64,000 nucleotides of DNA, taken from positions 13,383-77,382 of the forward strand of contig JBARYG010000002.1 in NCBI GenBank assembly GCA_049647745.1, written 5' to 3'. The translations under genes were made by a program, and so were the position numbers. This document shows, in pieces, positions 1 through 64,000 of this stretch. The stretch's first letter is position 1. Every line of letters begins with the position of its first letter. The notes under the pieces are model-generated. The model had not been told where the DNA came from. It worked only from the letters and a program-made list of their open reading frames with translations, and did not search any database. The stretch is from Mesorhizobium sp. (GTDB lineage Bacteria > Pseudomonadota > Alphaproteobacteria > Rhizobiales > Rhizobiaceae).

Positions 1-1
1 A

Positions 2-400
2 ATCGGCGTGGCGCAGGCGCTGCGCCGCTGGCACAATCCCGCCCTCAAAGTCTTTGCGATGGAGCCGAGCGAAAGTCGCACTATCGAATGCTGCATCGCC
101 GCCGATCATCGCATCGAAGGCATTTCCGACGGTTTCATTCCGACGATCTACGAGCGCCATCGCGGCGAGATCGATGAAATCATCTGCGTCGACAGCCAGG
201 TTGCCATCGACGAAGCCAAAAGGCTGGCGAGCGAGCAGGGCCATTTCGTCGGGCCGAGCAGCGGCGCCAATTTCTGGGCTGCCCGCGAGGTGCAGCGCCG
301 ACATAAGGAACTGAAGAACGTTCTCACCTTCCTGTGCGATCGCGGCGAGAAATACCTGTCCTTGATGTACGGAGCGAAGACCACGGCGAACAGCAACTGA
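2..400 (+). CDS. PLP-dependent cysteine synthase family protein (CysK/CysM/SbnA-like), C-terminal part; 5' end outside window
   Basis: Frame is open from the window edge to TGA 398-400. Translation KVFAMEPSES..IEGISDGFIP..FVGPSSGANFWAA..CDRGEKYLS matches the C-terminal half of the cysteine-synthase fold. Confidence 0.75.
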   Translation: MGVAQALRRWHNPALKVFAMEPSESRTIECCIAADHRIEGISDGFIPTIYERHRGEIDEIICVDSQVAIDEAKRLASEQGHFVGPSSGANFWAAREVQRRHKELKNVLTFLCDRGEKYLSLMYGAKTTANSN

Positions 401-888
401 CGGCGCCGGTCGAAAACAAGCCGCGGCATCAAGAAAGGAAGTCCCATGCCCGTTGCTCAGTCCACCGCCGCCAAAAGAGTTCTTCTCGAATACCTCAACG
501 CAGGCCCCGTCATCTCGCCGACCGTAACGGCTGCCTGATGGCTGGAAATATCTGCAACACCGATGCCTATGAGGCTGTCGGTACCGCCATCCATACAGCC
601 GTGCGCGCCATGTTCGAAGAGCAGATCGCTGGGCAGTCGAGGACGGCGCAGATTTTCTCACTGCGGAGACCCTTGATTGGTACGGCGAAGCCGAGATTGA
701 GATCGACGTGATGAAAAAGACAGGGTTGCCAAGGTGACGCCTCCACCCACCATAGGGTTGATCGAAGAACACGAAGCCATGATCGTCTTGAGAAGGTGAT
801 ATTGCATTCGTCCGTCAGTAGGGATTCGATCACCTGGACATGCCCAACCTGTAGGGCAAACTGCATCAGGCATCGTTGGAGGAAAAAA

Positions 889-1323
889 ATGAAAGCACGA
901 TCGGCAACCATTGGAGACCTCGAAGCTGTCTTTCGCAACTTGTCTAAGCGGATGTCGAACGAGTATGTTGCCGCTGGAAAAGACAGCAAAGCTGTCTACG
1001 ACACTCTGATGATGGACTTGAAGGAAGGGCGAGCGCACGCGCTTGTCGAAGATGATACTACCGTCGCGATCATCGCGTGGCATGAGCATGCCGGCGTAGC
1101 GGATACTCTGTTTTCTGCCCGGGACGATTTCTTCACCGCCAAGACTGTTCGCTTCTGCAAACGACATATTCGCCAAATCCAGGCGCTCACTGGAAACATG
1201 GCCATACACTCGCGAAGCTGGCTCGACCGCGCCGAGGTTGTGAGATGGTTTCGAATAATCGGTTATGTTGAACGCGGCCGAGAAAATGGCGCGCAACTGT
1301 TTGAGTTGCCGCCATCCGACTGA
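889..1323 (+). CDS. Hypothetical protein, weakly GNAT-acetyltransferase-like
   Basis: ATG 889 is preceded by GGAGG. 144 aa; the N-terminus MKARSATIGDLEAV and C-terminus RWFRIIGYVERG are only loosely GNAT-like. Confidence 0.4.
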   Translation: MKARSATIGDLEAVFRNLSKRMSNEYVAAGKDSKAVYDTLMMDLKEGRAHALVEDDTTVAIIAWHEHAGVADTLFSARDDFFTAKTVRFCKRHIRQIQALTGNMAIHSRSWLDRAEVVRWFRIIGYVERGRENGAQLFELPPSD

Positions 1324-1674
1324 GGGATCAGTTCGTGGTGTAGTGGCCTTTCAGGTTCTGGACACTTGTCTATCCAGTCTCATGCCCAAGGTGGCCCACG
1401 ATGAGCCTGCCACTCCCTACCAATCCTCTTTCGCTTCTGCGAACGTAGATAAGCAAGTTGTATCTGACGCTGAACGATCATCTGCCGCCTGAGCGCAGCC
1501 TGAGTGTCGAACCGGGACTGTCGCGAGAGACACTACGTAAAGTGATGAGGGTCTGAAGGTCGATGTCGGTATCCCAGCGGCATCAGCGGCCCGTCGCAAA
1601 TCATTGATGAGCACGTCTGCCAGAGCCGACCGCCGTTGCTCCGTAATCTGCGGAATTTTATCGTTGTAAGATTG

Positions 1675-2124
1675 CTACTTGATGACAAGTACAGGAATTT
1701 TCGTGAGCGCGAGCACCTCGGAAGTCTGACTACCCAGCAGAGCCCTTTTGATGCCTCGACGCCCATGAGAAGCCATAACGATCAGATCGCATTCACGCTC
1801 CTCAGCCGCGCCAACGATAGCAATCGCAGGTAGAGCATCGGGAACATAAATGATGGTGGCGTCGACACCCATTTTCTCAGCCGAGACCTTCGCGGCGGAG
1901 AGGATGCTGTCTGCGAGTTTCCTTTGGCTGTCGTCGTACCTTGCGAAATCTGAAGACGAGCCCACCCAACTCTCCACCATTCCGACAGACGGTATTACCA
2001 TCGGCTGGGTCGCCGTAATTATGGTGACTTTGCTGCCGAGAACTTTCGCCAACGCCAATCCATGATCGACACCATGCTGAGCAAGGTCAGAACCGTCCGT
2101 CGAGATGAGGATGTGAGTGTACAC
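1675..2124 (-). CDS. Universal stress protein (single USP domain)
   Basis: 149 aa with (M)YTHILISTDGSDLA...DLIVMASHGRRG...GSQTSEVLALTKIPVLVIK, a typical UspA-family pattern. GTG start. Confidence 0.9.
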   Translation of the reverse strand: MYTHILISTDGSDLAQHGVDHGLALAKVLGSKVTIITATQPMVIPSVGMVESWVGSSSDFARYDDSQRKLADSILSAAKVSAEKMGVDATIIYVPDALPAIAIVGAAEERECDLIVMASHGRRGIKRALLGSQTSEVLALTKIPVLVIK

Positions 2125-2187
2125 GGCGTACCTTTGAATTCAGGACCGCCACCACAGTAGCCTCCGGTGCTTCTCCAAACAAGGAGC

Positions 2188-2214
2188 ATGACCGGCTCCT
2201 CATAAGCCGGTCAT
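2188..2214 (-). terminator. Hairpin between the two USP genes (possible terminator)
   Basis: ATGACCGGCT-cctcata-AGCCGGTCAT, a 10-bp perfect stem. On the minus strand it is followed by only a weak T-containing tract. Confidence 0.3.
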
Positions 2215-2450
2215 CCGTGTTCGCGGCCCAGCCACATGCAGGATCAGTCCCTCAAGTGCTGTGGAACTCGCCCAGAGAGATTTCCAGGAAGATCCAATGC
2301 CTGGTCGAACGCATATGGTGGCGTCAAACCACCAACCACCTCTCCGTGCGCAGGCGGCTAAGGAAAACAAGCTGCTCAACGCCCCTTTTCCATTTCAAGA
2401 GAGTGCCGGTCCGGCGGTGCAGCGGCCATCACACAATGACGTTCGGCCGG

Positions 2451-2900
2451 TCAGTGTACCACCAAAACTGGCGTATGGCTATGTGCAAGGACTTCCGCTG
2501 TCTGGCTCCCCATCAACATTCGGCTGATCCCGCGTCGCCCATGGGAGGCCATTACGATCAAGTCGCAGTCGAAGCTCGCAGCCGCTTCAAGAATCGCCGT
2601 GGCTGGGTGCTCGTTTGGAATGTGAACCACATTGGCTTCAATCGCCAACTTGCCAGCCTCGGCCTTGACAGCTGACAGGATTTCATTTGCGAACCGCTTC
2701 TGCCCCTCGTCGTAGCGCTCATAGTCGACGGGGCTACCAACCCATCCGGAACTCGTGGTCGCGCCCTGTATGGGGAAGCGCTCGGTAGCGATAACAACCG
2801 TTACCCTACTGCCAAGCGCCTTTGCCAGAGACAAGCCGTGATCAACACCGCGCTGTGCCAAGTCCGAACCGTCCGTGGTGATGAGAATATGATTGTACAA
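2451..2900 (-). CDS. Universal stress protein (single USP domain), paralogue of 1675-2124
   Basis: 149 aa with (M)YNHILITTDGSDLA...DLIVMASHGRRG...GSQTAEVLAHSHTPVLVVH. TTG start preceded by AAAGGGGA. Confidence 0.9.
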   Translation of the reverse strand: MYNHILITTDGSDLAQRGVDHGLSLAKALGSRVTVVIATERFPIQGATTSSGWVGSPVDYERYDEGQKRFANEILSAVKAEAGKLAIEANVVHIPNEHPATAILEAAASFDCDLIVMASHGRRGISRMLMGSQTAEVLAHSHTPVLVVH

Positions 2901-3154
2901 GGCTTATCCCCTTTTCCGGCGGTTCCATCGTACCTTGAGATAATCACCACAAGCTCGGCCAACAAGGAATGAGTCTTCGTTCCGTCGACACCCCTCAGCT
3001 TATATTTTCGGCTGTCATCGCATACGAGTTAACCCATACTCATCGCCCACAGCAGCTTGACGTAGCTCGGAGAATATATTTGCGGATGATGTAACAACCG
3101 CTTTCGCAAGAATGCTTCCGCAGGATACGCCGCTTTCTGGCACGCGCTGGCCGG

Positions 3155-3295
3155 CTACGCGACGGCCATGACAACGACCATCCCGATGACGATCAACACG
3201 AGACCGCCGGCCAGCATCGGTAGGAGCGTGGTTGACGAAGGTGCCTCCTGCTCGTTGAGGTGCTGATCCTGCTTCTTGTCGTTGCTATCGGTCAT
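3155..3295 (-). CDS. Small tail-anchored membrane protein (46 aa), last gene of the DUF2249 operon
   Basis: MTDSNDKKQDQHLNEQEAPSSTTLLPMLAGGLVLIVIGMVVVMAVA. The ATG lies inside the last codons of the upstream ORF (overlap). One clear TM helix. Too short for the supplied ORF track. Confidence 0.3.
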   Translation of the reverse strand: MTDSNDKKQDQHLNEQEAPSSTTLLPMLAGGLVLIVIGMVVVMAVA

Positions 3296-3557
3296 TGAAC
3301 GGCTTCTCCGCGTCACCTCGCCTTTCGACATTGCCCGTCATCGGGCTCAGCCGATGCAGCAGTCCATTGAAAATTCGCCATCGTGCCGGGTCTTCCAGGC
3401 GCAGCACGGCGCAAGCCCGTGCAGCAAGGCCGCATGCCGCATCAGCCTGCTCCGCAGCGGCCAGGGCTTGAAGGCTCGCACACAGGATCTCGCAAAGTTC
3501 ATCCACTATCGGTGCGGATACATTCTTAGCTTCTGTTTTATTGGAATCGCTCACCAT
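3285..3557 (-). CDS. Hypothetical 90-aa protein
   Basis: ATGGTGA start/stop overlap with the upstream Nfu_N-DUF59 gene indicates translational coupling. No family recognised. Confidence 0.45.
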   Translation of the reverse strand: MVSDSNKTEAKNVSAPIVDELCEILCASLQALAAAEQADAACGLAARACAVLRLEDPARWRIFNGLLHRLSPMTGNVERRGDAEKPFNDR

Positions 3558-4189
3558 CCGTCCCCATCAGCGATACCGAGGTGGCGTTTGGCCTCGACGC
3601 TCATCATCTCCGGGGTCCAAGGCGGTTCATAGGTGAGCTTCACGTCGACGAATTCGATGCCGAGGACCGACCATGCGGCATCCCGCGCGCCATCCTTGAG
3701 ATAGTTCGTCGCCGGGCAACCGCGTGTCGTCGTCGTCATGGTGATATTGGCGACGCCGCCGTCTTCAACCGCGACATCATAGATAAGACCGAGGTCGACG
3801 ATGTTGTAGCCGAGCTCTGGATCGATCACCAGCCGAAGCGCCTCCTTGACGGTTGCGACGATAGCTTGCGCTTCCGTCGAGCTCCCCTCGCCGGTGGCTT
3901 GGGCGGGCGCCAGAACGACGGGCGCACCCGACATGAAATGTTCCATGATGGCACCGAGCAACGCCGGCTTCAGATGCTGCCAATCGCCGCCGCTTTTCGT
4001 GATGGTGATGGTGTCGGTGCCGAAAGATAGCGCCGCGACGCCATCAATATTGAAAAGCTTGGCGGCGAGCGGCGAGCGGGCGGCGGCCCCCCGGTCCTGG
4101 ATTGTCAGCGTTCCCTCAGCCAGGACCTGCCGGCCGGGCAGGAATTTGAGGCTCGCCGGGTCCGATGTTGCTTCGGTCTGGATGAACAT
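3551..4189 (-). CDS. Nfu_N (NifU N-terminal-like) - DUF59 (MIP18/SufT-like Fe-S assembly) fusion protein
   Basis: Start chosen at ATG 4189 (MFIQTEATSDPASLKF...). The N-terminal half resembles the Nfu/NifU N-terminal scaffold domain. The C-terminal half (VIDPELGYNIVDLGLIY...TTTRGCPA...YEPPWTPEMMS) is a typical DUF59. Confidence 0.7.
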   Translation of the reverse strand: MFIQTEATSDPASLKFLPGRQVLAEGTLTIQDRGAAARSPLAAKLFNIDGVAALSFGTDTITITKSGGDWQHLKPALLGAIMEHFMSGAPVVLAPAQATGEGSSTEAQAIVATVKEALRLVIDPELGYNIVDLGLIYDVAVEDGGVANITMTTTTRGCPATNYLKDGARDAAWSVLGIEFVDVKLTYEPPWTPEMMSVEAKRHLGIADGDGW

Positions 4190-4218
4190 GTCGAAGGCTC
4201 CCGAAAGGGCGTTTAGGA

Positions 4219-4764
4219 TTAGGCCATGTCTGGCAGCGGCGCGCCCCTGGAACCTCCGATTCGCACGAGAATCTTGTAGGTGGCGCCGTCGGGCTCGAAG
4301 GCTCCCTTCCATGCGTGTCCGCGCTTTGCGAGTTCTGGAAGCAGAAATATCGGTTCGCGGCAAAGAAGCGCCGACATCACCTCGCCGGGCGCCATCTCCT
4401 CGGTTGCGGCCAGTATCCTGACCATGGGCTCGGGCGGGTCGAGGTCGCGATTATCCATGTTCCGGAGCGGCTCCGGCCAGGTGCCGTGGTCGCCAATTAC
4501 CGGTGCGTCAACCTTAGCCGGCCTGGGTGCGGCATTAGACGGCGAGAACAGGACCTCCCAGTCGCCCCCGTCCAATTCGCGCATTTCGTGTTCGAACCCC
4601 CTGGAGCCGAGGACATGCAGCAGGGGCACGGGCTTGAACGTCGCAACCAGGCGCAGTCCCTCGCCGGGCCTGAGTGCGTCCACCGCTGCCATGATTTCGC
4701 CGAACGGCTCGCCACCGGCACGCAGGGTCGGACGTACGTCGACGTCGACAAAAGATGTCGTCAT
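4219..4764 (-). CDS. Tandem DUF2249 domain protein
   Basis: ATG 4764 is preceded by GGAGGC. Two repeats of the DUF2249 pattern: VDVRPTLRAGGEPFGEIM...LRLVATFKPVPLL, and LDPPEPMVRIL...REPIFLLPEL. Confidence 0.7.
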   Translation of the reverse strand: MTTSFVDVDVRPTLRAGGEPFGEIMAAVDALRPGEGLRLVATFKPVPLLHVLGSRGFEHEMRELDGGDWEVLFSPSNAAPRPAKVDAPVIGDHGTWPEPLRNMDNRDLDPPEPMVRILAATEEMAPGEVMSALLCREPIFLLPELAKRGHAWKGAFEPDGATYKILVRIGGSRGAPLPDMA

Positions 4765-4780
4765 GATTGCCTCCAATGAT

Positions 4781-6136
4781 CTAGTCATGTTTTACGGAGC
4801 AGTACAGCAGCTGGGGCACGCGCACCCCGAGCGGCAGGCGTGTCGCAATGTTGACGTCGAGCAGCCGGCGGATACGCACCAACTGGCCGACGATGCCGAG
4901 GCTTGCGATGAGCATCAGTCCGGTGCAGATCTGGAACGCCATCGGTATCGCGAGCAACAAGGCGGCGGTCGCGGCCCACACGGCGCCGAAATAGAGGAAG
5001 AACCACCTGATGCCGCGACGCTCGACCACCAGGTCCTGCACCCTCGGCGTTACCGTCTTGCCAAGTACCGGTCCGTAGCATTCAAGCCAGGTCAGGAAGG
5101 CTGTGATCTTGTAAAGCTTGGCCAGCCCCAGCCCGGACAGCCAGCCGAATGCGACAAGAAAGGCGACGGCAGCAACGTGCCGGGCGAAAATGCCGAGAGC
5201 GGCCAGCACCACGATCAGAAGCACGCTCGCGGCGAGACCGGCCATTGCGAAGACGGCCATCCTGCTGTTCAGTTCGATCACTCGTCGCCTCCGCGCCCGG
5301 TAAAGGCGCGCGATGTCCGCGCCGTAGAGGACAAGCGCGCACAGGCTGAGCAACCCGGCCGCAAGCAAGACCGGTGTCAGGCTTGCCGTGAGACAGATCG
5401 CCACCACACCGCCGAGGATGGTGACAGCGAGTGCGGCAGTCCCGCAATAGAAGCCCACACGCGAGCGTGGGCTGTCAAGTTCGGGCGCCAGCATGAACAT
5501 TGCGAGAAGCCGGTAGCTCACCCCTATGGCGGTGAACGTCAACCAGCCGCCGAGCCCGGCGATCGCGTGCAGCGGCACACCGTTGGCGACGACGTCGGCA
5601 AGATGTGGATTCTCGGTGACCCCACCCAGCACCATGGTGAAAATGATACCGAACGTGACGGTCGCGGCAAGGCTGCAAAGACCGACGGCGACAAAGCGGG
5701 CCGGCAAGGGCAACGGACGGGCAGCCCAGAGCGTACGGCCGAGATTCCACAAGGCAAGGCCGAAGCCGATGGCCAGAAGAGCGGCGGCCACCGGAAAGAA
5801 GGCGAACGCGGTGGAGACGAAGCCGCCCATTTGCAGGAAGCCGAGAAGAAGTGCCGCAAGCCCAACGATCAGGCATACGAGTGTCGGCAGCGGCATCGAT
5901 TCGCTGTAGAGGGTGCGCGCCACCAGCACCGGAACGAACTGGAACAGTGCCCCGCACATGAGCAGGCTGAGCCAGCCCAGCACGACCAGATGCACAAGAA
6001 CGAGTGTCGACGCGGATTCCACCGGAGCACTAGGATAACCATATCCGAGTGTCATCAACAGTTCGGCGGCAAGGAACGCGATCAGCGCTGCCGCGAAGTA
6101 AGACATCGTCCAGCGGGAAAGCGTTGCGCCGAGCAC
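4781..6136 (-). CDS. Polytopic (about 12-14 TM) membrane protein of unknown function
   Basis: 451 aa, almost entirely hydrophobic helices. GTG start preceded by AAGGAA. Segment VHLVVLGWLSLLMCGALFQFVP is faintly reminiscent of heme-copper-oxidase subunit-I helices, but canonical ligand motifs were not seen. Confidence 0.7.
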   Translation of the reverse strand: MLGATLSRWTMSYFAAALIAFLAAELLMTLGYGYPSAPVESASTLVLVHLVVLGWLSLLMCGALFQFVPVLVARTLYSESMPLPTLVCLIVGLAALLLGFLQMGGFVSTAFAFFPVAAALLAIGFGLALWNLGRTLWAARPLPLPARFVAVGLCSLAATVTFGIIFTMVLGGVTENPHLADVVANGVPLHAIAGLGGWLTFTAIGVSYRLLAMFMLAPELDSPRSRVGFYCGTAALAVTILGGVVAICLTASLTPVLLAAGLLSLCALVLYGADIARLYRARRRRVIELNSRMAVFAMAGLAASVLLIVVLAALGIFARHVAAVAFLVAFGWLSGLGLAKLYKITAFLTWLECYGPVLGKTVTPRVQDLVVERRGIRWFFLYFGAVWAATAALLLAIPMAFQICTGLMLIASLGIVGQLVRIRRLLDVNIATRLPLGVRVPQLLYCSVKHD

Positions 6137-6211
6137 GATCGCGTTCCTTTTTTGGCGGTAGCGATGGTAGCGGTGCCGGCCGTTGAGCCGCCGGCACCGC
6201 TACCGGCGAAC

Positions 6212-6472
6212 TCAAGCAGCTTTCACCATGCGCCCGATCTCGACGCGCCATACCTGCGGACCCCTTTCCAAATAGGTCCAGGAAAACTGCTGCGGGTGTT
6301 CGGCCTCAAGCTGATAATAGAGCGGCTTTGGGTCATGATCGTTGACCAGGACAAACGAGCCACCCGGTATGAGTTGTCCCACAAGTTCGAAGATCTTTGC
6401 GTGTCGCTGTGCCGGCACGAGGCTTCGAACGTCGATTTCGCTGGCGGTGGAGGCCGATTGTGTCTGAGGCAT
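6212..6472 (-). CDS. DUF2249 domain protein (single domain), first gene of the operon
   Basis: Start at ATG 6472 (MPQTQSAST...). EIDVRSLVPAQRHAKIFE...VLVNDHDPKPLYYQL...WRVEIGR fits DUF2249. Confidence 0.7.
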   Translation of the reverse strand: MPQTQSASTASEIDVRSLVPAQRHAKIFELVGQLIPGGSFVLVNDHDPKPLYYQLEAEHPQQFSWTYLERGPQVWRVEIGRMVKAA

Positions 6473-6559
6473 GATGCAACTGCTCCGTAGGTCGCGCTTT
6501 TCGCCATCGGCCAGAAGGGATCGCGACCAGATCCGATCCGGGCCGTTGAGAGACCGCTT

Positions 6560-6582
6560 TGTGCAGTGCCCTTGGTTGCACA
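6560..6582. promoter_or_regulatory. Inverted repeat TGTGCA-N11-TGCACA upstream of the DUF2249 operon
   Basis: Perfect 6-bp arms, about 90-110 nt upstream of ATG 6472. Confidence 0.3.
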
Positions 6583-6597
6583 TTCACGTGTAAAAGG

Positions 6598-6612
6598 TAT
6601 ATTGTCAATATA
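6598..6612. promoter_or_regulatory. AT-rich perfect palindrome TATATTG-T-CAATATA upstream of the DUF2249 operon
   Basis: 7-1-7 palindrome in otherwise GC-rich DNA, about 125-140 nt upstream of ATG 6472 and just inside the IS66 remnant boundary. Confidence 0.3.
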
Positions 6613-6641
6613 TCTTTTATGAATCGATTCGGGCCCGCAGC

Positions 6642-6839
6642 CTACTTGGCGGTCCGAGCTATCGTTCGCCACGGCGACAAGTGGTTTGACTTCAGCCCAT
6701 GGCCGTCCGCAACCTCGTTCACAGTCGCGCCCGGTCTCAGGCTCTCCGAAACGATCATGGTCTTGACCTCATCAGGCCATTGCCGATGTCCTCCGCGTCC
6801 CGCCGTTCCAGTCGTGAGAATCTCCAGCGTGGTCTCCAT
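6642..6839 (-). mobile_element. IS66-family accessory protein TnpA, N-terminal remnant
   Basis: METTLEILTTG..RQWPDEVKTMIVSESLRPGATVNEVADGHGLKSNHLSPWR resembles the first ~60 aa of IS66 TnpA. No TnpB or TnpC follows. Confidence 0.55.
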
Positions 6840-7151
6840 GGAGAAACCTCCGCCCGTCCGTGGAAAGTCGACCACAGATCACCGCAGACGGAGCAATGTG
6901 GGGGAAGAACACCGGTTACGTCGAGCCGCTGCAGCGGACAAGTGATGCGGCGTGCGGCGGAGTTAATTTTGTGAGCCAACGTGGTAAGCTTGCAGCCGCT
7001 CAGGCCGGTATCATCTTCTTCTTGAGGCCGTTTCAGGCGATGGTCGCGCGAGGTAGGACCTTGTCGATTACGCCCTCGCCGAAGGCACAAATCAAGGTTA
7101 TAATTGTAGCGTCCGCGAGCGAATAATAGACGCCTCACCCCCGTCCGGCGA

Positions 7152-7388
7152 TCAAATGTCCTGATTGCTGGGCGTGCGTTTCCCAAAGGGAATAACCGCC
7201 CATGCTCGTTCATGAAGATAATACAGCACGACTTTTGTGATTACCTCGATACTCGCGATTGACCCCGCAAATTTGAGATTGCCGGTGATCAGCCAACTCA
7301 GGATAAATGTATCGATGCTTCCGGTCACTCGCCAAGAGACTGCCTTTGCAATCGAGCGGGTATGCGAGTCGCGGCTGGGGAGAAACAT
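7152..7388 (-). CDS. DUF2061 membrane protein
   Basis: 78 aa with KAVSWRVTGSIDTFILSWLITG...IEVITKVVLYYLHERAW, the DUF2061 signature. Confidence 0.7.
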   Translation of the reverse strand: MFLPSRDSHTRSIAKAVSWRVTGSIDTFILSWLITGNLKFAGSIASIEVITKVVLYYLHERAWAVIPFGKRTPSNQDI

Positions 7389-7418
7389 AAGGCTTAGCTC
7401 CAGAAACGTCCCGAAAGC

Positions 7419-8104
7419 CTAAATCATCTCGGCGATCGGAAGTCGATACAGCGATGTGCTTTGAATGAGCAACAAGCGTCCAGACCAGCGTCCTCGCTTA
7501 TGCTGCCTAACGATACGCAGTGCCAAGCGATCAGAGCGTATCGGTCGTGACACACGCAAGCAGAACGCCAACGACGCCAACCGGCGATCTGAATAGAGTT
7601 TGACGGGCCGTAGTCGGGACTGAAACAGGAGTGCCAGAGGACGGGCCGCCATCAGCGCGACCAGAGCCGCAGCGAGCGAGATCAGGATTGACGCCAGGGC
7701 AAACAGCGGGACATCCATCGGATCGCCGAGGGTCAGCACCATCTACCCAACGATTGTTACCGACAGGTTGATCATGCTGCAGTTCTCGTTGGACACGCGC
7801 TCGTTCAGCCAGCTTTCGATAACGAGGCACAGGCCGGCGAAACAGAAGCCGGTGACCGCCAGCATGCCCACCATGCCGCAGGGCTGGTCGTCAGCACGTG
7901 GATCATGACGACAGTCGAGGCAACAGCCGTGAGCGCGGTGAATGCGCGGATATGGCCGACACGCTGGATGATGTGGCAGCTAAGGAGGCATCCGAGCGCA
8001 AAACCGAGATAGTAGGAGGAACCAAGCAGCCCAATATCGAGCGGATCGAAATGCTTGAGGCTTGCCCTGACCAGCACACACCTTAAACCAATCAAGCTTC
8101 GCAT
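7419..8104 (-). pseudogene. MFS transporter remnant (N-terminally truncated, frameshifted)
   Basis: GLLGSSYYLGFALGCLL..RVGHIRAFTALTA is in one frame, VTGFCFAGLCLVIESWLNERVSNEN in a second, and LFALASILISLAAALVALM in a third. Confidence 0.55.
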
Positions 8105-8174
8105 TCACGCAAACCTAAACCGGACACCAGTGTCATCAACCTAAGCAGTAGGTCAGCGCCGGGTGCGACCGATG

Positions 8175-8411
8175 CTAGAGAGTTGACATAATCCGGATCA
8201 TATCCGGGGGCCTCGAAATAGTTCCGGCATTCCTCAGTGGTAAAAGCTGGCAGTTGATCGGCAACGACTGACTGCCGAGCAGTTCGGTTACGACCGTGAC
8301 TTCGCTGCCGTGTTTCTTCGCCAATGCCAAACCGTGGTTGACGCCAACCCATACCACCTCGGAGTCATCGGTGGGAATGGGGATATGGCGGTATATGCTC
8401 GCCCATTCCAC
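8175..8411 (-). pseudogene. USP N-terminal remnant
   Basis: IYRHIPIPTDDSEVVWVGVNHGLALAKKHGSEVTVVT matches the first ~40 aa of a USP and then loses similarity. Confidence 0.45.
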
Positions 8412-8699
8412 TCAGTGAAAGCCAAGCGCGCTCAACGCCGCCACTACGGCCAAGGCGGCGCATCCGAGAAAAATGACGTAGTTCATTGTAACCTCGTTGG
8501 GAGCTGATCAGATGTGCTGACCTTAGCCCGCCGGTAGAATGGCTGCTTTGCGTTCGCGCAACAAAAGCGCAGTATACCAAGGTCGTACATGCGTGAATTG
8601 ACAGATGGACGCTCGAAAAACCGGCTTGGTGGGGCCGACGGTGCCATAATGGCAGGCTGATTTCAGTGCTTGGGCGGATTTGGCGCTGCGTTTGACGGC

Positions 8700-9095
8700 C
8701 TGCAGTGCCGATAAGGGCGTTTCCCGGTATTCTGGACAGACTTATGCCGTGATCGCAAACTTTTCGTGGATGGGCGAACACATGCTCGATCCTGGCACGG
8801 ATCGAGGACTTGGCTGCATTGGCCCGCGCGGTCGCGATCGGCATCGACTTGCCTTTGGGCTTGCGCCGATGAATGCGACTGGTCAGCATGTGATCGTCCA
8901 GCCAGGCCTCGTTGCTCTGTGAGCGGTAGGTGCTGTCGGCCCAAACCTCGCTGCCGGTGTTCTGCCTGTCGATGACCTGGCGCAGCATCCGGCCATCGGA
9001 ATGAGATGCCGAAGTCACCGCCACAGCCCGGATGAAGCTATAGCGCCGGTCGTTGCGGGTGTGGCTTTTGTAGCCGAGAACAGGGATGGCGATCG
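8700..9095 (-). mobile_element. IS5-family DDE transposase fragment (boundaries approximate)
   Basis: IPVLGYKSHTRNDRRYSFIRAVAVTSASHSDGRML..VWADSTYRSQSNEAWL..RIHRRKPKGKSMP..RANAAKSSIRARIEHVFAH. No N-terminal part is present and the frame decays after EHVFAH. Confidence 0.6.
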
Positions 9096-9695
9096 CTACG
9101 CGAGGCGAATGTGCCTAACTTCAAGGCCCTTCTTGCCATGCTCGCATTCGATAAACACCTTCTGCGTCTCCATCAGTCCTGCAAGCCCTGATCGGGTCAA
9201 TGCTGATGCATGAACAAAGACGTCTTTTTCACCGTTCTCCGGAGTAATGAAGCCAAAGCCCTTTTCGGCATTGTACCACTTAACCGTGCCCCCGCTTTCC
9301 TGCCGCGCGGAGGATCCTCCAGCTAAATTTCCGCTGGGCTGCAAAATCGGCGTGGGCTTTGTGATCTCCCTGCTGATTTCCAGTACTTGTGCGATCTGAG
9401 GGCCTTTGAGGCTCTCCTCGATCCTGACCTTGAGGCGCATTCCCTCGGAAACGCCATGGCATCCAGCGGCTTCCAGCACATGGATGTGCAGATAGGCTTG
9501 CGAGCCATCTGATACCTCGACGAATCCAAACCCCCTGTTCACATTGAACCATGCCACCTCGGCATCGATAGAAGCCGTGCTCATGACAGTTTGCCGCTGG
9601 AAGTAACTTGGCTCGGTGACTTCCTTGGAAAGCAGGTCAAGCTGATCAGAACGGCCACGCCGATGCGGCTCCCGATGCTTCCTGTATCTACCCAT
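9096..9695 (-). CDS. Protein with two cold-shock domains
   Basis: Two CSD cores: [22 protein letters not shown] and [29 protein letters not shown]. Start taken at [14 protein letters not shown]; ATG 9584 is an alternative. Confidence 0.8.
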
Positions 9696-10136
9696 GATCG
9701 TCTCTATCGGCTCGGAACGTGTGCGCTGCGTCCCTGTCGAGATAATTCCTGTAGGACGGAGAACTTGTGTCAATGACCATGGTGGCGCATAGCGCCCTCA
9801 TGACAAAGCCCCCGGCTCTTCTCCAAAACTCCACCATGAGGGCCACATCCTTGCAGGGGATGAAGACCGTATTTTGACCTGGCCTCGGATCTATATCCCA
9901 GCCCGCCAAATTCGCTCCTAGAGTGATCCTTTTGCGTATAGCGGCGGCTTTGTCGTTGCGCTAGGACAAGTAAAATGTCGCGACGCTGGGTGCTTATTCG
10001 ATGAGCTTCCGGCGCCCGGCGTACCGGGGCTTATCGAGTAGCCCGACTTTCTGGCTGGATTCGTTTACGTCCGAATAGAGTCCGTTTGACCTGCCACTGA
10101 ACTGTCATCCAGCGGCGATTAGAGTATCCGTTTTGA

Positions 10137-11080
10137 TCAAGCGCATTTTGGCGTCCATTTTCTGCGTGCGTGAAGAAGTGCGTTGGCGAGGACGATGAGC
10201 TTTCGCATGACGGCGGTGATGGCGACCTTTTTTGGCTTTCCGGCCGCGACGAGCTGGTCGTATTTGGCTTTGAGGTCGGGATTGAAGCGGGCCGCTACCA
10301 GGGCTGGCATATAGAGAGCTTGGCGTATCTGCGCCCTGCCACCATGAACGAAGGCTCGTCCCGTCCACTGGCCGGACTGGCGTGTTTGCTGCGCCAATCC
10401 GGAAAGGCTCGCGGCCACGCTCTGGTCGAGGGCGCCAAACTCCGGCATCTCGATGACGAAGGTCGCGGCGGTGATCTCTGCGACGCCGGGGATCGAAAGA
10501 AGGATCGCGTGCCGCGCCGCCAGATCGGGCTCTGCGGCGATGCGCGCTTCGATCTCGTCGTCGATGGCCGCGAGTTGACGATCAATCTGCTTCAAACGCT
10601 CGGTGTTCTGGCGCTTTGGTAGCGCGAGCGTCAGGGCTTGCCCCTATTCCTGGCCGCTGCCCTGTCCTTGACGAGAGCCTGCCGACAGATCAGCAACTCC
10701 TTGAGATCGCTTAAGGCAACACTGTGGACCGGTCGCGGTTCAAGCGCGAGGCACTCGCCCATGCGGGCCAGCAAAGCGGCATCGAGGCGATCGGTCTTGG
10801 CCAGGCGTCCGATGGCTTGTGCAAAGCGTCGGGCCTGTCGAGGATTGACCTTGACGACAGGCAAGTGTGCCTCCGCAAGTCGTCGTTCGAGGAGGCGATG
10901 ATAAGCCCCGGTCGCCTCGAAGACGATCCGGGCAGGCACCGGACCCTGTGCCGATATCCAGTGCAAAAGCGCCGTCAGGCCGGGCTTGTTGTTGGTGAAC
11001 TGCCGGGTATCGCCACCAGGCACGCGGCAAACGTCGAGCGTGGCTTTCGAGATATCGATGCCGATGGTAATATCTGTCAT
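10137..11080 (-). mobile_element. IS110-family transposase, split by a frameshift in a C4/G4 run at 10641-10644
   Basis: N-terminal DEDD part is MTDITIGIDISKATLDV (10631-11080). The C-terminal part (open from 10643) is ..LPKRQNTERLKQIDRQ..SIPGVAEITAATFV..QSGQWTGRAFVHGGRAQIRQALYMPALVA. The two frames join at AGGGGC. Confidence 0.8.
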
Positions 11081-11276
11081 CTTTTGCCGAGCCTCTGCTT
11101 GTCATTCGGGCTTCGATGCCCGGGTATCCGTTCAGGCCTTCGGGAAAAGACGAGGGTGATCCAACTCTAATTCGGCCCGTCCAACGGCCAGCCTCGATGC
11201 GATCCCTCCCTCGCCGCCACGGAAGAGATGCAGCCCCTCTCGTGGCGGTTCATTCTCGCCTGTTCGGCACAGAAAG

Positions 11277-11735
11277 TCATAAGACAGCCTCGACCGTTTC
11301 TGTTCCGCCGTTTGGCGTGGGTTGAGCAGCCAGCGCAGCGCTGGAGCCGGTTGCGGCGATAATCGCGGCGAAGGCCGCTGGGGTCTGGTAGCCGAGCGAG
11401 GAATGGGGTCTCGCGGTGTTGAAGTCCTGCCTCCATTCGGCGATGGCGCTTCGGGCGTGGCCGAGGCCAAAGGACAGGCACTCGTTCAAAAGCTCGTCGC
11501 GCATTCGGCCGTTGAAGGATTCGACGTAGCCGTTTTGCATCGGCTTTCCCGGCGCGATGTAGTGCCACTCGACGCGATGATCCTTCGACCAGGCGAGGAT
11601 CGCGTTCGAGGTGAACTCGGAAACGATCATGCCGGGCTTGCCACGCTCGGCGATCAGGTCCGTCAATTCGCGAGCGACACGGCGGCCGGAGAGCGAAGTG
11701 TCCGGGATCGCGGATTGAAACCAATCCGGCCATAT
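11277..11735 (-). mobile_element. IS3-family OrfB (integrase-core) C-terminal fragment
   Basis: [64 protein letters not shown]. No OrfA or N-terminal catalytic part. Confidence 0.75.
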
Positions 11736-11851
11736 GTATCTCGTTCAGACTGGTCTAGCGTGTATGATATCCGCGCTTAAGAGCGGCAATAGTGTGAGTT
11801 GCAATTGACAGGATCGGAAGTGGTCACAGGCGGCTTCAAAACAGGCAACGA

Positions 11852-12676
11852 TCAGTCCACGAACGCACGCTCAACGACGAATTCGGCCGGCATCGAGTTT
11901 GACCCTTCAGTCAGGCCGGCCATTTCCACCAGCGCCCTGACATCGCGGATCATGTCCATCGAACCGCAGATCATCACCCGATCAACGCCCGCGTCAAACG
12001 GCGGAACGCCGAGATCCGCGAACAGCTTGCCGCTCTTGATCAGAGAAGTGATGCGACCGATACGCACATGAGGTTCGCGCGTAGCAGTCGCGTAGTGGAA
12101 GAAGCGATCCTGAACGAGATCTCCGATTAGCGGGTCCTCGACGAGGTTCTTCGCCAGTTCCTCACCATAGGTCAGCTCGGCCACCTCGCGGCAGGTGTGG
12201 GTCAGGATAACCTGTTCGAACTTGTCGTAAGTTTCCGGACCACGCACGATACTGGCAAAGGGCGCGATGCCGGTCCCGGTCGATATCATCCACAACCGCC
12301 TGCCCGGCGTCAGCGCATCGAGGACCAGCGTTCCCGTCGGCTTGGCGCGCAGCAATATGGTGTCGCCCGGTGTGATTTTCTGCAGGTGACTGGTCAGCGG
12401 ACCATCCGGCACCTTGATCGACAGGAATTCCAGTTCCTCGTCCCAGGAGGGGCTGGCGATGGAGTAGGCCCTGAATACCGGCTTCATCGCATTGGGCAGG
12501 CCAATCATCACGAACTCGCCCGGGCGGAAGCGAAAGCTCTGTGGCCGGGTGATACGGAACGAGAACAACCGGCCCGTATAATGGCGCACGGAGATCACCT
12601 TCTCGGCGTGAACCCCAACGGGAGGCGGAAATTCGCAAATGGCGGCGTCTGTCTGCTGGCGCACTGCTTGTGTCAT
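11852..12676 (-). CDS. fpr: Ferredoxin-NADP+ reductase (bacterial Fpr type)
   Basis: 274 aa with FSFRITRPQSFRFRPGEFVMIG, RAYSIASP and MISTGTGIAPFASI, the FNR-fold FAD/NADP motifs. Confidence 0.9.
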   Translation of the reverse strand: MTQAVRQQTDAAICEFPPPVGVHAEKVISVRHYTGRLFSFRITRPQSFRFRPGEFVMIGLPNAMKPVFRAYSIASPSWDEELEFLSIKVPDGPLTSHLQKITPGDTILLRAKPTGTLVLDALTPGRRLWMISTGTGIAPFASIVRGPETYDKFEQVILTHTCREVAELTYGEELAKNLVEDPLIGDLVQDRFFHYATATREPHVRIGRITSLIKSGKLFADLGVPPFDAGVDRVMICGSMDMIRDVRALVEMAGLTEGSNSMPAEFVVERAFVD

Positions 12677-12828
12677 TTTTGGTATCCTGTTTGTCGATGA
12701 TCGATGGGGAGCGAGTCCTAACCGTTAAAACCAGGCTGATGGGCCGCCGCAGCAATCGGGTAGCGCCGCGCTGCCGACACGCTTCCTGTCTATGCCGAAA
12801 AGCCCCTCCTGGCACGGCAAGTGCCTTC

Positions 12829-13821
12829 TCAAACGGAAGTCCAGTTTCCGTCATGCGACAGGATATGGGCCTCGACGCCGACCATGCCTTCAAGCACAGC
12901 CATGATCTCCTTGACGTCCATCAGATTGAAGGCGGTGGAGAGCGCGTCGGCAAGCGCCGCCTGCCCGGCCACGACGGTGACACCGGCATGACGCTGGGGC
13001 GTGGCCCCGCTGCGCGGATCGATGATGTGGCTGAATTGGCCCTGTGCATCAAAGCGAAAGCCGAACGGGCTCGACGTGGCCACGGCGCGGTCCTCCACTT
13101 CAAGTACTTTGAGGACGCGAGCCGTATCGAGCGGATCGGAAATGCCGACCCGCCACCGCCTGTCATTCCACGCCGGGCCGATAGCGCGGCTCTCGCCCAT
13201 GTCGACCATGGAGTGCTCGATGCCACCGGCCTTCAGTAAGTCCACTACTTTGTCTGTTATATAGCCTTGGGCGATCCCGTTGAGCGTGATCGCAGAGCCC
13301 GAAACCGGCAATTCGATGCGATCAGACGAGCAAGCGACCCGATTGAGGCCGACACGGGCAAGGCACTCCCGCAGCACCTTGGCCGAAGGGCCGGCTTCCG
13401 AGGCACCGGGCGACGAGAAGTGGCGCCGATAGGAATCCCACAGCGGCTGCACGGTGGGATCGAAGGCACCACCGGTGAGCGCACAGGCATCACTGCTTTG
13501 ACGCAATATCTCCACGAGTTCCTTCGGCGGCGAGACGAGGAAGCGCTGCCGGTTGAGCAGGGTGAGGTCGGAATCGTCACGGTAGAGGCTGAAGATGCGC
13601 TCCAGCCGGCGTACCTCGGCGACCGTGGCTTCCACCAGCTTTTGCGCCTTCGCGCGGTCCGGATGATGGATGACAAGCGAAGCCTGCGCGCCCATCGCCT
13701 CACCCTGCCATGTCACTACTTCGGGCATGGCCGCAGCGCTCCCGAACGGCAGCAGCGCCATGCCGGTCGCGGCGGCGCTGATGCCGATCATGCGACGGCG
13801 GGTCATCGGTCCGGAAATCAT
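12829..13821 (-). CDS. nosX: NosX, ApbE-family FAD:protein FMN transferase
   Basis: ATG 13821 lies 2 nt after the nosL stop, with GGAGG upstream. Tat-type TRRRMIGISAAATG. ApbE-like body. The longer 463-aa ORF extension is Arg/Pro-rich and overlaps nosL. Confidence 0.9.
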   Translation of the reverse strand: MISGPMTRRRMIGISAAATGMALLPFGSAAAMPEVVTWQGEAMGAQASLVIHHPDRAKAQKLVEATVAEVRRLERIFSLYRDDSDLTLLNRQRFLVSPPKELVEILRQSSDACALTGGAFDPTVQPLWDSYRRHFSSPGASEAGPSAKVLRECLARVGLNRVACSSDRIELPVSGSAITLNGIAQGYITDKVVDLLKAGGIEHSMVDMGESRAIGPAWNDRRWRVGISDPLDTARVLKVLEVEDRAVATSSPFGFRFDAQGQFSHIIDPRSGATPQRHAGVTVVAGQAALADALSTAFNLMDVKEIMAVLEGMVGVEAHILSHDGNWTSV

Positions 13822-13822
13822 G

Positions 13823-14362
13823 TCAGTGAACCTCCCCAGAAGACGCAGGCGCATCGCCGTCGCCGGCTTGCTGCTCCAGAATGTAATCGCGCGGAACGGC
13901 ATCGAAGCGCACGACTTCGCCGCCATGGTCGCCGGCAAAGGCTTTCGCCGCCTCTTCGGTGGAGAAGGGTACGGCCTCGGCGGCGCCCATGCCGCCCTTC
14001 CGGTTGCTGCCAATAACGAAGAATGCCTGTCGGGCGTCCACCCAGTTGTCGGCCCCGGGTTCGTCCCATGTCGGCGCCTTGGCCATGTCGGAGACATAGA
14101 TCGCGCGGATATCCTTCGGCTCCTCCGGCAGCATGGTGAAGGCGATTGCGTCGCGGGCAGACGAAAACCAGATCGGTTCATCATATTTGGCGAGGATGAC
14201 CTGGCCCTTGGGTCCAGCATGTTCGAGGATGTTCATGCCGCAATAGCGCCCCATTGCGTCCTCCGTCATGGCGAAGGGCGTGGGCGGCGCCTCCGCCTCG
14301 CGCTGGCAGGCGCCGAGCGCCAGCAGGCCGGCGAGGATCGCAATCGTCAAGCGCGGTCTCAC
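13823..14362 (-). CDS. nosL: NosL copper-chaperone lipoprotein
   Basis: GTGA overlap with the nosY stop. Lipobox LLALGAC. MGRYCGMNILEH motif typical of NosL. Confidence 0.9.
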   Translation of the reverse strand: MRPRLTIAILAGLLALGACQREAEAPPTPFAMTEDAMGRYCGMNILEHAGPKGQVILAKYDEPIWFSSARDAIAFTMLPEEPKDIRAIYVSDMAKAPTWDEPGADNWVDARQAFFVIGSNRKGGMGAAEAVPFSTEEAAKAFAGDHGGEVVRFDAVPRDYILEQQAGDGDAPASSGEVH

Positions 14363-15189
14363 AGTTCTCTCCTCGAAAAGGCGGCCGCCGCCAGCGCCAT
14401 CGGCGCAACGACCCACGCCGCGAGCGCGGCCAGCAGTGCAGCCGGCCCCAGCGCTGCGTTCTGCACGATGTCGGCCATGCCCGAAGCAGCCGCGATATCG
14501 TCCGATCCGGCAAGGTTGAACAGGCGGTAGGCGTCGGTCGGATTAAACAAAAGCAGCGCATCCAGCACCCCGCCACTGACGAAGTGCCCCTGGTCGGCGA
14601 CCAGCAGCCCCAGCAGCGCCATGTCGTAGAGGATGACGAACACCAGCCAGATGCCAATGGCGATGCCGGCGGCGGTGCCTCGGTCGCGCGCCAGCGCGCT
14701 GACCAGATAGCCGATGGCGACGAACACCGCGCCAAGCAGCACCGAGGAAGCGGTCATCATCATGAACGCCGCCCAGCTTCCGCCACCGATCGCCTTGCTG
14801 GTGGCCATCAGTGCCACCGCCGAAAGCCCGTAGCCAACGCAGGTGGCGAAGGCGAGGATGGCGATATGGCCAAGGAATTTGCCGAACAGAACCTGGCTGC
14901 GTCGAACCGGATAGGAGAGAAGCAAAGTCATGGTGCCGCGATCGATCTCGCCGACGACGGCGTCGTGAGAGATGAGCAACGCGATCAGCGGCACGATGAA
15001 GATGGTGAGGCTGGCGAGGCTGATGACGACGACGTCGAGCGCGCCGGCGCCGACGGTGCCGGTCGGCGCGCTGCCCAGAAAGGCAAGCGTCAGCGCCAGC
15101 GCCGCCAGAAGCCCGGTCGCCGCCAACACCCAGCGATTGCGCAGGCCCTCGCGCACCTCCTTGGCCGCAAGTAGAAGGATCGTGTTCAT
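14359..15189 (-). CDS. nosY: NosY ABC-2 type permease
   Basis: 276 aa, six hydrophobic helices, and position between nosF and nosL. Confidence 0.9.
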   Translation of the reverse strand: MNTILLLAAKEVREGLRNRWVLAATGLLAALALTLAFLGSAPTGTVGAGALDVVVISLASLTIFIVPLIALLISHDAVVGEIDRGTMTLLLSYPVRRSQVLFGKFLGHIAILAFATCVGYGLSAVALMATSKAIGGGSWAAFMMMTASSVLLGAVFVAIGYLVSALARDRGTAAGIAIGIWLVFVILYDMALLGLLVADQGHFVSGGVLDALLLFNPTDAYRLFNLAGSDDIAAASGMADIVQNAALGPAALLAALAAWVVAPMALAAAAFSRREL

Positions 15190-16103
15190 CTGGAAGTCCT
15201 CCCGGCCAGGAAATGGGCGTAGAGTTCGTCGAGGCCAGGCGGAACCATATCGAGGTCGACGAAGGGTACACCCTCGCCTGCGGCACGACGCAGGAAGGCG
15301 GCCTTGTCCTCCGGCGTGGCATCCAGTTCGATGATATGACCGTTGATCTGCTTCAGGCCGGAGGGCTCACCTATCCATTCCCGCAAGCGCTGGGCGCCGC
15401 CCTCAGCGGCTCTCAAACGGATCCTGGTCGGCAGCCGCGCGATGTGGCGCAATTCATCCAGAGAACCATCGGCAATCTTGCGACCCTCGTTCATGATGAT
15501 GACGCGGCCGGCATTGCCTTCCAATTCGTTCAGCGCATGCGAGCATAAAAGCACGGTGGCGCCCGCCGCACCCATTTCGCGCACAATCCCATAGAACTGC
15601 TGGCGCAGTTCCGGATCGAGCCCGGTGGTCGGCTCGTCCAGCAACAGCACCGCAGGCGTGCCGATCATGGCCTGAGTCAGGCCCAGCCGCTGGCGCATGC
15701 CCTTGGAATAGGTGCCGACGCGCCGGTCTGCCGCGTGGGCAAGGCCAAGCCGTTCAAGCAGCCCATCCTCTTCTTTAGGCCTGCCTCCCTTGAGCCGGAC
15801 ATAGAAGCGCAGCGTCTCGCGGCCGGTCAGCGCGGGATTGAAAGACACGTTCTCCGGCAGGTAGCCGAGCCGCCGGCGCACGGCGGCGTCGCCTGCCGCC
15901 GGATCCTGGCCAAGCACGGCGACGGAGCCGGCGGTGGGACGCACGAGCCCCAGCATCAGCTTGATGAGCGTGGTCTTGCCGGCGCCGTTGTGGCCCACCA
16001 GTGCAATCACCTCGCCGGGGCCGGCCGAAAAGGACACGTCGTCCACTGCCTTGACCGGGCCGTAATGCCGTGCTGCCGACTTCAGTTCGACATTGAGGCT
16101 CAT
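15186..16103 (-). CDS. nosF: NosF ABC transporter ATPase
   Basis: ATGA overlap with the nosD stop. Walker A GHNGAGKTT and Walker B LLLDEPTTGLD. Confidence 0.92.
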   Translation of the reverse strand: MSLNVELKSAARHYGPVKAVDDVSFSAGPGEVIALVGHNGAGKTTLIKLMLGLVRPTAGSVAVLGQDPAAGDAAVRRRLGYLPENVSFNPALTGRETLRFYVRLKGGRPKEEDGLLERLGLAHAADRRVGTYSKGMRQRLGLTQAMIGTPAVLLLDEPTTGLDPELRQQFYGIVREMGAAGATVLLCSHALNELEGNAGRVIIMNEGRKIADGSLDELRHIARLPTRIRLRAAEGGAQRLREWIGEPSGLKQINGHIIELDATPEDKAAFLRRAAGEGVPFVDLDMVPPGLDELYAHFLAGRTSR

Positions 16104-17479
16104 GGTGTCTCCGTTTCCTTGATGCCGTCCGGCTTCATCAGCGGATGATTGTCGACGACGCCGCCGGGGAAGACCGTTGGAAAGCGGGCCTGCGCCCAGC
16201 GGATCACCTGAACGGCCGGGCTGTTGACCAGTACCTTGGCCGCCGGCGCTTCCCACAGCACGCGGTCGATCATGTCGTTCGGGCGGTAGGGATTATCGGC
16301 AAGCCCGTCGCCGTCGAGGTCGAAGGCGGGATTGTCGCTCCAGTAGTTGCCGCGCCCCCCGCTCGACCAGTCGAGCGAGCGGGTGCCGACATACTTGACC
16401 TGATTGCGGTTGCGTACGAAGGCGTTGCCGCTCATGGCGTTGCCCTCGGAGCCGGCAGTGAAGTGCACGCCGATCTCGCAGCCCTCGAAGAGGTTGCCGG
16501 AGAAACGATTGCGGTTGGCATTGTAGATGAAAACGCATTTTTCAGGGCCGATGCGCATCCCCTTGCGTAACCCGACCGCTTCGCTGGCTTTGGGCATATC
16601 CGGATCTGCGGCGAAACGCTGGCCGTTGCTGGTCCAGCGCTCGGCCGGCTGCGCACGGCCACGCACCACGTTGCCGCTGATCTCAGAAGCGTTGGCGTAA
16701 TTGAAAAGAAAGCCATTGTCACGGTCGCCGTCCGAGACGTTACCGGTGACCTTGAGGCGGTCGGAATACATGATAGCGTAGCCAACGATATTGCCGGTGG
16801 AAACGTTATCGGCGATCACGCTGTTGTTTGTGTACATATAGTGGACGGCGAAACGCAGGTTGCTGAACCTGTTGCCGCGGAATTCGTTCTTCTTGCTAGC
16901 ATTGGCGAAGATGCCGTCGCGGCCAAAGCTGATGTCGTTGTCGAGAACTTTGGCCCCAGGCGAATTCCATACCGAAACGCCGTTGCCGGAACGGCTGGTG
17001 CGCCCTTCGCTTAAACCTTCGATGCGATTGCCCCGCGCCACTGCATCCTGAGCGCCATGAAGTTGGATGCCGTAGAGATTGCCGACGATGATGTTGTCCT
17101 CTATGAGCGCGCGCGTGGCGGTCGGCGCGGCGAATACGCCGGCGTCCAGCGTGTCCAGATCCATTCCCGAACCTTCGATGCGAAGGTTGCGAACGGCGGC
17201 GTCCGGTGCTTCCAGCAGGACGACACTGCCACGGCCATCGCCTTTCAGCACTGCGCCCGGTTCGCCCTGCAGCGTCAGTGCCTTGGAGATGACTACCGGA
17301 CCAACATGCATCCCAGGCGCGAGGCGAACCACGTCACCGGGGTTCGCGCCGTCCACCGCGACCTGCAAGGGCATGGTGTCGGCAGGCACGGCTATCTCCG
17401 CCGCGCCCGCCGGATGGCCGGAAATGGCGGCAAACAGCGCCACCATTCCCATTATCGCGTTATGGAAAGTACGAGCCAC
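16100..17479 (-). CDS. nosD: NosD periplasmic beta-helix protein
   Basis: 459 aa, signal peptide, and repeated parallel beta-helix units (NxIxxN) as in NosD. Confidence 0.92.
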   Translation of the reverse strand: MARTFHNAIMGMVALFAAISGHPAGAAEIAVPADTMPLQVAVDGANPGDVVRLAPGMHVGPVVISKALTLQGEPGAVLKGDGRGSVVLLEAPDAAVRNLRIEGSGMDLDTLDAGVFAAPTATRALIEDNIIVGNLYGIQLHGAQDAVARGNRIEGLSEGRTSRSGNGVSVWNSPGAKVLDNDISFGRDGIFANASKKNEFRGNRFSNLRFAVHYMYTNNSVIADNVSTGNIVGYAIMYSDRLKVTGNVSDGDRDNGFLFNYANASEISGNVVRGRAQPAERWTSNGQRFAADPDMPKASEAVGLRKGMRIGPEKCVFIYNANRNRFSGNLFEGCEIGVHFTAGSEGNAMSGNAFVRNRNQVKYVGTRSLDWSSGGRGNYWSDNPAFDLDGDGLADNPYRPNDMIDRVLWEAPAAKVLVNSPAVQVIRWAQARFPTVFPGGVVDNHPLMKPDGIKETETP

Positions 17480-17482
17480 GTC

Positions 17483-19414
17483 CTAGGCGCCCTGCGGTTC
17501 CACGAGCATGCGGCCCTGCATCTCCATGTGCATGGCGTGGCAGAACCACGAACAGTAATACCAGTAGACACCTGGCTTGCTGGCAGTGAACGTCACTGAG
17601 GCAGTCGCCTGCGGCGCCACTTCCATGTTGATGCCGTAGTTGACGATGGCAAAGCCGTGGGTGAGATCCTCCACCTCGTCGATATTCGTGACATAGACGG
17701 TGACCTCATCGCCCTGTTTGACGTTGAAGCTCTCCAACCCAAAGGCCGGCGCGGAGGACGTCATGTAGACGCGGACCTTGTTTCCGTCGCGGATCACCTC
17801 ACTGTCCATCATCAGGTCGATGCCATCGGCTTTGGCCTGTTTGACAGCATCCTCAAAGAAGGGATCCGCCCTATCCCAGATGCTGATCGGGTTGATCTTC
17901 GAGCGATGGACAAGTGTGGCGTCATGAGGCTCGGCGAAGCTTGGACCGTCATGTACGAGCACCATCTGATCGCCTGAAATATCGATCAACTGGTCGTTCT
18001 CCGGCTTCAGCGGACCAACGTTGAGATAGCGATCCTTGGAGAACTTGTTCAGCGAAATCAGCCATTTGCCATCCGCTTCCTTGGTCTGCCCCATGGACGT
18101 ATGGTTGTGGCCGGGCTGGTAGTGGACATCAAGCTTCTGACGGATCGGATCGACCTTCTCACCGGCGAAGGAACGCTTGGCATCCTCGATGTTCCACTTG
18201 CAGATCTGGCTGTCGATGAAGAGTGTGGTGTAGGCGTTGCCACGGCCGTCATATGCGGTATGCAATGGCCCAAGTCCCAATTCCGGCTCGGCGACCACCG
18301 TGTCGCGCGGCTTGATCTTGTCATCGAATAGATCGTCGAACTTACGCACGTCGAACACGGTCACCGTCGGCGACAACTTGCCGTTTGCCACCACATGGAT
18401 GCCGTCCGGCGCAGTGTTGATGCCGTGCGGGCTGTTGGCCACGGGCACGTAGCGGGTGTAGGGCGAGCCGTGGCGCCCGTCGACGACCGGCACGCCGCCC
18501 ATCTCCTTGAAGTCGCCCTTCTTGACGGCTTCTTCGATGCGCTTGAGGTTGAAGATGACGATCCAGTCCTGCTCCTTCGCCATCATCTGCTCGAGGTTCA
18601 CGCCTTCCTCGGAGTTGTAGCAGGTAGAGAAGGCATATTTGCCCTGATAGTCGGCATCGACATTGTCGAGATTGCCGTCGACCATAACCTGCCAGGCCAC
18701 CTTCATCGTCTCGCCGTCCACGGCGGTGAAGATCGAATGGTACTGCTTGGGATCGTCCAGTATCTTGCCGTCGTTCGGAATCGGCACGCGGTCCTCGCCG
18801 TTACAGAACACATAGCCCGTCTTCGGGTACTTCTGCACACGCAGGCCATGTACAGTGTGCTGGTTAGGCAACTGGATGATCTTGTCGCATTTCATGACGT
18901 CGAGACGGATGCGCGCGACACGGGTATTCGCCTTATCGTTGACGTAAAGGTAGCGACCGTCATAGGTGCCATCCGTCTGCGAGGGGTGCGGATGGTGCAA
19001 GTCGCCGTTGAGATAAATACCACCGCGATCCTTCAGGAACTCCTTCGTTTCGGGAAGCAGCCCTTCCGTCAGGATCTTACGGCTCTCGTTGGTTTCACCC
19101 CAACCGGTCGCACTGCAGCGGTTAAAGACCGGGATGCGCATCATCTCACGCATCGAGGGCGCGCCGACGATACGAACCTCGCCGGTCTGGCCGCTGGAGA
19201 AGAACACGTAGTATTCGTCCAGCTCTCCGGGCTTGACCTCGGCTTCCTGCTCGCCCTTCTCGTCCGCCGCGGCCGGCGATACCACGCCTCCGTTTAGTGC
19301 CAGTCCGCCACCGACCCCTGCGGCACCGGCGGCCGCCATTACAGCGGTGGTGCCCAGCAGTTGGCGTCTACTCAGAATGGCTTTCCGTTCCCGTTCGTCC
19401 TGTGACATGGTCAT
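17483..19414 (-). CDS. nosZ: Nitrous-oxide reductase NosZ (Tat-dependent, clade I)
   Basis: 643 aa. Tat signal [19 protein letters not shown] and C-terminal CuA motif [12 protein letters not shown]. Confidence 0.97.
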
Positions 19415-19432
19415 TCTCCTTGTTGTGGCCTG

Positions 19433-21766
19433 TCAGCCGGTTACACTGGTATCTTTTGCAGCTGTCCCTACTGGCTCACCCCCGTGGGTGATCACCGGCG
19501 GCTTGGGCGGACCCTTGCCGCGGGTTGCCGGCGAGGACAGCGCCTCGAATTTCTCGCGCTTCAGCCGCACCTGGATCATGTGCGGGCAGCGGTGGTCGTC
19601 GTGGTAGAGTTCCTGGCAGTGCATGCAGTAGATGCACTCGTTGACGTTGATCTCGCCTTCGGGGTGGATCGCCTGCACCGGGCATTCCTTGGCGCAGCGC
19701 TGGCAGGGCGAGCCGCATTCGGGATAGCGCTTCAGCCACTCGAACATGCGGATGCGTCCGGGAATGGCGAGCGCGGCGCCTAGCGGGCACAGGTACCGGC
19801 AATAGAAGCGCTCGATGAAGAGACCGGCTCCGAGCAGTGCCAGCGCGAAGACGACAAAGGGCCAACCACGCGCGAACTTCAGGATGATCGCCGTCTTGAA
19901 CGGCTCGACCTCTGCATAGGTCTCGGCCAGCGCAACGGAATAGAGCGACAAGCCGAACAGGCCTAGGAAGATCATGTATTTGACCGGCCACAGCCGCTCA
20001 TGTAGGCCGAAGGGCAGCTTGATCTGCGGCACCTTCAGCCATTGGGCGAGGTTGTTGGTGAGTTCCTGTAAGGCGCCAAACGGGCACAGCCAACCACAGA
20101 AGGGACCCCTGCCCCAGAACAGCAGCCCCGCCGCCACCGCCGCCCACAGGATGAAAATTAGCGGCGCCGCAAGGAAGAACTCCCAGTTGAAGCCGGTGAC
20201 CAGAGAATTGACGAAGGTCAGAACATTGACCACGGAAAGCTGGGCGTTGGCATACCAGCCGAGCCACACCAGCGTGAACAGCAGGTATCCCCGCCGCACC
20301 CAGGCGAACAGACGGGGCCGGCTTACCAGCCAGTTCTGGAAGAAGAAGATGGCGGTTAGCACCAGGAGAGCAGCGACCGTGACGCCGATCTTGAAGGTGT
20401 TCATCTTCCAGATCCTCACCCAGAGGGGTTCCTGGTCGGGAGAACCCTGCTCCGACAGCCCACTCGTTACGGGCTGGGCCGGCTCTTGCGCAGGCGTGAC
20501 TGTGGGCAGCGCTGGTTGCGTCACCGTCATTGGAGCAGCCTTCAGATAGCGCGCGGGCAAGGTATAACCGAGGTCGAAGGGCAAGGTCGCCTTGTCGCGT
20601 GCGCCGTAGCTGCGCTGTACGAGCAACTGCAATTCCCATGGCTCGGAAAGGTCGAGCGAAAACTCCTCCGGCACTGTGAACAACGCGATCTCGCGCAGAT
20701 GTGGCGCGCCTTCTGCAGCAAGATCGCCGAGACGCGTGTGATTGCGGTCGCGAAAGCGGACGCCCTGACCGTCCTGCATCAGTTCGATACGATCGAAGAT
20801 ACCGCCACGCACATAGCCCGACCCCTTGAAGGAATAAGCACCCTCGCCGGCCACGACGATCGCCTGCTGGCCAGGCTTCAGTTTCTTCTCCAATCTGTCG
20901 TAACCGGTATCACCCAGCAGGCTCCTGCCGATGGCGGGCACGCTGACGGGCGCGACGTAAAGATCGATGAAGCGGTCGGCCGGATTGCCGGTCTCGGGCC
21001 GCTCGGCCGCCTGCGTCTGGCCTGCGTCGGCGAAGGCTTTCGTCACCTCGCCCACGGTCAGGCGCAAGCTGCGCACGGAGCCATCGCCGACCAGCGTGCT
21101 CCAGTCGCTTATCCCCGATACAGCGGGGTCCACGATCATGGCCGGCGCGGCGGAGGCTCCAGGAGCGCCAGCCTCCCTCTGACCCAAGCGCCCGCTTCGG
21201 ATCAGCTTCACCGCCGAGCGCACCACGCTGTCACTCATCACCAGCACGGTCACGGTGGCACCGCTGACGATATCCACCTGAGGTATCTGTTCCCGCCCCG
21301 CAGCAACCTGGCCAAGGTCCTTGCCGATCAGCGAGTTCAGGGCGGCAACGACCTTTTCCTGCGGGATACCGATGAGGACGATCGGCTCCTTGTGCTCGAC
21401 CAGCTTGATGCCGCGGACGACGCCGCCGGCGTTGATACCGACGAGAATACGGATCGGTTTTCCAGAATAGCCGACCGCGCTCGTGAAATCGGTATTGAGA
21501 TACGCGTAGCCGACCGCCTTTCCGCCGGACAGGAGAGGCACCAATGGCGGATTCCCTTCTGCCTTGCCGTAGGCATCGGCACCCTGGATCAGTTCGCCGG
21601 GCGCGGTACTGGACAGAAAGTGCTGCAAGCTTTCGTCGGCCCGTCCCGGACTCACCAGCAGGGCCAGCAACGTCAGCATGGCCACCACCACAACCATCGT
21701 ACGAGAGACGAGGGCCGTGACGAGCCGTGCGGTTCTGGGCCTGATCGTAGCCATAGGTCCTGACAT
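19433..21766 (-). CDS. nosR: NosR membrane flavoprotein / Fe-S regulator of N2O reductase
   Basis: Start chosen at ATG 21766 (MSGPMATIRP..). Periplasmic FMN-binding-type domain, 6 TM, and C-terminal Cys clusters CRYLCPLG, CGSPCQRCAKECP and CIYCMHCQ. Confidence 0.93.
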   Translation of the reverse strand: MSGPMATIRPRTARLVTALVSRTMVVVVAMLTLLALLVSPGRADESLQHFLSSTAPGELIQGADAYGKAEGNPPLVPLLSGGKAVGYAYLNTDFTSAVGYSGKPIRILVGINAGGVVRGIKLVEHKEPIVLIGIPQEKVVAALNSLIGKDLGQVAAGREQIPQVDIVSGATVTVLVMSDSVVRSAVKLIRSGRLGQREAGAPGASAAPAMIVDPAVSGISDWSTLVGDGSVRSLRLTVGEVTKAFADAGQTQAAERPETGNPADRFIDLYVAPVSVPAIGRSLLGDTGYDRLEKKLKPGQQAIVVAGEGAYSFKGSGYVRGGIFDRIELMQDGQGVRFRDRNHTRLGDLAAEGAPHLREIALFTVPEEFSLDLSEPWELQLLVQRSYGARDKATLPFDLGYTLPARYLKAAPMTVTQPALPTVTPAQEPAQPVTSGLSEQGSPDQEPLWVRIWKMNTFKIGVTVAALLVLTAIFFFQNWLVSRPRLFAWVRRGYLLFTLVWLGWYANAQLSVVNVLTFVNSLVTGFNWEFFLAAPLIFILWAAVAAGLLFWGRGPFCGWLCPFGALQELTNNLAQWLKVPQIKLPFGLHERLWPVKYMIFLGLFGLSLYSVALAETYAEVEPFKTAIILKFARGWPFVVFALALLGAGLFIERFYCRYLCPLGAALAIPGRIRMFEWLKRYPECGSPCQRCAKECPVQAIHPEGEINVNECIYCMHCQELYHDDHRCPHMIQVRLKREKFEALSSPATRGKGPPKPPVITHGGEPVGTAAKDTSVTG

Positions 21767-21841
21767 GTGTCCCCTTCTTTCGGCTGCTTGGGCCAAGCCG
21801 ACTTCGGAGCGCACATCTCTACGGTTTCGCGGAACGATTCT

Positions 21842-21855
21842 TTGATTCAAAGCAA
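21842..21855. promoter_or_regulatory. FNR/FixK-type box, one mismatch (TTGATTCAAAGCAA)
   Basis: Lies in the divergent nosR / ferritin-like intergenic region, 76 nt from nosR ATG 21766 and 53 nt from ATG 21908. Confidence 0.55.
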
Positions 21856-21907
21856 AGCGACGACAGATTGCGCGCCTATGCTGCCTCACAAACCAGAGGG
21901 CCATCCG

Positions 21908-22756
21908 ATGACTCGCCTTACATCCGAGCCGACGGCGTCAATCCGTTCGATGAACGAACTGCTGGCTGTCGCCATGGCGATGGAAAAGGAGTCGGCAGAG
22001 CGGTACGCCGGTCTCGCAAAGCACATGCGCACGGTCGGCCAGCAGGATCTGGCTGAAGTATTCGACCGCCTGGTCAGTGAGGAGAACGGCCACATAGGCC
22101 TCGTCGCCAATTGGTCACGGCAGATTCAGGACCGCGTGCCGGAGGTGCTGCCGCCTGAAGCCGTTCCCCAAGGCGTTTTCGATGATGAGGGCATTCACCT
22201 CGTCTCACCAGAACTGGTGGACGCCTATCGCTCTTTGGCAGTAGCCGTGCGGAACGAGGAGCGCGCCTTCGCCTTCTGGTCCTATGTCGCCGCCTATGGC
22301 GCAACGGCGGAAATCCGCAAGGCAGCCGAGCGGATGGCCAGCGAGGAGCTGGAGCATGCCAAAACGCTGCGGCGCGAACGCCGGAAGGCTTTTTTCAAGA
22401 ACAGGCACCTGAGACCGTCAGTCCAGGAAACCTACGATTTGTCCGCCCTGGAAATGGAAGTCTGCACACGTCTCGAGGAATATGCCGACATGAGCGGAAA
22501 CAAAAAGGAATATCGCGATCTCGCTCTCGAGGCGCGCACGCTCTCTCTTGATCTTGCATCGGATGCCCTGCAGGAGCCCGCCCCAGTCGGTCCACCTCCA
22601 CCACGATCTCTCGAGGCACTTTGTGAGTGGCTGGCCGACTATTATATCGACGCTGGCGAACACCTGCTTTCGCAGGCCGCCCGGGATCGGGCTCAGGCTC
22701 TTGCCACCATTGCCGTCAAGCGCCTGGCCCTCATCAGAAATCTGGGAAGAACGTAG
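21908..22756 (+). CDS. Ferritin-like / rubrerythrin-fold di-iron protein, function unknown
   Basis: AMEKESAERYAGLA..EENGH and ...NEERAFAFWSY..ASEELEHAKTL are two E..H-type helices. Start at ATG 21908; ATG 21878 is possible. Confidence 0.6.
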   Translation: MTRLTSEPTASIRSMNELLAVAMAMEKESAERYAGLAKHMRTVGQQDLAEVFDRLVSEENGHIGLVANWSRQIQDRVPEVLPPEAVPQGVFDDEGIHLVSPELVDAYRSLAVAVRNEERAFAFWSYVAAYGATAEIRKAAERMASEELEHAKTLRRERRKAFFKNRHLRPSVQETYDLSALEMEVCTRLEEYADMSGNKKEYRDLALEARTLSLDLASDALQEPAPVGPPPPRSLEALCEWLADYYIDAGEHLLSQAARDRAQALATIAVKRLALIRNLGRT

Positions 22757-22914
22757 ACGAATACCGGCTGACTTTGACAAGCTGCCGCAACCTCTCATCG
22801 GGTCACTCTTGTGGTCTAGGGGTTGCAGTTGCTGCCCTCTCGATACAACGCTAGCCCGAAGCCAACCGGTTTGCTGACCGGCGCACCGTACCGAGACAAC
22901 TCGCATTCGCCAGT

Positions 22915-22928
22915 TTGTGCTGCATCAA
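22915..22928. promoter_or_regulatory. FNR/FixK-type box, one mismatch (TTGTGCTGCATCAA)
   Basis: 78 nt upstream of pseudoazurin ATG 23006. Confidence 0.5.
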
Positions 22929-23005
22929 AGTCGGTTGCCAATGTTCGCAGTAAAAGCCCCGCAACATTATTTTTCTGTAACGCAGAAGGGCAGAAAGGCA
23001 AGAAA

Positions 23006-23449
23006 ATGAAATACATAAGCTTCGCTACAGCGGTTTTCGCCGCCATGATGATGACAGGCGCCGCCTATGCGGCAGACCATCAAGTGCAGATGCTCAATAA
23101 GGGCACTCAGGGCGTTATGGTCTTCGAGCCCAATTATATCGAGGCCGCCCCCGGTGATACGGTGACCTTCGTGCCGACAGACAAGGGGCATGACGCTTCC
23201 AGCATCGACGGCATGCTTCCCGAGGGGGTGCAACCCTTCAAAGGCGAGGTCAGCAAACCGATCACCGTCACCATCGACAAGGAAGGCGTCTACGGCGTCA
23301 AATGCGTGCCTCACTATGGCATGGGCATGGTGGCGCTGATCGTCGCGGGCAGGCCGTCGAATCTGGACCAGGCCAAGACAGTCAAGCAACCGGGCAAGGC
23401 GAAGAAAGTTTTCGAAGAGCTATTCGCCAAGGTCCCCGCTGGCAACTGA
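23006..23449 (+). CDS. paz: Pseudoazurin (type-1 copper protein)
   Basis: 147 aa. Signal peptide MKYISFATAVFAAMMMTGAAYA. FVPTDKGHD...GVYGVKCVPHYGMGM carries the H/C/H/M copper ligands. Confidence 0.9.
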   Translation: MKYISFATAVFAAMMMTGAAYAADHQVQMLNKGTQGVMVFEPNYIEAAPGDTVTFVPTDKGHDASSIDGMLPEGVQPFKGEVSKPITVTIDKEGVYGVKCVPHYGMGMVALIVAGRPSNLDQAKTVKQPGKAKKVFEELFAKVPAGN

Positions 23450-23475
23450 ACAGAGGACTGAAGCCCGATTTCCTC

Positions 23476-23508
23476 GCCGCCTCCGGCTCGTCCGGAGCGG
23501 CTTTTTTA
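23476..23508 (+). terminator. Rho-independent terminator after pseudoazurin
   Basis: GCCGCCTCCGG-ctcgt-CCGGAGCGGC followed by TTTTTT. Confidence 0.6.
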
Positions 23509-23591
23509 TGCGGAGAGCACGCCCTTGAGGAAGCCTCGGTACTAACTCTGTCGGACCTCTGGTCCTTCCGATGCCGGGGCTCCCGTTGTTC

Positions 23592-25163
23592 TTACCTGAA
23601 ATAGATATTGAATCTCGCACGTAACGCAGCATCGATTTCCGGCTCGATGACCGAGCCCGCCCGTGAAAGAATTTCATTTTTGCGGGCGATGGCCTTGTCG
23701 AGCAGCATGGGCTTGCCGGCCTCGACCCACTCCTTGGGACTCATGCGATTGCCGACGACAGGGTAGACATATTCCGTTTGCATCAACTGGAGGGTCTGGT
23801 TCGAGCCAAGATAGTGGCCGGCTCCTCCCAGACATACTTCCTTCATTACCTCGATGCTGGTCGTATCGTCCGTAACGTCGATGCCGCGAACGAGGCGCAT
23901 CACCTGACCGAGAATATCGTCACCAAGAACCATGCTCTCAAGACAAAAGCCGAGCAGCGAGGCGTGCATCCCGACCGACTCATAGCAGAGGTTGAGGCCG
24001 GACAGGCCTGCAAGCGTGTTCGTGATGCCCTGCTCCCAACCCGCCTGCATGTCGGGAAGCTTCGAGTCCGATATTCCCGACGCCGCTCCGCCCGGCAAGT
24101 CGTAAAAGCGATGCATCTGCGCACATCCTGCCGAAAGCAGCGCCTGTTCGGCACTGCCACCCGACATGGCGCCCGTGCGCAGATCCGACACAAACGGCCA
24201 GGTGCCGAAGATCGCGGGCGCACCGGGCCGAATGGCGTTCACATAGACCACGCCCGCAAGACATTCCGCCATCGCCTGCACAATGGCCAGCGCGATCGGC
24301 GCGGGCGCAGTAGCTCCGGCCTGCCCTGCCGAAAGCAGGAGCATCGGCATTCCGCCACGGACGCATTCTTCCAAGACGCGGCAGCTTTCCTCGGCAAACT
24401 TCATCGGCGGGACGACAAAGCAATTGGAGTTGCTGACGAAAGGCCGCTCCCGCCACTTGTCCTCGCCGCCGGCCACCATATGCAGCATTTCGAAAGCGTC
24501 GGCGACATGGTCAAGGTCGAAGATACTCGTCCCGACATGCTTGCGCGTGCCCGAAAGGCAGGCGTAGAGCGTGTTGAGGTCCATCTCCTTGTTATCCGCC
24601 ACGTCGCGGCAGACCACCGTGCGCTGGAAGAAGTGGACGTTGTCGAGATGCTCCGCCAGCCGTGCGGAATCGTATAGATCCTGCGCAGTGGATTCGCGGT
24701 AGCTCGACGTCAGGGGGTCGACGATGTGCACCGCCGCTCCCGCCGTGCAGAAATGCACGCTCGTCCCGGAGAGATGCATATCGTGTTTGGGATCGCGGGC
24801 GTGCAGGGTGATGTCGCGCCCGGCTTTCGCCAGCATGTCCTCGACAAGAGCGCGGGGAAAGCGGATGCGACCGTCATCCCCCAGTATCGCGCCGGCCCCG
24901 CACAAAAGCTCCACGCCCGAAGCCGGCGCATTGGCAAGCCCGATTTCCTCCAGCGCCTGTAACGCCGAAGCATGAATCTTTTCCACGCCCGCCTGGGTCA
25001 GAGGCTTGTACTGGCCACCGGGAAGACCCGCCCGTACCGGCCGCAGATTATCCGCCAACGGCGCGGCGCGAGCCGCCACCCGTGCCGCGCGGCCCCCGGA
25101 GCGGGCCGAGCGCCGAGCCATCTCGGGAGCGCATAGTTCATCGACAGCGTTCATGTTTGTCAC
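23592..25163 (-). CDS. MttB-superfamily (non-pyrrolysine) methyltransferase, quaternary-amine type
   Basis: 523 aa with full-length resemblance to trimethylamine methyltransferase family proteins. No in-frame TAG. Confidence 0.85.
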   Translation of the reverse strand: MTNMNAVDELCAPEMARRSARSGGRAARVAARAAPLADNLRPVRAGLPGGQYKPLTQAGVEKIHASALQALEEIGLANAPASGVELLCGAGAILGDDGRIRFPRALVEDMLAKAGRDITLHARDPKHDMHLSGTSVHFCTAGAAVHIVDPLTSSYRESTAQDLYDSARLAEHLDNVHFFQRTVVCRDVADNKEMDLNTLYACLSGTRKHVGTSIFDLDHVADAFEMLHMVAGGEDKWRERPFVSNSNCFVVPPMKFAEESCRVLEECVRGGMPMLLLSAGQAGATAPAPIALAIVQAMAECLAGVVYVNAIRPGAPAIFGTWPFVSDLRTGAMSGGSAEQALLSAGCAQMHRFYDLPGGAASGISDSKLPDMQAGWEQGITNTLAGLSGLNLCYESVGMHASLLGFCLESMVLGDDILGQVMRLVRGIDVTDDTTSIEVMKEVCLGGAGHYLGSNQTLQLMQTEYVYPVVGNRMSPKEWVEAGKPMLLDKAIARKNEILSRAGSVIEPEIDAALRARFNIYFR

Positions 25164-25223
25164 CCGTGGTCAAAGGGCCCCTGGATTCTGCGGGAGGACG
25201 GCGCTGCCGGCGCATGAGCCTGA

Positions 25224-25241
25224 TTATGTCCGCCGGCATAA
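25224..25241. promoter_or_regulatory. Dyad TTATG-N8-CATAA in the mttB-family / lysR intergenic region (candidate LysR site)
   Basis: Imperfect palindrome containing a T-N11-A-type core, between the divergent genes. Confidence 0.3.
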
Positions 25242-25347
25242 GCGCCGTTCGCGCTCTCGCAAAATCATGCTAGTTTTCTATATGGTTAGCAGACAATAGG
25301 CTTGATCCGACACGTCGGAAAAGCGAATGGAACCATGCGTGGGTGTT

Positions 25348-26250
25348 ATGATGCAGACCGTCCTGCCATCGTTCGGTGATCTGCTTGCCTTCGACGCGGC
25401 GGCGCGACATGGATCGTTCACGCGTGCCGCTCGCGACCTGAACGTCTCACAACCTGCCGTCAGCCGTCGCGTGGCTGCTCTCGAGGCCGATCTTGGCGTC
25501 ACGCTGTTCGGGCGGGAGACGAAACCTCTCCACCTGACCCCCACTGGCCAGGCCCTGTTCGATGTCCTGCGCTCGAGCCTTAGCCGGCTGGAGACAACCA
25601 TCGCAGAGATCCGCAGGGTTCAGGAGGAACGGAAACTGACGATCGCTGCGGCGCCCGGCTTCCTGACTTATTGGCTTTTGCCGCGACTGTCCGCACTGAC
25701 GGCAGGCTTCCCGGACCAGGAACTGCGGTTGCTCACCGGCGATCAGCGGCAGGACCTGCCTGAAGCCGACATCCATGTCCGCTTCGGTGACGGAGACTGG
25801 CCCGGGGTGACGGCCGTCAAGATACTGGGAGAAGAGGTGTTTGCGGTTTGCAGCCCGCTGTTTCTGGCGCGGCAAGATACGAAGCCGGACCTTTCCCGAT
25901 TGACCACATCGCGCCTATTACAACTGTCGGACCGCCTCGACCGGAACTACGATTGGCAGCACTGGTTCCGGGCGGTGGGTATCGATATACCCCGAAAACT
26001 GAACGCCATCGTCTTCGACGATTACAGCCTGCTGGTCAGCGCGGCACTGGCCGGCGAAGGCCTCGCCCTGTGCTGGGCGGGGCTACTCGACCAGCACCTC
26101 AAGACTGGCGCTCTGGTTCGAGTTTCGAACGAGGCCGTCACTTCCGATCGCGGCTACTTCGCCACGTTCCCGACGGGCACGGCCGAAGACAGCGTAGTTT
26201 CCCGGTTGGCCCACTGGCTTGCAAAAAGCGCGACTACGCCGGAGGCATGA
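25348..26250 (+). CDS. LysR-family transcriptional regulator
   Basis: LAFDAAARHGSFTRAARDLNVSQPAVSRRVAALE is the wHTH, followed by a substrate-binding domain. Start at 25348 or 25351. Confidence 0.88.
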   Translation: MMQTVLPSFGDLLAFDAAARHGSFTRAARDLNVSQPAVSRRVAALEADLGVTLFGRETKPLHLTPTGQALFDVLRSSLSRLETTIAEIRRVQEERKLTIAAAPGFLTYWLLPRLSALTAGFPDQELRLLTGDQRQDLPEADIHVRFGDGDWPGVTAVKILGEEVFAVCSPLFLARQDTKPDLSRLTTSRLLQLSDRLDRNYDWQHWFRAVGIDIPRKLNAIVFDDYSLLVSAALAGEGLALCWAGLLDQHLKTGALVRVSNEAVTSDRGYFATFPTGTAEDSVVSRLAHWLAKSATTPEA

Positions 26251-26318
26251 GTTCCACCCGGTAAAGGCGCCCACTCTGCGGCCAGATGCATCCTGCAGCC
26301 CTCCTCTCAACCTGTTCC

Positions 26319-26332
26319 TTGACCAGGATCAA
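26319..26332. promoter_or_regulatory. Perfect FixK/FNR box TTGACCAGGATCAA
   Basis: TTGA-N6-TCAA, 66 nt upstream of ATG 26398. Confidence 0.7.
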
Positions 26333-26397
26333 CGACACATTTCCCGGCGGCCCGTAAGGAGGACAGTTTAAGAACCGCGAAGCCACAGGGCGAGACA

Positions 26398-26805
26398 ATG
26401 ATATTGCCGAATGGCACTACCGTCGCCGTCATCGATGGCAAAAAGCTGCGGCTGTTCCGTAATAACGGCACAGAATCCCGCATCCAACTGGTCGAGGAAA
26501 CGATCGCCGGGACACAGCCTGCCAACCGACGTTCAGGTACACGCAGCCGCAACAACCCCGTCGAACCGAATGGCTTGCAGCGGAAGAACGACGACTTCGT
26601 AGCCCGGGCGTCAGCGTATCTGGATAGGTTGATACGGCACCGGAAGATTATCTCACTATTTATCGTCACCGATCCACGGACGTTAGGAGAATTGCATCGT
26701 CACTTCCACGATGCGACCAGAGAAACCCTGATCGGTGAGTTGTTGGGCAGAGATTTCACGAGCAGTAGTGTCAGTTCGATCGAGGCTGCGCTTACCAGAG
26801 CATGA
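26398..26805 (+). CDS. Host-attachment protein family (baeRF12, eRF1-like fold) protein, copy 1
   Basis: 135 aa. MILPNGTTVAVIDGKKLRLFRN...FIVTDPRTLGELHRHFH. Paralogue of 49496-49900. Confidence 0.75.
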   Translation: MILPNGTTVAVIDGKKLRLFRNNGTESRIQLVEETIAGTQPANRRSGTRSRNNPVEPNGLQRKNDDFVARASAYLDRLIRHRKIISLFIVTDPRTLGELHRHFHDATRETLIGELLGRDFTSSSVSSIEAALTRA

Positions 26806-26857
26806 CGGCGTAATACGGCGTTGTCCATAGTCTGTCGCTGGCCTAAATTTGTAGCAC

Positions 26858-27462
26858 ATGGGCTACCGCCGTGGCAGTAGCGCACGCGTGTCCCGGGCGG
26901 TTCGCCTGACAGAGGATCTCGACGCTAGATTGAACGGAACAAGAGGGTCGGGGTTGGGGATTCCCCTGGACCTGCTGGCATGCGCGTCGGTCGCATGTGC
27001 AGCAACATCTCCTTCACCGTATCTCCCGGCGGTCGGCAGCCGGCAGCGGTTGCGCGCCATCGTCACGAACCCGAAGAGCCGCCAGAAGCACGTCTGGCAG
27101 GCTCGGATCGTCCTTCTGAGCGGTGCCGGTCTGGGCACCTCGGTAATCATGGCCGAGACCGGCAAGTCCAAAACCTGTGTTCGGCGCTGGCAGGAGCGCT
27201 TCATGCACGACCGCGTTGGCGGCCTGTTTTGCGATAGGTCTCGTCCGCCTAAAGGCCCCGCTTCCACCGGAGCATATCGCCGAAATCATTCGCCTAACGC
27301 AGGCTCCGCCATCGCACGAGGCGACCCATTGGACGTTGCGCGCGATGGCCAAGACCGTGGGTATCGCGGCGTCGACGGTGCAGGGCATCTGGAAGGCGCA
27401 CGGCCTCAGCCCACACCGCTGACGGCACTTCAAGCTCTCCAACGATTCGGTCTTCGATTGAA
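26858..27462 (+). mobile_element. IS630-family transposase, N-terminal HTH part only (frameshift plus stop, 3' truncated)
   Basis: RQKHVWQARIVLLSGAGLGTSVIMAETGKSKTCVRRWQERF.. is in one frame and PPEHIAEIIRLTQAPPSHEATHWTLRAMAKTVGIAASTVQGIWKAHGLSPHR in another. Similarity stops after FKLSNDSVFD. Confidence 0.65.
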
Positions 27463-27468
27463 CAACGG

Positions 27469-27674
27469 GCCGCCGAGCACGGCGTCGCTGTCGAACTGCT
27501 GCACGAAGTCGACGACGCCTCCTCGAGAGCCATCGTCAGGCGACCAAGCTAATGGGATGCGATCTGATCGTCATGACGACCCATGGACGGCGGGGCGCGC
27601 AGAGATTGATGCTCGGCAGCCAAACCGACGAGGTCGTCACCCATACCGACGTTCCGGTTCTGGTGGTCCGGTAG
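27469..27674 (+). pseudogene. USP C-terminal remnant left by the IS630 insertion/deletion
   Basis: ..AAEHGVAVELLHEV.. and then MGCDLIVMTTHGRRGAQRLMLGSQTDEVVTHTDVPVLVVR* (TAG 27672-27674). There is no N-terminal half. Confidence 0.6.
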
Positions 27675-27722
27675 TTCCCGATCGTCCAGGTCGGCGAACG
27701 CTTGCGGCGAAAGACACCGTTC

Positions 27723-27736
27723 TTGATCGGCATCAA
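27723..27736. promoter_or_regulatory. Perfect FixK/FNR box TTGATCGGCATCAA
   Basis: Full TTGAT-N4-ATCAA, 77 nt upstream of ATG 27813. Confidence 0.75.
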
Positions 27737-27812
27737 GGCAGTATATCGTGCTGACTGTAGATTTTCTGTCATCGTGAAATCACAGGCGCGGTGGCGACGG
27801 AAAGGCAAACCC

Positions 27813-28634
27813 ATGAGCTATAAGTCCATCCTCGTGAACCTCGATATCGACGGACCTATCGTCCCCGTCGTGAAAACAGCAGCCGACCTGGCAGGACGCT
27901 TCCAGGCGAGGCTAATCGGCTTTTGCGCCGCCGACGCTCCCATCGTCGTGGCCGATCCTGCCGGTGCCGGCCTGGCCTCCGAAGCATGGATGCAGATGCG
28001 CAACGACATACAGTCCCGCTTCAAGGATCTGCACGACAAGTTTGACAAGCTGATCGCCGGCAAGGTGGCGACCGAATGGCGTGAGGCACTCAATGATCCG
28101 ACGCGCGCCTTGGCGGAGGCTGCGCGAGCGGCGGACCTGGTCGTAATGAGCGCGGTCGAAGGCGCGGCGACGGGCGACGCTTACCGGCAGGCGGATCCCG
28201 GAAGCATCGCTCTTCAAGCGGGGCGCCCCCTGCTCGTCATCGCTCGCGACGCCGAACAGGTGCGGGCGAGGAACATCGCCGTCGCCTGGAAGGATACGCG
28301 CGAGGCGCGTCGCGCTCTCGCCGACTCACTGCCGCTGTTGAAGGTGGCCGAATCCGTGACGGTTGTGACAGTCGTCACCGAAGTCGACCAATGGGCCCGC
28401 GCAAGCCTCGCGGACATTATGGCCTTTCTTGGAGCGCATGATGTCGAAGCGCGGCCGGAGCTGGTTGAAGGTGCCGACGAACACATGGCGCTGTTCACGG
28501 CGCTGGACAAGTGCGGCGCCGACCTGATCGTGTCAGGAGCATACGGCCATAGCCGCCTGCGCGAATGGGCCTTTGGCGGTGTGACGCGCTCACTGCTCGA
28601 CGAAACCGGGCGGAACCGCTTCATGGCGAGCTGA
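27813..28634 (+). CDS. Tandem-USP-domain protein
   Basis: 273 aa. MSYKSILVNLD.. in the first domain and ..ADLIVSGAYGHSRLREWAFGGVTRSLL at the C-terminus. Confidence 0.85.
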   Translation: MSYKSILVNLDIDGPIVPVVKTAADLAGRFQARLIGFCAADAPIVVADPAGAGLASEAWMQMRNDIQSRFKDLHDKFDKLIAGKVATEWREALNDPTRALAEAARAADLVVMSAVEGAATGDAYRQADPGSIALQAGRPLLVIARDAEQVRARNIAVAWKDTREARRALADSLPLLKVAESVTVVTVVTEVDQWARASLADIMAFLGAHDVEARPELVEGADEHMALFTALDKCGADLIVSGAYGHSRLREWAFGGVTRSLLDETGRNRFMAS

Positions 28635-28721
28635 AGAAACACGCTATATCCTGTCCGTTGCAGCGGGCGTCATCGTTCGTGGTGAGCGGCCTGCCGAAAG
28701 CGCTGTCGCGGAGTACCTTTT

Positions 28722-31256
28722 GTGGAGCAGAAAGAGAAATTGGCCGGGGCGTATTGGTCGGTTCCGACAGGAACGTTGCTGACCAGCCTGCATTCAAGCT
28801 CAGCGGGCCTTTCCTCCGACGAAACGCACAGTAGACTTCGTGACGCCGGTCTGAACGCGGTCGGCCGAATGGGACGCGCCTCCGCACTCGCTGCCTTTGC
28901 GCGGCAGTTCCGCAGTCCGCTGGTGCTTATTCTTATCTTCGCGGCGACCGTGTCGGCGTTCGTGGGCGAAGGCAGCGAAGCGGTGATCATCGGCATCATC
29001 GTGCTAACGAGCTGCATACTCTCGTTCACGCAGGAATACGGTGCCTCCAAGGCGATGGAGGCACTGACGGCACGCATCGCCCGCAAAGCCTCCGTGCTGC
29101 GCGACGGCCGCGAGGTATCCGCCGCCGTCGCAGAGATCGTACCGGGCGACGTAATCCGGCTTTCCGCCGGCAATCTGATTCCGGCTGACGGCGTGCTATT
29201 GGAGTCGCGCGACTTCAACGTCAGCGAGGCAGCGCTCACCGGCGAAACCTTTCCCGTAGTCAAGGCTCCCGGTGTTTCGGCGCCGGACGCCCAGATCGGC
29301 CAGCGCATCAATGCGGTCTTTACGGGCACCTCAGTCCGCAGTGGCACAGCCACCATGCTTGCGGTACGCACCGGCAAGGAGACGGAATTCGCGGCCATCG
29401 CCGGGGCGATTGCTCGCGCCGTGCCCGAGACGGAGTTCGCCAAAGGTATCCGTCGCTTCGGTTATCTGATGACGGAGATCATGCTAGTCATCGTCATCCT
29501 CGTCTTCTTCGCCAATCTCCTTCTGCACCGCCCCGCCATCGACTCGCTGCTGTTCTCGTTGGCTCTGGCGGTCGGCCTGACACCGGAACTGCTGCCGGCC
29601 ATCATCAGCGTCACGCTGGCGCGCGGTGCCCGCACCATGGCGGCGAGTGGCGTCATCGTGCGCCGGCTCGAGGCCATCGAGAACCTTGGTAGCATGGACC
29701 TGTTATGCACCGACAAGACCGGAACACTGACGGAAGGAACCATTCGCCTGGATGGCTGTCTGAGTACCAAAGGGGCGGCTTCACCCGAGATCCGGCTGTG
29801 GGCGTTGCTTAATGCGACATTGCAGTCCGGCATGGCAAATCCCCTCGATGAGGGGATTGCTGCCAGCAGGGGTTCTGATGACGAACTTTCGGCATATCGA
29901 AAGATTGACGAGATTCCCTATGATTTCATCCGCAAGCGGCTGTCGGTGATCGTGCGGCGGAAGGATGCCACCGAGGACCTGCTGATTTGCAAAGGCGCAG
30001 TCCAAAACATTGTTGAGGCTTGCATGCTCGATGAGCAGCAGGCAAAAGCCATCGACGAGAGGGTGCAAGGCTGGTGCATGCAGGGCTTTCGCGTGCTTGG
30101 CCTTGCGGTGCGCCGCTTTCCGTCGCGCCAGACCTATGGCCGCGAGGATGAGGCAGAGCTTGCCTTCGCTGGATTCCTTCTGTTCCTTGACCCACCGAAG
30201 CCGGACATGGCCGAGACATTGAAGGCCTTGGCCAAGCGCGGCATCAAGGTGAAAGTCATCTCCGGCGACAATCGCCATGTTGCGGCGCATCTGGCGCAGA
30301 TCATCGGCCTGCCGCATCGCCACATACTCACCGGCGACGAACTGGCGAAGCTGACCAAAGAGGCGCTGTTCGCCCGCGTCGCACGTGTCGATATCTTCGC
30401 CGAGATCGATCCCAACCAGAAGGAGCGCATCATCGAAGCGCTACGCCGACGTGGCCATGTCGTTGGCTATATGGGCGACGGCATCAACGATGCCCCGGCC
30501 CTGCACGAAGCCGATATCGGCATCTCAGTTGATGGCGCCGTCGACGTGGCACGGGAGGCTGCGGACATGATCCTGCTTAAGCGGGACCTCGGCGTACTGC
30601 TGCGTGGTGTCGACGACGGCCGGCGAACCTTCGCCAACACGATGAAGTACATCTCTATCACCACCAGCGCCAATTTCGGCAACATGGTCTCGATGGCCTT
30701 CGCGTCGCTTGCATTACCCTTCTTGCCGTTGCTGGCCCCGCAAATCCTTCTCAACAACCTGCTATCGTCTCTACCCTCGTTGGCCATAGCACGCGATCGC
30801 GTAGATGCCGAGCAGATCGAGACGCCGCGCCGCTGGGATATTGGTTCGATCCGTCGCTTCATGATCTATTTCGGGCTGGTGAGTTCCTTCTTCGATTTAG
30901 TAACCTTCGGCTTTCTCCTGCTGGTGATGCATGCGGGAGCCGGAACGTTCCGGACGGGATGGTTCGTCGAATCGCTGCTAACGCAACTGGTGATCGTCCT
31001 CGTCATACGCACGCACCAGTCCTTCTGGCGGAGCCGGCCAAGCGCGCTCTTGGCGTGGCTGACACTGGCAATCGGCCTGCTCGCCGTGAGGATTCCCTAC
31101 CTGCCTGGCTCAGCCAGGTTCGGCTTCACGCCGCTGCCTACGCAGATAATGGCAGGTCTAGTCGCGATCACACTGATTTATCTGACCGCATCGGAAGCGA
31201 CTAAACGCTTGTTCTTCGCACGCGAGCGGCGGCTCACCAAGCATCGCCGGACTTGA
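28722..31256 (+). CDS. P-type ATPase, MgtA/cation-transporting (type II/III) class
   Basis: 844 aa, GTG start. Motifs TGET, DKTGTLTEG and MGDGINDAPAL, plus ten predicted TM helices. Confidence 0.88.
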   Translation: MEQKEKLAGAYWSVPTGTLLTSLHSSSAGLSSDETHSRLRDAGLNAVGRMGRASALAAFARQFRSPLVLILIFAATVSAFVGEGSEAVIIGIIVLTSCILSFTQEYGASKAMEALTARIARKASVLRDGREVSAAVAEIVPGDVIRLSAGNLIPADGVLLESRDFNVSEAALTGETFPVVKAPGVSAPDAQIGQRINAVFTGTSVRSGTATMLAVRTGKETEFAAIAGAIARAVPETEFAKGIRRFGYLMTEIMLVIVILVFFANLLLHRPAIDSLLFSLALAVGLTPELLPAIISVTLARGARTMAASGVIVRRLEAIENLGSMDLLCTDKTGTLTEGTIRLDGCLSTKGAASPEIRLWALLNATLQSGMANPLDEGIAASRGSDDELSAYRKIDEIPYDFIRKRLSVIVRRKDATEDLLICKGAVQNIVEACMLDEQQAKAIDERVQGWCMQGFRVLGLAVRRFPSRQTYGREDEAELAFAGFLLFLDPPKPDMAETLKALAKRGIKVKVISGDNRHVAAHLAQIIGLPHRHILTGDELAKLTKEALFARVARVDIFAEIDPNQKERIIEALRRRGHVVGYMGDGINDAPALHEADIGISVDGAVDVAREAADMILLKRDLGVLLRGVDDGRRTFANTMKYISITTSANFGNMVSMAFASLALPFLPLLAPQILLNNLLSSLPSLAIARDRVDAEQIETPRRWDIGSIRRFMIYFGLVSSFFDLVTFGFLLLVMHAGAGTFRTGWFVESLLTQLVIVLVIRTHQSFWRSRPSALLAWLTLAIGLLAVRIPYLPGSARFGFTPLPTQIMAGLVAITLIYLTASEATKRLFFARERRLTKHRRT

Positions 31257-31319
31257 TCACAATCAAGGGCGTCGGTTCGCGAGCTGTGTAGCCTCGGCTC
31301 GATCATCCGGAGAGCCGCT

Positions 31320-31913
31320 ATGCCGCGCCGCATCCTCATCATACTTGGTCATCCAGATGGAAATCCGACGCGCCTGTGCCGGGCACTCGCCGGCGCCTAT
31401 GCCGAAGGCGCACGCTCGGCCGGCCATGAAATCCGGCTCCTCGACGTCGCGACGCTCGATTTCCCGATCCTCCGGAGCGCGGAAGAGTTCACCGAACGGT
31501 CCCTGCCGGTCACGCTGGAGGACGCTGCCCAGGCGATCAAGGATGCGGAGCATCTCGTCTTCATCTTTCCGCTGTGGCTTGGCACCATGCCTGCTCTGTT
31601 GAAAGCCTTCCTGGAACAGGTAATGCGGCCGGGCGTCGCCTTTGCTTATCCCGAAGCAGGCAAGAACGGCTTCGCCAAGACGCTGCTCAAGGGCCACTCG
31701 GCCCGCGTGGTGGTGACCATGGGCATGCCGGCCTCGTTCTATCGCTTCTGGTATCTAGGCCACGGTGTCGCCGGCATGCGTCGCAACGTCCTGAACTTCG
31801 TCGGCATCAGCCCGGTCTGGGAAACGCTGTTCGGGATGGTGGAAAGCGCAAGCGACGCCAAGCGCAGGAAGTGGATTTCCGCCATGCATGCGCTCGGGAA
31901 ACGGGCTGGTTAG
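31320..31913 (+). CDS. Flavodoxin-fold NAD(P)H dehydrogenase (quinone)-like protein
   Basis: 197 aa. MPRRILIILGHPD...HLVFIFPLWLGTMPALLKAFLEQV is typical of the Flavodoxin_2/KefF-like family. Confidence 0.8.
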   Translation: MPRRILIILGHPDGNPTRLCRALAGAYAEGARSAGHEIRLLDVATLDFPILRSAEEFTERSLPVTLEDAAQAIKDAEHLVFIFPLWLGTMPALLKAFLEQVMRPGVAFAYPEAGKNGFAKTLLKGHSARVVVTMGMPASFYRFWYLGHGVAGMRRNVLNFVGISPVWETLFGMVESASDAKRRKWISAMHALGKRAG

Positions 31914-31965
31914 GATCGGGGCGCGAATACCCGATACCCCTGGCCCTCCCCTTAGATGAAGAAGC

Positions 31966-33110
31966 TCAAATCGCCGTCGGCGGCGGCAGATCAGGTGCCC
32001 GCTGCAGGCTATCTGGTGAAATCCGCAAGGCGCGTATTGCGTTCAGGATGACCGCCACGTCGATCGCTTCCTGCAGCAGCGAGCCCTGCACCGGCGTCAG
32101 ATAGCCAAGGGCGGCCGCGATCATGCCGGCCACCGAATGACTGGTGCCCGCCGCCACACTCTGAAACGCTATACGCCGGGATCGGACAGCCACTTCAAGC
32201 CCAGTAAGGAGCCGACCGAGATCATCGACCAGAAGGACGACGTCGGCGGTCTCCGCGGAAGCGGCTGCGCCCCTTGCACCCAGGCGACAGTGTAGCGAAA
32301 GTCTCGATGGAGACGATCTGCGGACGCCCGTCCGTCCGCGTGTCGGTCTTGTCGAGGGCCTATAATCGCGCCTGCGTGAGCGCTTCAAGCAGCTTGGCGC
32401 CCTTGATCAGCACACCGAAATGCGCGGCGCGCGACAGGCCCGCCACAAGTGCCACCGGCACTGCCAGAATGAGCGAGCACGGCGTTGCGACGACAAGGAC
32501 GGCGGCTGGCGCGCAGGTCGAAAGCCTCGCCCGCATTGGTCGAGCCGCTCATCACCTCGTGGCTGCGCATGAGCCTCACGGGAATCGCTTCGCCGGTCAT
32601 CGCCGACTGGTCGAGTATCGCCCGCTTGCTCTCGGCGGCCCCGTCGACGGGAGCAACGTCTCCCTGGCGGATCAGGAGCAGATCGCCGGGCTCGATTTCA
32701 TTCAGAGGGATTTCGTACAGCGCGCCCTAGCGATGGCGGGTCGCGATACGCGGAACACGCGAGAGAAGATCATGCATCTTGCGCCGGGCACGACCTTCGG
32801 GAAAGCGTTCGAGGAAGGTGCCTCCCGAATACATCAAGGCGAGGACGGCGGCGGCAAGCGGTTCGCCAAAGGCTAGCGCGGCCGACATCGACAAGGTCGC
32901 CACGACGTCGAGACCGACTTCGCGTCTCAATAGGCTCCGAACGATTTCAACGACCAGCGCCACAAGGACGGGAGTCACACCTACCGTCCAAGTCGCCCGG
33001 GCAGTTCTGCCCTTCTGGCCAGGCTCAGGCTGATCCTCGCCGTGAGACCGGCTAGGGCAACATCCAGCAGGACGATCTTGAAGCTGGCGCGAGCTTTCCC
33101 GCTCATCATC
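31966..33110 (-). pseudogene. Heavy-metal (P1B-like) P-type ATPase remnant with internal deletions and frameshifts
   Basis: The C-terminal piece ETADVVLLVDDLGRLLTGLEVAVRSRRIAFQSVAAG..QEAIDVAVILNAIRALR, the actuator piece MTGEAIPV, and the TM piece GLDVVATLSMSAALAFGE lie in different frames. About 1.1 kb is left of a gene expected to be about 2 kb. Confidence 0.65.
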
Positions 33111-33125
33111 AAGGCGCCGTGGGGA

Positions 33126-33962
33126 TCAATGCGATATCAGGATCGGCAGGCGCAGATCGCGTAGGATGCCGTCGGTCGCTCCGCCTAGGATAAAATCGCG
33201 TACACGCGTATGACCGTAGCCGCCCATCACGAGGATGTCGACACTGCGTTGAACAGCGTTCTCCTGCAAGGTCACAGCAATGTCGCCGCCGCCGCTCAGC
33301 ACGGCGTGAGCCTCGGCGGGAAGACCGCGCTCCCGCAACCCTACGGCGAGCCGGGCACCGGGATCGTCTTCCGGCAGATCCTTCTCGTCGGTCACAGTCA
33401 GGACCGTGATCTTCGATGCCTTCCGCAGCAATGGGGCCGCGTCAGCGACAGCCCTTGCCGCGACGCGACTGCCGTCCCACGCGATCGCCACATGATCGAA
33501 GACAGTCGGCTGGACCAATTCGGGAAGCAGGATCACCGGGCGACCGGAGCCGAAAATGATATCCTCGGCCAGCGTATGCGTACTTTCATTCGCGGCTTCC
33601 CAGCCAATGAGGACAAAGTCGAAATAGCGTGCCCGGTTCGCAGCCAGATCGCCCAACAACGGCAGCGCGGTCGCCGTCCGATCGGTGACGAGCTTGACGC
33701 CTGCCGACACGGCCTCGTCCGTCACGATGCGGAGAATGTCCTCGCCATTCTTGCGACTCCTTGCGTTCGCCTCCCTGATCAGTTCCGGCGTGTTCAAGAG
33801 AAACCTGGAAAGAACATTCGACACGGGCGGAATGTCGGCGTTCACGGTAAGGGCATGCAGTTCCGCCTCCAACTGCGCCGACATGATGGTGGCATTCGAT
33901 CCGACTTGCGGCGAGACCGGGTCGGGGTACGTCACCAGTGGAAGCAAGGCCTGAAGTTTCAT
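33126..33962 (-). CDS. Tandem-USP-domain protein
   Basis: 278 aa with C-terminus VDILVMGGYGHTRVRDFILGGATDGILRDLRLPILISH. Confidence 0.85.
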   Translation of the reverse strand: MKLQALLPLVTYPDPVSPQVGSNATIMSAQLEAELHALTVNADIPPVSNVLSRFLLNTPELIREANARSRKNGEDILRIVTDEAVSAGVKLVTDRTATALPLLGDLAANRARYFDFVLIGWEAANESTHTLAEDIIFGSGRPVILLPELVQPTVFDHVAIAWDGSRVAARAVADAAPLLRKASKITVLTVTDEKDLPEDDPGARLAVGLRERGLPAEAHAVLSGGGDIAVTLQENAVQRSVDILVMGGYGHTRVRDFILGGATDGILRDLRLPILISH

Positions 33963-34032
33963 GGGTCACATTCCTCTTTTAGGCATGTCGATCAGCGAAC
34001 ATGCAGATTCCGCCAGGGGCGGCCCACTTTCC

Positions 34033-34046
34033 TTGACCGGGATCAA
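34033..34046. promoter_or_regulatory. Perfect FixK/FNR box TTGACCGGGATCAA
   Basis: 71 nt upstream of the minus-strand start 33962. Confidence 0.7.
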
Positions 34047-34065
34047 TCGTGAGCGGACGGAAGTT

Positions 34066-34079
34066 TTGATCCAACGCAA
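34066..34079. promoter_or_regulatory. FixK/FNR-type box, one mismatch (TTGATCCAACGCAA)
   Basis: 63 nt upstream of ATG 34142. Second box in the divergent USP/USP intergenic region. Confidence 0.5.
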
Positions 34080-34141
34080 TGAAGCTGCCGGCGGAACTGA
34101 ATATCGCTTCTGCACAAACGCGAGATACGAGGATCGGAATC

Positions 34142-34980
34142 ATGGCGTTCAAGACAATTCTGACGATCACCGGGCCGAAAATCGGCGGGCGAAGCGATCT
34201 CAAGCTTGCTGCAGACTTGTGCGAACAAGCCGAAGCGCATCTTTCAGTGCTTGTCATGGCTTTGGCCGCTCCCCCGCCAATCGGTGAATACGCCGTCGTC
34301 GTGTCGGATGGCTGGATGCAGGAACAACGAGCCGATCAGAAACATCTGAAGGATCGCACTGAAGAAATATCCGCCTTCGTGGCAGCGAGCCCTGTTTCGG
34401 GCGACGTAGTCAGTGACTATGCCGAGATTGGCTGGGCCGACGAGATGGTCGGGCGGCGAGCTCGCTACGCCGACCTTACGCTCGCCGGACCTGAATTGCT
34501 CGCGTCGGAGACGCTGCGGCAAAAGGTTATCGAAGGTGCTTTGTTCTGGTCGGGAAAGCCGCTTCTGCTGGTTCCTGAAAACGCTCATGCGTCACTTAAT
34601 CCTAAACGGATCCTTGTTGCTTGGGACACGCGGATCGAGGCGACACGCGCGGTGCGGGAAGCCTTGGAACTGCTTGCCGGTGCCGACGAGGTGCGCCTGG
34701 CCATTGTCGATCCCATCGAAGGCGAGCGTTCCCATGGTGAGGAACCGGGTGCCGACGTGGCAACCTTCCTTGCCCGCCATGGCGTCCAGGTTACTATCGA
34801 TCGCCTTCCGAGCGAAAACCATTCCGTGGCGGACGGCTGCGCCGGCAGGCCGTCGATACGGACGCCGAGATGCTGGTCATGGGCGCCTACGGCCACTCAC
34901 GGCTGCGCGAGCGCATTTTTGGCGGCGTGACCCGCTCCATGCTGGAAGATCCTCCGCTCCCGGTTTTCCTGGCGCGCTGA
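34142..34980 (+). pseudogene. Tandem-USP-domain gene carrying a single-nucleotide frameshift near 34835
   Basis: MAFKTILTITG... is readable to ..ENHSVAD. The conserved C-terminus AVDTDAEMLVMGAYGHSRLRERIFGGVTRSMLEDPPLPVFLAR* then continues in another frame to TGA 34978-34980. Confidence 0.75.
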
Positions 34981-34984
34981 CAAG

Positions 34985-36160
34985 TCATCCACCAATGACC
35001 GTCGATACCTGACGGGCGATCGTCAGTTCCTCGTCCGTGGCGATGACGTGGATTTCGACCACTCCTTGCCGTTCCGCGATACGCTCCTTGCCGGAACGGT
35101 TGGCGTCCCTGTCCAGCTTTACGCCCAGCCACCGCAACCGCTCGCAGACCGCCTCGCGGATCTGCCAGGCATGCTCGCCGATGCCGCCGGTGAATACCAG
35201 CACGTCCAGGCCCTGCAATGTATTGGCCATCGCCGCGATTTCACGGGCGATGCGGAAAGTGAAAAGATCGAGGGCTTCCGCTGCATTTGGATGCTCGCTT
35301 GCGAGCAAGTCGCGGACGTCTCCCGACAGCCCTGATACGCCAAGAAGTCCTGAGCGATGATAAAGAAGGTGCTCGACCTCCTTGACGGACATGCTGCGGA
35401 CCTGCTGCAGGTAGAGGACGATGCCGGGGTCAATCGCGCCCGGCCGCGTCGCCATCATCAGCCCGTCTAGCGCGGTGAAGCCCATGGTGGTGTCAAGACT
35501 TTTTTCTTCGCGCATGGCGCAGAGACTGCACCCACTGCCGAGATGCGCGACCACGATACGCTTGCTGAAGGTTTCGGGCGAAATCTCCCGCAGCCTCCCG
35601 GCGATGAATTCATAAGACAGACCGTGAAAGCCGTATCTACGGATACCCTGCTCCTCGAATTCGCGCGGCAGGGCGTAGCGGCTGACGGGCGGCGCAAGGG
35701 TGTGATGGAAGGCTGTGTCGAAGCAGCCAACCTGCGGCAGGTCGGGATGCAAGCGCATCAGCACCCGCACCGGTTCCAGACAGGCGAGCTGATGCAGCGG
35801 GGCGATCGGCGTCAGCGCGTCGAGTTTGCGAACCACCGCTTCGGACAGGCTGACGGGGGCGACGAACCCGCTGCCGCCATGGACGATGCGGTGCCCGACC
35901 GCCGCCAGCGGCCTGTCCGCCAGCCATGGCTCGAGACAACCGAACAACTCGCGAAGCAGGGTTTCGACCGGCGGCTTCTTCTGCAGGACCGACCGGTCGA
36001 CGACGGGCGCCCCATTTCCGTCTTTCGCGGCCAGGCGCGGCGTGTCGTGCACGCCATCGAAACCGCCGGACACCATTCGGCGCAGCGTTCCGCTTTCGAA
36101 GAGGCCGAATTTCAGGCTGGACGAACCGGCATTCAGCGTGAGGATCGAGCCTGCTATCAC
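34985..36160 (-). CDS. ackA: Acetate kinase
   Basis: ILTLNAGSSSLKF, GHRIVHGG, and the family-wide body. GTG 36160 is preferred (GGAAGGGA 6 nt upstream); TTG 36166 is possible. Confidence 0.9.
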   Translation of the reverse strand: MIAGSILTLNAGSSSLKFGLFESGTLRRMVSGGFDGVHDTPRLAAKDGNGAPVVDRSVLQKKPPVETLLRELFGCLEPWLADRPLAAVGHRIVHGGSGFVAPVSLSEAVVRKLDALTPIAPLHQLACLEPVRVLMRLHPDLPQVGCFDTAFHHTLAPPVSRYALPREFEEQGIRRYGFHGLSYEFIAGRLREISPETFSKRIVVAHLGSGCSLCAMREEKSLDTTMGFTALDGLMMATRPGAIDPGIVLYLQQVRSMSVKEVEHLLYHRSGLLGVSGLSGDVRDLLASEHPNAAEALDLFTFRIAREIAAMANTLQGLDVLVFTGGIGEHAWQIREAVCERLRWLGVKLDRDANRSGKERIAERQGVVEIHVIATDEELTIARQVSTVIGG

Positions 36161-36190
36161 CAGCAATCCCTTCCCGCTTCAGTCACTCGC

Positions 36191-38596
36191 CTAAGCCGCC
36201 GTCTTGTACGGCCAGCTCCAGTTCCGGATTTCCGGCATATCCTCCCCGTGCTCCCTCACATAACGCGTGTGCTCGACGAGCTTGTCGGCGAGTTGCCGCC
36301 TGGCCGTTGCCGCCTTCGTACTCAGTCCAGGCACCCTGTCTATAGCTTCCATCGCGAGATGAAAGCGGTCCAGCTCGTTAAGCACCGCCATGTCGAACGG
36401 CGTGGTCGTCGTCCCCTCCTCGTTGAAGCCGCGCACGTGGATGTTGTCGTGGTTCGTCCGTTTGTAGGTCAGGCGGTGGATGAGATAGGGATAGCCGTGA
36501 TAGGCGAAGATGACGGGACGGTCCTTTGTGAACAGCCGGTCGAACTCGGCGTCCGGGAGGCCATGCGGATGTCGCTCTTTCGGCTCTAGCGTCATCAGGT
36601 CCATCACGTTGACGACACGGATGGCAAGGTCTGGAACCGCTTGCCTGAGCAGGTCCACGGCGGCCAGCGTCTCCAGCGTGGGAACATCGCCGGCGCAGGC
36701 CATCACGACGTCCGGATCGGCGCCGCCCTTCTCGGTGCCCGCCCATTCCCAGACGCCGACACCCACCCTGCAATGCATGGCGGCGTCCTCGATGGCCAGC
36801 CATTGCGGCGCGGGCTGCTTTCCGGCGACGATAACGTTGATGCGATCGTAAGTCCGCAGGCAATGATCGGCGACCCATAGCAGCGTGTTCGCATCGGGCG
36901 GCAGGTAGATGCGCACGATGTCCGCCTTCTTGTTGGCGACGAGATCGACGAAGCCGGGGTCCTGATGGCTGAAGCCGTTGTGGTCCTGCCTCCACACATG
37001 CGACGTCAGCAGATAGTTGAGCGACGCGATCGGCCGCCGCCATGCCAGCCCGCGCGACACCTTCAGCCATTTGGCATGCTGGTTGAACATGGAATCGACG
37101 ATGTGAATGAAGGCCTCGTAGCAGGAGAAAAGGCCGTGCCGGCCGGTCAGCAGGTAGCCTTCGAGCCATCCCTGGCACAGATGCTCGCTCAGCACCTCCA
37201 TAACTCTGCCATCTCGGGCAAGGTGCACGTCGTAGGGCTCGATCTTCTCCATCCAGACGCGCTCGGTCGCCTCGAACACGGCGTCCAACCTATTCGATGC
37301 CGTCTCGTCCGGCCCCATGATCCTGAAATTGCGCGCATCGGCGTTCAGCCGCACGACCTCTTCGAGAAACGCGCCCATGACGCGGGTCGCCTCGGCCAGC
37401 GTGCCGCCGGGTTGCGGGACAGCGACGGCGAAATCCCTGAAGTTCGGCAATTGCAGCTCGCGCTTGAGCAGCCCGCCATTGGCATGCGGGTTGGCGCCCA
37501 TCCGCCGGGTGCCGGCGGGAGCAAGCGAGCGAAGCTCATCCCGCAGAACGCCCGCCTCGTCGAAAAGCTCCTCCGGCCTGTAGCTTCGCATCCAGTCTTC
37601 CAGCAGCTTCAGGTGGCCGGGATCGGCGCGCGGGTCCGTGATTGGCACCTGGTGGGCGCGCCAGAACCCCTCCACCTTCTTGCCGTCGACCTCCTTCGGC
37701 CCGGTCCACCCCTTTGGACTTCTGAGCACGATCATCGGCCAGCGCGGGCGCTGCGTGACCTTGCCGGATTGCCTTGCCGCATGCTGGATTTCAGCGATCC
37801 GGTCGAGCGCCGCATCCACTGTCGCGGCCATCTTGCGGTGCATGTCGCGCGGATCGTCGCCCTCGACGAAGAACGGTTCGTGACCGTAGCCGACCAGCAA
37901 GCTTCGCAATTCCTCCCCCTCGATCCGGCCGAGCACGGTGGGATTGGCGATCTTGTAGCCGTTCAGGTGCAGGATCGGCAGGACGGCGCCGTCATGGACC
38001 GGATTGAGGAACTTATTCGAATGCCAGGAAGCCGCCAGCGCGCCGGTCTCAGCCTCGCCGTCGCCGATCACGCAGGCGACCACGAGGTCGGGATTATCGA
38101 ACGCCGCACCGTAGGCATGGGCGAGCGCATAGCCGAGTTCTCCCCCCTCATGGATCGATCCGGGAGTTTCGGAAGCCGCGTGGCTTGGGATTCCGCCGGG
38201 AAAGGAGAACTGCCGAAACAGCTTGCACAGGCCCGGCTCGTCGCAGGAGACGTCCGGATAGATCTCGCTATAGGTACCTTCGAGATAGGTGTTGGCGACC
38301 ACGCCCGGCCCGCCATGTCCGGGACCGCAAATGTAAATCATATCGAGATCGCGGGCGCGGATGACCCGATTGAGGTGTGCGTAGATGAAATTGAGGCCGG
38401 GCGTGGTGCCCCAGTGACCAAGCAGGCGCGGCTTGATGTGCTCCGGCCGAAGCGGTTCCTTCAGCAACGGGTTGTCGAGAAGATAGATTTGTCCTACCGA
38501 GAGGTAATTTGCGGCCTGCCAGTAACGGTCGATGAGGTCGAGTTCCTTCTGGTCGTAGTTATCTGCCACGGTCCTTCTCCTCGCTTGTCCTGCCAC
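36191..38596 (-). CDS. xfp: Xylulose-5-phosphate/fructose-6-phosphate phosphoketolase
   Basis: 801 aa. [26 protein letters not shown] and EGGELGY motifs with full-length similarity. Confidence 0.95.
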
Positions 38597-38716
38597 TGAG
38601 GGTAGGATCAGATAAAATAGAACGTCTGGCTCACCCGATCACCCTGGCAACATCGGGCCGATGTCCAGTTGGTGTCCTGCAACTCAATTGCATGTTGGTC
38701 AGTCAGCATCGGCATC

Positions 38717-39124
38717 TCACTGCCGCTGCAACAACTGGATATATCTGGTCAGTTCGAGGATGCGCTCGGTGGTGACGGCTTCGCCTGCATTTGTCCCGTA
38801 TTTCCTGGCATCATCTTCCAGAAAACGCTCACCCCATATCGGCATATCCCGATAGTCACGCTGGTTGGCCGCATGGCGCCCGTCAACGGTGGCAAAGACC
38901 CGCCACGTGGGGAACTCGCCGCCGTTCTGTTCGGACAGCCGCGTCAAGTCCGCCGGAGCCTTGTACAAATCATGGGCCAGAGGGCCGTCGCCTTTACCGG
39001 CTTCGCCGTGGCACATGGCACAGGAGTTCAGGTACTCAGTCTGGCCGTAGCTCGCTTCCTGACCGGACGCCGCAGAACAAACGCACAGAATGCATACAGT
39101 TATCGTCGACGCCCATTTCATCAT
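38717..39124 (-). CDS. Monoheme c-type cytochrome, copy 1
   Basis: GGAG-N5-ATG. Signal peptide, heme motif CAMCH, distal DMPIWG. Paralogue of 45819-46226. Confidence 0.85.
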   Translation of the reverse strand: MMKWASTITVCILCVCSAASGQEASYGQTEYLNSCAMCHGEAGKGDGPLAHDLYKAPADLTRLSEQNGGEFPTWRVFATVDGRHAANQRDYRDMPIWGERFLEDDARKYGTNAGEAVTTERILELTRYIQLLQRQ

Positions 39125-39178
39125 CACTGCTCCTTTCGGCAGCCCAAAGCAATATGGCTCGGAAACACGATCTTTCAC

Positions 39179-39192
39179 TGACAGGTGTCAAA
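39179..39192. promoter_or_regulatory. FixK/FNR-type box, one mismatch (CTGACAGGTGTCAA)
   Basis: 55 nt upstream of cytochrome c ATG 39124. No other obvious promoter element lies between this gene and xfp-ackA. Confidence 0.5.
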
Positions 39193-39302
39193 TCGTTATG
39201 TGCCGCGTGACTATTCCTTCGCTTCGCGCCCGGAGGTCTGCTCAATTGAGACGCGGAAAAACACATGCGATATTTCGTTCGAGATCGGTGGGAAGAGCGG
39301 CT

Positions 39303-39656
39303 TCAGCGCGCCCGGCTCCACCAGTCGTTGTACTTGCTCAAAATCGACCAGGCATGGTCCCTGTCGCGCTTGTGGCCGATCTCATCAGGCAGCTCTTCAT
39401 ACCTGCCATCGACAATGACGCTCTTCCAATCCCGGTGTTCGCCGTGCTCTTCGACAAGCACCGACACGTGTGGATTCGTCCGCATGTATTCGATCTTCTT
39501 GCCCAGCATCGAAAACATGAAAAGGTAGTTCTCGGCATGAACGAAATAGGCAGGAACGATGTAAGGTTGATCGTTTTTGGCGCAAGCAATCCTGCATAAC
39601 CGGCTGCTATCCAGCAGTTCCGTGCACTCGAGCATTGTCATGGTCCTGACCAACAT
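39303..39656 (-). CDS. Pyridoxamine 5'-phosphate oxidase-fold (PNPOx-like) flavoprotein
   Basis: AAGGAG upstream of ATG 39656. MTMLECTELLDSSRLCRIAC..QPYIVPAYF...VLVEE resembles the Pyridox_ox_2/nitroimidazole-reductase-like family. Confidence 0.7.
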   Translation of the reverse strand: MLVRTMTMLECTELLDSSRLCRIACAKNDQPYIVPAYFVHAENYLFMFSMLGKKIEYMRTNPHVSVLVEEHGEHRDWKSVIVDGRYEELPDEIGHKRDRDHAWSILSKYNDWWSRAR

Positions 39657-39670
39657 AACCAACTCCTTTT

Positions 39671-40387
39671 CTACGGCTTCTTTTCCGGGCCTACCATACT
39701 TGGATTTTCCATAGCCGCGTTCTGGCGTTTGCTCGTCGCGGCGCCCCTGCCCGCCTGGCCGCGCTCCAACGCGGCGAGGACACCCTCGTCGTCGAGCTGT
39801 TCGAAATTGCGATAGTAGTAGCCAAGCGCCCGAAAATGCGGCGGCTGCGCCAGGCACACGACACGATCCGCCTCTTGGCTAAGTTCGGCCACGATGTCCG
39901 GCGGGGCGATCGGCAGTGCCACGACAATTGCCATCGGCGATCGCCTTTTGAGGGCGCGTACCGCCACCTTCATCGTGGTGCCGGTTGCCGCGCCGTCGTC
40001 AACGAGAACCACAGTTTTCCCGGCAATAGAGAGCGGCGACCGGCTGCCTCGGTAGAGGGCGCTGCGACGCTGCAGCTCCGGCCGCTCGTGTTTCACTAGC
40101 ATCGCCAGAGCCGCGTCGTCGAGATTGTAGGCTTCCACGATTTCGCGGTTGAGAACGACGTCGGGCGGATCACCATCGACAATCGCCGCGACGGCAAGTT
40201 CAGGGTTACCTGGAGCGCCCACTTTGCGGACGACCACCAAGTCGAGAGGCGCTTTCAACTTAGCAGCGATCTCGGCAGCGACAGGTATGCCGCCACGCGG
40301 TAACGCAAGGACGACAGGTGCATGAAGCGATAGCCCGGCGAGTTCGTTCGCGAGCATTCGTCCTGCTTCCTGTCGATCGCAAAACAT
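39671..40387 (-). CDS. Phosphoribosyltransferase-family protein
   Basis: FCDRQEAGRMLA..VLALPRGGIPVA...VVLVDDGAATGTTM is the PRTase motif. Confidence 0.85.
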   Translation of the reverse strand: MFCDRQEAGRMLANELAGLSLHAPVVLALPRGGIPVAAEIAAKLKAPLDLVVVRKVGAPGNPELAVAAIVDGDPPDVVLNREIVEAYNLDDAALAMLVKHERPELQRRSALYRGSRSPLSIAGKTVVLVDDGAATGTTMKVAVRALKRRSPMAIVVALPIAPPDIVAELSQEADRVVCLAQPPHFRALGYYYRNFEQLDDEGVLAALERGQAGRGAATSKRQNAAMENPSMVGPEKKP

Positions 40388-40390
40388 GGC

Positions 40391-40819
40391 TCAGTCCGCC
40401 GGCCAAAGCTGCCGGAGCGCCTTTCTCATGGAGTTGCGGACCTGTTCGGCCTCTCCTACGGAGATATGGCAGTCGATAAGATGAAAAACGGCCCCGATGG
40501 CACGATCAAAATCGATCTCGTCCTCAAAGCCGAACTCCCTTCTCACGGCAATGATGAAATCGCGCTTGCGACGATCGTGGCCAAGGCCGTTGAGGGGGCG
40601 CCAGCCTTCGAAGAAGATGCCGCGGATCAGGGCAGGCAATTGCGCCGCGAGATCGCTCATTTCTTCCGGCGGTAGCCAGTCCCTGAGCGCGTGCAAGACT
40701 GCTCTTAGCAGTCGATAGGCACGTGGGATATCCCACTTCAACTCATCAGCAACTTCATTGACCCAATGTTGCGCCTGTTGTGCTGCCTGCGAAAAAGTCG
40801 AGATTGTCGTTTTGGTCAC
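40391..40819 (-). CDS. DUF2267 protein
   Basis: 142 aa. F..AAQQAQHWVNEVADEL...AYRLLRAVLHALRDWLPPEEMSDLAAQLPALIRGIFFEGW. Confidence 0.75.
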   Translation of the reverse strand: MTKTTISTFSQAAQQAQHWVNEVADELKWDIPRAYRLLRAVLHALRDWLPPEEMSDLAAQLPALIRGIFFEGWRPLNGLGHDRRKRDFIIAVRREFGFEDEIDFDRAIGAVFHLIDCHISVGEAEQVRNSMRKALRQLWPAD

Positions 40820-40920
40820 GGCTGCGGCTCCTCCGTGGGCTCGCTTTGCCGCTTATCCGGTCGTTCCCACCGGGGTAGCGGCAGGTGAAGAAAGAAGGGC
40901 AACTTTACAGAGCCGCCGCG

Positions 40921-40934
40921 TTGACCCGGATCAA
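40921..40934. promoter_or_regulatory. Perfect FixK/FNR box TTGACCCGGATCAA
   Basis: 102 nt upstream of ATG 40819. Confidence 0.7.
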
Positions 40935-41004
40935 AGGCTCGGATTTTCTCATGTCGGCACATGATAGACACTTGTCCGTGGTTCAATTGACCCGCGACGC
41001 GCTG

Positions 41005-41271
41005 CTAGCTCACCCTATTTCCCGAGGCAGCATCCGTCCACGCCCGCCAATGCGTCGGTGATACATCAAGCCTTTCATGGGTCTTTGATGCGATCCATCC
41101 AGTCAGAATACGTTGACAGGGAAACACCAGCGCATTGGTACCATCCTGGTTCTGTACCGCCAGCTCGAGATCGCGGTTAAAGGGCGCGGTCGCTATTAAA
41201 TGCCATTTGCATTTCCCCGAAGGTTCCCGGGTGTCCGGTCCCAATCTCGCCTGCCGATGCAGAGTGCTCAT
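41005..41271 (-). CDS. Hypothetical 88-aa protein translationally coupled to fixK
   Basis: ATGA overlap with the fixK stop. KWHLIATAPFNRDLELAV..FPCQR..PTHWRAW. No family name recalled. Confidence 0.5.
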   Translation of the reverse strand: MSTLHRQARLGPDTREPSGKCKWHLIATAPFNRDLELAVQNQDGTNALVFPCQRILTGWIASKTHERLDVSPTHWRAWTDAASGNRVS

Positions 41272-41915
41272 GCAGCCAAGTCCTGGAGCGTCTGCAACTT
41301 AATGATTTCCACGCACCGTAAACTTGGCAAGCCAATGACTCCTTTGCTCTTGAGCCTGGAAAAGACCCGCGAGACGGTTTCGATCGTCAGGCCGAGATAG
41401 TCCGCAATATCCAAACGTGACATCGGAAGTTCGATCTGGCGCAGGCCGCCTTGACGCTCGGACATCTCAAGGAAGAAAGCCGCGACGCGTTCCACCGCAT
41501 TCTGGCGACCAAGCACCAGAAGCTGCTCCTGGGCCCGCACGAGGCTTTGAAGCGCCATGGGCAGGAGTTCGGCTACGACGTGGGAAGCCGAAGGGCTGAG
41601 GATGCGAATGCCGGTGCCGCAAATCGCCTCGGCGAAGAAGTGATGGCGCTTGTCTGCTTCGAAACCGAACATTTCGCCGGCCAGGTGAAATGCCGATATC
41701 TGACGCCGGCCGTCCGAGAGAAGACGGTAAATGCGAACGGCGCCGAACTCCACCTGGTAGAGGTTCGCGCACAGCTCGCCCTGGGCGTAAATTTCCGAGC
41801 CCGCCGGGAAGAATGTGGCAGGTCGGCCGCTTCCCAGCGGCACGCTGGGTTCGTTGCGATCGAGAAGGATACCGCCAAGCTGGCGGGAATAGTGGGATTG
41901 CTCAAAGTTCGTCAT
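41268..41915 (-). CDS. fixK: Crp/Fnr-family regulator FixK
   Basis: GAGGGA upstream of ATG 41915. YQVEFGAVRIYRLLSDGRRQISAFHLAGEMFGFEA...LPMSRLDIADYLGLTIETVSRVFSRLK is near-identical in pattern to rhizobial FixK. No N-terminal Cys cluster, so FixK-like rather than FNR-like. Confidence 0.9.
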   Translation of the reverse strand: MTNFEQSHYSRQLGGILLDRNEPSVPLGSGRPATFFPAGSEIYAQGELCANLYQVEFGAVRIYRLLSDGRRQISAFHLAGEMFGFEADKRHHFFAEAICGTGIRILSPSASHVVAELLPMALQSLVRAQEQLLVLGRQNAVERVAAFFLEMSERQGGLRQIELPMSRLDIADYLGLTIETVSRVFSRLKSKGVIGLPSLRCVEIIKLQTLQDLAA

Positions 41916-42327
41916 GAATCGTCCCTCGATACCGATGGCGAGACAATCCACTCAATTCCGATGGATCGAAATTCGGTTATACCCGTACGGGTTTCTACGT
42001 ACCGGGGTCAGGGCTTGCCAGTGATCGCGTCTTAAACAGCCTGCAGGAGCGGTTCACCGGGGAACGATTTCGCCAGACATCTCGCGTGCGGCACATCCTG
42101 TGGTAGGCGGTATTGGTCGATCAGCAGAATAACGGGATGGGCACGTCCATTACGGTCGAAACGGCCGGCAGGCAGTTCTTGCGGCCATCGCCATCAACGC
42201 ACTTCCAAGAGTGATCCTGGCCATGGCGAACCTCTTCGGTTCGCTTCTGGGCACCATTGCTTCTGGCGACAGCTGGAACTGGCACACTCGGGGGTGCTGT
42301 CTTTGTCTTCTCACCATGGGTCATGCC

Positions 42328-42341
42328 TCGATACCGATCAA
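42328..42341. promoter_or_regulatory. FixK/FNR-type box, one mismatch (TCGATACCGATCAA)
   Basis: 62 nt upstream of ATG 42403. Confidence 0.5.
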
Positions 42342-42402
42342 GGACGGCCCTTCGCCGCCTTGGCATGAGAGATACAAAAGGGAGCATCTCACGAGCGGCA
42401 CA

Positions 42403-42777
42403 ATGAAATTGCCTGCAAATGTCCGCCACGTGCGCCTGCTGCTTGCACGCGAGAAGGCTCACTCAGAAGGTACGCGTGACGAAGGCTACGACCTTCTCTT
42501 GCCGCTCGACAACGAGGGGCGTCTCGATCCCCACGAATGAGAGGCGCATCAGGCTTCCTACCGGATCAGACGGTTCGACGAGCATGGAGATGTCAAGATC
42601 GGTCCCTTGCAGCGCAAGCCTGGTGAACAATGGTACTTCGACTATGAAGAAGGTGAAAGCGACGACGAGATCGGTTTCCGCCTCAATGACGAGTGCTTCG
42701 TGACCGGCGAGTATGTGTCGATCGGCACGCGCGCGTCCATGCACACATATCAGGTGGCCCGCGTCGAGAAACCCTGA
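42403..42777 (+). pseudogene. Conserved-hypothetical gene interrupted by an in-frame TGA at 42538-42540
   Basis: The 45-codon ORF ..HVRLLLAREKAHSEGTRDEGYDLLLPLDNEGRLDPHE* runs straight into a 78-codon start-less open frame: EAHQASYRIRRFDEHGDVKIGPLQRKPGEQWYFDYEEGESDDEIGFRLNDECFVTGEYVSIG..VARVEKP*. Confidence 0.65.
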
Positions 42778-43142
42778 CCGGCGATGGGACGCATCGCACA
42801 CCTCGCGCTGATCGTTATTGCTTTGGCTGACCTTGCCTGCGGCCTGGGCGCCTGGCTGTGGGCGACCCCATCCCTTGCATTTTGTCTCTGGACCGCCGGT
42901 ACTGTGCCGGTCGTAGCCGGCCTCGGCATCTCGATCGTTCGCGATCTGCTCGCAGGCCGAATGGGCGTCGATGCCGTGGCCTTCATCTCCGTGTCGCCGG
43001 CGCTTGCCTTTGCATCACGCGCCGGCCTCGGCAGCCCTTCCATAAGGCCAGGTCCAGTCGCAGATCTCGGGCATTCCCGATAGTTGTGACCCTGGAGAAC
43101 GACGTACCGCTTCAAAATCTGCACGGCCGGAGCCGGATTGAA

Positions 43143-43156
43143 TTGACGCCGATCAA
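43143..43156. promoter_or_regulatory. Perfect FixK/FNR box TTGACGCCGATCAA
   Basis: 153 nt upstream of ATG 43309. Confidence 0.6.
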
Positions 43157-43308
43157 AGCAATCACCGCGCGTGTCATCGAACTTGGGCGGATGAAGTGCT
43201 GGCGATATTCAATACCGACATTGACTGCGCTTGCCTGACAGCAGTCGCACCGGTCCAAACATAAGAGAGCGGACGGCGCTTCTTTCCGTTCGCGCCAGGA
43301 AGGAGACC

Positions 43309-44892
43309 ATGCCCCCAATCCTACGGTTTCACGGCGCTGCCCACGGGGTCACCGGGTCCTGCTACGAAATCGAGACCGGCGCCTGTCGGGTCCTTGTCGA
43401 CTGCGGCCTTTTCCAGGGCCCGAAATCTGAGAAAGAGCTGAACTACGGCGACTTCCCATTCGATCCAAAGACGGTCGATGCCGTTATCCTTACGCACGCC
43501 CATATCGATCACAGCGGCCTTCTTCCCAAACTCATGAGGCTGGGCTTCGCAGGTTCGATCTTTGCAACGCTTCCCACAATAGATCTGTGCTCGGTCATGC
43601 TGCCGGATTCTGCGCACATCCAGGAGATGGAGGTCGAGAATCTCAACCGCCGAAACGCGCAGCGGGGCCGGCCACAAGTGTCTCCGATCTATGCGGTCGC
43701 GGACGTCGCCGCCTGCATGAGGCAGTTCCGACCCGTGCAATACGACGCTTGGACGACTGTCGGGGCGGGCGTGCGCGCCCGCTACTGGAACGCTGGTCAT
43801 CTGTTGGGATCAGCTTCGGTGGAGATCGAGATCGGTGAAACGAGCGCGCCGCTGCGTCTTCTATTTTCTGGCGACATCGGGCCGGGGCAAAAACTCCTGC
43901 AGGCCGATCCGGAGGGACCAAAAGGCGTTGATTACCTGATTTGCGAATCCACGTATGGGGACCGCGATCGGCCGGAACTTTCGCGCGACCAGCGCCGTGC
44001 GACGTTGGGCGAGGAAGTCAGGCGTGCGGCAGCCTTACAAGGCCCTCTCATAATCCCGTCTTTCGCTGTCGAGCGCACCCAGGAATTGCTGGTCGACCTG
44101 TTCTTGCTCGCTCGCAACGGCTTGATCCCATCGGCACCGATATTTGTCGATTCTCCGCTCGCGACTCGCGCCAGCACGATCTTTGAGCGCCATGCCGGCG
44201 AGATAGAAAGCGGCGACCAGTTGCTCGAGGCACTCAGGTCAGGCGAGGTCCGGTTTACCGAGACGGTCGAACAGAGCAAAGCGATCAACCGGCTGTCTGG
44301 CTTCTTCATCGTCATCGCAGCCAGTGGCATGTGCGATGCAGGGCGAATTCGCCATCATCTCAAGGCCAATCTTTGGCGAGCCAACGCTACCGTCATGATG
44401 GCCGGTTACCAGGCGCAAGGGTCGCTCGGACGTATCCTCATCGACGGGGCCTCGCGCGTGCGTATCCAGGGCGAAGAGATCAACGTCAAGGCGCGCATCG
44501 TTCTGTTCGACCTGTACACGGGCCATGCTGACGCGACCGAGCTCGTTTCGTGGGTGGGAAGCCGTTCACCGGTGCACCGCACTATTTTCCTAACCCACGG
44601 GGAGGAAACGGGGCTTGCCGGCCTGCGCGACCGCCTGTCAGCCACTTTTGCATCCGACCGCATCGTCCTCCCGCAGATAGACGACGCGTATGAGCTCGGA
44701 TCTTCGAGCACGCGACAGGTCGATCTCAACAGACCTCGACGACTGAAGCCGGAAAAGGTCGCGCGGCTCGACTGGCATAATGACCTGTCGAAGCTGCTCA
44801 TCGAAGTCGCCGATCAGGTCAACACGGCCGCCGACGAACGGAGCCGAGCGGCGATCATCCGGCGCCTGCGACGGGCACTCGTCGAGGTCTGA
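43309..44892 (+). CDS. MBL-fold beta-CASP hydrolase (RNA-metabolising RNase J/CPSF-like family)
   Basis: AGGAAGGAG upstream. 527 aa. HGAAHGVTGSC..VDCGLFQG..ILTHAHIDHSG, then a beta-CASP region and the C-terminal motif LTHGE. Confidence 0.85.
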   Translation: MPPILRFHGAAHGVTGSCYEIETGACRVLVDCGLFQGPKSEKELNYGDFPFDPKTVDAVILTHAHIDHSGLLPKLMRLGFAGSIFATLPTIDLCSVMLPDSAHIQEMEVENLNRRNAQRGRPQVSPIYAVADVAACMRQFRPVQYDAWTTVGAGVRARYWNAGHLLGSASVEIEIGETSAPLRLLFSGDIGPGQKLLQADPEGPKGVDYLICESTYGDRDRPELSRDQRRATLGEEVRRAAALQGPLIIPSFAVERTQELLVDLFLLARNGLIPSAPIFVDSPLATRASTIFERHAGEIESGDQLLEALRSGEVRFTETVEQSKAINRLSGFFIVIAASGMCDAGRIRHHLKANLWRANATVMMAGYQAQGSLGRILIDGASRVRIQGEEINVKARIVLFDLYTGHADATELVSWVGSRSPVHRTIFLTHGEETGLAGLRDRLSATFASDRIVLPQIDDAYELGSSSTRQVDLNRPRRLKPEKVARLDWHNDLSKLLIEVADQVNTAADERSRAAIIRRLRRALVEV

Positions 44893-45751
44893 TCGACGGA
44901 CAGCTAACTGGCTTCATAAGAAGCAACTGCGGTTGTCCCACCACGCCAGCATCTGTCCCGTCGCCGGATCGACGAATCCCCCTCCCGACGCGGCCCTGAG
45001 GCCATAACCGTCGGCCGGATCGGGCAGGTCGGGAAAGGTGAGTTCGCGAAGCTGCCCAAGTTCGATGCCCTGCAACGCTGCGAGCCGGTCTGCCGGCAGT
45101 GCCGGCCCGCCGTTCGCCGCCAGCTTCCCCAGACCGGCATACAGCCGTTGTGCGCCGGTGCCGCGGGCGCGACCGGGCATGCGCCGCGAGCCGCCCTCGC
45201 GCCGGGCGGTCCTTTGCAGGCCCGACAGGGTCAGCACCAAAAAGGCAAGCGCACCGATTGCCGCCGTCGCACGCCCACCGTCGCCAAGAAAGAGGGACCG
45301 GTGGGATTCTTCGCCCAGCGCTCGGTTGCGGAAGGTTCGGCCTCGCCGATGGCCCTGCCGGAGGCGGGATCGAACACTCCGAAGACGGCGCGGCCGTTGC
45401 TGGCAGCTCTTCTGCTGCCGCAGTCGATCCTTGTCGTTGGCGTATCTGCCGCCTCCCTCCTTCTCCGGGCCCTTCTAGGCGCGATAGGCGCGCGGGCCGG
45501 CGGGGCAACAGTAGGCAAGGCAATGCTGCGCGTGACCTTCTGAGGTGCGATAGCAATGGCGCTGACTGCCGGAATCGCGGCCATCTTCGGAACAGCGATC
45601 TGACAGCCCACAATTTTAGCAAGAATATCTGCCGACACACCCGAATGGCTCGCCATCACGTGCCGGGCGGCGGGCATATCCTGTTCTCAACCGCCGCCGT
45701 TTGACGCAAAAGGATCAACACGGCTTCGTAGCAGCAGAGCACACGTGACAA

Positions 45752-45765
45752 TTGATTCAGATCAA
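45752..45765. promoter_or_regulatory. Perfect FixK/FNR box TTGATTCAGATCAA
   Basis: Full TTGAT-N4-ATCAA, 54 nt upstream of ATG 45819. Confidence 0.75.
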
Positions 45766-45818
45766 GGCGCTGCGGCGGCCGCAGCCCCAGTCTTTGGCCG
45801 TCGGCCGCACGATCGGAT

Positions 45819-46226
45819 ATGGCGATGAAAAAGGTCATGTCAGCGTTGTTCATCGGTTTCAATGTTGCCAGCGCGGTTGCCGGCGAGCGGATGAGTTATG
45901 GCGAAGCCGAATATCTGAATTCGTGTGCGGTCTGCCACGGAGTCGAGGGTAAGGGCGACGGACCGCTGAGCGACTTGCTCGTCAAGCGTCCTGCCGATCT
46001 CACAAGCATCAGCAAGCGCAATGGAGGCAGGTTCCCATATGCCCGCGTCATCGCCGTGATCGATGGGCGATATGACGTGCCGGGGCACGGCAATCGCGAC
46101 ATGCCTGTCTGGGGACACCAATTCCTTGAGGATGACCAGCGTCTGTATGGTCCAGCGGGCGGGGAAATCGTCACGACCGAGCGCATTAACGAGCTTGCGG
46201 GTTACGTCCAGTCATTGCAACGTTAG
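45819..46226 (+). CDS. Monoheme c-type cytochrome, copy 2
   Basis: 135 aa. Signal peptide, heme motif CAVCH, DMPVWG. Paralogue of 38717-39124. Confidence 0.85.
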   Translation: MAMKKVMSALFIGFNVASAVAGERMSYGEAEYLNSCAVCHGVEGKGDGPLSDLLVKRPADLTSISKRNGGRFPYARVIAVIDGRYDVPGHGNRDMPVWGHQFLEDDQRLYGPAGGEIVTTERINELAGYVQSLQR

Positions 46227-46488
46227 GCGGAACTTTCATCGAAGTCCGATGTCCCCCTGCACCGACTAGGCAACAAATCCTAGAGGCCGATGCATTTCGG
46301 GCGGCTTAATCGGACGAGCCGGTGGCGCGAGAGCTATCCGCTTTATGTGGTGAAGAATTTGAATCCGACCCGTAGTGGCCGCCGGATTGGTTCCGCAAGC
46401 CGGATGCAACCAAGGTGACGTGAAATCGAGAATGGTTGGTCTGCCGCAGAATATTGGGAAAAGGTAGCTTCCACCGCCAGCAGCAACT

Positions 46489-46824
46489 CTAGCGGCCCGA
46501 GCAGGGATAGGCAGCCATTAGCGCAGACGTCGCTACTGATGCGATGTTCTCCTTGCCGGCGGAGGCATTCGCCTGAATGTAGCCATCGAGGAATTCACGA
46601 AATTCCTCCTCCGATGTAAAAAATCCCTGCGTACAGAAGACCGGATGGCCTGTCTGGGCAAGAGCGTTAGTGATCTCGATTCCGTCCATGAGACCTTCCA
46701 GATAGTTGGTCTCCTCATTGGTTGCCTTATTTTTTCGAAATTCGGAAACGGTGAGGTCGGCCCGCGCTGGACCAATCCAGCACCATAACAGGCCAGCCGT
46801 CAAAACAAGGATTTCCATTTTCAT
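46489..46824 (-). CDS. Small secreted protein, possibly Rap1a/Tai4-like
   Basis: GGAGGG upstream of ATG 46824. Signal peptide MKMEILVLTAGLLWCWIGPARA. The pattern YLEGLMDG...FC..G.T..EF..FLDGYI......A..A..ALM.AYPC is recalled from T6SS amidase-immunity proteins. Visibly lower GC than its flanks. Confidence 0.5.
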   Translation of the reverse strand: MKMEILVLTAGLLWCWIGPARADLTVSEFRKNKATNEETNYLEGLMDGIEITNALAQTGHPVFCTQGFFTSEEEFREFLDGYIQANASAGKENIASVATSALMAAYPCSGR

Positions 46825-46994
46825 TTTTCCCTCCGAGCAATTCGGCAGGAGTTGCAATCATCTTGTCAGGCTCGCGTCGACGCCTTGAGTCGGATTTTGA
46901 GGCACGGCTCCTGCGCTCGCGTCGGTCAGGTATTACCAATCAACGGTACACGATGGGATCATCGACCGGCCTTGATCCAGCGCAAGGCAGCCCG

Positions 46995-47008
46995 CTTCAG
47001 ACAAGTCA
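46995..47008. promoter_or_regulatory. FixK/FNR-type box, one mismatch (TTCAGACAAGTCAA)
   Basis: 85 nt upstream of ATG 47093. Confidence 0.35.
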
Positions 47009-47092
47009 AAATGAAACGGCTTTCTCGACAGGCGGACCGAGCAGGTGTCGCGCTTGAACAGGCACGGTCCTGTCTTGCCAGAGGAACGAAAG

Positions 47093-47780
47093 ATGCGCGT
47101 CAAGGATCTGATGAAATCGAATGTCGTACCGTGAAGCCGGACAATACGTGAAACACGCTGCGCAGATAATGCTGGCCAAGGGGATAAGCGGCCTTCCGGT
47201 CGTCGACGATCGCGATGTGCCGAGAGGCATCATCACTGAAGGCGATTTCCTCCGCAGGAGCGAAATCTGCGCCGAGAGCCGCTACAGCGGAAAAAGGAAG
47301 CGTTGCGGAACGGGCGACAGCCTTTGTCAGGAACCATAGCTGGAAAGTCGCCGATGTCATGACCCAGGGCATCATCGCGGTCGAAGAGGAGGCTTCGGTC
47401 GGTCGAGTGGCCGCGCTCATGGACGATCATCATGTCAAGCGCATACCGGTAACACGCGAGGGCCGTCTCATTGGTATCGTCAGCCGCGTCGATCTGCTTC
47501 GATTGATCGCGACTGCCGAACCGGACGATTGCGCCCCCGGCGACACCGCCATCAGACGCAGCATCCTGGGGGCAAAGCCGCGTTCAACGACCTGGTCAAG
47601 CTCTCCATTATCGTCTCTGACGGAGTGGTGCATCTATGGGGCAACGTCGGCTCAACGAACGAGCGAGAGGTGGCGTGCGTCATTTCGGAAGGCGTAGGCG
47701 GAGTTGCTGGCGTTGTCGACCACCCGCCTTTCCTCCGTCAAAGACGCGGCAATGAATGTCATCGCTCTGCCGAGCGATGA
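47093..47780 (+). pseudogene. CBS-pair + BON domain gene, multiply frameshifted
   Basis: MRVKDLMKSNVV / TVKPDNT / VKHAAQIMLAKGISGLPVVDD..GIITEGDFLRR / ..VADVMTQGIIAVEEEASVGRVAALMDDHHVKRIPV..LIGIVSRVDLL / ..LSIIVSDGVVHLWGNVGSTNEREVA are spread over three frames. Confidence 0.7.
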
Positions 47781-47860
47781 CACTGTCCGCATGATTTGCG
47801 CGCAAATGCCTGTCGGTGGGTGCGGTTGACCGTTGGGGGGCTCTCGGCGTCGTAACGGCT

Positions 47861-47874
47861 TTGACCCCGGTCAA
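47861..47874. promoter_or_regulatory. Perfect FixK/FNR box TTGACCCCGGTCAA
   Basis: 72 nt upstream of ATG 47946. Confidence 0.65.
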
Positions 47875-47945
47875 TGCCAATTTTCGCGCGGGGTGCCATT
47901 CTCGCAGCCATTGGTAGCAAAACTGTCTTGTCACAAGGCTTACTG

Positions 47946-49252
47946 ATGCCATCGATCCGAGTTCTTGCCGTTCTGATCTGTGCCGCCGCAACGTCGATCA
48001 GCCCGATGCCGGCCGCAAGCGAGAACTCCCTCGCCCCGATGCTCACCCGTGTTATCCCAGCGGTTGTCAGCATCTCAGCCGAAGGTGCCATATCCGCAGG
48101 CCAGTCCATTCCGCCTGGCGCTCCGGTCCTGCCTACGGTAGGTTCCGGTTCAATCATCGATGCGGCGAGAGGTCTCGTCCTCACTGACTACCACGTCATC
48201 CAAGGAGTTGGCGCGATCTCGGTCACGCTTTCGGACGGACGCAGCTTCGAGGCAGGGATCGTCGGGACGGATGCCGATTCCGATATCGCCGTTATCAAGA
48301 TCGATGCCAGAGGTCTTTCGGAATTGCCCATGGGAGATTCGGACAAACTCAAAGTGGGCGACTATGTAGTAGCGGTCGGGAATCCGTTTGGCCTTTCCCA
48401 GACCGCTACGCACGGCATCGTCAGCGCGCTTGGAAGAACTGGCTTCGAGACGGAGCCTATGAAGGCTACATCCAGACGGACGCCGCCATCAACCCAGGTA
48501 ATTCCGGAGGCCCCCTGGTCGACCTCGACGGACGTATGGTTGGCGTAAACAGCGCTATCATCGACGCGTCGGGCGGCAGCATAGGGATCGGATTTGCTAT
48601 TCCATCGAACGCTGTAAAGCACATCCTTCCTGAACTGATCGCACATGGAGAGGTCTGACGCGGACAGCTCGGTGTCGTCGTACAGGATCTGACTGCAGAT
48701 CTTGCGGCGGCGCTCCGTGCCAACATGTCGAAGGGCGCCGTCGTCAGCCAGGTGCTTCCCGGTTCCGGTGCGGATGCGGCAGGCCTTGCGCCTGGCGACG
48801 TAATTCTCGCCATCAATGGTCAAGACGTGGCTGATGCCGGTGAACTGCGCCGCTCGATCGGCAACCTCGCGCCGCAGGCGAAAGTCCATGTCACCGCGCT
48901 TCGGGACGGGCGAAAGATCGATCGTGATGCGGAGGTATCGCTGAAAATAAGCGGACCGGCCACCTACCATGGTAGAGGACTTCTCGAATCCGTCTTGCTG
49001 GCCAAAGTGACGTCCGGGTCGCCCGCCTACGGCAAGGTCCAAGGCGCCGCTGTGGTATCCGTCGAACCGGATAGTGCCGCGGCAAGCAGCGGGCTCGTGG
49101 AAGGTGACGTTATCGCGACAATTGACCGGAAGCCGATAGGCGGTCCTGAGCGGGCTGCACGCATCGCGGCCGACCATGCGGACCTGCTTCTCCTCGGAAT
49201 CTACCGAGATGACCAGATGCACTTCGTCGTGGTTCGTCGCGGGAACAGTTGA
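47946..49252 (+). pseudogene. DegP/HtrA-family serine protease with one frameshift (about 48450) and one in-frame TGA (48656-48658)
   Basis: Signal peptide, then ..[30 protein letters not shown]. After the frame change it reads [36 protein letters not shown], followed by two PDZ-like regions to TGA 49250-49252. Confidence 0.8.
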
Positions 49253-49304
49253 TACCGCGCACCAGGATCCTGTGCAGCTTCTGCTCAAGCATACAGGGAC
49301 GGCG

Positions 49305-49382
49305 ATGTACGAGCAGATTCTCATTCCAACGGACGGTTCAAAAACCGCTCAGAGGGAAAAGGCGACGATGCCTTGGCGCTAG
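49305..49382 (+). pseudogene. USP N-terminal remnant
   Basis: MYEQILIPTDGSKTAQ is followed by unrelated sequence and a stop. Confidence 0.5.
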
Positions 49383-49413
49383 GAATCTTTGCGCCAAGGT
49401 TACTCCGCCATAC

Positions 49414-49427
49414 TTGACCAGGGTCAA
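49414..49427. promoter_or_regulatory. Perfect FixK/FNR box TTGACCAGGGTCAA
   Basis: 69 nt upstream of ATG 49496. Confidence 0.7.
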
Positions 49428-49495
49428 TGATGTGTCGGCCGGTGGCCGATAAGGGGAAAAGGACGAAGAGGCCGCAAAAAACTGCAGGACGAAAA

Positions 49496-49900
49496 ATGAT
49501 ACTGCCGAATGACACCACCGTTGCCGTCGTCGATGGCGAAAAGTTGCGCCTGTTCCGCAACAAGGGCGTCGAACCGCACATCCAGTTGGTCGAAGAAACC
49601 GTGGCTGGCGTTCAACCAGCCAACCAGGGCTCGGGCGCACGGCATCGCAGCACGTCCGCTAACCCCGACCGGTGGCGTCTGGAGGAAGACGACTTCGCGG
49701 CGAGCGCGGCAGCATACCTGAACCGGCTGATGCTGGACGGGGAGATCTTCTCGCTGTTCGTCATTGCCGACCCGCGGACGCTGGGGGAATTGCGACGCCA
49801 CTTCCATGACGTGACCAGGGAAAACCTGATCGGCGACTTGGCCAAGGATTTCACCGCCGGCAGCATCGACACGATCGAGGCTGCGCTCGCCAGGGCTTGA
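49496..49900 (+). CDS. Host-attachment protein family (baeRF12, eRF1-like fold) protein, copy 2
   Basis: MILPNDTTVAVVDGEKLRLFRN...FVIADPRTLGELRRHFH. The alignment with copy 1 is collinear. Confidence 0.75.
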   Translation: MILPNDTTVAVVDGEKLRLFRNKGVEPHIQLVEETVAGVQPANQGSGARHRSTSANPDRWRLEEDDFAASAAAYLNRLMLDGEIFSLFVIADPRTLGELRRHFHDVTRENLIGDLAKDFTAGSIDTIEAALARA

Positions 49901-49955
49901 CTCGTCCGGCTGTCCCCAAAAACGACATCGACGCAGTTCGTACGGATGCGCTCCT

Positions 49956-50405
49956 ATGTACACGCATGTCCTCATCCCCACCGACGGCTCAGAGCTTGCC
50001 CAGGCTGGTGTCATCCACGGCCTGTCGCTCGCTAAAGAGCATGGTGCACGGGTCACAGTGATGATGGCGACGGAAGCGCCCGGCGGGCAGTTCGCCTATT
50101 CGAGCGACCTGTGGACGCCGGGCGAGGCCGAAATGGCGGCATACGAACAGAACCAGCACCGAGATGCCGAAGCGATCCTCGCCCCCGTGAAGGCAAGCGC
50201 CGAGCAGCTGGGTCTCGAAATCGAGACCGTCCATGTGCCTGACCGCCGGGCGGCACCGGCCATCCTTGACACCGCGCACAAATGCGGCTGCGACGTCATC
50301 GTAATGGCCTCGCATGGCCGTACCGGGATGAGCCGGGTCATGCTGGGCAGCCATACTGCGGAAGTGCTAACCCAAGCCGATATTCCTGTGATCGTATTTC
50401 GCTGA
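49956..50405 (+). CDS. Universal stress protein (single domain)
   Basis: MYTHVLIPTDGSELAQ...CDVIVMASHGRTG..GSHTAEVLTQADIPVIVFR. Confidence 0.9.
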   Translation: MYTHVLIPTDGSELAQAGVIHGLSLAKEHGARVTVMMATEAPGGQFAYSSDLWTPGEAEMAAYEQNQHRDAEAILAPVKASAEQLGLEIETVHVPDRRAAPAILDTAHKCGCDVIVMASHGRTGMSRVMLGSHTAEVLTQADIPVIVFR

Positions 50406-50521
50406 GAGCGAGCGTGCCGGGACCAAAGGTTGAATTTGATCCTGCAGGAGCGGGCAAAAAGTGTTAGCTATATCAGCAGCCTGAGAGCCCAAGGAGCGGC
50501 TCGCCGAGGCCGGACAAGCAA

Positions 50522-50757
50522 ATGGCCCGAACTAGCGCCAGAATCCTCGCATACCGCAGGAAAGGCCCGAGACCGGAAACCCTTCTCGGTCATCCGGGTG
50601 GGGCATTCTGGAGCCGACGCGATGAAGGTGCCTGGTCCATCCTGAAAGGTGAGCACGAGGAAAGCGGAAACCCGGAAGCCGCGGCGCGACGTGAGTTCAC
50701 CGACGAGTCGGGATGGACGTTGGCGGTGCCGCTGGAGCTGTTCGGCAAGATCAGGCA
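50522..50757 (+). pseudogene. NUDIX hydrolase N-terminal fragment
   Basis: MARTSARILAYRRKG..ETLLGHPGGAFWSRRDEGAWSILKGEHEESGNPEAAARREFTDESGW (Nudix-box-like). Similarity ends at ..LFGKIRQ. Confidence 0.6.
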
Positions 50758-50758
50758 G

Positions 50759-51060
50759 AGTGAACTGGAGGAGCATATGGCGAAGAGGAGGCCATCCTGT
50801 TTCCAGCGATGCGCCAGTGGGCCAAGGGCAGGTTCGACATCCCGAGCGCGGCATTCCGACACGAGCACGACGACCAAGGCACGCAACTGCGGCTGCTCGA
50901 GAGTCTGACCGACGACTTCACCTTGCCCGAAGGCGCCTGCCGTTCCTAGCAAGCGCTCTATGTTGGAGCAGTGCAGCTTTCAGAGGACCCGATGGAACAC
51001 ATCCATCAGGAGAACAACGCCCTGTTCCCCAGGTTCGTGGTAATGGAAAATGTTGCCTAG
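50759..51060 (+). pseudogene. RIC/DnrN/YtfE-type di-iron (hemerythrin-like) repair protein, C-terminal fragment with a frameshift and an in-frame TAG (50947-50949)
   Basis: SELEEHMAK / EEAILFPAMRQWAKG..FRHEHDDQGTQLRLLESLTDDFTLPEGACRS*QALYVGAVQLSEDPMEHIHQENNALFPRF. Confidence 0.6.
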
Positions 51061-51116
51061 CCACTTGGAACGGCCGCCAGGATCGACAGAAGCGGGTCGT
51101 CGGCCTGGTTAGCCTC

Positions 51117-51431
51117 GTGCTGGCAAGATTGGGCGCGATGCTGCTGCTGCCGGCGACGCCTTTCGTCATCCTAGCGGCTTTCTGCTTTGTACACTCGTCG
51201 CCCGTCTTGCATGACCGGCTTCTCAACGGCAGTACGTTTGGCAAGGCGATCCGCGACTGGCGTACCCATCGCGCCATTAGCCGCATGGACAAGACGATGA
51301 GCGTGCTCACTTTGGCGTTGTCGCTGGCCACCTTGCTCGTTATCGCCGTCGATCTTGCCATTATTGGCCCACAGGCACTGGCGGTATCCGCTGCCGCTGC
51401 TTTCATCCTGACCCTCAACACCGCGGCATAG
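51117..51431 (+). CDS. DUF454 (YbaN-like) inner-membrane protein; start uncertain
   Basis: LGAMLLLPATPFVILAAFCFVHSSPVLHDRLLNGSTFGKAIRDWRTHRAISR. GTG 51117 is the first plausible start in frame. Confidence 0.6.
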   Translation: MLARLGAMLLLPATPFVILAAFCFVHSSPVLHDRLLNGSTFGKAIRDWRTHRAISRMDKTMSVLTLALSLATLLVIAVDLAIIGPQALAVSAAAAFILTLNTAA

Positions 51432-51822
51432 GGTCGCCGCTGTGACAGCGACACGCGCGTCTACCAGGTGACATAGAACATCGCCGTGGCCAGGAAAGTA
51501 ACCGGGGATCCAAAAAGCGGTGCCGGGCTTACTTGCTCGCCAGTGCCTCAGGATACTCAGCGTAGGAACGGATACTTCACGAGCGCCGCGACGACGAGCA
51601 CGGCAATCCCGACCAGAACACGAGTTCAGACACCCGCGCGCCACATCACTTCGCTTCCCATCGTCATGTTGTTCGTTTCACTTCTCCAGCACAGATCACG
51701 AGGATGATCGAGCGCCCCTCCCACATGCCAGTCGATAACGCCGATATCGCTCCCTGGTGCGAAGGACGCCGGCGGCGAAGATGTGGCGTCACAATCAACG
51801 TTTGGGAAGCAGGCGCGCTATG

Positions 51823-52212
51823 TCAGAGCCGCTCGATGACGCCCTTCAGCATATCGCGGACCTTGTCGGCGGGACCGCGCAGTGCCGTATTTTCAATCGC
51901 CGACATTGATGCCACGGGGTCGATCGCGGCCACTTCGACGCTTTCTTCACCCAAGTCCTGCACGATGACGTTGCATGGCAGCATGGTGCCCACTTTGTCC
52001 TCGATCTCAAGCGCCTCTCGCGCCATGGCCGGATTGCACGCTCCGAGAATCCGATAGCTCCTGAAGTCGATCCCAAGCTTCTTCTTGAACGTCTCCTTGA
52101 CATCTATCTCGGTGATGATGCCGAAACCGGCGTCCTTCAATGCTGCTGTCGTGTGTTCGACCGCCTCGTCGAAAGAGCAATGCAGCGTTCTGGAAAAGTA
52201 GTAACTCATCAT
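51823..52212 (-). CDS. DUF302 protein
   Basis: MMSYYFSRTL..FDEAVEHTTAALKDAGFGIITEIDVKETFKKKLG..YRILGACNP..A.....KVGTMLPCNVIV. Lies 13 nt downstream of the RND gene. Confidence 0.8.
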   Translation of the reverse strand: MMSYYFSRTLHCSFDEAVEHTTAALKDAGFGIITEIDVKETFKKKLGIDFRSYRILGACNPAMAREALEIEDKVGTMLPCNVIVQDLGEESVEVAAIDPVASMSAIENTALRGPADKVRDMLKGVIERL

Positions 52213-52225
52213 CGTTTCCTTTCTA

Positions 52226-55200
52226 TCAGGTGGAAGTCGTGGTCGGCTCGTTGGTTCCCGTGATTTCAATATTTGAATTTTGCGCGGTCCCATGATCGGT
52301 TCCGCCGCGGAGCGCCACATAGATAGCCGGGATGACGAGCACGGTGAGCAGAGTGGATGAGGCCAGCCCGAACAGGAGAGAAATGGCGAGCCCCTGGAAG
52401 ATCGGATCGGTCAGGATGACAGCCGCGCCGATCATGGCGGCGAGCGCCGTGAGCAGGATCGGCTTGAAGCGGACCGCACCCGCCTCCAGCAGAACATCCC
52501 TGAGCGGCAGCCCGCTCCCTTGCGTATGGCGTATGAAGTCGATAAGCAGGATCGAGTTGCGCACGATGATGCCGGCCAGCGCGATGAAGCCGATCATCGA
52601 TGTCGCCGTAAATGGCGCATGGAACAGCCAGTGGCCGAGCATGATGCCGATAAAGGTCAGTGGAATGGGCGTCAATACCACGAGCGGCAGCTTGAACGAG
52701 CCGAACTGTGCAACGACCAGTATATAGATGCCGAGCAAGGCTACCGCGAAAGCCGCCCCCATGTCACGGAACGTTACCCAGGTGACTTCCCATTCACCGT
52801 CCCAGAGCAAGGTCGGATGTGTCTCGTCAGCCGGTTGCCCGTGTAGACGGATTACCGGCTTTTTGAGGCCGGTCCAACCCATTTTGTCGAGGGCCTTCTC
52901 GACTGCGACCATACCGTAAAGTGGCGCCTCGTATTGACCGGCCAGTTCGCCGATCACCATCTCGGCATCGCGGGCGTTATGGCGGAAGATCGGGTAGGAC
53001 GTCTTCTCTTTGGTCATACGGACGACGTCGCCCAACTCGACAACACCGCGGGCACCTGGTAGCGTATTCGCCGGGACCGGTACGCTCAGATAACGCTCAT
53101 CGACCACTTTATCGCCCTTCGGCCGCTCGATGCGGATAGGGATCGGCTCGCGCCCTTCGCCGCGGTGAGAATAGCCAACGGTCTCCCCGCCTCCCAGGAT
53201 ACGCATTGTCTGGAACACGTCGCTTTCCTGCACGTGGAAGAATTCCAGATCGTCGGTAGAGATAACGGCTCTCAGCCGCGGAGCCTGGGTACCATAGCTG
53301 TCATCGACATCAACGATGAACGGTACAGACTTGAAGGCTTGGCGAACCTTCTCGGCTACCGCACGGCGGGTATTTGCATCCGGTCCGTAGATCTCAGCGA
53401 GCAGCGTCGAAAGTACCGGCGGGCCGGGCGGCGGCTCGACGACTTTCAGCCGAGTGCCGGCCGGGGCCTTTAGCACATCGATCTTCCTGCGAATTTCCTG
53501 CGCGATAGCGTGGCTTTCGCGGTCGCGCTCAGCCTTCGGCTTCAGATTGATAGAGATGTCGCCCTGCCACGATTGAGAACGCAGATAGTAGTGCCGCACC
53601 AGTCCGTTGAAGTCGAACGGCGCGGCGGTTCCCGCATGTGTTCCGACCGACACGACCTCCGGGATCGTCATCACTGTGCGTGCGATCTCCTGAGCTACGG
53701 CGTCAGTCGCCTCAGTCGACTGGCCGTTCGGCAGGTCTATCATGACGGACAGCTCCGACTTATTGTCGAACGGCAGAAGCTTCACTGTCACGTTCTCGGT
53801 GTAGAAAAGCGTCAGCGAACCAAGCGTCAGGGCGCCCACGATGATAAGGAAGACCCAGCTTCGGGTCCGGTTGACGAGAATGGGCCGGGCTGCTGCCTTG
53901 TAGATGCGTCCGAACAGCGTGTCGGGGTTCGCTTCGTCATGATCGGCGAATTGCGCCCGCCCAGCGATCCTCAGCATCAGCCAGGGCGTCACTATGACCG
54001 CCACGAAGAATGAGAAAATCATGGCCGCCGACGCGTTTGCCGGGATCGGGCTCATATAGGGGCCCATCATTCCTGATACGAAAAGCATCGGCAGCAGGGC
54101 GGCAACAACCGTCAGCGTGGCGATGATGGTCGGATTGCCGACCTCCGCTACCGCCTCGATCGCCGCCTCGACGCGGCCGCGGCCGTCGCGCATGACCCAG
54201 TGCCGGGTAATGTTCTCGATCACGACGATTGCGTCGTCGACGAGAATACCGATAGAAAAGATCAGGGCAAACAGGGAGACGCGATTGAGCGTGTACCCCA
54301 TGATCCTGGCAGCGAACAGCGTCAGAAGTATGGTCACCGGGATGACGATTGCGACGACCACTGCCTCGCGCCAGCCAATGGCTAACCAAATGAGGACAAC
54401 AATGGAGATTGTCGCAAGCCCCAGGTGAAAGAGCAGTTCGTTCGACTTTTCGTCGGCAGTCGCTCCATAGTTGCGCGTGACAGCGACATTGACGAAATCA
54501 GGGATGATAGTGCTCTTGAGCTCCTGAACACGCTGCAGAACCTGGTCCGCGACGACGACGGCGTTGGAACCTGCCCGCTTGGCGATTGCCAGCGTAACCG
54601 CCGGGGAGCGAACGACGTTATTGTCTTCACGCTTCAAGATTGAGACAAGCTCGCTCGTCGGCGTGGTGACCAGCGAGACATCAGCGACGTCGCGGACATA
54701 GACCGGCCGGTCATCACGTGTCGTCAGCATCAGCTTGCCGATTTCGTCGGGCGCGGAAAGCGTACGGCCAGCCACGACGCCGATTTCCAATCCCTTGTCG
54801 CGTACTGTTCCAGCCGGAAATGCCATATTGGCGCCGCCGGCCTTGGCGGCAAGCTGTTGAAGCGTCACGCCGTAGAGCGCCAGCTTCTCCAGGTCGGGCG
54901 CAACGCGAATACGCTCGTCGGCTGCGCCGACAAGATAGGTAAGGCCGACATTGTCGATTTTCGCCACCTGGACCCGAAGCGCACGGGCAATCTGGGTCAG
55001 TTGGTTCGACGTCACGGAGCCCGCAAATTTTGGATCGGGCGACAGCGTCAGATCAACGACTGTGACGTCATTGATGCCGCGTCCAACGATCAACGGTTCG
55101 GGGATGCCGACGGGAATCTTGTCGAGATTGGCCCTGATTTTCTCATGCGCGCGCAGAATGGCAGTATCCGCAGAAGTCCCGACCTCGAAACGCGCCGTGA

Positions 55201-55501
55201 CCAGCACGTTGTCGTCGTTTGTCTGCGAGTAGACATGCTCCACGCCATTGATGCCGCGTACTATTCCTTCCAGAGGTTCGGTGATCAGCTTGACGGCATC
55301 TGGCGCCTTCAACCCGTCGGCCCGCACATGGATGTCGACCATCGGCACTGAAATCTGCGGATCCTCCTCTCGTGGCAGCGTGAAAAGCGCGACAAGACCC
55401 ACCGCAAAGGCCGCGATCAGAAAAAGAGGCGTCAACGGCGACCGGATGAAGATGCGGGTCAGATTGCCGGCGATGCCGAGTCCTCCAGACGGCAGTATCA
55501 T
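52226..55501 (-). CDS. RND-superfamily efflux permease (AcrB/AcrD/AcrF-like)
   Basis: 1091 aa with 12-TM architecture and two large periplasmic loops. ATGA overlap with the MFP gene. Confidence 0.9.
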   Translation of the reverse strand: MILPSGGLGIAGNLTRIFIRSPLTPLFLIAAFAVGLVALFTLPREEDPQISVPMVDIHVRADGLKAPDAVKLITEPLEGIVRGINGVEHVYSQTNDDNVLVTARFEVGTSADTAILRAHEKIRANLDKIPVGIPEPLIVGRGINDVTVVDLTLSPDPKFAGSVTSNQLTQIARALRVQVAKIDNVGLTYLVGAADERIRVAPDLEKLALYGVTLQQLAAKAGGANMAFPAGTVRDKGLEIGVVAGRTLSAPDEIGKLMLTTRDDRPVYVRDVADVSLVTTPTSELVSILKREDNNVVRSPAVTLAIAKRAGSNAVVVADQVLQRVQELKSTIIPDFVNVAVTRNYGATADEKSNELLFHLGLATISIVVLIWLAIGWREAVVVAIVIPVTILLTLFAARIMGYTLNRVSLFALIFSIGILVDDAIVVIENITRHWVMRDGRGRVEAAIEAVAEVGNPTIIATLTVVAALLPMLFVSGMMGPYMSPIPANASAAMIFSFFVAVIVTPWLMLRIAGRAQFADHDEANPDTLFGRIYKAAARPILVNRTRSWVFLIIVGALTLGSLTLFYTENVTVKLLPFDNKSELSVMIDLPNGQSTEATDAVAQEIARTVMTIPEVVSVGTHAGTAAPFDFNGLVRHYYLRSQSWQGDISINLKPKAERDRESHAIAQEIRRKIDVLKAPAGTRLKVVEPPPGPPVLSTLLAEIYGPDANTRRAVAEKVRQAFKSVPFIVDVDDSYGTQAPRLRAVISTDDLEFFHVQESDVFQTMRILGGGETVGYSHRGEGREPIPIRIERPKGDKVVDERYLSVPVPANTLPGARGVVELGDVVRMTKEKTSYPIFRHNARDAEMVIGELAGQYEAPLYGMVAVEKALDKMGWTGLKKPVIRLHGQPADETHPTLLWDGEWEVTWVTFRDMGAAFAVALLGIYILVVAQFGSFKLPLVVLTPIPLTFIGIMLGHWLFHAPFTATSMIGFIALAGIIVRNSILLIDFIRHTQGSGLPLRDVLLEAGAVRFKPILLTALAAMIGAAVILTDPIFQGLAISLLFGLASSTLLTVLVIPAIYVALRGGTDHGTAQNSNIEITGTNEPTTTST

Positions 55502-56469
55502 GGCACGATCACGCTTTCACCGGCGACGAGGCCGGTCAGGATTTCCACTGACGGCACGCCGTCAATTGTCACGTGCTCCCCCGGAACGACGACGCGGCTT
55601 ATTTTCTGACCGCCCGCCGCCACCAGGACGAAGTCGAGGCCGGAGCGATGGGCTACCGCCGCCTCGGGCACAATAAGGGCCGACCGCTCGCCAACAGGAA
55701 TATGAACCAAGACACGACGATCGACGTAGCGCGTCTGTAGATCGGGAACCTCGACGTCGGCCGATACGCGGCCGTTTTCGATCAACGGATAGATCTTCGC
55801 CAGCGTCCCAAGGACGGAACCTTTCTCGGTTATGATCTCGAGCTTTGCACCCTCTTCGAGGGCTGCGGCATGGCGCTCGGGCATGGCGAGACGAAGGAAA
55901 AAGCCACCACCCCCGATCGTGGCGAGCGGCTCTCCTGCCATGATAACAGCGTCCCTGGTCACAGGAACCGTCAGCACCAGCCCGCTTATCGGGGCAAGCA
56001 CCTTACCTTCCTTTTGCTGCTGCTCGATCACCGAACGTTGCGCTTCGGTGGCGGCAATCTGGTTCTGGAACACCGCGACCTGTGTACGCATCTGGTCGAG
56101 TTGTTGACTTGTGGTGACGCCGCGAGCGATCAGTTGCTCGGCTCGGCCGAGATTGGTCTGGGCGTTCTGTAGTTGCGAGTGCATCGCCTTTAGCTGCGCA
56201 TCAACTGCCTGGATCTGGAAGTCCAGTTTTTCGTCATGAACGAGTGCGATGACCTGTCCGGATTTGACGGTATCGCCCTCGGTGACGTCGAGTTCGATGA
56301 CAGTGCCACCGATCCGAGCCCGCGCCGGAACCGTCGTGCGCGATTCAACTTGCGCGTAGACGGCCTTCCACTCCGTCAGTGTTGTCGGTTCCAGCTTCAC
56401 GGTCGCCTCTGCAAGAGCGGCTTGGCTCGCAAGCGCCAAGGCGCCGAGTGTCAGGATCACACGTATCAT
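55498..56469 (-). CDS. RND periplasmic adaptor (membrane-fusion protein, HlyD family)
   Basis: Signal peptide MIRVILTLGALALASQAALA, lipoyl-like GDTVKSGQVIA, a coiled-coil segment and a beta-barrel C-terminus. Confidence 0.88.
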   Translation of the reverse strand: MIRVILTLGALALASQAALAEATVKLEPTTLTEWKAVYAQVESRTTVPARARIGGTVIELDVTEGDTVKSGQVIALVHDEKLDFQIQAVDAQLKAMHSQLQNAQTNLGRAEQLIARGVTTSQQLDQMRTQVAVFQNQIAATEAQRSVIEQQQKEGKVLAPISGLVLTVPVTRDAVIMAGEPLATIGGGGFFLRLAMPERHAAALEEGAKLEIITEKGSVLGTLAKIYPLIENGRVSADVEVPDLQTRYVDRRVLVHIPVGERSALIVPEAAVAHRSGLDFVLVAAGGQKISRVVVPGEHVTIDGVPSVEILTGLVAGESVIVP

Positions 56470-56603
56470 TGGAATACCGTCCCCGGCTTGATACCCGGCT
56501 TGCGCGAACCGACGACTGTCGACCTGCCGCCTGGGAAAGCGGGCTGGAGCACGTCCAGCCCAAGGAAGGCGCCGAAAGCGGGAATGTTGTGGTCAAGCGA
56601 CAT
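56466..56603 (-). CDS. Possible 45-aa leader ORF coupled to the adaptor gene
   Basis: AGGGAG lies 7 nt upstream of ATG 56603, and its stop overlaps the MFP ATG (ATGA). MSLDHNIPAFGAFLGLDVLQPAFPGG.. No family recognised. Confidence 0.3.
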   Translation of the reverse strand: MSLDHNIPAFGAFLGLDVLQPAFPGGRSTVVGSRKPGIKPGTVFQ

Positions 56604-56887
56604 AGTCGAACTCCCTGCTTTGGATGACGTCGCAAATCGCTTTTCCGCACTAGATTGCGGGCCTAGGGTGGCGTCGAATCTCGATTGGGTTTGACTGCAG
56701 TTCCCGAGACGTTTCGAATGTCGGGCTGCAACATTACATTCAGACATCACAAACCTACAAATGTCCTGACTTGTATTGGCCATTGCCGGCACCTCGGTCC
56801 GACGCACGCCCCGCGGCAACAAGCGAGGGTATCGGTACCGCGGCATCGCGCGAGTTTCTCGCCAACTGGGAGGAACCGGAGGCATAA

Positions 56888-56907
56888 TCATGCCTCCGCC
56901 AACGGTC
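56888..56907 (-). other. Stem-loop GGAGGCAT-aatc-ATGCCTCC just downstream of the DUF2892 gene
   Basis: 8-bp perfect stem without a clear U-tract. Sits at the head of a 320-nt untranslated spacer before the RND module. Confidence 0.35.
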
Positions 56908-56925
56908 TGAGCGCATAGGCATGGG

Positions 56926-57129
56926 TTATTTGAAGGTGACGCCACTCTTGCAACCAACCTTCTTGAAGAAGATGGCAGCCGGGCAGAATCTCGTCACCGA
57001 GGCCTGGATCAGGTTAACCCCGACGAAGGCCGTGAGCAGATACCACCAGGGCGAAACATAGAAGCCCAGCCCCAGCGATATGAGCACCATGCAGCCTGCG
57101 AACATCATGACCGCGCGATCGATTGTCAT
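56926..57129 (-). CDS. DUF2892 (YgaP-like transmembrane domain) protein
   Basis: 67 aa. AAGGAG upstream, two TM helices, and LIQASVTRFCPA is the characteristic motif. Confidence 0.8.
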   Translation of the reverse strand: MTIDRAVMMFAGCMVLISLGLGFYVSPWWYLLTAFVGVNLIQASVTRFCPAAIFFKKVGCKSGVTFK

Positions 57130-57156
57130 TAGCTTCTCCTTTTGATTAAGCGACGC

Positions 57157-58449
57157 TCAGTCTGCGTTCTCCAGATGGATTCCCTTGAGTTTCTTGATGC
57201 CGAGCACATCAAGCGCCAAGCCCTCATAGAAAGTCTCGCTCTTGCCCTGCCGCACCTTGTGCAGGAAGTACTTTTCGAAGCCGATCTTGGCCGCATGCAC
57301 CCATTTTCCCTGTGAGGACCAATTGATATTGCGCGGCGGAATCTGCGGTTGCGCCACGAAGGCTATGCCTTCATCGCCGAAATCCGCGAGGCAGACAGCA
57401 TTCCAGGTAGCGACAGCCCTTGGCTCCTCGCCACGCAGGAGCGCCGCGATATTCTCAACGGTCGCCGTCACCATGGATTCGATCATGAAGCCGGTTTTCG
57501 GCACCCCGACCGCAAGCGGTGTCTTGCCGACCGGCGGTATGGCAACGCACACACCGACAGAGAAGACGTTGGGGTAGATCTGATTACGCTGATACTTGTC
57601 GATGGTTACGAAGCCCCGCGGGTTTACCAGACCTTCTACGCCTGCCACGGCCGGGACGCCTCGGAAGGCAGGGAGCATCATCGAGAAGGCGAAGGGAAGA
57701 TCATGGCCTGCCCTGCGCGAACCGTCTTCATTGACCTCCTCGACATGCATGGCGCCTGCTTCGACCGAGATCACCTTTGCGTTGGTGATCCATTTGATAT
57801 GCCGGTCGCGCATAGCACTTTCGAGCAGGCCCTTGGTGTCGCCCACTCCATCGAGGCCGAGATGGCCGATATAGGGCTCGGGCGTGACGAAGGTGATCGG
57901 TACCCTGTCGCGCACCTTGGCTCTGCGCAGCGCTGTATCGAGGATGAAGGCGAACTCATAGGCGGGTCCATAGCAGGAAGCGCCCTGCACCGCGCCGACG
58001 ACGACAGGACCGGGCGCCTTCAAAAGTTCGTCAAACTTCAGCTTTGTCGCGACTGCATGATCAGTCTGGCAGATCGACTGCGTGTGGCCCGAAGGCCCGA
58101 GGCCCGGCACTTCGTCAAATGCAAGGTCGGGACCGGTGGCGATGACGAGATAGTCGTATTCGACAAAGGATCCGTCGTTCAATTCGACACGGTTCTCCTT
58201 CGGGAGCACTTTTCTTGCTCCTTCCGGTCGAAGCGCGATGTCCCGCCGGGCGAAAGTCCGGGCCAGATCCACACTGATCTCGTCTCGATCGCGCCAGCCT
58301 ACCGCCACCCATGGGTTCGATGGCACGAAGGAATAGGTCGAACCCAGATTGATGACCGTCAGCTGATCTTCGCGTGCGAGCTTCGCTCGCATTTCGTAGG
58401 CCATGAGTGTACCGCCCAGACCGGCCCCCAGAACGACGATATGCGACAT
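57157..58449 (-). CDS. sqr: Sulfide:quinone oxidoreductase
   Basis: Start at ATG 58449: MSHIVVLGAGLGGT (FAD fold). Conserved Cys contexts QGASCYGPAYEF and SVGVCVAIPP. 430 aa. Confidence 0.88.
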   Translation of the reverse strand: MSHIVVLGAGLGGTLMAYEMRAKLAREDQLTVINLGSTYSFVPSNPWVAVGWRDRDEISVDLARTFARRDIALRPEGARKVLPKENRVELNDGSFVEYDYLVIATGPDLAFDEVPGLGPSGHTQSICQTDHAVATKLKFDELLKAPGPVVVGAVQGASCYGPAYEFAFILDTALRRAKVRDRVPITFVTPEPYIGHLGLDGVGDTKGLLESAMRDRHIKWITNAKVISVEAGAMHVEEVNEDGSRRAGHDLPFAFSMMLPAFRGVPAVAGVEGLVNPRGFVTIDKYQRNQIYPNVFSVGVCVAIPPVGKTPLAVGVPKTGFMIESMVTATVENIAALLRGEEPRAVATWNAVCLADFGDEGIAFVAQPQIPPRNINWSSQGKWVHAAKIGFEKYFLHKVRQGKSETFYEGLALDVLGIKKLKGIHLENAD

Positions 58450-58598
58450 GGCTATACCTTTGCTTGCTTCAGTTTCGCGAGATTGTGCATGAGTCCCGCC
58501 GATCTGCATTGACCGACCTCAATTTTCGGCCGAAGCATCGAGACTGTGGATGGTCGTCGTCCATCAGCCGTCTTGCATCTAACATTCAAGGATTATAA

Positions 58599-58614
58599 AT
58601 TCAATAGCATGAAT
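58599..58614. promoter_or_regulatory. ATTC-N8-GAAT dyad (candidate BigR/SqrR operator) overlapping the regulator start codon
   Basis: ATTCaatagcatGAAT. It is nested in the larger repeat CATTCA(58583)...TGAATG(58615). Confidence 0.45.
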
Positions 58615-58923
58615 GTAAAAGAAATGATCCCTGCGTCGGCACGAGCAGCCGACCTGATGCGGAGCCTCTCCCATCCGCAACGGCTCCTTGTGCTTTGTGC
58701 CCTGGTCGATGGCGAAAAATCGGTGGCCGAATTGCGCGAGTTGCTCGGCATCGAACAAGTGCCGATGTCACAACAACTCATGCGCCTGAGGGCGGATGGC
58801 TTGGTTGAGGCGCGGCGGAAAGGAACGACCGTTTTCTACCGCATCACGCGGCCAGAAGTGCTGACCGTCGTTGGCGCCGTGCACGCGGCATTCTGTCCGC
58901 CCGTCAGCAGCAAGCGGCCGTAG
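58609..58923 (+). CDS. ArsR-family persulfide-sensing repressor of the BigR/SqrR type
   Basis: LSHPQRLLVLCALVDGEKSVAELRELLGIEQVPMSQQLMRLRADGLV is the wHTH. One Cys precedes the HTH (LVLCAL) and one lies near the C-terminus (AAFCPP), the arrangement recalled for BigR/SqrR. Confidence 0.75.
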   Translation: MNVKEMIPASARAADLMRSLSHPQRLLVLCALVDGEKSVAELRELLGIEQVPMSQQLMRLRADGLVEARRKGTTVFYRITRPEVLTVVGAVHAAFCPPVSSKRP

Positions 58924-58929
58924 AAGGAC

Positions 58930-59500
58930 ACGAAATGGCACCTGTGACGAGCGTGCTCAACGCTAGACGCGATGACGGCTCTGGCATGCACCAAAGAAGT
59001 CGGGCGCAGACGGTCGCAAACCTCGGGCAGTTCGTGTTCTGGAATGCCCGGACCAAAGTTCTCGATTGCAACGGCTACTATGCTCTCCCCACGCCTCAAA
59101 TAACAGCGGACGGGTCTGTCGGGCAGCGAATGCAGGATTGCATTTTCAAGTAGGTTGTGCTTGGCGACCTCGAACAATGAGAGACCGACGCCGAGCCTCA
59201 GCCGACCAAGTTCGATGGCGATCGGAACGGAGCTGCACCACCATGCTATCGGCCTATATCACTGGCTAGGTCTCACGGAACCGCGCGAACATCAACAGAA
59301 CCCCCTTGAGACTCGAGTTCGCGTCTTCCATACGCGTCAGATCACTGAGTTGCCGAACCAGACGAGCGATACGATCAACGCCCACAACGATTTGGCTGAG
59401 CGCGGTCTGCGCCGGGTCTTGAGACCGGCAATCGGCGAGCGCAGTCCATGCGCGGCGAAAGCGGTAAAATCGCGCTCGCGTCGACTATCGCCTAAAAGCT
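58930..59500 (-). pseudogene. Sensor histidine kinase remnant (HisKA + HATPase_c pieces; frameshifts, stops, N-terminus missing)
   Basis: RERDFTAFAAHGLRSPIAGLKT, QIVVGVDRIARLVRQLSDLTRMED and NLLENAILHSLPDRPV..VAIENFGPGIPEHELPEV lie in different frames. Confidence 0.5.
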
Positions 59501-59573
59501 TACGGACAACGCATGGACCTGACATAGTGTGCAACACCAAGGATTGGACACAGTAGCCAGAAGGAGTGGGAAG

Positions 59574-60206
59574 TTGGGCACGGAATGGGACAAGCGATAC
59601 GGTCAGGACGATTATCTGTTCGGAACGGAGCCAAACGTATTTCTTACATCCCAATCTTTTAGACTCGAGCGTGGAATGCGTGCTCTGGCGGTCGCCGATG
59701 GTGAAGGGCGAAACGGAGTGTGGCTGGCCGAGCAAGGTATCGACGTCGTTGCGGTAGATGCCTCATTCGTTGGCTTGGAAAAGTCGTGTGCGCTCGCGGC
59801 ACGTCGTGGCGTGAAGCTGACTACGGTGCAGGCCGACTTTGCCGAGTGGAAATGGGAAACCGGGCAGTACGATGCCGTAATCGCCATTTTCATACAGTTC
59901 GCAGAGCCGGCATTGCGCGAGCGGATGTTCGAAGGTTTCTACACCACGCTCAAACCCGGCGGATCGCTCATCATGCAGGGATACCGCGTCGAAAAATTAC
60001 GTTATGGAACCGGCGGCCCTCCAGACGCCGAGCGGCTTTATACCCGGGAGCTTCTTCTGCACTCGTTCGCCTCCTGGGAGGTGCTCCGCCTCCATGAACA
60101 TGACGAGGCAATCGAGGAAGGTATAGGACACTCAGGAACGTCAGCCCTCATAGACTTGGTGGCGCGCAAGCCGGCGGACATTATTTGTTCGCCCACTGCA
60201 AGCTGA
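59574..60206 (+). CDS. Class I SAM-dependent methyltransferase
   Basis: AGGAG-N7-TTG 59574. WDKRYGQDDYLFG..ALAVADGEGRNGVWLAEQG.DVVAVD is motif I. TehB/UbiE-like. Confidence 0.75.
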   Translation: MGTEWDKRYGQDDYLFGTEPNVFLTSQSFRLERGMRALAVADGEGRNGVWLAEQGIDVVAVDASFVGLEKSCALAARRGVKLTTVQADFAEWKWETGQYDAVIAIFIQFAEPALRERMFEGFYTTLKPGGSLIMQGYRVEKLRYGTGGPPDAERLYTRELLLHSFASWEVLRLHEHDEAIEEGIGHSGTSALIDLVARKPADIICSPTAS

Positions 60207-60560
60207 ATGGCACCGCAAGCCGCTGTCGGTGATGCGCCTCGTGCCGCCCGATTGACAGGTTGCGCACGAGCGTCGGGTCGTTGGCGTAAGTCGCTGCCAC
60301 AAAGCCCCTGCTCTCGTTCGAGCTCGATGACTAGTGGTTCTCAATGCCTCTACTATCCCGCGGTTGCGCTTGCTGCCTTCCCTTTCCTTGCTCTTCTCTC
60401 CCTTGATCGTCAGCGTGTGATTGGAAGGCTTGATCTCGACGTTCTTTTCGCTGATCAGCGACGTCAGTTCCTCCTGCACCGGATCGTCGCCGTGGTCCTG
60501 GAGGATAGCGGCATTGTTGTCGTCGGTCGGATTGGACTCGGATCGGACTCGGTTTCGGCC
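60207..60560 (-). pseudogene. Hsp20/alpha-crystallin remnant
   Basis: ..SEKNVEIKPSNHTLTIKGEKSKEREG.. matches the core strand pattern of small heat-shock proteins. The flanks are out of frame. Confidence 0.4.
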
Positions 60561-60621
60561 TCCTTCGTGTCGAACTGGCGCGCCTTTATGATGAAAAAGC
60601 AGACCGTCTCCAGCGGTATCG

Positions 60622-60888
60622 TCAGTTCAACCGTCTGCTCTGTTCCAGTTCCTGCGCCATGTTACATTGTTTGTCGTCCTTTCCGGCCGGTTCGTCTTCG
60701 CGGCCGCGCACGACACGCCGGCCTGTCGTCGGGCCTCGCGTTTGCGTCACCACGGTGACCCGGCCTTCCGATGGGCCGTCGCGCTGGTAATGGATCACCA
60801 CCCAGTCCGAGGTCTTGTCCAGTTCATGCGCCAGCCGGCTGTTCGAATAGAGCGCGGTGAAATGCCAGCCTTCGCGGGAAGCATGCAT
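60622..60888 (-). CDS. Hypothetical protein or gene fragment (C-terminal ..DWVVIHYQRDG..VTVVTQTRGPTTGRRVVRGRE)
   Basis: 88-aa ORF abutting the IS5-type remnant. Family not recognised and it may be N-terminally truncated. Confidence 0.3.
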   Translation of the reverse strand: MHASREGWHFTALYSNSRLAHELDKTSDWVVIHYQRDGPSEGRVTVVTQTRGPTTGRRVVRGREDEPAGKDDKQCNMAQELEQSRRLN

Positions 60889-60894
60889 GATGGG

Positions 60895-61048
60895 AATGCG
60901 CGCCCGAGCGCAGCACCCAAAGCACGCCGTTGACGAAGGTGAGATTATCGCTCCCCGAACGGCCCGGATCGCCGGGCCTGCCGGGTAGCAAATCCCCGAT
61001 CCGCCGCCATTGTTCAGGCGTCAGTTCGTACCGCTTGGGCTTCGACAT
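60895..61048 (-). mobile_element. IS5-family (IS427-like, DUF4096) transposase OrfA N-terminal remnant
   Basis: MSKPKRYELTPEQWRRIGDLLPGRPGDPGRSGSDNLTFVNGVLWVLRSGAH, then similarity stops. Confidence 0.6.
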
Positions 61049-61290
61049 CACAGGCCTCCAGATCAATGAACCTGGAAACCCATGAATCACACTCCTCGAC
61101 AGAACTGAATCCTGAATGTCGATTGAACCTAGTTCTCATAAGAACGTCGGCGCCAACCAACCATTGGAGCAACAAATCGGCCCCTGCCTGAATTGACGTC
61201 GATCAAGGCTCGCGTCGCCCGGGCATGCTCTCATTTCAAAGTCGCGATTTGAATATGCACGCGTCGAACGCGCAAATCATGGAGGTTGAA

Positions 61291-61836
61291 ATGTCAAGAT
61301 CGTGGATCGGGACAGCTCTGGCGACCGTGGCTGCGATCACCATTATCAGCAGCCCGGCTGTAAGCGAAGATCACAGCTGGTGGCCGCACTGGGGCTGGGA
61401 TCGCATGATGGGCGACGATTGGGGTCCGGGCGTGATGGGATGGTGGGGGCGGCAGGATGGTGTGGTCGAGCGCATCGATGGGCGACTTGCCTATATGAAG
61501 ACCGAACTCAAGATAACATCTGAACAGGCAGCAGCATGGGACGCATTCGCCGCCGTTGTTCGAACTTCGGTCGAGACACACAATGATATGATGCGCTCGA
61601 CAGCCAAAAAATCCGACGACGGAGCGATATTCGACAAGCCCCTGCCCGAGCGGCTTGCGTCGCAGATCACGCGGATGGAGGCGCGCTTGGCGCAGATCAA
61701 ATCCGTCAAGGTAGCCGCCGACGATCTTTACGCCGTTCTCACAAACGACCAGAAGGCCGTCGCCGACGATGTCGTCCTCCCGTTGACGGGCCTTGGGATG
61801 GGTCGTAGCCAAGGTCGACACATGATGCGCTGGTGA
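61291..61836 (+). CDS. Spy/CpxP-family (LTXXQ) periplasmic protein
   Basis: GGAGG upstream of ATG 61291. Signal peptide, W/G/M-rich segment HSWWPHWGWDRMMGDDWGPGVMGWWG, then LKITSEQAAAWDAF and LTNDQK motifs. Confidence 0.7.
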   Translation: MSRSWIGTALATVAAITIISSPAVSEDHSWWPHWGWDRMMGDDWGPGVMGWWGRQDGVVERIDGRLAYMKTELKITSEQAAAWDAFAAVVRTSVETHNDMMRSTAKKSDDGAIFDKPLPERLASQITRMEARLAQIKSVKVAADDLYAVLTNDQKAVADDVVLPLTGLGMGRSQGRHMMRW

Positions 61837-61914
61837 AAGGCTGCGTGGCGAAAGGGCGGGCTTTGAATACCCTTACATAGACGGCGGGGCCGATGAGTGC
61901 ATAGGGTGTGCGCC

Positions 61915-63375
61915 ATGTGGACGCTGATCGTCACCCATTGGCCTCATATCCTTGCGGTCGTCTCGACATTGATCGCGGCGGTCGCCGCCGCGCATGCCGC
62001 AATGACGAAAGACGAGGTGCGCGCGGCCATTGGCTGGGTCGGCGTCATTCTCCTGTCGCCGCTGGTAGGCGCGCTGCTCTATGCGGTTGCCGGCATCAAC
62101 CGAATCAGGCGCGTCTCGATCGCGGCGGAACGGTCGGCGGCCGGACACGAAGCGCTGGAACATCCGCGCTTCGATGCAACTTCCGAAGCAGTCGCCAGCC
62201 GCTTCGGCCGGCGGTTTGCCGCGCTGAAGATCGCAGGCGACAGGATAACCCACCACGCGCTGACGACGGCGAACACGATCACCAAGCTGGATACCGGTGA
62301 TGAAGCCTACGCCGCGATGATCGCGGCGATTTCCGCCGCCCAGCGCAGCGTGGTCCTCGAGACCTATATTTTCGACCGCGATCCGATCGGGCTGCGTTTT
62401 GCGGACGCCCTGATCGATGCCGCACGGCGCGGCGTCGCCGTGCGCGTGCTGATCGACGCGGTCGGCGCCCGCTACTCCGTTCCCAGCATCGTCGGTCATC
62501 TGAGCGACAGCGGCGTCACCACCCGCGTCTTCAATGGGCGCATCATCAGCGGGCTACGGCTACCCTACGCCAATCTGAGGACACACCGGAAAATCCTTGT
62601 GGTAGACGGCACCGTCGGGTTCGCGGGCGGGATGAACATCCGGCAAGGCTTCACCGCAGAATTTGCCGGAGCGGACATGGCGCACGACACGCATTTCCGC
62701 ATCGAAGGGCCGGTGATCGCGGACATCTTCTCGGTCGCCGCCGAGGATTGGTACTTCGCCAGCGGCGAGCGACTGCATGGCGACGGGTGGCTGATCGCTT
62801 CTGAAGCGACAACTTATCCCGGTTCCCCCATGTTCATGCGCGCGCTTCCTTCAGGCCCCGATGCGAGCCTCGAAGCAAACCACAAGATGCTGATGGCCGC
62901 CTTCTCCATCGCTCGCCGCTCCATCCGCATCATGTCGCCCTATTTCCTGCCCGACCGCGAACTGATCAGTGCGCTAACGACAGCCGCCCGGCGCGGAATC
63001 AATATCGACATCGTGGTACCGTCCGCCAACAACCTCGTCCTCGTCGATCGCGCGATGACGGCCCAGTTCGATCAGGTCGTCAGGAGCTATTGCCGGGTCT
63101 GGCGCGCGCAGGGGCCTTTCGACCATTCCAAGCTGCTTGTCGTCGATTCCATCTGGGTCTTCGTCGGCTCATCCAATCTCGATCCGCGCTCGCTGAGGCT
63201 GAACTTCGAGGTCGATCTCGAAGTGCTGGACGCCGGCTTCGCGACAAGAATCGAGCGGCGCATCGACGCAGCAATCGGCTCGGCCGTGGAGGTGACACTG
63301 GAAAGCTTGCACGCCAGACCGTTCTTGGAGCGCCTAATCGATCGTATATTGTGGCTCGGATCGCCTTATCTTTAA
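61915..63375 (+). CDS. cls: Cardiolipin synthase (PLD superfamily)
   Basis: Two N-terminal TM helices and two HKD motifs (HRKILVVDG, HSKLLVVDS). Confidence 0.9.
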   Translation: MWTLIVTHWPHILAVVSTLIAAVAAAHAAMTKDEVRAAIGWVGVILLSPLVGALLYAVAGINRIRRVSIAAERSAAGHEALEHPRFDATSEAVASRFGRRFAALKIAGDRITHHALTTANTITKLDTGDEAYAAMIAAISAAQRSVVLETYIFDRDPIGLRFADALIDAARRGVAVRVLIDAVGARYSVPSIVGHLSDSGVTTRVFNGRIISGLRLPYANLRTHRKILVVDGTVGFAGGMNIRQGFTAEFAGADMAHDTHFRIEGPVIADIFSVAAEDWYFASGERLHGDGWLIASEATTYPGSPMFMRALPSGPDASLEANHKMLMAAFSIARRSIRIMSPYFLPDRELISALTTAARRGINIDIVVPSANNLVLVDRAMTAQFDQVVRSYCRVWRAQGPFDHSKLLVVDSIWVFVGSSNLDPRSLRLNFEVDLEVLDAGFATRIERRIDAAIGSAVEVTLESLHARPFLERLIDRILWLGSPYL

Positions 63376-63482
63376 CGGACCGTCCGTGCGTCACCTGTAG
63401 ATTGCAGCGGAAGCCGCAAATACCCAGATAACAGACGCGGCCTGAGATTTAAGCACGGCATCCGCGGGAGACGAAAACGAAC

Positions 63483-64000
63483 ATGCGCAGATTGAGCCCC
63501 TCTTTTCCCACAAGGGTTCTGGAACAGCTTCGAATGCGTCGGCAGCGAGCCGGACAACCACCGGTGACGGAGGGCGCGAAACAGCCGGGCATGATGGTGG
63601 CTTCCTACAACGTCCACAAATGCGTCGGCACCGACGGGAAGTTCGATCCCGAGCGAACCTTCAGGGTCATCCGCGAAATAGATGCAGACGTCGTAGCCCT
63701 GCAAGAAGCCGACCGGCGTTTCGGTAACCAGGAGGGCTTGCTCGACCTCGCGCGTCTGGAGCGCGAGACGGGCCTAGCGCTCGTGCCGGTGTCAGGAAAC
63801 ATGCGGACACATGGCTGGCACGGAAATGTCCTTCTTTTCAGGCGAGGCATCGTCCGCGAGGTTCACCAAATTGCCCTGCCGGGGCTGGAGCCGCGAGGTG
63901 CGATCGTCGCGGAAATCGAACTGGAAGCCAGCGGCGCCGTCAGGATAATAGCGGCGCATTTTGGACTTCTTCGCCGCTCCCGCACCCATCAGGCGCGTTT
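63483..64000 (+). CDS. Endonuclease/exonuclease/phosphatase (EEP) family protein; 3' end outside window
   Basis: Frame is open to the window end. MMVASYNVHKCVG..IDADVVALQEAD..GWHGNVLLFRRG..AIVAEIE. Absent from the ORF track because it has no stop. Start at 63483 or 63591. Confidence 0.75.
   Translation, partial: MRRLSPSFPTRVLEQLRMRRQRAGQPPVTEGAKQPGMMVASYNVHKCVGTDGKFDPERTFRVIREIDADVVALQEADRRFGNQEGLLDLARLERETGLALVPVSGNMRTHGWHGNVLLFRRGIVREVHQIALPGLEPRGAIVAEIELEASGAVRIIAAHFGLLRRSRTHQAR

Follow-up and report, generated by a model that had tools for sequence, protein, structure and literature searches.

The 64-kb window (the whole stretch of Mesorhizobium sp. DNA that was analysed) contained an intact operon of six ORFs, all on the minus strand and at the coordinates given in the original prediction. 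Gene 1 (6212-6472) encoded a single-domain DUF2249 protein of 86 aa (Pfam PF10006, E=1.9e-30), gene 2 (4781-6136) a membrane protein of 451 aa with a predicted heme-copper oxidase/NO reductase (HCO/NOR) subunit-I fold (AlphaFold model and Foldseek), gene 3 (4219-4764) a tandem DUF2249 protein of 181 aa with two domains (PF10006, E=1.1e-36), and gene 4 (3551-4189) a 212-aa fusion of Nfu_N to a DUF59/SufT-like domain (Pfam Nfu_N 4e-23, FeS_assembly_P 6e-16). These were followed by gene 5 (3285-3557), encoding a conserved small protein of 90 aa without a family, and by the optional gene 6 (3155-3295), whose 46-aa product has a single hydrophobic helix at its C-terminus. The profile searches agreed with the identities originally assigned to genes 1, 3 and 4. 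Genes 1 to 4 were separated by gaps of 75, 16 and 29 nt, the predicted ATGGTGA start/stop overlap joined genes 4 and 5, and an 11-nt overlap linked gene 6 to the end of gene 5. The proposal that genes 1 to 6 form one tight transcription unit is supported. An alternative start of gene 6 at 3331 would give a product of 58 aa.

Neighbourhood and gene-presence counts given per 82 refer to a set of 82 loci. The order DUF2249 – membrane protein – 2×DUF2249 – DUF59 recurred in 80 other species-representative genomes, which argues that the arrangement is not due to chance, and relatives from other lineages retained it at approximately 30% identity. The tandem DUF2249 gene (80/82 loci) was always located directly 3' of the membrane protein gene, with a median gap of 18 nt. 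DUF59 was present in 78/82 loci and the single DUF2249 in 71/82; at 66 of these 71 loci it lay just 5' of the membrane protein gene, in the same orientation. The predicted grouping of DUF2249, DUF59 and membrane protein is thus borne out by very strong cross-genome linkage. To our knowledge, this widely conserved operon has never been characterised.

The 451-aa membrane protein had no match by sequence in Pfam, NCBIfam or the PDB. Its AlphaFold (AF2) model (pLDDT 95.1, pTM 0.94) contained 12 long transmembrane helices and one short helix, in agreement with the 12–14 helices predicted. All 50 Foldseek matches listed were heme-copper oxidase or NO reductase entries, the best being NorB (4xyd_A, E=2e-6) and CcoN (3mk7, E=1e-5) with TM scores of 0.60–0.70; CoxA and CyoB were also among them (TM 0.6–0.7). 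With Pfam COX1 (PF00115), the window protein scored 15 bits against a gathering cut-off of 34.8, and sub-threshold matches were found in 8 of 45 family members (best E=1.2e-8). The protein consisted of three internal 4-helix repeats (hhalign E=6e-8 to 7e-6), the alignment of which paired H49 with H190. Among 45 diverse members of the family (>2,250 members; 926 clusters at 50% identity), H49 in helix 2 and H190 in helix 6 were the only invariant histidines, which by topology lie level with the heme/CuB sites, toward the periplasm. In subunit I of oxidases and NORs, two hemes and CuB/FeB are held by six His ligands, one each in helices 2 and 6 and a pair each in helices 7 and 10. Two of these were kept, whereas helix 7 lacked its HH pair and helix 10 its His, the equivalent of which is Phe in this family, so that a binuclear O2/NO-reducing site cannot form. 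With two invariant histidines instead of six, the gene 2 product is, on its structural model, an HCO/NOR subunit-I-fold protein that is neither an oxidase nor a NOR. The large polytopic membrane protein of the original prediction is polytopic as stated, but it is no unclassifiable, transporter-like protein: its class, on which the profile searches were silent, was supplied by the structure match. The loops of the protein included an Arg-rich segment after helix 8 and a conserved PRVQDLV motif after helix 10.

The near-constant partners of the membrane protein were three DUF2249 domains (single plus tandem) and a DUF59/SufT-type protein, usually accompanied by a small Cys-containing helical protein. 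The gene 1 product had a TusA-like fold without the TusA cysteine, and its conserved motifs were P-x-x-R-H and N-D-H-D-P-K-P-L-Y-Y-Q-L-E-A-E. The DUF2249 Pfam scores were 104.9 and 124.9 bits (cut-off 29.5), and the second domain of gene 3 additionally gave a marginal TusA match (29.2 bits, cut-off 28.6). At the position of the N-terminal CPxP motif of TusA, the DUF2249 domains had P-x-x-R-H, EPF or PPEP, and no conserved Cys. An identity as TusA sulfur carriers was rejected, since the persulfide-carrying Cys of the CPxP motif is absent.

The gene 4 product contained the conserved cysteine motif MTTTT-x-GCPAT and scored 87 bits with TIGR02945 (cut-off 143) and 74 bits with TIGR03406 (cut-off 203), both SufT/SUF_assoc models of NCBIfam. 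The predicted Nfu_N–DUF59 fusion was present in the window, but it proved to be a minority variant (27/82 loci, i.e. 26 and the window). An Nfu/NifU-type carrier was rejected as its identity because DUF59 replaces the C-terminal NifU domain, the CxxC motif of which binds the cluster. No sufBC genes were recognised among the annotated neighbour-gene clusters. With tblastn, 49/82 loci yielded a homologue of gene 5, in every case 0.8–1.4 kb after the membrane protein gene and in the same orientation, and these shared the core motif LA..G....ACRLAG.AC..LR...W..FN.LLHRL. It matched no Pfam or NCBIfam model. By this constancy of position and motif, the predicted 90-aa ORF is a genuine conserved gene. 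The 46-aa ORF existed as predicted, including its overlap, but not as a conserved operon member: with homologues in 6/82 loci and only weak, sub-threshold Pfam matches, it lies outside the conserved core module.

A 23-bp palindrome, AAGATATATTGACAATATACCTT, was located on the minus strand at 6594-6616, approximately 120 nt upstream of gene 1, and was centred on an exact TTGACA, a possible −35 hexamer. An IS remnant ORF ended 25 bp further upstream. The palindrome was the only such site in the 64-kb window, and none was found in 100 shuffles. The same box, with an invariant core, occurred 65–250 nt 5' of gene 1 in 44 of 58 related loci, and 103 box sites were counted across the loci versus 0–2 for 29 of 30 scrambled palindromes. 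The NsrR consensus is gATGyAT-N5-ATrCATc (PMC1274295), and GATATAT-TGACA-ATATACC at 6596-6614 has the same 7-N5-7 geometry. The fourth box position was more often A than G, most boxes reading GATATAT versus the canonical GATGyAT. The palindrome fits the NsrR operator consensus and is a candidate NsrR-type operator.

An Rrf2 gene was found divergently upstream of the operon in 33 related loci. The representative of this Rrf2 cluster matched Pfam Rrf2, and its best NCBIfam model was NsrR (132.6 bits); the RirA score was nearly equal, and both were below their cut-offs. Its best PDB match was NsrR of S. coelicolor (5N07, E=1.5e-20), with the ligand residues of NsrR, three Cys and Asp8, aligned. 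In related genomes, similar boxes preceded ccoN (approximately 9 loci), nnrU, an ilvD paralogue and ferredoxin genes. Judged from these sequences, the operon is apparently switched on via an NO-sensing repressor. The connection to NO made in the original prediction is backed by evidence of another kind, the predicted operator and the divergent Rrf2 genes. Neither an nsrR-like gene nor cco genes were found within the 64-kb window, so the regulator of this copy has to be encoded elsewhere.

The window also contained nosRZD..X (12829-21904) and a pseudoazurin gene (23006-23443), whose presence on the same segment had been noted before. This association recurred, with nos (nosZ) in 11/82 and pseudoazurin in 10/82 loci. 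A search for conserved gene order beside nor, nir or nnrS had been suggested; the most frequent neighbour was instead ccoNOQP, encoding the cbb3 oxidase (20/82 loci with ccoN within 10 kb). In 17 loci the operon immediately preceded ccoNOQP in the same orientation, often with DUF2189, ccoI and ccoS thereafter. In the Aminobacter loci and in locus L087 it directly followed nosX, the order in L087 being nosRZDF..LX, operon, Crp, pseudoazurin and NnrS. Approximately 60 of the 82 loci had neither cco nor nos within 10 kb. Regulators of the Crp/FNR and Rrf2 families were frequent neighbours, and copper proteins were abundant nearby (cbb3, NosZ, pseudoazurin, CopD and CcoI).

We hypothesize that this is an NO-derepressed operon in which a non-catalytic relative of HCO/NOR subunit I and its cytoplasmic partners protect or restore respiratory and Fe-S metal centres, a reading to which we give an even chance. 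The operon would come into play once NO arises in microoxic or denitrifying settings: attack of NO on the Fe-S cluster of the repressor would abolish DNA binding and free the −35 region. In the membrane protein, H49 and H190 would together ligate one heme, or else another metal. Since canonical oxidases use their helix-2 and helix-6 histidines for different centres, a heme shared by H49 and H190 is conjecture. The DUF2249 domains and the SufT/Nfu-like protein would dock on the conserved cytoplasmic loops, and the assembly might act in the manner of NnrS, keeping nitrosylation damage low or providing fresh Fe-S or heme cofactors. Putative targets are the cbb3 oxidase, maturation proteins of N2O reductase and dehydratases. 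The Fe-S repair or delivery machine proposed in the original prediction is kept as a hypothesis.

The copper-protein-rich neighbourhood fits a role in biogenesis as well as it fits NO protection. The operon could be devoted to the biogenesis of heme-copper and copper respiratory enzymes (cbb3, N2O reductase) or to cofactor insertion into them, with the subunit I mimic as scaffold or chaperone, the cytoplasmic proteins delivering cofactors, and NO as a co-regulating signal only. The location immediately 5' of ccoNOQP or after nosX, the CopD and pseudoazurin neighbours and the box type shared with ccoN point in this direction, but the majority of loci, with neither cco nor nos nearby, and the window copy, with no cco genes, do not, and the known cbb3 assembly genes (ccoGHIS) form a separate set. 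Since the DUF59/Nfu_N partner also points to Fe-S rather than to Cu or heme chemistry, we consider this explanation fairly unlikely. Alternatively, nitrogen oxides or oxygen could be sensed or signalled by a membrane-linked module, with the hemoprotein detecting the gas and the DUF2249 proteins passing the information on to regulators. This would follow a proposal made for Thermus, where DrpA and DrpB affect how strongly the nar and dnr operons are transcribed; DUF2249 is also known from fusions to hemerythrin and receiver domains (PMC6282519). The frequent Crp/FNR-family and Rrf2 neighbours suit such a module. Against it, the operon encodes no DNA-binding or kinase domain, its near-constant DUF59/SufT partner fits no signalling model, and it looks like the target of the Rrf2 regulator and not like its input, which makes a sensor quite improbable.

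Two further explanations concern the membrane protein itself. That it is a catalytically active, divergent terminal oxidase or NO reductase is suggested by NorB and CcoN as best structural matches and by a context of denitrification and microaerobic respiration. The loss of four of the six ligand histidines, including those of the binuclear site, the COX1 score of less than half the cut-off, and an operon that encodes no subunit of the cytochrome c or cupredoxin type make this very improbable. An ordinary solute transporter placed beside DUF2249/DUF59 genes by coincidence would account for the polytopic topology (12 transmembrane helices) and for the absence of a sequence family. Membership of a well-characterised transporter family, with no linkage to DUF2249/DUF59, was the outcome named in advance as contradicting the original prediction; no transporter was among the structural matches listed, and the linkage was near-universal, also at 30% identity, which leaves this explanation with hardly any probability.

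Protection or restoration of metal centres upon NO exposure is the reading we prefer. The module may also be a purpose-built device, triggered by NO, that rescues or assembles heme-copper and copper respiratory enzymes, although we regard this as speculative and rather unlikely. The degenerate 'subunit I' would hold heme in the membrane or serve there as decoy or scaffold. Its three pseudo-symmetric units would each receive one of the three DUF2249 domains, and Fe-S or iron would come from the SufT/Nfu-like protein. If true, the cbb3 oxidase and N2O reductase would be kept working when NO appears, and the module would represent a previously unrecognised class of respiratory-enzyme maintenance within an NsrR-type regulon that includes ccoNOQP.

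Among the structural matches listed, NorB and CcoN were the best for the gene 2 product (TM 0.60–0.65 over the full length), and its helix-2 motif VHLvxxGW aligned to HVHxGxLGW of CcoN. It differs from both in the four missing histidines, in the missing cytochrome c partner and in scoring below the Pfam COX1 threshold. NnrS is a heme- and copper-containing 12-helix membrane protein of denitrification clusters that is itself no reductase. It is under NsrR/NnrR/NorR-type control (PMC1274295). The gene 2 product resembles it in its 12 helices, its predicted NO-responsive type of control, its occurrence in denitrification clusters and its lack of a reductase site, and NnrS is encoded near the operon in L087. 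In contrast to the gene 2 product, NnrS has no DUF2249 and DUF59 genes as partners, and the two are separate families; an NnrS identity was rejected, as none of 45 family members matched the profile PF05940 even at E<=1.

SufT/DUF59 proteins help to mature Fe-S proteins when demand is high, and their function overlaps with that of Nfu (PMC8593673), which fits the Nfu_N–DUF59 fusion of gene 4. The gene 4 product shares with these proteins an FeS_assembly_P domain with a conserved Cys and Nfu_N, but it is below the SufT/SUF_assoc cut-offs and, judged by its annotated neighbours, outside a suf operon. DUF2249 genes are induced during haloarchaeal denitrification (PMC11218638). In Thermus thermophilus, the drpAB genes adjoin nar, and loss of DrpA (DUF2249) and its operon partner DrpB results in nitrate reductase that is made but nearly inactive; a sensing role was proposed (PMC6282519). 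DrpA and DrpB are expressed along with anaerobic nitrogen-oxide respiration. The operon described here resembles drpAB in its DUF2249 domains and in a putative link of this kind to respiratory metalloenzymes, whereas the drp operon has neither an oxidase-like membrane protein nor a DUF59 gene.

The closest precedent for the membrane protein is computational. In 2014, Pei, Li, Kinch and Grishin (Protein Sci 23:1220) reportedly described 'HCO homology' (HCOH) proteins, the three-unit type of which is said to comprise 12-helix subunit I homologues with two conserved His and predicted binding of a single heme, whose genes occur in denitrification or NO-detoxification contexts. The gene 2 product fits this three-unit type: it has 12 helices in three units, two conserved His and remote homology to subunit I. 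We know of no HCOH member that has been studied experimentally, and, as far as we found, that work contains no NsrR-type operator, no fixed order of DUF2249, 2×DUF2249, DUF59 and small-protein genes and no ccoNOQP linkage. The association of HCOH proteins with DUF2249 is credited to the same authors in PMC11218638. New here is the conserved NsrR-type palindrome upstream of the operon.

The operon was present as predicted, its six minus-strand ORFs (3155–6472) all lying where the original prediction had placed them. The product of 6212–6472, taken to be a DUF2249 protein, matched that Pfam family (E = 1.9e-30), and the tandem DUF2249 protein proposed for 4219–4764 contained two such domains (E = 1.1e-36). 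The supposed Nfu_N–DUF59 fusion (3551–4189) matched Pfam Nfu_N and FeS_assembly_P (DUF59). The ATGGTGA overlap between genes 4 and 5 and an 11-nt overlap between genes 5 and 6 were both read in the sequence; the remaining intergenic gaps, among genes 1–4, were 75, 16 and 29 nt. In the profile searches proposed for each product, the 451-aa membrane protein (4781–6136), the 90-aa ORF (3285–3557) and the 46-aa ORF (3155–3295) had no Pfam family and no NCBIfam model above cut-off. A consensus scan detected no terminator after gene 6, and the operon had no megablast match among PLSDB plasmids. Two Usp genes (2451–2900 and 1675–2124) lay in tandem directly downstream on the same strand, with a further paralogue at 49956–50396 and fragments at 27537–27668 and 8193–8396; elsewhere, Usp rarely adjoined the operon (2/82 loci).

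The window operon is an unexceptional representative of a large family, in which the membrane protein has more than 2,250 close relatives, all labelled 'hypothetical' and forming 926 clusters at 50% identity, with about 65% identity between alpha- and beta-proteobacterial members. No experimental study of the family was found in the literature searched. Cultured carriers of the operon include Mesorhizobium sp. Root157, Aminobacter aminovorans and Afipia sp. 1NLS2. When one genome per species was scanned, at least 591 relatives were obtained, and the best 80 of them, with 10-kb flanks, were analysed together with the window and a Gallionella contig (82 loci, component presence scored by tblastn). 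The tandem DUF2249 gene was present in 80 of the 82 loci and in each of them immediately followed the membrane gene. DUF59 was present in 78, and the single DUF2249 gene in 71, in 66 of them just upstream on the same strand. The 90-aa ORF, present in 49 loci and always in the same position, is judged from its alignment to be a real small protein with the conserved core LA..G....ACRLAG.AC..LR...W..FN.LLHRL. Fusion of Nfu_N to DUF59 occurred in 27 loci (26 plus the window), and the 46-aa ORF in six. Conserved motifs were P-x-x-R-H and NDHDPKPLYYQLEAE in the single DUF2249 protein and MTTTT-x-GCPAT in the DUF59 domain. According to the conservation profiles, the TusA cysteine was absent from every DUF2249 domain, and the single-domain protein had no sequence relative in the PDB.

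DUF2249 and DUF59 genes still adjoined the membrane gene in all three loci from other lineages whose family member had only about 30% identity (L085, L086 and L087). The other neighbours in L085 were genes for a ScdA_N protein, an Mrp–DUF59 ATPase and a NIR_SIR/ferredoxin protein, and that in L086 was CopD; in L087, the order was nosRZDF..LX, the operon, then Crp, pseudoazurin and NnrS. The distant family member in L085 was also flanked by two small COX1-like genes (5058–5465 and 7643–8083; 135 and 146 aa), each apparently one four-helix unit of the oxidase fold.

The 10-kb flanks contained ccoNOQP in 20 of the 82 loci, in 17 of them immediately downstream in the same orientation, and often with DUF2189, ccoI and ccoS. 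Other neighbours in these flanks were DUF6522 (21 loci), DUF1971 (19), Crp/FNR regulators (15), nosZ (11) and pseudoazurin (10). The window itself carried nosR–X and pseudoazurin, as the original prediction had noted, and a Crp-family gene; cco and Rrf2 genes were absent from its 64 kb. In Aminobacter loci (L072–L074) and in L087, the operon directly followed nosX. In the window, a run of IS/transposase fragments (HTH_Tnp_1, IS110-type DEDD_Tnp and rve_3; 6642–6875, 8365–9024, 10137–11080 and 11277–11666) stood between nosX/fpr (11852–14220) and the operon. Given the Aminobacter and L087 arrangement, the window looks like a nosX–operon layout broken by IS insertions. Amid this debris, upstream of the operon, were minus-strand genes for a small DUF2061 membrane protein (7152–7388) and a tandem cold-shock-domain protein (9096–9773). 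A rubrerythrin/ferritin-like ORF (21908–22393, plus strand) was divergent from nosR, and homologues of about 298 aa lay no more than 10 kb from the operon in 10 of the 82 loci.

Sequence and profile searches of the 451-aa protein against the PDB returned nothing meaningful, and only fold comparison succeeded. An alignment of 45 diverse family members contained 17 invariant residues, H49 (helix 2) and H190 (helix 6) being the only histidines among them. The AlphaFold model from this alignment had 12 long helices (pLDDT 95.1, pTM 0.94). Among the Foldseek matches listed, every PDB entry was a catalytic subunit from the heme-copper oxidase superfamily, led by NorB (4xyd_A, E = 2e-6; also 3o0r_B) and cbb3 oxidase CcoN (3mk7, E about 1e-5), followed by bo3, aa3 and ba3 oxidases, with full-length TM-scores of 0.60–0.70. 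Pfam COX1 matches, all sub-threshold, were obtained for 8 of the 45 relatives (best 1.2e-8), and the three thirds of the protein aligned with one another profile to profile (E = 6e-8 to 7e-6). From the Foldseek and COX1 matches and the internal repeats, the protein is judged a subunit-I-fold protein of three four-helix units. The repeat alignment paired H49 with H190 and with a Phe in helix 10. The helix-2 motif VHLvxxGW aligned with the heme-ligand motif HVHxGxLGW of CcoN helix 10 in a weak local hhalign match (probability 15%), which by setting helix 2 on helix 10 informs on the repeat units and is no proof of homology. The 'second-helix' histidine was kept in units 1 and 2; the HH pair of helix 7 and the histidines of helix 10 were lost, so a binuclear site like that of oxidases and NO reductases could not form. 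The loop rich in Arg that follows helix 8 (YRxRRRR) is probably cytoplasmic by the positive-inside rule; this would give the topology of subunit I, with H49 and H190 toward the periplasmic side. A second conserved loop, PRVQDLV, is likewise expected to face the cytoplasm. Pfam scans of longer, apparently fused members yielded one DUF2249 fusion, one sub-threshold DUF2871 match and otherwise nothing useful. The protein presumably belongs with the three-unit 'HCO homology' (HCOH) proteins of Pei et al. 2014, who reportedly predicted such proteins and their association with DUF2249 in silico. PMC11218638 credits the DUF2249 association to that work.

A k-mer count on upstream regions revealed a palindrome before the first gene, AAAAGATrTATTGACAATAyATCTTTT, present in 44 of 58 loci with an invariant centre, ATTGACAAT. 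The window copy of this box (6594–6616), with one mismatch, was the sole such site in the 64 kb, and shuffled sequences contained none; an IS remnant ended 25 bp farther upstream. In half-sites and spacing, GATrTAT-N5-ATAyATC agrees with the consensus for NsrR, gATGyAT-N5-ATrCATc (Rodionov et al. 2005, PMC1274295), which makes the box a predicted operator. An Rrf2 gene was divergently upstream in 33 loci, on the opposite strand every time. NsrR was its best NCBIfam model, with RirA scoring nearly equally and both below cut-off; the best PDB relative was Streptomyces coelicolor NsrR (5N07, E = 1.5e-20), with the three cluster cysteines and Asp8 aligned. The box centre was invariant only at the present operon and spells TTGACA, from which we infer an operator centred on the –35 hexamer; a consensus scan downstream of it gave no convincing sigma-70 –10 element. 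FNR/FixK control was rejected as a general rule, since a TTGA-N6-TCAA box occurred upstream in only 2 of the 58 loci.

Allowing up to three mismatches, the box occurred 103 times in the 82 loci. Composition-matched scrambled palindromes gave 0–2 matches in 29 of 30 cases, and the outlier resembled the real motif. Boxes with variable centres preceded ccoN, DUF6522, nnrU, an ilvD paralogue, ferredoxin, DUF1127 and DUF2249 paralogues. They lay directly upstream of ccoN in about nine loci (including L001 10675, L011 15800, L040 983, L051 2518, L057 2523, L066 1173, L076 19412 and L052 5737). The cbb3 oxidase is usually controlled by FNR/FixK; if these boxes are real, its expression would respond to NO in the bacteria carrying them. 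The boxes before nnrU (L051 7866, L057 7865), the ilvD paralogue (L034 117) and DUF6522 (L009, L051, L057 and L064) suggest a wider regulon; dihydroxy-acid dehydratases are a class of NO-sensitive Fe–S enzymes. Some genomes (L021, with two copies; L005 18417; L016 9589) had a second membrane-gene copy or additional DUF2249 paralogues that had a box of their own. In Sphingopyxis granuli TFA, PMC6472365 describes SGRAN_3393–3396, annotated as protein-traffic/TatC, as the most strongly NO-induced locus, with 100–200-fold induction of SGRAN_3394–3396, divergent from nsrR. Identity of SGRAN_3394–3396 with the present operon was not established: SGRAN_3394 is annotated as TatC (PMC7713065), and the 120 proteins closest to a sphingomonad family member included none from Sphingopyxis.

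About half of our belief lies with the operon being an NO-derepressed accessory module that protects or restores metal centres under nitrosative or microoxic stress. Its oxidase-fold protein would reduce neither O2 nor NO and would act instead as a heme- or metal-binding membrane partner of the cytoplasmic DUF2249 domains and the SufT/Nfu-like Fe–S maturation factor. The literature supports this indirectly: SufT acts under high Fe–S demand and overlaps in function with Nfu (PMC8593673); in Thermus lacking the DUF2249 protein DrpA and its operon partner DrpB, nitrate reductase is made yet nearly inactive (PMC6282519); and haloarchaeal denitrification induces DUF2249 genes (PMC11218638). The likeliest of the rivals, albeit improbable, is a factor for cbb3 and Nos biogenesis, which the copper-rich neighbourhood favours. 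A sensing module, as proposed for DrpA/DrpB, seems a distinctly weaker candidate. The fold itself invites the reading as a true oxidase or NO reductase, which the missing ligands make very hard to credit, and a transporter, ranked last, is at odds with both the fold and the gene linkage and similarly implausible.

Within the literature searched, three aspects of this accessory module appear undescribed: the fixed five-gene core including a small Cys-containing protein, the NsrR-type operator with a regulon reaching ccoN, nnrU and ilvD, and the prevalence of ccoNOQP linkage. The family adjoins the enzymes that set the amounts of NO and N2O given off by denitrifiers. Although no surprise, the module is a well-defined, tractable subject beside environmentally important enzymes: the five-gene core, the likely regulator and operator and the candidate ligands H49 and H190 offer experimental handles, with cbb3 oxidase, NosZ and Fe–S dehydratases as obvious target enzymes. 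A role similar to the one considered here for the module has been proposed for NnrS.

Follow-up and report, generated by a model that had tools for sequence, protein, structure and literature searches.

A conserved array of FixK-type boxes around a FixK2-like regulator gene in Mesorhizobium sp.

The 64,000-nt stretch of Mesorhizobium sp. DNA analysed here, which we refer to as the window, carries an array of about 15 FixK-type sites that extends over about 40 kb, from 21.8 to 61.2 kb, and that is both real and conserved. The sites, the genes that they precede, and the features surrounding the regulator gene that lies among them are as follows.

21842-21855, no strand assigned: box TTGATTCAAAGCAA, with a FixK2-type GCAA half-site, in the divergent nosR / rubrerythrin-like intergenic region; centre 59.5 nt from the rubrerythrin-like ATG (21908) and about 82 nt from the nosR ATG (about 21766)
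22915-22928, plus strand: weak box TTGTGCTGCATCAA, 84.5 nt 5' of the pseudoazurin gene (ATG 23006, end 23449)
26319-26332, plus strand: box TTGACCAGGATCAA, upstream of Host_attach/baeRF12 gene 1 (26398-26805)
27723-27736, plus strand: box TTGATCGGCATCAA, before a tandem USP gene (27813-28634) and then an Mg-type P-type ATPase gene (28722-31256)
31253-31266, plus strand: box TTGATCACAATCAA, a perfect dyad that overlaps the ATPase stop codon, centred 60.5 nt 5' of a Flavodoxin_2 NAD(P)H dehydrogenase gene (31320-31913)
34033-34046, minus strand: box TTGACCGGGATCAA, before a tandem USP gene (33126-33962, minus strand)
34066-34079, plus strand: box TTGATCCAACGCAA, before a USP-like ORF (34142-34930)
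39178-39191, minus strand: box CTGACAGGTGTCAA, first base mutated, before genes for cytochrome c (38717-39124), phosphoketolase (36191-38596) and acetate kinase (34985-36166)
40921-40934, minus strand: box TTGACCCGGATCAA, upstream of DUF2267 (40391-40819), PRTase (39671-40387) and PNPOx (39303-39857) genes
41268-41915, minus strand: fixK, a FixK2-like CRP/FNR regulator, 215 aa from the ATG
41980-42003, minus strand: conserved element GGTACGTAGAAACCCGTACGGGTA, 65 nt 5' of the fixK ATG
42014-42193, minus strand: fixT-like remnant, the C-terminal 54 aa of the gene that separates fixJ and fixK in relatives
42328-42341, plus strand: box TCGATACCGATCAA, 68.5 nt 5' of a small conserved ORF (42403-42777)
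43143-43156, plus strand: box TTGACGCCGATCAA, 159 nt 5' of a beta-CASP metallo-beta-lactamase gene (ATG about 43309, end 44892)
45752-45765, plus strand: box TTGATTCAGATCAA, before a cytochrome c gene (45819-46226)
46972-46985, plus strand: box TTGATCCAGCGCAA, before a CBS-pair gene (47093-47697) with several frameshifts
47861-47874, plus strand: box TTGACCCCGGTCAA, before a DegP-like protease gene (47946 to about 49330) with a frameshift and an in-frame stop
49414-49427, plus strand: box TTGACCAGGGTCAA, before Host_attach/baeRF12 gene 2 (49496-49900) and then a USP gene (49956-50405)
58509-58522, minus strand: perfect dyad TTGACCGACCTCAA, between a Pyr_redox_2 (SQR-like) gene and an ArsR-family gene
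61193-61206, plus strand: box TTGACGTCGATCAA, before an LTXXQ (Spy/CpxP-like) gene (61291-61836) and then a PLD-family gene (61897-63375)

A motif scan of the window found 11 perfect TTGA-N6-TCAA dyads. The eight that a first-pass annotation had listed are all present at the coordinates it gave, but it had missed three, one within the span it covered (31253) and two outside it (58509 and 61193). In 100 dinucleotide-preserving shuffles of the window the dyad occurred 0.72 times on average and never more than 4 times, with none of the 100 reaching 11. All 11 perfect dyads of the window itself are non-coding or overlap a gene end by no more than 4 bases; given a conservative gene list covering 74% of the window, the probability of such placement is 0.26^11, or about 4e-7. 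The motif agrees with the published FixK2 box, TTGA/C-N6-T/GCAA (PMC9104804), a consensus that 3 to 5 further sites match besides the perfect ones.

One-mismatch sites beyond the perfect ones are only slightly enriched as a class (21 in the window, with about 16 expected), so each of them requires support from its context. A position weight matrix built from the sites scores them at 13.6 or more and all coding matches at 12.3 or less. Six one-mismatch sites had been proposed earlier, and their fates differ. Those at 21842 and 34066 are intergenic and fit the FixK2 consensus by virtue of a GCAA half-site, that at 34066 being conserved in relatives as well, and the site at 42328 has a matrix score of 17.4. 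The site given as 39179 is real, but belongs at 39178, and in the relatives L003 and L004 it is a perfect TTGAC(G/C)GGCGTCAA. The 14-mer given as 46995 actually lies at 46996 and is probably not a true site, with a better box, absent from the earlier listing, 24 nt upstream at 46972. The site at 22915 is intergenic and is followed at the correct spacing, 22 nt, by a -10-like TAAAAG, but its matrix score is low, and we treat it tentatively as a FixK-type site.

Syntenic regions of Mesorhizobium/Aquamicrobium relatives share 80-88% DNA identity with the window, and wherever the orthologous region could be compared the boxes, and often the -10 hexamers, persist while their flanks diverge, with the exception of 58509. 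The box at 40921 is kept in 7 of 7 relatives. Five relatives retain the box at 34033, unchanged but for one spacer base in L006, and five likewise retain both half-sites at 34066 together with a TATCGC/TATCCC -10. The box at 31253 is a perfect dyad also in L002, L005 and L006 and has one mismatch (a TCGA half-site) in L007. Divergent flanks surround the conserved box and TAGATT -10 at 27723 in L002 and L007, as they do the box at 61193, which is kept upstream of LTXXQ homologues in L001 and L006; the box at 26319 is kept upstream of the L002 homologue. None of the relatives' loci compared contained the region orthologous to 21842. Related fixK loci contain 5-7 perfect boxes per 20 kb.

The boxes were described earlier as lying at promoter distance, 54-153 nt from start codons, and this holds: the interval from box centre to start codon is 59.5-114.5 nt at 15 sites and 159 nt at the beta-CASP gene, and most of these start codons follow a Shine-Dalgarno-like purine run. 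At 10 of 16 sites a -10-like A...T signal stands 21-22 nt past the box, on the gene-ward side only. TATGCT lies 21 nt past the box on the plus side of 21842, and TAAGGA 22 nt past the box at 26319. Scored as A(i)/T(i+4), which represents positions 2 and 6 of the -10 hexamer, this signal peaks at offsets 22-23 (10/16 gene-ward, with 2 or fewer at every other offset) and appears at those offsets on the far side of a single site out of 16. Such fixed spacing would place the box centre near -41.5/-42.5 and thus points to class II activation. No convincing gene-ward -10 at class II spacing was found at 40921 (where the minus side has no clear candidate), 43143 or 61193, and at 43143 a better -10-like hexamer (CAGATT) occurs on the opposite side, making the direction of activation uncertain.

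These observations bear on the idea that the dyads are not regulatory, being products of chance or base composition or belonging to a dispersed repeat. Chance alone should yield about one perfect dyad per 64 kb, and 58509 may be that one: its matrix score is lower (13.4), the corresponding regions of L002 and L007 do not contain it and have a different neighbouring gene, and a regulatory role for it is doubtful. The weak enrichment of one-mismatch sites would likewise suit an artefact. Against this stand the shuffles, the non-coding placement, the fixed -10 spacing and the cross-species conservation, and a search of the window for a MITE or REP-type repeat embedding the boxes found none, the two host-attachment genes being the only paralogous box-bearing units. 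An artefact is thus effectively refuted, and we find it barely credible.

The presence of a FixK homologue amid the array, also pointed out in the first-pass annotation, is borne out by the 41268-41915 protein, whose best PDB match is FixK2 (4i2o, E = 3.5e-41) and whose recognition helix is intact, with GLT-ETVSR conserved. It scores 171 bits with the NCBIfam FixK equivalog model, under the cut-off of 300, and no N-terminal Cys cluster was found in it. The exact protein is also present in two metagenome contigs, and by tblastn its gene is the only CRP/FNR gene in the 64-kb window. The residue aligned with the Ser of 'PMSR' in the PDB chain is also Ser here, and the crystallised FixK2 is a C183S variant (PMC9104804). 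If the aligned position is that of FixK2 C183, the oxidation-sensitive Cys would be absent from this regulator.

The gene order in relatives is fixL-fixJ-fixT-like-fixK. Neither fixL nor fixJ was found in the window, and the truncated fixT-like junction recurs at 99.86% identity in an independent metagenome contig. The element 5' of fixK is largely kept in eight relatives, its TACGTAG and CCCGTACGG portions being invariant. Ferrieres and Kahn in 2002 reportedly described a GTAMGTAG motif for FixJ, and on this basis we take the element to be a candidate FixJ-binding site.

The loss of fixT-like sequence and of fixLJ from this position raises the prospect of a decaying relic, in which the boxes were inherited intact while deletions and pseudogene targets left the circuit partly non-functional. 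Damage among the targets fits this picture: beyond the frameshifted CBS gene and the interrupted DegP gene, the small ORF is interrupted at 42538 by an in-frame TGA in place of the Trp of a relative, an IS630 fragment lies beside a broken USP gene, a fragment of a P-type ATPase is left over, and IS elements lie at 8.4-11.1 kb. However, fixK and its conserved upstream element are intact, as are most long targets, including xfp (801 aa), the ATPase (844 aa), nosZ and nosR, and fixLJ may reside elsewhere in the genome. We consider a relic quite unlikely.

A second concern is the identity of the binding protein, because FixK, FNR/FnrN and DNR/NnrR-type regulators recognise nearly the same dyad, and alpha-proteobacteria often possess several such proteins (PMC2908626). 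Sequence alone therefore cannot prove FixK to be the binder, and paralogues encoded outside the window could share or own some sites, especially those at nos and pseudoazurin. The boxes at 21842 and 22915 flank the denitrification genes nosR and pseudoazurin, and genes of this type also respond to NnrR in other rhizobia. The boxes may thus be genuine CRP/FNR-family sites used mainly by a paralogue elsewhere, whether an FnrN-type [4Fe-4S] sensor, an NnrR/DNR-type NO sensor or an AadR-like protein, with the local FixK as one of several users or not the main one; the lack of fixLJ beside fixK in the window agrees with this. Yet the window holds a single CRP/FNR gene, the cluster is syntenic with fixLJ-fixK in relatives, and the gene families are those of FixK2-dependent genes in Bradyrhizobium (PMC9104804), and we regard a paralogue as main user as rather unlikely.

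Motif, placement, conservation and regulator together support the FixK-regulon interpretation made in the first-pass annotation, and the window very probably contains a clustered low-oxygen FixK regulon whose dyads are bound by the local FixK-like protein for class II, microoxic activation. Some 15 independent promoters in the interval from 21.8 to 61.2 kb would each have one 14-bp FixK/FNR-type dyad, centred in most cases about 41.5 bp 5' of the predicted transcription start. A dimer of the 41268-41915 protein would bind each dyad through its E-x2-SR recognition helix and recruit RNA polymerase in class II fashion, replacing the -35 element, while FixJ would presumably activate fixK itself by way of the conserved GTACGTAG...CCGTACGG element. 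We infer the oxygen response of the box-bearing genes: microoxia would turn on accessories of respiration and denitrification (the rubrerythrin-like gene with nosR, pseudoazurin, and two c-type cytochromes), a fermentative ATP route through phosphoketolase and acetate kinase, and a persistence and stress group. This last group would comprise the tandem USPs, two Balon-like 'host attachment' proteins, the CBS protein, DUF2267-PRTase-PNPOx, the beta-CASP hydrolase, the P-type ATPase, DegP and the LTXXQ protein. The product of Host_attach/baeRF12 gene 2 is predicted to have a fold resembling the Balon/aeRF1 middle domain, and the 'host attachment' proteins are, as modelled, single-domain Balon/aeRF1 relatives.

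The proposed promoter architecture is familiar from Escherichia coli FNR, whose class II promoters have a TTGAT-N4-ATCAA dyad centred near -41.5 in place of a -35 element, with the same spacing to the -10 as found here. FNR is itself the O2 sensor, by means of an N-terminal [4Fe-4S] cluster, whereas the regulator here is without the N-terminal Cys cluster.

The DosR/DevR regulon of Mycobacterium tuberculosis offers a functional parallel, and it has a P-type ATPase (ctpF) and PRTase-domain proteins among its members. Many USPs belong to this hypoxia regulon (PMC6127331), as does Rv2629, a hibernation factor of the Balon family that lies near the CBS protein Hrp1 (PMC10901736). The window is likewise predicted to place USPs, CBS, ATPase, PRTase and Balon-like proteins under a hypoxia regulator. 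However, the NarL-type DosR is unrelated to CRP/FNR proteins and its DNA motif is unrelated too; the likeness is one of functional convergence, not of circuit homology. In Burkholderia cenocepacia, the lxa locus of about 50 low-oxygen-induced genes is rich in USPs, with cytochrome c and stress proteins; it has been tied to a CRP/FNR regulator named FixK in B. dolosa and explicitly likened to the DosR regulon (PMC6127331). This locus resembles the window as a compact low-oxygen cluster with USPs, cytochrome c, stress proteins and a CRP/FNR link, but it belongs to a beta-proteobacterium, differs in its individual genes, and has its regulator encoded outside the locus.

Closer to home, the alpha-proteobacterial core FixK regulon predicted by Dufour, Kiley and Donohue in 2010 includes phosphoketolase, CBS-domain, cytochrome c class I, HlyD-family and FixLJ proteins, assigned from the co-occurrence of box and regulator (PMC2908626, Table 1), and represents a cross-species consensus. 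Homologues of its phosphoketolase, CBS-domain protein and cytochrome c stand behind boxes here, and to this core the window adds lineage-specific beta-CASP, DUF2267-PRTase, Flavodoxin_2, LTXXQ-PLD and DegP genes.

The nearest counterpart is the FixLJ-FixK2 regulon of Bradyrhizobium diazoefficiens, in which box-bearing, FixK2-dependent genes include xfp-ackA, PNPOx-cytochrome c, an MBL-fold hydrolase, USP, host attachment protein and RND/HlyD (PMC9104804, Table 2), and most targets have their boxes at -37 to -106 (PMC9104804). Microoxia-induced proteins include USP, host attachment, CBS, phosphoketolase and PNPOx (PMC6515984), and FixK2 is named as the main activator of nosRZDFYLX (PMC5582078). 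The gene set is less uncharacterised than the earlier description implied, since in Bradyrhizobium these families have been recorded as FixK2 targets or as induced by microoxia (PMC9104804, PMC6515984). The genus here is Mesorhizobium/Aquamicrobium-like, the targets lie within about 40 kb around fixK, fixLJ does not adjoin fixK, and the 64-kb window has no fixNOQP/cbb3 oxidase operon, all in contrast to B. diazoefficiens. The two systems nevertheless share the consensus, a similar distance to the start codon and the same target families (phosphoketolase/acetate kinase, PNPOx/cytochrome c, MBL-fold hydrolase, USP, host attachment, CBS, RND/HlyD efflux and nos), and the regulator is closest in sequence to the solved FixK2 structure. 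The array is a further example of a regulon known from other rhizobia.

An exact scan of the window finds 11 perfect TTGA-N6-TCAA dyads, the 14-bp FixK/FNR-type box, and we refer to each by its start coordinate.

Perfect dyads, by start coordinate (exact scan)
26319, 27723, 31253, 34033, 40921, 43143, 45752, 47861, 49414, 58509, 61193

All eight of the perfect dyads reported in the first-pass annotation are correct, and its total was too low: it missed 31253, which lies within the span it described, and 58509 and 61193, which lie beyond it. Dinucleotide-preserving shuffles (n=100) contain a mean of 0.72 perfect dyads and a maximum of 4, none of the 100 reaching 11. A gene map was built from ORFs with Pfam and NCBIfam matches, and its conservative version counts 74% of the window as coding. 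Every perfect dyad (11/11) is non-coding or overlaps the end of a gene by no more than 4 bases, an outcome with a probability of 0.26^11, or about 4e-7.

Allowing one mismatch gives 32 sites in the window against 16.9 expected. Because the 21 imperfect sites are hardly enriched as a class, each was judged singly. A scan with the relaxed FixK2 box consensus, TTGA/C-N6-T/GCAA (PMC9104804), adds to the 11 perfect dyads three sites with a GCAA half-site (21842, 34066 and 46972), all three intergenic, and also returns three coding matches that are probably noise. A position weight matrix trained on 14 sites scores its training sites at 13.6 or more and the top coding match at 12.3, while its top two matches outside the training set, 42328 (17.4) and 58509 (13.4), are both non-coding. 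Two other sources of the array were rejected. Carriage of the dyads by a MITE or REP repeat finds no counterpart in a repeat search, which shows just the paralogy of the two host-attachment genes and one short similarity (32 nt, 78%, between 43128 and 61178); general promoter duplication is at odds with the restriction of extended similarity to the two host-attachment promoters. Rfam and tRNA scans returned nothing relevant to the boxes.

The boxes also lie at activator distance from genes. Sixteen sites were each oriented toward the nearest start codon, most of these starts being preceded by a Shine-Dalgarno-like purine run, and in 15 of the 16 the box centre lies 59.5-114.5 nt from that codon; at 43143 the beta-CASP start (ATG ~43309) is 159 nt away. 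To look for a -10 element without bias, we counted, at each offset after the box, the sequences with A at position i and T at i+4 (hexamer positions 2 and 6). On the gene-ward side this signal appears in five sequences at offset 22 and five at offset 23 (10/16) and in at most 2 of 16 at every other offset from 0 to 49, while the opposite side has it in 1/16 at offsets 22-23. The -10-like hexamers are TATGCT, TAGATT, TAGCCT, CATATT, CAGTCT, CATTCT, CAAAAT, GAATCT and similar. With hexamer A2 placed at -11, the dyad centre would therefore fall at -41.5 or -42.5, which is where FNR-type activators classically sit in class II promoters. No good hexamer occurs at class II spacing on the gene-ward side of 40921, 43143 or 61193, and at 43143 a better one (CAGATT) lies on the opposite side.

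Comparison with relatives points in the same direction. Of 31 loci retrieved from reference genomes with the FixK protein as query, the closest (88-94% amino-acid identity) belong to Mesorhizobium spp., M. composti and Aquamicrobium soli and are syntenic with 27.6-42.1 kb of the window at a DNA identity of 80-88%. In intergenic alignments, the boxes at 27723, 31253, 34033, 34066 and 40921 are kept while the surrounding DNA diverges, and their -10 hexamers are usually kept too. At 39178 the window reads CTGA..., and a perfect TTGAC(G/C)GGCGTCAA occupies the site in two relatives' loci, L003 and L004 (M. composti). The host-attachment boxes (26319 and 49414) and the LTXXQ box (61193) are kept upstream of homologues elsewhere in the relatives' loci. 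The comparison covers loci with orthologous regions and leaves out 21842, 22915, 43143, 45752 and 47861. Around their own fixK genes, the relatives have 5-7 perfect dyads per 20 kb. The related loci L002 and L007 do not keep the 58509 dyad, and their neighbouring gene differs too; we regard 58509, 22915 and 42328 as candidate sites only. Adjoining 58509 is an element, TTGCAT(C/T)TAACATTCAAGGATTATAAATTCAA (58523-58545), that is strongly conserved in the L002 and L007 equivalents; it lies directly upstream of an ArsR-family gene (58546-58923) and also adjoins a sulfide:quinone-oxidoreductase-like gene. This element is unrelated to the FixK dyad and may be the operator of a BigR/SqrR-type repressor.

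The likely regulator is encoded amid the boxes.

41268-41915, minus strand, fixK, CRP/FNR-family regulator
42014-42193, last 54 codons of a fixT-like gene
42140-43140, about 1 kb of gene remnants
41980-42003, element GGTACGTAGAAACCCGTACGGGTA, 65 nt upstream of the fixK ATG

The first-pass annotation had recognised a FixK homologue at this position, and the encoded protein is FixK2-like: it has cNMP-binding and Crp-type HTH domains (Pfam HTH_Crp_2, Crp and cNMP_binding), the solved structure closest to it is that of B. japonicum FixK2 (4i2o, E = 3.5e-41), with FNR-type proteins ranking after it in the PDB search (~1e-22), and its recognition helix, GLTIETVSR, aligns with GLTLETVSR of FixK2 and includes the E-x2-SR motif. 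The translation has no N-terminal CX2CX5C-type Cys cluster for a [4Fe-4S] centre, the Cys residues after the ATG being scattered. The NCBIfam FixK (Caulobacter) model is the top match at 171 bits, below its equivalog cut-off of 300. No second CRP/FNR gene was found in the window by tblastn. In M. composti (L004), fixL (PAS-HisKA-HATPase), fixJ (receiver-LuxR), a 130-aa fixT-like ORF and fixK are directly adjacent in that order. Neither fixL nor fixJ was found anywhere in the 64-kb window, and the fixT-like gene lacks its N-terminal 75 codons; the gene remnants stand in place of fixL, fixJ and the missing fixT-like N-terminus. An independent metagenome scaffold shares the junction at this truncation, with 99.86% identity, and the junction is therefore not an assembly artefact. 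Given the adjacency of fixLJ in relatives, the linkage to fixLJ is ancestral and has been lost here. The GGTACGTAGAAACCCGTACGGGTA element is largely conserved in 8 relatives. A literature search found no published "FixJ box" consensus; Ferrieres and Kahn reportedly gave GTAMGTAG as a FixJ-site motif in 2002, and through that motif we take the element to be a candidate FixJ site. Direct autoregulation from a FixK box upstream of fixK was rejected, no matrix score exceeding 7 in 41915-42200. On the other side of fixK, the DNA right of the 40921 box, AGGCTCGGATTTTCTCATGTCGGCACATGATAGA (region 40935-41271), is conserved in relatives, and gene callers report an 88-aa minus-strand ORF without a Pfam match (41005-41271) that overlaps the fixK stop codon. 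A box-driven plus-strand transcript from 40921 may run antisense into the 3' end of fixK.

In regard to the genes that would be controlled, transcription units were assigned from the gene map, Pfam/NCBIfam families and box-to-start distances.

Box-bearing transcription units
Rubrerythrin-like gene, divergent from nosR of the intact nosRZDFY(L)X cluster
Pseudoazurin gene
26398-26805, host-attachment (baeRF12) gene 1
Tandem USP, then Mg-type P-type ATPase
Flavodoxin_2 gene
Two divergent USP genes
Cytochrome c, then phosphoketolase, then acetate kinase
DUF2267, then PRTase, then PNPOx
42403-42777, plus strand, small conserved ORF
Beta-CASP hydrolase
Second cytochrome c
47093-47697, CBS-pair protein
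47946-49330, DegP-like protease
49496-49900, host-attachment gene 2, then USP
LTXXQ protein, then PLD-family protein

This predicted gene list matches known FixK biology. Among the units of B. diazoefficiens that depend on FixK2 and have FixK2 boxes are phosphoketolase with acetate kinase, PNPOx with cytochrome c, an operon for an MBL-fold hydrolase, USP, RND/HlyD efflux and a host attachment protein, whose box, TTGATCGGGATCAA, lies at -69 (PMC9104804, Table 2); in microoxia the same species induces proteins of the USP, host attachment, CBS, phosphoketolase and PNPOx families (PMC6515984). Comparative genomics places phosphoketolase, CBS, cytochrome c class I and HlyD in the core alpha-proteobacterial FixK regulon (PMC2908626), and nosRZDFYLX has FixK2 as its main activator (PMC5582078). 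A compact, USP-rich locus activated by low oxygen in Burkholderia is likewise linked to a FixK-like regulator and has been compared with the DosR regulon (PMC6127331). The window is not closely matched by S. meliloti pSymA or another known plasmid, since megablast of 30-50 kb against PLSDB gave only matches of ~75% identity to the phosphoketolase gene. Elsewhere in the window, a minus-strand cluster at 3551-6136 (an Nfu/FeS-assembly protein, a DUF2249-TusA protein and a 451-aa protein without a Pfam match) and a USP gene at 1675-2124 have no FixK-type box.

Several of these genes are decaying. The CBS-pair gene has at least three frameshifts, the DegP-like gene a frameshift and an in-frame stop, and the small ORF a TGA where a relative has Trp; FixK-type boxes are intact upstream of all three. 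Another USP gene is broken where it adjoins an IS630 fragment (26858-27683), and at 42784-43083 a P-type ATPase is represented by 99 aa of its N-terminus. Random sequencing error is an unlikely cause of the lesions because long genes nearby are intact, and we treat the genes as apparent pseudogenes, as judged from the assembled sequence alone. Some predicted minus-strand ORFs were rejected as genes: 48362-49324 (320 aa) is antisense to the DegP pseudogene, which encodes its PDZ domains on the plus strand, and those in 42121-43124 lie opposite the small conserved ORF and the P-type ATPase fragment. ORF 26858-27754 (HTH) is an IS630 transposase fragment next to the broken USP gene. Region 8365-11080, just past the nos cluster, contains part of a DDE transposase (8365-9024) and two ORFs of a split IS110-family transposase (10137-10595 and 10631-11080), insertion-sequence debris that suggests rearrangement or mobility. 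An Rfam match to PYLIS_3, the pyrrolysine insertion sequence of mttB (23975-24073, minus strand; 44.1 bits against a gathering score of 38), falls within an MttB-family ORF (23592-25163) that runs for 523 aa without interruption and lacks an in-frame amber codon. The match is probably due to homology of the coding sequence, the ORF being that of a non-Pyl MttB relative.

The two host-attachment proteins are single-domain proteins of 134-135 aa that match Pfam baeRF_family12 (E = 2e-18 and 6e-26). An AlphaFold model of copy 2, built on a 28-sequence alignment, has a mean pLDDT of 83.4, its sole disordered part being a loop at residues 40-56; the conserved NQGSG-RH loop of these proteins is predicted to be disordered. 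The top Foldseek PDB matches of the model are Balon (Msmeg1130, Rv2629 and P. urativorans), followed by aRF1/eRF1, with a TM-score of 0.58-0.64 on the query and a TMt of 0.25-0.27 against targets of 360-375 aa. The predicted fold matches Balon and aRF1/eRF1 in the aeRF1-type central (RNase H-fold) domain, and the proteins differ from Balon in having this middle domain only, without decoding-site or EF-Tu-binding domains. Some baeRF-1 families keep the core domain alone, and Burroughs and Aravind predicted that core-only aeRF1 relatives are non-catalytic translation shut-down factors (PMC6514570). Because Rv2629 is induced by hypoxia and inhibits translation (PMC10901736), it is reasonable to propose that these "mini-Balon" proteins would be switched on by FixK under microoxia. 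The most useful by-product of our analysis is a hypothesis in which the host-attachment proteins, as FixK-controlled single-domain Balon relatives, would tie the rhizobial microoxia response to translational hibernation.

Taken together, placement, geometry, conservation, regulator identity and gene content support the local FixK/FNR-type regulon that the first-pass annotation had put forward, although the choice of CRP/FNR paralogue at each box is not fixed by sequence. The result is a clean and nearly complete map of about 15 putative FixK-type promoters in a Mesorhizobium/Aquamicrobium-like organism unstudied for oxygen control. The uncharacterised conserved families that always travel with FixK in rhizobia (host-attachment/baeRF12, tandem USPs, DUF2267-PRTase-PNPOx, beta-CASP and CBS) are packed around the regulator here too. 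Our findings agree with what is already held about a FixK regulon for hypoxia and persistence and do not open a new picture; the regulon is of a well-described kind, and its value lies mainly in annotation. The most interesting leads are the Balon-like proteins and the resemblance of the regulon to that of DosR in composition. A bolder reading, which we think rather improbable, is that those box-bearing genes whose role is unknown act together as a coherent "hibernation" programme driven by FixK, which would shut down translation and remodel RNA and nucleotide pools under hypoxia. Its proposed members are the two single-domain Balon/aeRF1-like proteins, which might act as minimal blockers of the A site or the peptidyl-transferase centre, the tandem USPs, the CBS protein, DUF2267-PRTase-PNPOx, the beta-CASP RNase-like hydrolase and the P-type ATPase, and the deletion upstream of fixK would have uncoupled the programme from FixLJ. 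Such a programme would, if real, be an alpha-proteobacterial counterpart of the DosR dormancy regulon of mycobacteria, in which the Balon homologue Rv2629 is found.

Follow-up and report, generated by a model that had tools for sequence, protein, structure and literature searches.

The gene cluster described here lies in a 64-kb stretch of DNA, the whole of which was analysed and is called the window below. A gene for a two-cysteine ArsR-family regulator stands divergent from genes for sulfide:quinone oxidoreductase (SQR) and a small DUF2892 membrane protein, which are followed on the same strand by genes for a membrane-fusion protein (MFP), an RND permease and a DUF302 protein (Table 1). When the open reading frames and junctions were read again from the sequence, all genes, overlaps and gaps were found where an earlier note on this DNA had placed them. 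Direct reading puts the DUF2892 gene 27 nt after sqr and shows ATGA overlaps between orf45 and the MFP gene (56466-56469) and between the MFP and RND genes (55498-55501); DUF302 follows the permease gene after 13 nt, with an AAGGAA Shine-Dalgarno motif ahead of it. IS and gene fragments occur close to the cluster.

Table 1. Features of the sqr and MFP-RND region (positions in the window).
Feature	Position	Strand	Evidence or remarks
DUF302 protein gene	51823-52212	-	PF03625, 81 bits; 129 aa, without signal peptide
RND permease gene	52226-55501	-	1091 aa; ACR_tran 463 bits over full length
MFP gene, periplasmic adaptor	55498-56469	-	323 aa; TIGR01730 128 bits; Sec signal peptide and coiled-coil hairpin
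orf45 (45 codons), relic of the C-terminal half of another DUF2892 gene	56466-56603	-	tblastn and alignment
Spacer, 322 nt	56604-56925	-	no complete sqr box, no minus-strand promoter call
Hairpin after DUF2892	56878-56897	-	fold; 8-bp GC-rich stem, no U-tract
DUF2892/YgaP-like_TM gene	56926-57129	-	67 aa, two-TM; PF11127 45.6 bits
sqr, type I SQR	57157-58449	-	430 aa; A. ferrooxidans SQR (3SZ0), 473 bits
FNR/FixK-type box TTGACCGACCTCAA	58509-58522		centre 66 nt upstream of sqr start codon
Sigma-70-like promoter towards sqr	58592-58619	-	TTTACA-16-TATAAT; promoter scan, 11/12 matches
Putative SqrR operator (sqr box) ATTCAATAGCATGAAT	58599-58614		ATTC-N8-GAAT
sqrR-like gene, putative two-Cys ArsR-family persulfide-sensing repressor	58609-58923	+	alternative GTG start at 58546

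Searches of the full 64 kb by tblastn with single queries and by motif scan, a combination of limited sensitivity, returned no rhodanese, TauE, TrxC-type thioredoxin, TolC-like outer-membrane factor (OMF) or metallo-beta-lactamase of the persulfide dioxygenase (PDO) type; the sole metallo-beta-lactamase in the window is a beta-CASP protein.

The regulator had been proposed to be of the SqrR/BigR type, and structural comparison bears this out: its closest solved relative is R. capsulatus SqrR (PDB 6O8L family, 81 bits), with whose Cys41 and Cys107 its two cysteines align. It scores 84.8 bits against the NCBIfam BigR model, under the cut-off of 155, and 73.6 against HTH_metalloreg, over the cut-off of 55; its start, MNVKEMIP, is common to loci L009, L013, L054, L085 and L086. 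The intergenic region between arsR and sqr holds the only perfect ATTC-N8-GAAT of the 64 kb. This box agrees with the published SqrR core operator, falls inside a block kept across six loci and occupies the spacer of the promoter facing sqr. The FNR/FixK-type box has equivalents in L009, L085 and L086.

The sqr product is assigned by sequence to type I SQR: it matches Aquifex SQR (340 bits) as well as the A. ferrooxidans enzyme, and its alignment keeps three catalytic cysteine motifs (SIC, GASC, AVC) and an N-terminal GxGxxG. In older R. capsulatus work, type I SQR was reportedly oriented to the periplasm. The DUF2892 protein matches the transmembrane domain of E. coli YgaP (2MPN), and its Cys49, within a (T/R)GFCP motif, is invariant in 54/54 homologues adjoining the pump. 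Analogy to YgaP, together with the positive-inside rule, predicts that this cysteine lies on the cytoplasmic side, which would fit awkwardly with substrate capture from the periplasm.

The permease falls under the cut-off of every NCBIfam subfamily, and its sequence places it in a distinct, highly conserved alphaproteobacterial RND subfamily, with orthologues 72-86% identical across genera. D422/D423, K937 and R981, the presumed proton relay, do not vary among these orthologues in the family alignment. The RND_permease_2 model scores 389 bits, against 250 bits for the CusA/CzcA model, and the best solved relatives are 7wlv, 8yr0, TriC and MexK. On the MFP a CzcB-type model scores 70 bits; the closest solved relatives of this protein are TriAB and MexJ, which have a similar coiled-coil hairpin. 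Adaptors of this type work in tripartite pumps with an OMF encoded elsewhere. The earlier note had favored efflux to the periplasm; given such an adaptor, export across the outer membrane appears more likely, and the failure to find an OMF gene in the window is unremarkable and uninformative. Neither pump nor MFP has an invariant cysteine in the family alignment, so that no covalent sulfur relay would pass through either, and the pump shows no conspicuous cluster of invariant Cys or Met residues. A literature search found no paper characterising this pump family.

Gene neighborhoods were counted in 59 independent loci, taken at species level, that encode an orthologous pump and extend far enough on its flanks. 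DUF2892 is found no more than 4 kb from the pump in 42/59 loci and type I SQR in 24/59, each time with DUF2892 present, while 32/59 have a two-Cys SqrR-like (ArsR) regulator. Finding SQR this close in 24 independent species loci puts the pump-SQR linkage far beyond chance and establishes that sqr and the RND genes co-occur across genomes. In 12 loci, arsR is directly upstream of MFP-RND and co-directional. Fifteen loci lack DUF2892, SQR and the SqrR-like regulator, and eight of these have ATTC-N8-GAAT shortly before the MFP gene; ten Rhodobacterales loci carry the box at most 250 nt upstream of that gene, the overall frequency of the box being 27 in 1.56 Mb. Among 80 related loci, 16 have a single-domain rhodanese gene at most 5 kb from the pump, and in 14 of those it lies ~200 nt or less ahead of the MFP gene. 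Thioredoxin is present in 15 of the 80 and PDO-like genes in four; a linked metal sensor, chaperone or P-type ATPase was found in none. The absence of PDO noted for this cluster is therefore typical of the module; that of rhodanese stands for the window but is not defining. The pump family spans at least 600 species, and DUF2892, rhodanese, SQR or SqrR accompanies it almost without exception. These counts strongly favor the earlier idea of a sulfur-linked efflux system and support an evolutionary tie, in other species also a regulatory one, between the MFP-RND module and SQR, DUF2892 and SqrR.

We considered orf45 as a new component and rejected it by tblastn and alignment. In other loci a DUF2892 gene can stand immediately before the MFP gene, and the tblastn matches of orf45 fall in the 3' halves of such genes; orf45 shares 33% identity with residues 22-66 of the L085 DUF2892, with the KPGT(A/V)F end in common, and it lacks GFCP and TM1 while retaining a Shine-Dalgarno motif and the overlap with the MFP gene. 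The closest relatives of the cluster, in Mesorhizobium-like MAGs (L085 and L086), have the same regulatory block, with MFP and RND proteins 77-79% and 85-86% identical to those of the window, and in L085 DUF302 follows the RND gene at a distance of 1 kb. There, however, arsR, sqr and trx run in one direction, and an intact DUF2892 gene heads the divergent pump operon (DUF2892-MFP-RND). In the window, by comparison, an sqr-DUF2892 pair of the L009 type has been joined on upstream, there is no thioredoxin gene and only a relic of the original DUF2892 gene survives; L009 itself has the order sqr-DUF2892-MFP-RND with a gap of only 113 nt. orf45 would thus be a relic from joining an L009-type sqr-DUF2892 unit to an L085-type DUF2892-MFP-RND unit, and the mosaic ancestry shows independent joining of the sqr and pump units.

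The cluster had been presented as an undescribed variant of sulfide detoxification, a description that is not upheld. The published SqrR operator probe, with core ATTC-N8-GAAT, is named for the "rcc1451 promoter", and we found the exact 25-mer in an R. capsulatus-like contig (L081), 37 nt upstream of an MFP gene. The pump there lies beside sqrR (SqrR 97% identical), and its RND and MFP proteins are 68% and 55% identical to those of the window. R. capsulatus SqrR is likewise a two-Cys ArsR repressor (41% identical) with the same operator; an orthologous MFP-RND pair adjoins its gene, and the probe derives from the promoter of that MFP gene. The layouts differ: in L081 the box immediately precedes the MFP gene, sqrR and the pump genes converge, and the 9.8 kb of contig read contain neither sqr nor DUF2892. 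In the window the box precedes sqr, the pump genes follow sqr-DUF2892 in the same orientation, and the DUF2892 relic and DUF302 are extra. RND transporters were also among the frequent neighbors of two-Cys ArsR sulfane-sulfur sensors in a recent survey (Li et al., 2025, PMC12423496), and an H2S-induced sqr-RND-MFP operon is known from Azospira (Mehta-Kolte et al., 2017, PMC5358917). Under H2S the latter rises from log2 ~1-4 to 8.6-10.6 (>100-fold) and gives a Bar-seq fitness signal, and deletion of the whole operon left the sulfide oxidation rate unchanged (PMC5358917). This A. suillum PS operon (Dsui_3440-3443: hypothetical protein, RND pump, SQR, MFP) resembles the window in having SQR co-operonic with MFP and RND, a likeness of operon content rather than established pump orthology; it belongs to a Betaproteobacterium, has the SQR gene flanked by those for MFP and RND, and has no described regulator. 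The link between sulfide sensing and the pump is thus real and widespread, but had already been noticed.

Other known systems share parts of the arrangement. E. coli ygaVP pairs a two-Cys ArsR sensor (YgaV) with a DUF2892 transmembrane domain, but YgaP is a fusion of rhodanese to that domain, and SQR and an RND pump are lacking; in the pump family, the slot immediately before the MFP gene is taken by DUF2892 or rhodanese, the two halves of YgaP. As in the CstR cst operon, the BigR blh operon and FisR pdo-sqr, a persulfide-sensing regulator would govern SQR here, but in place of the PDO, rhodanese and TauE of classical SQR operons the window has an RND pump in the neighboring position.

We read the locus as a sulfide/persulfide-stress cluster under a SqrR-type repressor, in which the pump would dispose of SQR-derived sulfane sulfur, a reading that we hold with about even confidence. 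The repressor would bind the single ATTC-N8-GAAT box overlapping the divergent arsR and sqr promoters; by analogy with SqrR, persulfides or polysulfides formed upon sulfide entry would bridge its two cysteines and release it from DNA, so that sqr-DUF2892 is transcribed. Transcription may then run on past the hairpin, which is weak, and across the spacer to include orf45-MFP-RND-DUF302. The spacer has no sqr box, even allowing one mismatch, nor any minus-strand promoter call, and the hairpin after DUF2892 is stable in folding, so for this locus we only infer co-transcription of sqr and the pump. Two separate transcription units joined by rearrangement would also account for the hairpin and the lack of a sqr box in the spacer, along with the mosaic origins of the two halves, the decayed relic and 322-nt spacer between them and the IS and gene fragments nearby: sqr-DUF2892 would end at the hairpin, and the pump would use an unrecognised spacer promoter or be poorly expressed, and would not be sulfide-regulated. 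We think this improbable, given that the hairpin has no U-tract and is not called by the terminator scan, that no minus-strand promoter is called in the spacer, that orf45 keeps its translational coupling signals, that L009 has the same gene order across a much shorter gap, and that the pump genes are intact, with a permease so close to its nearest relatives.

On the reading of a sulfide-induced disposal cluster, type I SQR would convert H2S to zero-valent (sulfane) sulfur, our best guess for the pump substrate. Together with an OMF encoded elsewhere, the pump would take hydrophobic S8, polysulfides, organic polysulfanes or related reactive species from the outer leaflet of the inner membrane or the periplasm and expel them from the cell, a disposal route replacing PDO; DUF2892, with its invariant cysteine, would probably act as a partner in the membrane or as a relay for sulfur. 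The closest solved relatives, however, are multidrug pumps, no invariant Cys or Met cluster marks the family, and SqrR/YgaV-type regulators are reported to affect antibiotic tolerance. A general exporter of hydrophobic compounds under SqrR, serving a broad envelope-stress or antibiotic-tolerance response with no sulfane-sulfur specificity, might clear sulfide-damaged quinones, lipids or organic thiol adducts. We consider it unlikely, as the extreme conservation across genera and the tight pairing of the MFP gene with a DUF2892 or rhodanese gene immediately before it argue for a specific, conserved substrate over a promiscuous one. Very unlikely, in our estimate, is export under sulfide stress of metal-sulfide or thiometallate complexes or sulfide-mobilised metals, as suggested for Azospira: H2S-induced RND pumps have been read as metal sulfide exporters (Mehta-Kolte et al., 2017, PMC5358917) and the CusA/CzcA and CzcB-type models do score, but the permease is nearer to HAE-1-type drug pumps, metal-handling genes are unlinked in all 80 loci, and the constant partners are sulfur-transfer proteins (DUF2892, rhodanese, thioredoxin, SQR).

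DUF302 had been included in the module, but it occurs near it in only 3/~83 related loci (L029, L048, L085), at varying positions, and is a lineage-specific, occasional accessory rather than a conserved component. The protein scores 87 bits against TT1751 (1J3M). DUF302 does recur beside sulfur-oxidation genes and ArsR-type regulators in the Synechocystis plasmid sqr operon and in sox clusters; the transporter of the Synechocystis operon, reportedly described by Nagy et al. in 2014, is chromate-transporter-like, unlike the RND pump of the window.

Minus-strand genes headed by sqr, with an ArsR-family gene divergent from them, make up the cluster. The window belongs to a Mesorhizobium sp. MAG, and the RND protein shows 100% identity to a database entry of that source. 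Its junctions include ATGA overlaps at 56466–56469 and 55498–55501, a 27-nt gap between sqr and DUF2892, and a 13-nt gap that contains an AAGGAA ribosome-binding site. Overlaps and gaps, like the gene set itself, are exactly as the earlier note described them, and that observation is therefore confirmed. Beside the arsR end of the cluster lie a histidine-kinase fragment and an N-terminal fragment of a transposase, and more IS-like ORFs may be present at ~8.4–11.7 kb (by eye from ORF translations). The kinase and transposase fragments fit a rearranged, possibly horizontally acquired region. A SAM-dependent methyltransferase gene follows arsR at a distance of ~600 nt, and its match to thiopurine S-methyltransferase (TPMT) is just under threshold (25.1 bits vs. 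a cut-off of 26).

Locations of the cluster genes, control elements and other features discussed in the text, counted from the start of the window.
Feature	Coordinates	Strand	Remarks
sqr	57157–58449	-	First gene of the minus-strand series
DUF2892 gene	56926–57129	-	YgaP-like, two TM, 67 aa
Spacer	56604–56925	-	322 nt, between DUF2892 and orf45
Hairpin	56897–56878		After DUF2892
orf45	56466–56603	-	45 codons
MFP gene	55498–56469	-	Membrane-fusion protein
RND permease gene	52226–55501	-	1091 aa
DUF302 gene	51823–52212	-	129 aa
ArsR-family gene	start ATG 58609 or GTG 58546, end 58923		Divergent from sqr
sqr box	58599–58614		arsR–sqr intergenic
Promoter	58619–58592		Sigma-70-like
FNR/FixK-type box	58509–58522		TTGA-N6-TCAA
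Histidine-kinase fragment	58836–59177	-	HATPase_c
Methyltransferase gene	59529–60206	+	SAM-dependent
IS4/IS5 transposase fragment	60824–61090	-	DUF4096; IS5
ORF with Trypsin_2 domain	47874–48548	+	DegP/HtrA-like
ORF with two PDZ domains	48725–49252	+	DegP/HtrA-like
Nitrous-oxide reductase cluster	12829–21904	-	
nosZ	17483–19414	-	
apbE	12829–14220	-	
MttB-family ORF	23592–25163	-	523 aa
PYLIS_3 match	23975–24073	-	Rfam

The regulator has the ArsR/SmtB winged-helix fold (NF033788, 73.6 bits, cut-off 55; Pfam HTH_5, 30.5 bits), and its best solved relative is SqrR of R. capsulatus (81 bits). Its two cysteines align with SqrR C41 and C107, which lie in alpha2 and the C-terminal alpha5 (phmmer against 6O8L and 6O8K), and among pump-adjacent regulators all 48 of 48 have Cys30 and 79% have Cys96. 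The NCBIfam BigR equivalog model gives it 84.8 bits, below the cut-off of 155. Judged by sequence, the regulator is SqrR-like and not a BigR equivalog.

A motif scan of the 64 kb found one perfect match to ATTC-N8-GAAT, the published SqrR core operator. This sqr box overlaps the arsR start and sits inside the spacer of a sigma-70-like promoter matching 11/12 positions and directed at sqr. A block reading CTTGCAT-TAACATTCAA-TTAAATTCAA-N5-ATGAATGT is kept in the window and in five related loci (L009, L013, L054, L085, and L086). An FNR/FixK-type box also precedes the start codon of sqr, at a distance of 66 nt, with equivalents in L009 and in the Mesorhizobium-like MAGs L085 and L086. In addition to its SqrR box, sqr thus seems to have one of the FNR type.

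The earlier note had taken the joining of a BigR/SqrR-type repressor, SQR and DUF2892 to MFP–RND–DUF302 efflux for an undescribed variant of sulfide detoxification. Precedents speak against this. The published SqrR operator probe was described as from the “rcc1451 promoter,” and the exact 25-mer occurs in L081, an R. capsulatus-like contig; the SqrR encoded there shares 97% identity with the crystallised protein. In this contig the 25-mer precedes an MFP gene by 37 nt, an RND gene comes next, and sqrR is convergent with the two. The L081 RND protein is 68% identical to the window permease over 1065 aa and its MFP is 55% identical to that of the window; together with the operator position, these identities indicate that the window pump (the MFP–RND pair) is orthologous to the pair next to sqrR. 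The two loci differ in that the sqr box of L081 immediately precedes the MFP gene, whereas the window has one only upstream of sqr. In L081 (1167–1295) and in an R. aestuarii contig (L083, 7750–7881), a conserved single-TM ORF of 42–43 aa lies just upstream of sqrR.

An “RND transporter” has been listed as a neighbor of R. capsulatus SqrR, and RND genes likewise neighbor sensors of Hyphomicrobium, Rhodomicrobium, Rhodopila, Rhodoplanes, Erythrobacter, and Halorhodospira; pumps near two-Cys ArsR sulfane-sulfur sensors were considered likely to carry sulfur compounds (Li et al., 2025; PMC12423496). By gene content the cluster also resembles Dsui_3440–3443 of Azospira suillum PS, which run in the order hypothetical protein, RND pump, SQR, MFP. 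These genes go from log2 values of ~1–4 to 8.6–10.6 with H2S and produced a fitness signal in Bar-seq; at another place in the genome a DUF2892 gene is induced ~10-fold, and deletion of the operon left perchlorate-dependent sulfide oxidation unchanged (PMC5358917). Our literature search found no paper giving the substrate of this pump family and no full-text match for “rcc01451.” The cluster is another case of the SqrR-linked RND pumps already noticed: the idea of sulfur-linked efflux is well founded, while the arrangement is not undescribed and DUF302 is peripheral to it.

To place the window cluster among its relatives, we scanned one genome per GTDB species with a permease alignment, which gave at least 600 matching stretches, and kept the best 80 loci. 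Window proteins were located in these by targeted tblastn, and the resulting counts replaced a greedy ORF-clustering of neighbors, which was noisy in high-GC loci because of antisense ORFs. Orthologous permeases among those listed are 72–86% identical across genera. Neighbors were counted in the 59 of these best 80 loci that had enough flanking DNA. DUF2892 lies within 4 kb of the pump in 42 of the 59 and SQR is present in 24, all of which also have DUF2892; an SqrR-like ArsR gene is found in 32, and all three occur together in 22. The arrangement itself varies: arsR is directly upstream of and co-directional with MFP–RND in 12 of the 59, and many loci have sqr–(trx)–DUF2892 pointing away from the arsR/MFP–RND side. 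Fifteen of the 59 have none of the three neighbors, and eight of these, all from Rhodobacterales, carry a perfect sqr box no more than 250 nt upstream of the MFP gene. Of the 27 sqr boxes in the 1.56 Mb surveyed, 10 closely precede an MFP gene and three lie where an arsR gene starts. Given so many independent gene arrangements, the pump family is tied to the SqrR/SQR sulfur system, and the synteny survey that the earlier note had called for does find MFP/RND and sqr together across genomes. In the betaproteobacterial loci L078–L080 (43–45% identity), whose contigs are short, SQR is not linked to the pump.

Other neighbors were counted across all best 80 loci, within 5 kb of the pump. Single-domain rhodanese genes were found in 16, TrxC-type thioredoxin in 15, TauE in three, DUF302 in two, and a TolC-type outer-membrane factor (OMF) in one; PDO-like (persulfide dioxygenase-like) MBL genes occur in two of the 80, or in four if the distance is widened to ~8 kb. 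In the 64-kb window, searches for rhodanese, TauE, TrxC, TolC, and PDO found none, and with no PDO, rhodanese or TauE beside SQR the locus is not a classical SQR–PDO operon. In 14 species, the rhodanese gene is 26–201 nt upstream of the MFP gene (L033, L035, L036, L040, L042, L051, L052, L055, L058, L061, L066, L069, L074, and L075), and in 10 others the slot directly upstream of MFP–RND holds DUF2892. Rhodanese and DUF2892 correspond to the two domains of E. coli YgaP, which suggests that they are interchangeable sulfur-relay partners of the pump. In L001, a Mesorhizobium MAG, the stretch just upstream of DUF2892–MFP–RND (8277–8623) holds no more than short pieces resembling SQR, with 72% identity over 39 aa and 45% over ~75 aa; sqr has apparently decayed there, so it can be lost while the pump module stays.

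The SQR of the window scores 473 bits against the A. ferrooxidans structure 3SZ0 and 340 bits against 3HYV. It retains the catalytic cysteine motifs SIC, GASC, and AVC as well as the FAD motif GAGLGG, and is assigned by sequence to the type I enzymes. The DUF2892 protein exceeds its Pfam cut-off (45.6 vs. 25.3 bits) and matches the TM domain of E. coli YgaP, a membrane rhodanese whose gene is paired with that of YgaV, an SqrR-like regulator. Its Cys49, in a TGFCP/GFCP motif after TM2, is invariant in 54 of 54 homologs.

The 45-codon orf45 has no Pfam match and aligns, at 33% identity, with the last 45 residues of the DUF2892 protein from L085, with which it has a KPGT(A/V)F end in common. It has no TM1, the GFCP motif is replaced by GGRS, and it also matches the 3′ halves of MFP-preceding DUF2892 genes in several other loci. 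With no Pfam match and only a C-terminal half that aligns, it is not an intact DUF2892 member.

Relatives of the individual genes point to a composite origin. The nearest relatives of the window pump are in L085 and L086 (RND 85–86%, MFP 77–79% identical), where the layout is trx<-sqr<-arsR followed by DUF2892->MFP->RND, and where an intact DUF2892 gene ends 2 nt before the MFP gene. For the window sqr and its intact DUF2892, the closest counterparts are in L009 (78% and 79%), yet the MFP and RND of that locus are just 45% and 69% identical to the window's. In the simplest reading the cluster is a mosaic, in which an L009-type sqr–DUF2892 was joined upstream of an L085-type DUF2892–MFP–RND and the redundant DUF2892 then decayed into orf45; orf45 may survive only for translational coupling to the MFP gene.

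The DUF302 protein resembles TT1751 (1J3M) and has no signal peptide. Its gene had been counted as a member of the module. It occurs near the pump only in L029 and L048 of the best 80 loci and additionally in L085, 1 kb downstream of the RND gene; its position varies, and we reject it as an integral pump component on synteny.

Since the only sqr box is upstream of sqr, SqrR control of the pump in the window would need read-through, and we infer that here transcripts begun at the sqr promoter extend into the pump genes. Alternatively, in this genome only, the pump could be a transcription unit uncoupled from sqr. The hairpin after DUF2892, a candidate terminator, has a stable 8-bp stem; it has no U-tract, its fold z-score is only -1.8, and the terminator scan did not call it. 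The spacer contains no sqr box with one mismatch or fewer, and the promoter scan called no promoter on its minus (coding) strand. An uncoupled pump is unlikely. A GAATGTAA half-site in the spacer and a weak TTGTAG-16-TGTAAT, found by eye, were unconvincing as operator and promoter.

The permease is complete and of the 12-TM type, matching PF00873 (ACR_tran) with 463 bits over residues 16–1064. D422/D423, K937, and R981 are invariant in 13 orthologs and, from motif equivalence to AcrB, probably form the proton relay. It falls below every curated NCBIfam subfamily cut-off (best NF033617, 389 vs. 1250; TIGR00914, 250 vs. 701), and its nearest solved relatives are HAE-1-type (7wlv and 8yr0, ~232 bits), followed by TriC, MdtB, and MexK. 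Model scores and solved relatives both disfavor a heavy-metal (HME) pump. The MFP carries a Sec signal peptide, contains a coiled-coil hairpin and is closest to TriAB and MexJ. A search with a single TolC query, together with Pfam checks on candidate ORFs, found no OMF in the 64-kb window; the earlier note had remarked on this absence, which is not informative.

The cluster bears on how SQR bacteria without PDO dispose of sulfane sulfur, and on how S0 crosses the Gram-negative envelope. The parts of the cluster, its operator and promoter context, the orthology to the pump next to sqrR and the synteny with sulfur-transfer genes allow a mechanism to be proposed. Persulfide would derepress the regulator, as for SqrR in the literature, and transcription would continue into the pump genes. 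The pump, working with an OMF encoded elsewhere, would then, in the reading we favor, expel SQR-derived sulfane sulfur (S8, polysulfide or organic polysulfanes), drawn from the outer leaflet or periplasm, as a disposal route where PDO is absent. The constancy of the sulfur-relay neighbors, with one or other YgaP half directly upstream of the MFP gene, favors such export, as do the rarity of PDO in these loci and the fact that type I SQR yields a hydrophobic product. Against it, the pump has no conserved cysteine, and that of DUF2892 is predicted to lie on the cytoplasmic side. A more specific form, which we offer tentatively and regard as doubtful, is that (DUF2892 or rhodanese)–MFP–RND is a dedicated zero-valent sulfur exporter that takes the type I SQR product, as S8, polysulfide or organic polysulfane, across the outer membrane, with the DUF2892 cysteine or rhodanese as a membrane-side sulfur relay or gate.

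The lack of a conserved cysteine leaves room for a general hydrophobic-toxicant exporter under SqrR control, which we think improbable for a pump with such constant sulfur-relay neighbors; if it exports something unrelated to sulfur, it is merely another stress-regulated efflux system. Metal-sulfide export is very unlikely for a permease whose solved relatives are HAE-1-type. A dedicated zero-valent sulfur exporter would explain sulfide detoxification where sqr–pump loci have no PDO gene, and sulfur deposited outside SQR-positive cells. The family spans at least 600 species representatives, is tightly conserved and has links to SqrR, SQR, DUF2892, rhodanese, and thioredoxin, and one of its promoters already serves as the model SqrR operator. 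The comparative data make the specific sulfur-export hypothesis directly testable, with R. capsulatus or Mesorhizobium as tractable hosts.

Boxes of the TTGA-N6-TCAA type are strongly enriched at 26319–61206 of the window, with 11 sites vs. 0.72 expected and a maximum of four in 100 shuffles (examples at 27723, 31253, 34033, 40921, 45752, 49414, 58509, and 61193). Several appear to lie between predicted genes (greedy ORF list), and genes annotated across the span include Usp, host-attachment/baeRF12, phosphoketolase, a putative acetate kinase, a P-type ATPase, and sqr. The span looks like a low-oxygen (FixK/FnrN) regulon island.

Elsewhere in the window, the nitrous-oxide reductase cluster contains nosZ and apbE by Pfam, and ORFs beside them resemble nosR, nosD, and nosY, judged only by sequence features. 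A DegP/HtrA-like protease is apparently split between its Trypsin_2 and PDZ domains, which suggests a frameshift or pseudogene, or a MAG assembly error. PYLIS_3, the pyrrolysine insertion sequence of mttB, matches with 44.1 bits (gathering score 38) within an uninterrupted MttB-family ORF (Pfam MTTB, 369 bits). Since the ORF lacks an in-frame stop, its product is presumably an MttB homolog of the non-pyrrolysine kind, and the RNA match reflects coding-sequence similarity.
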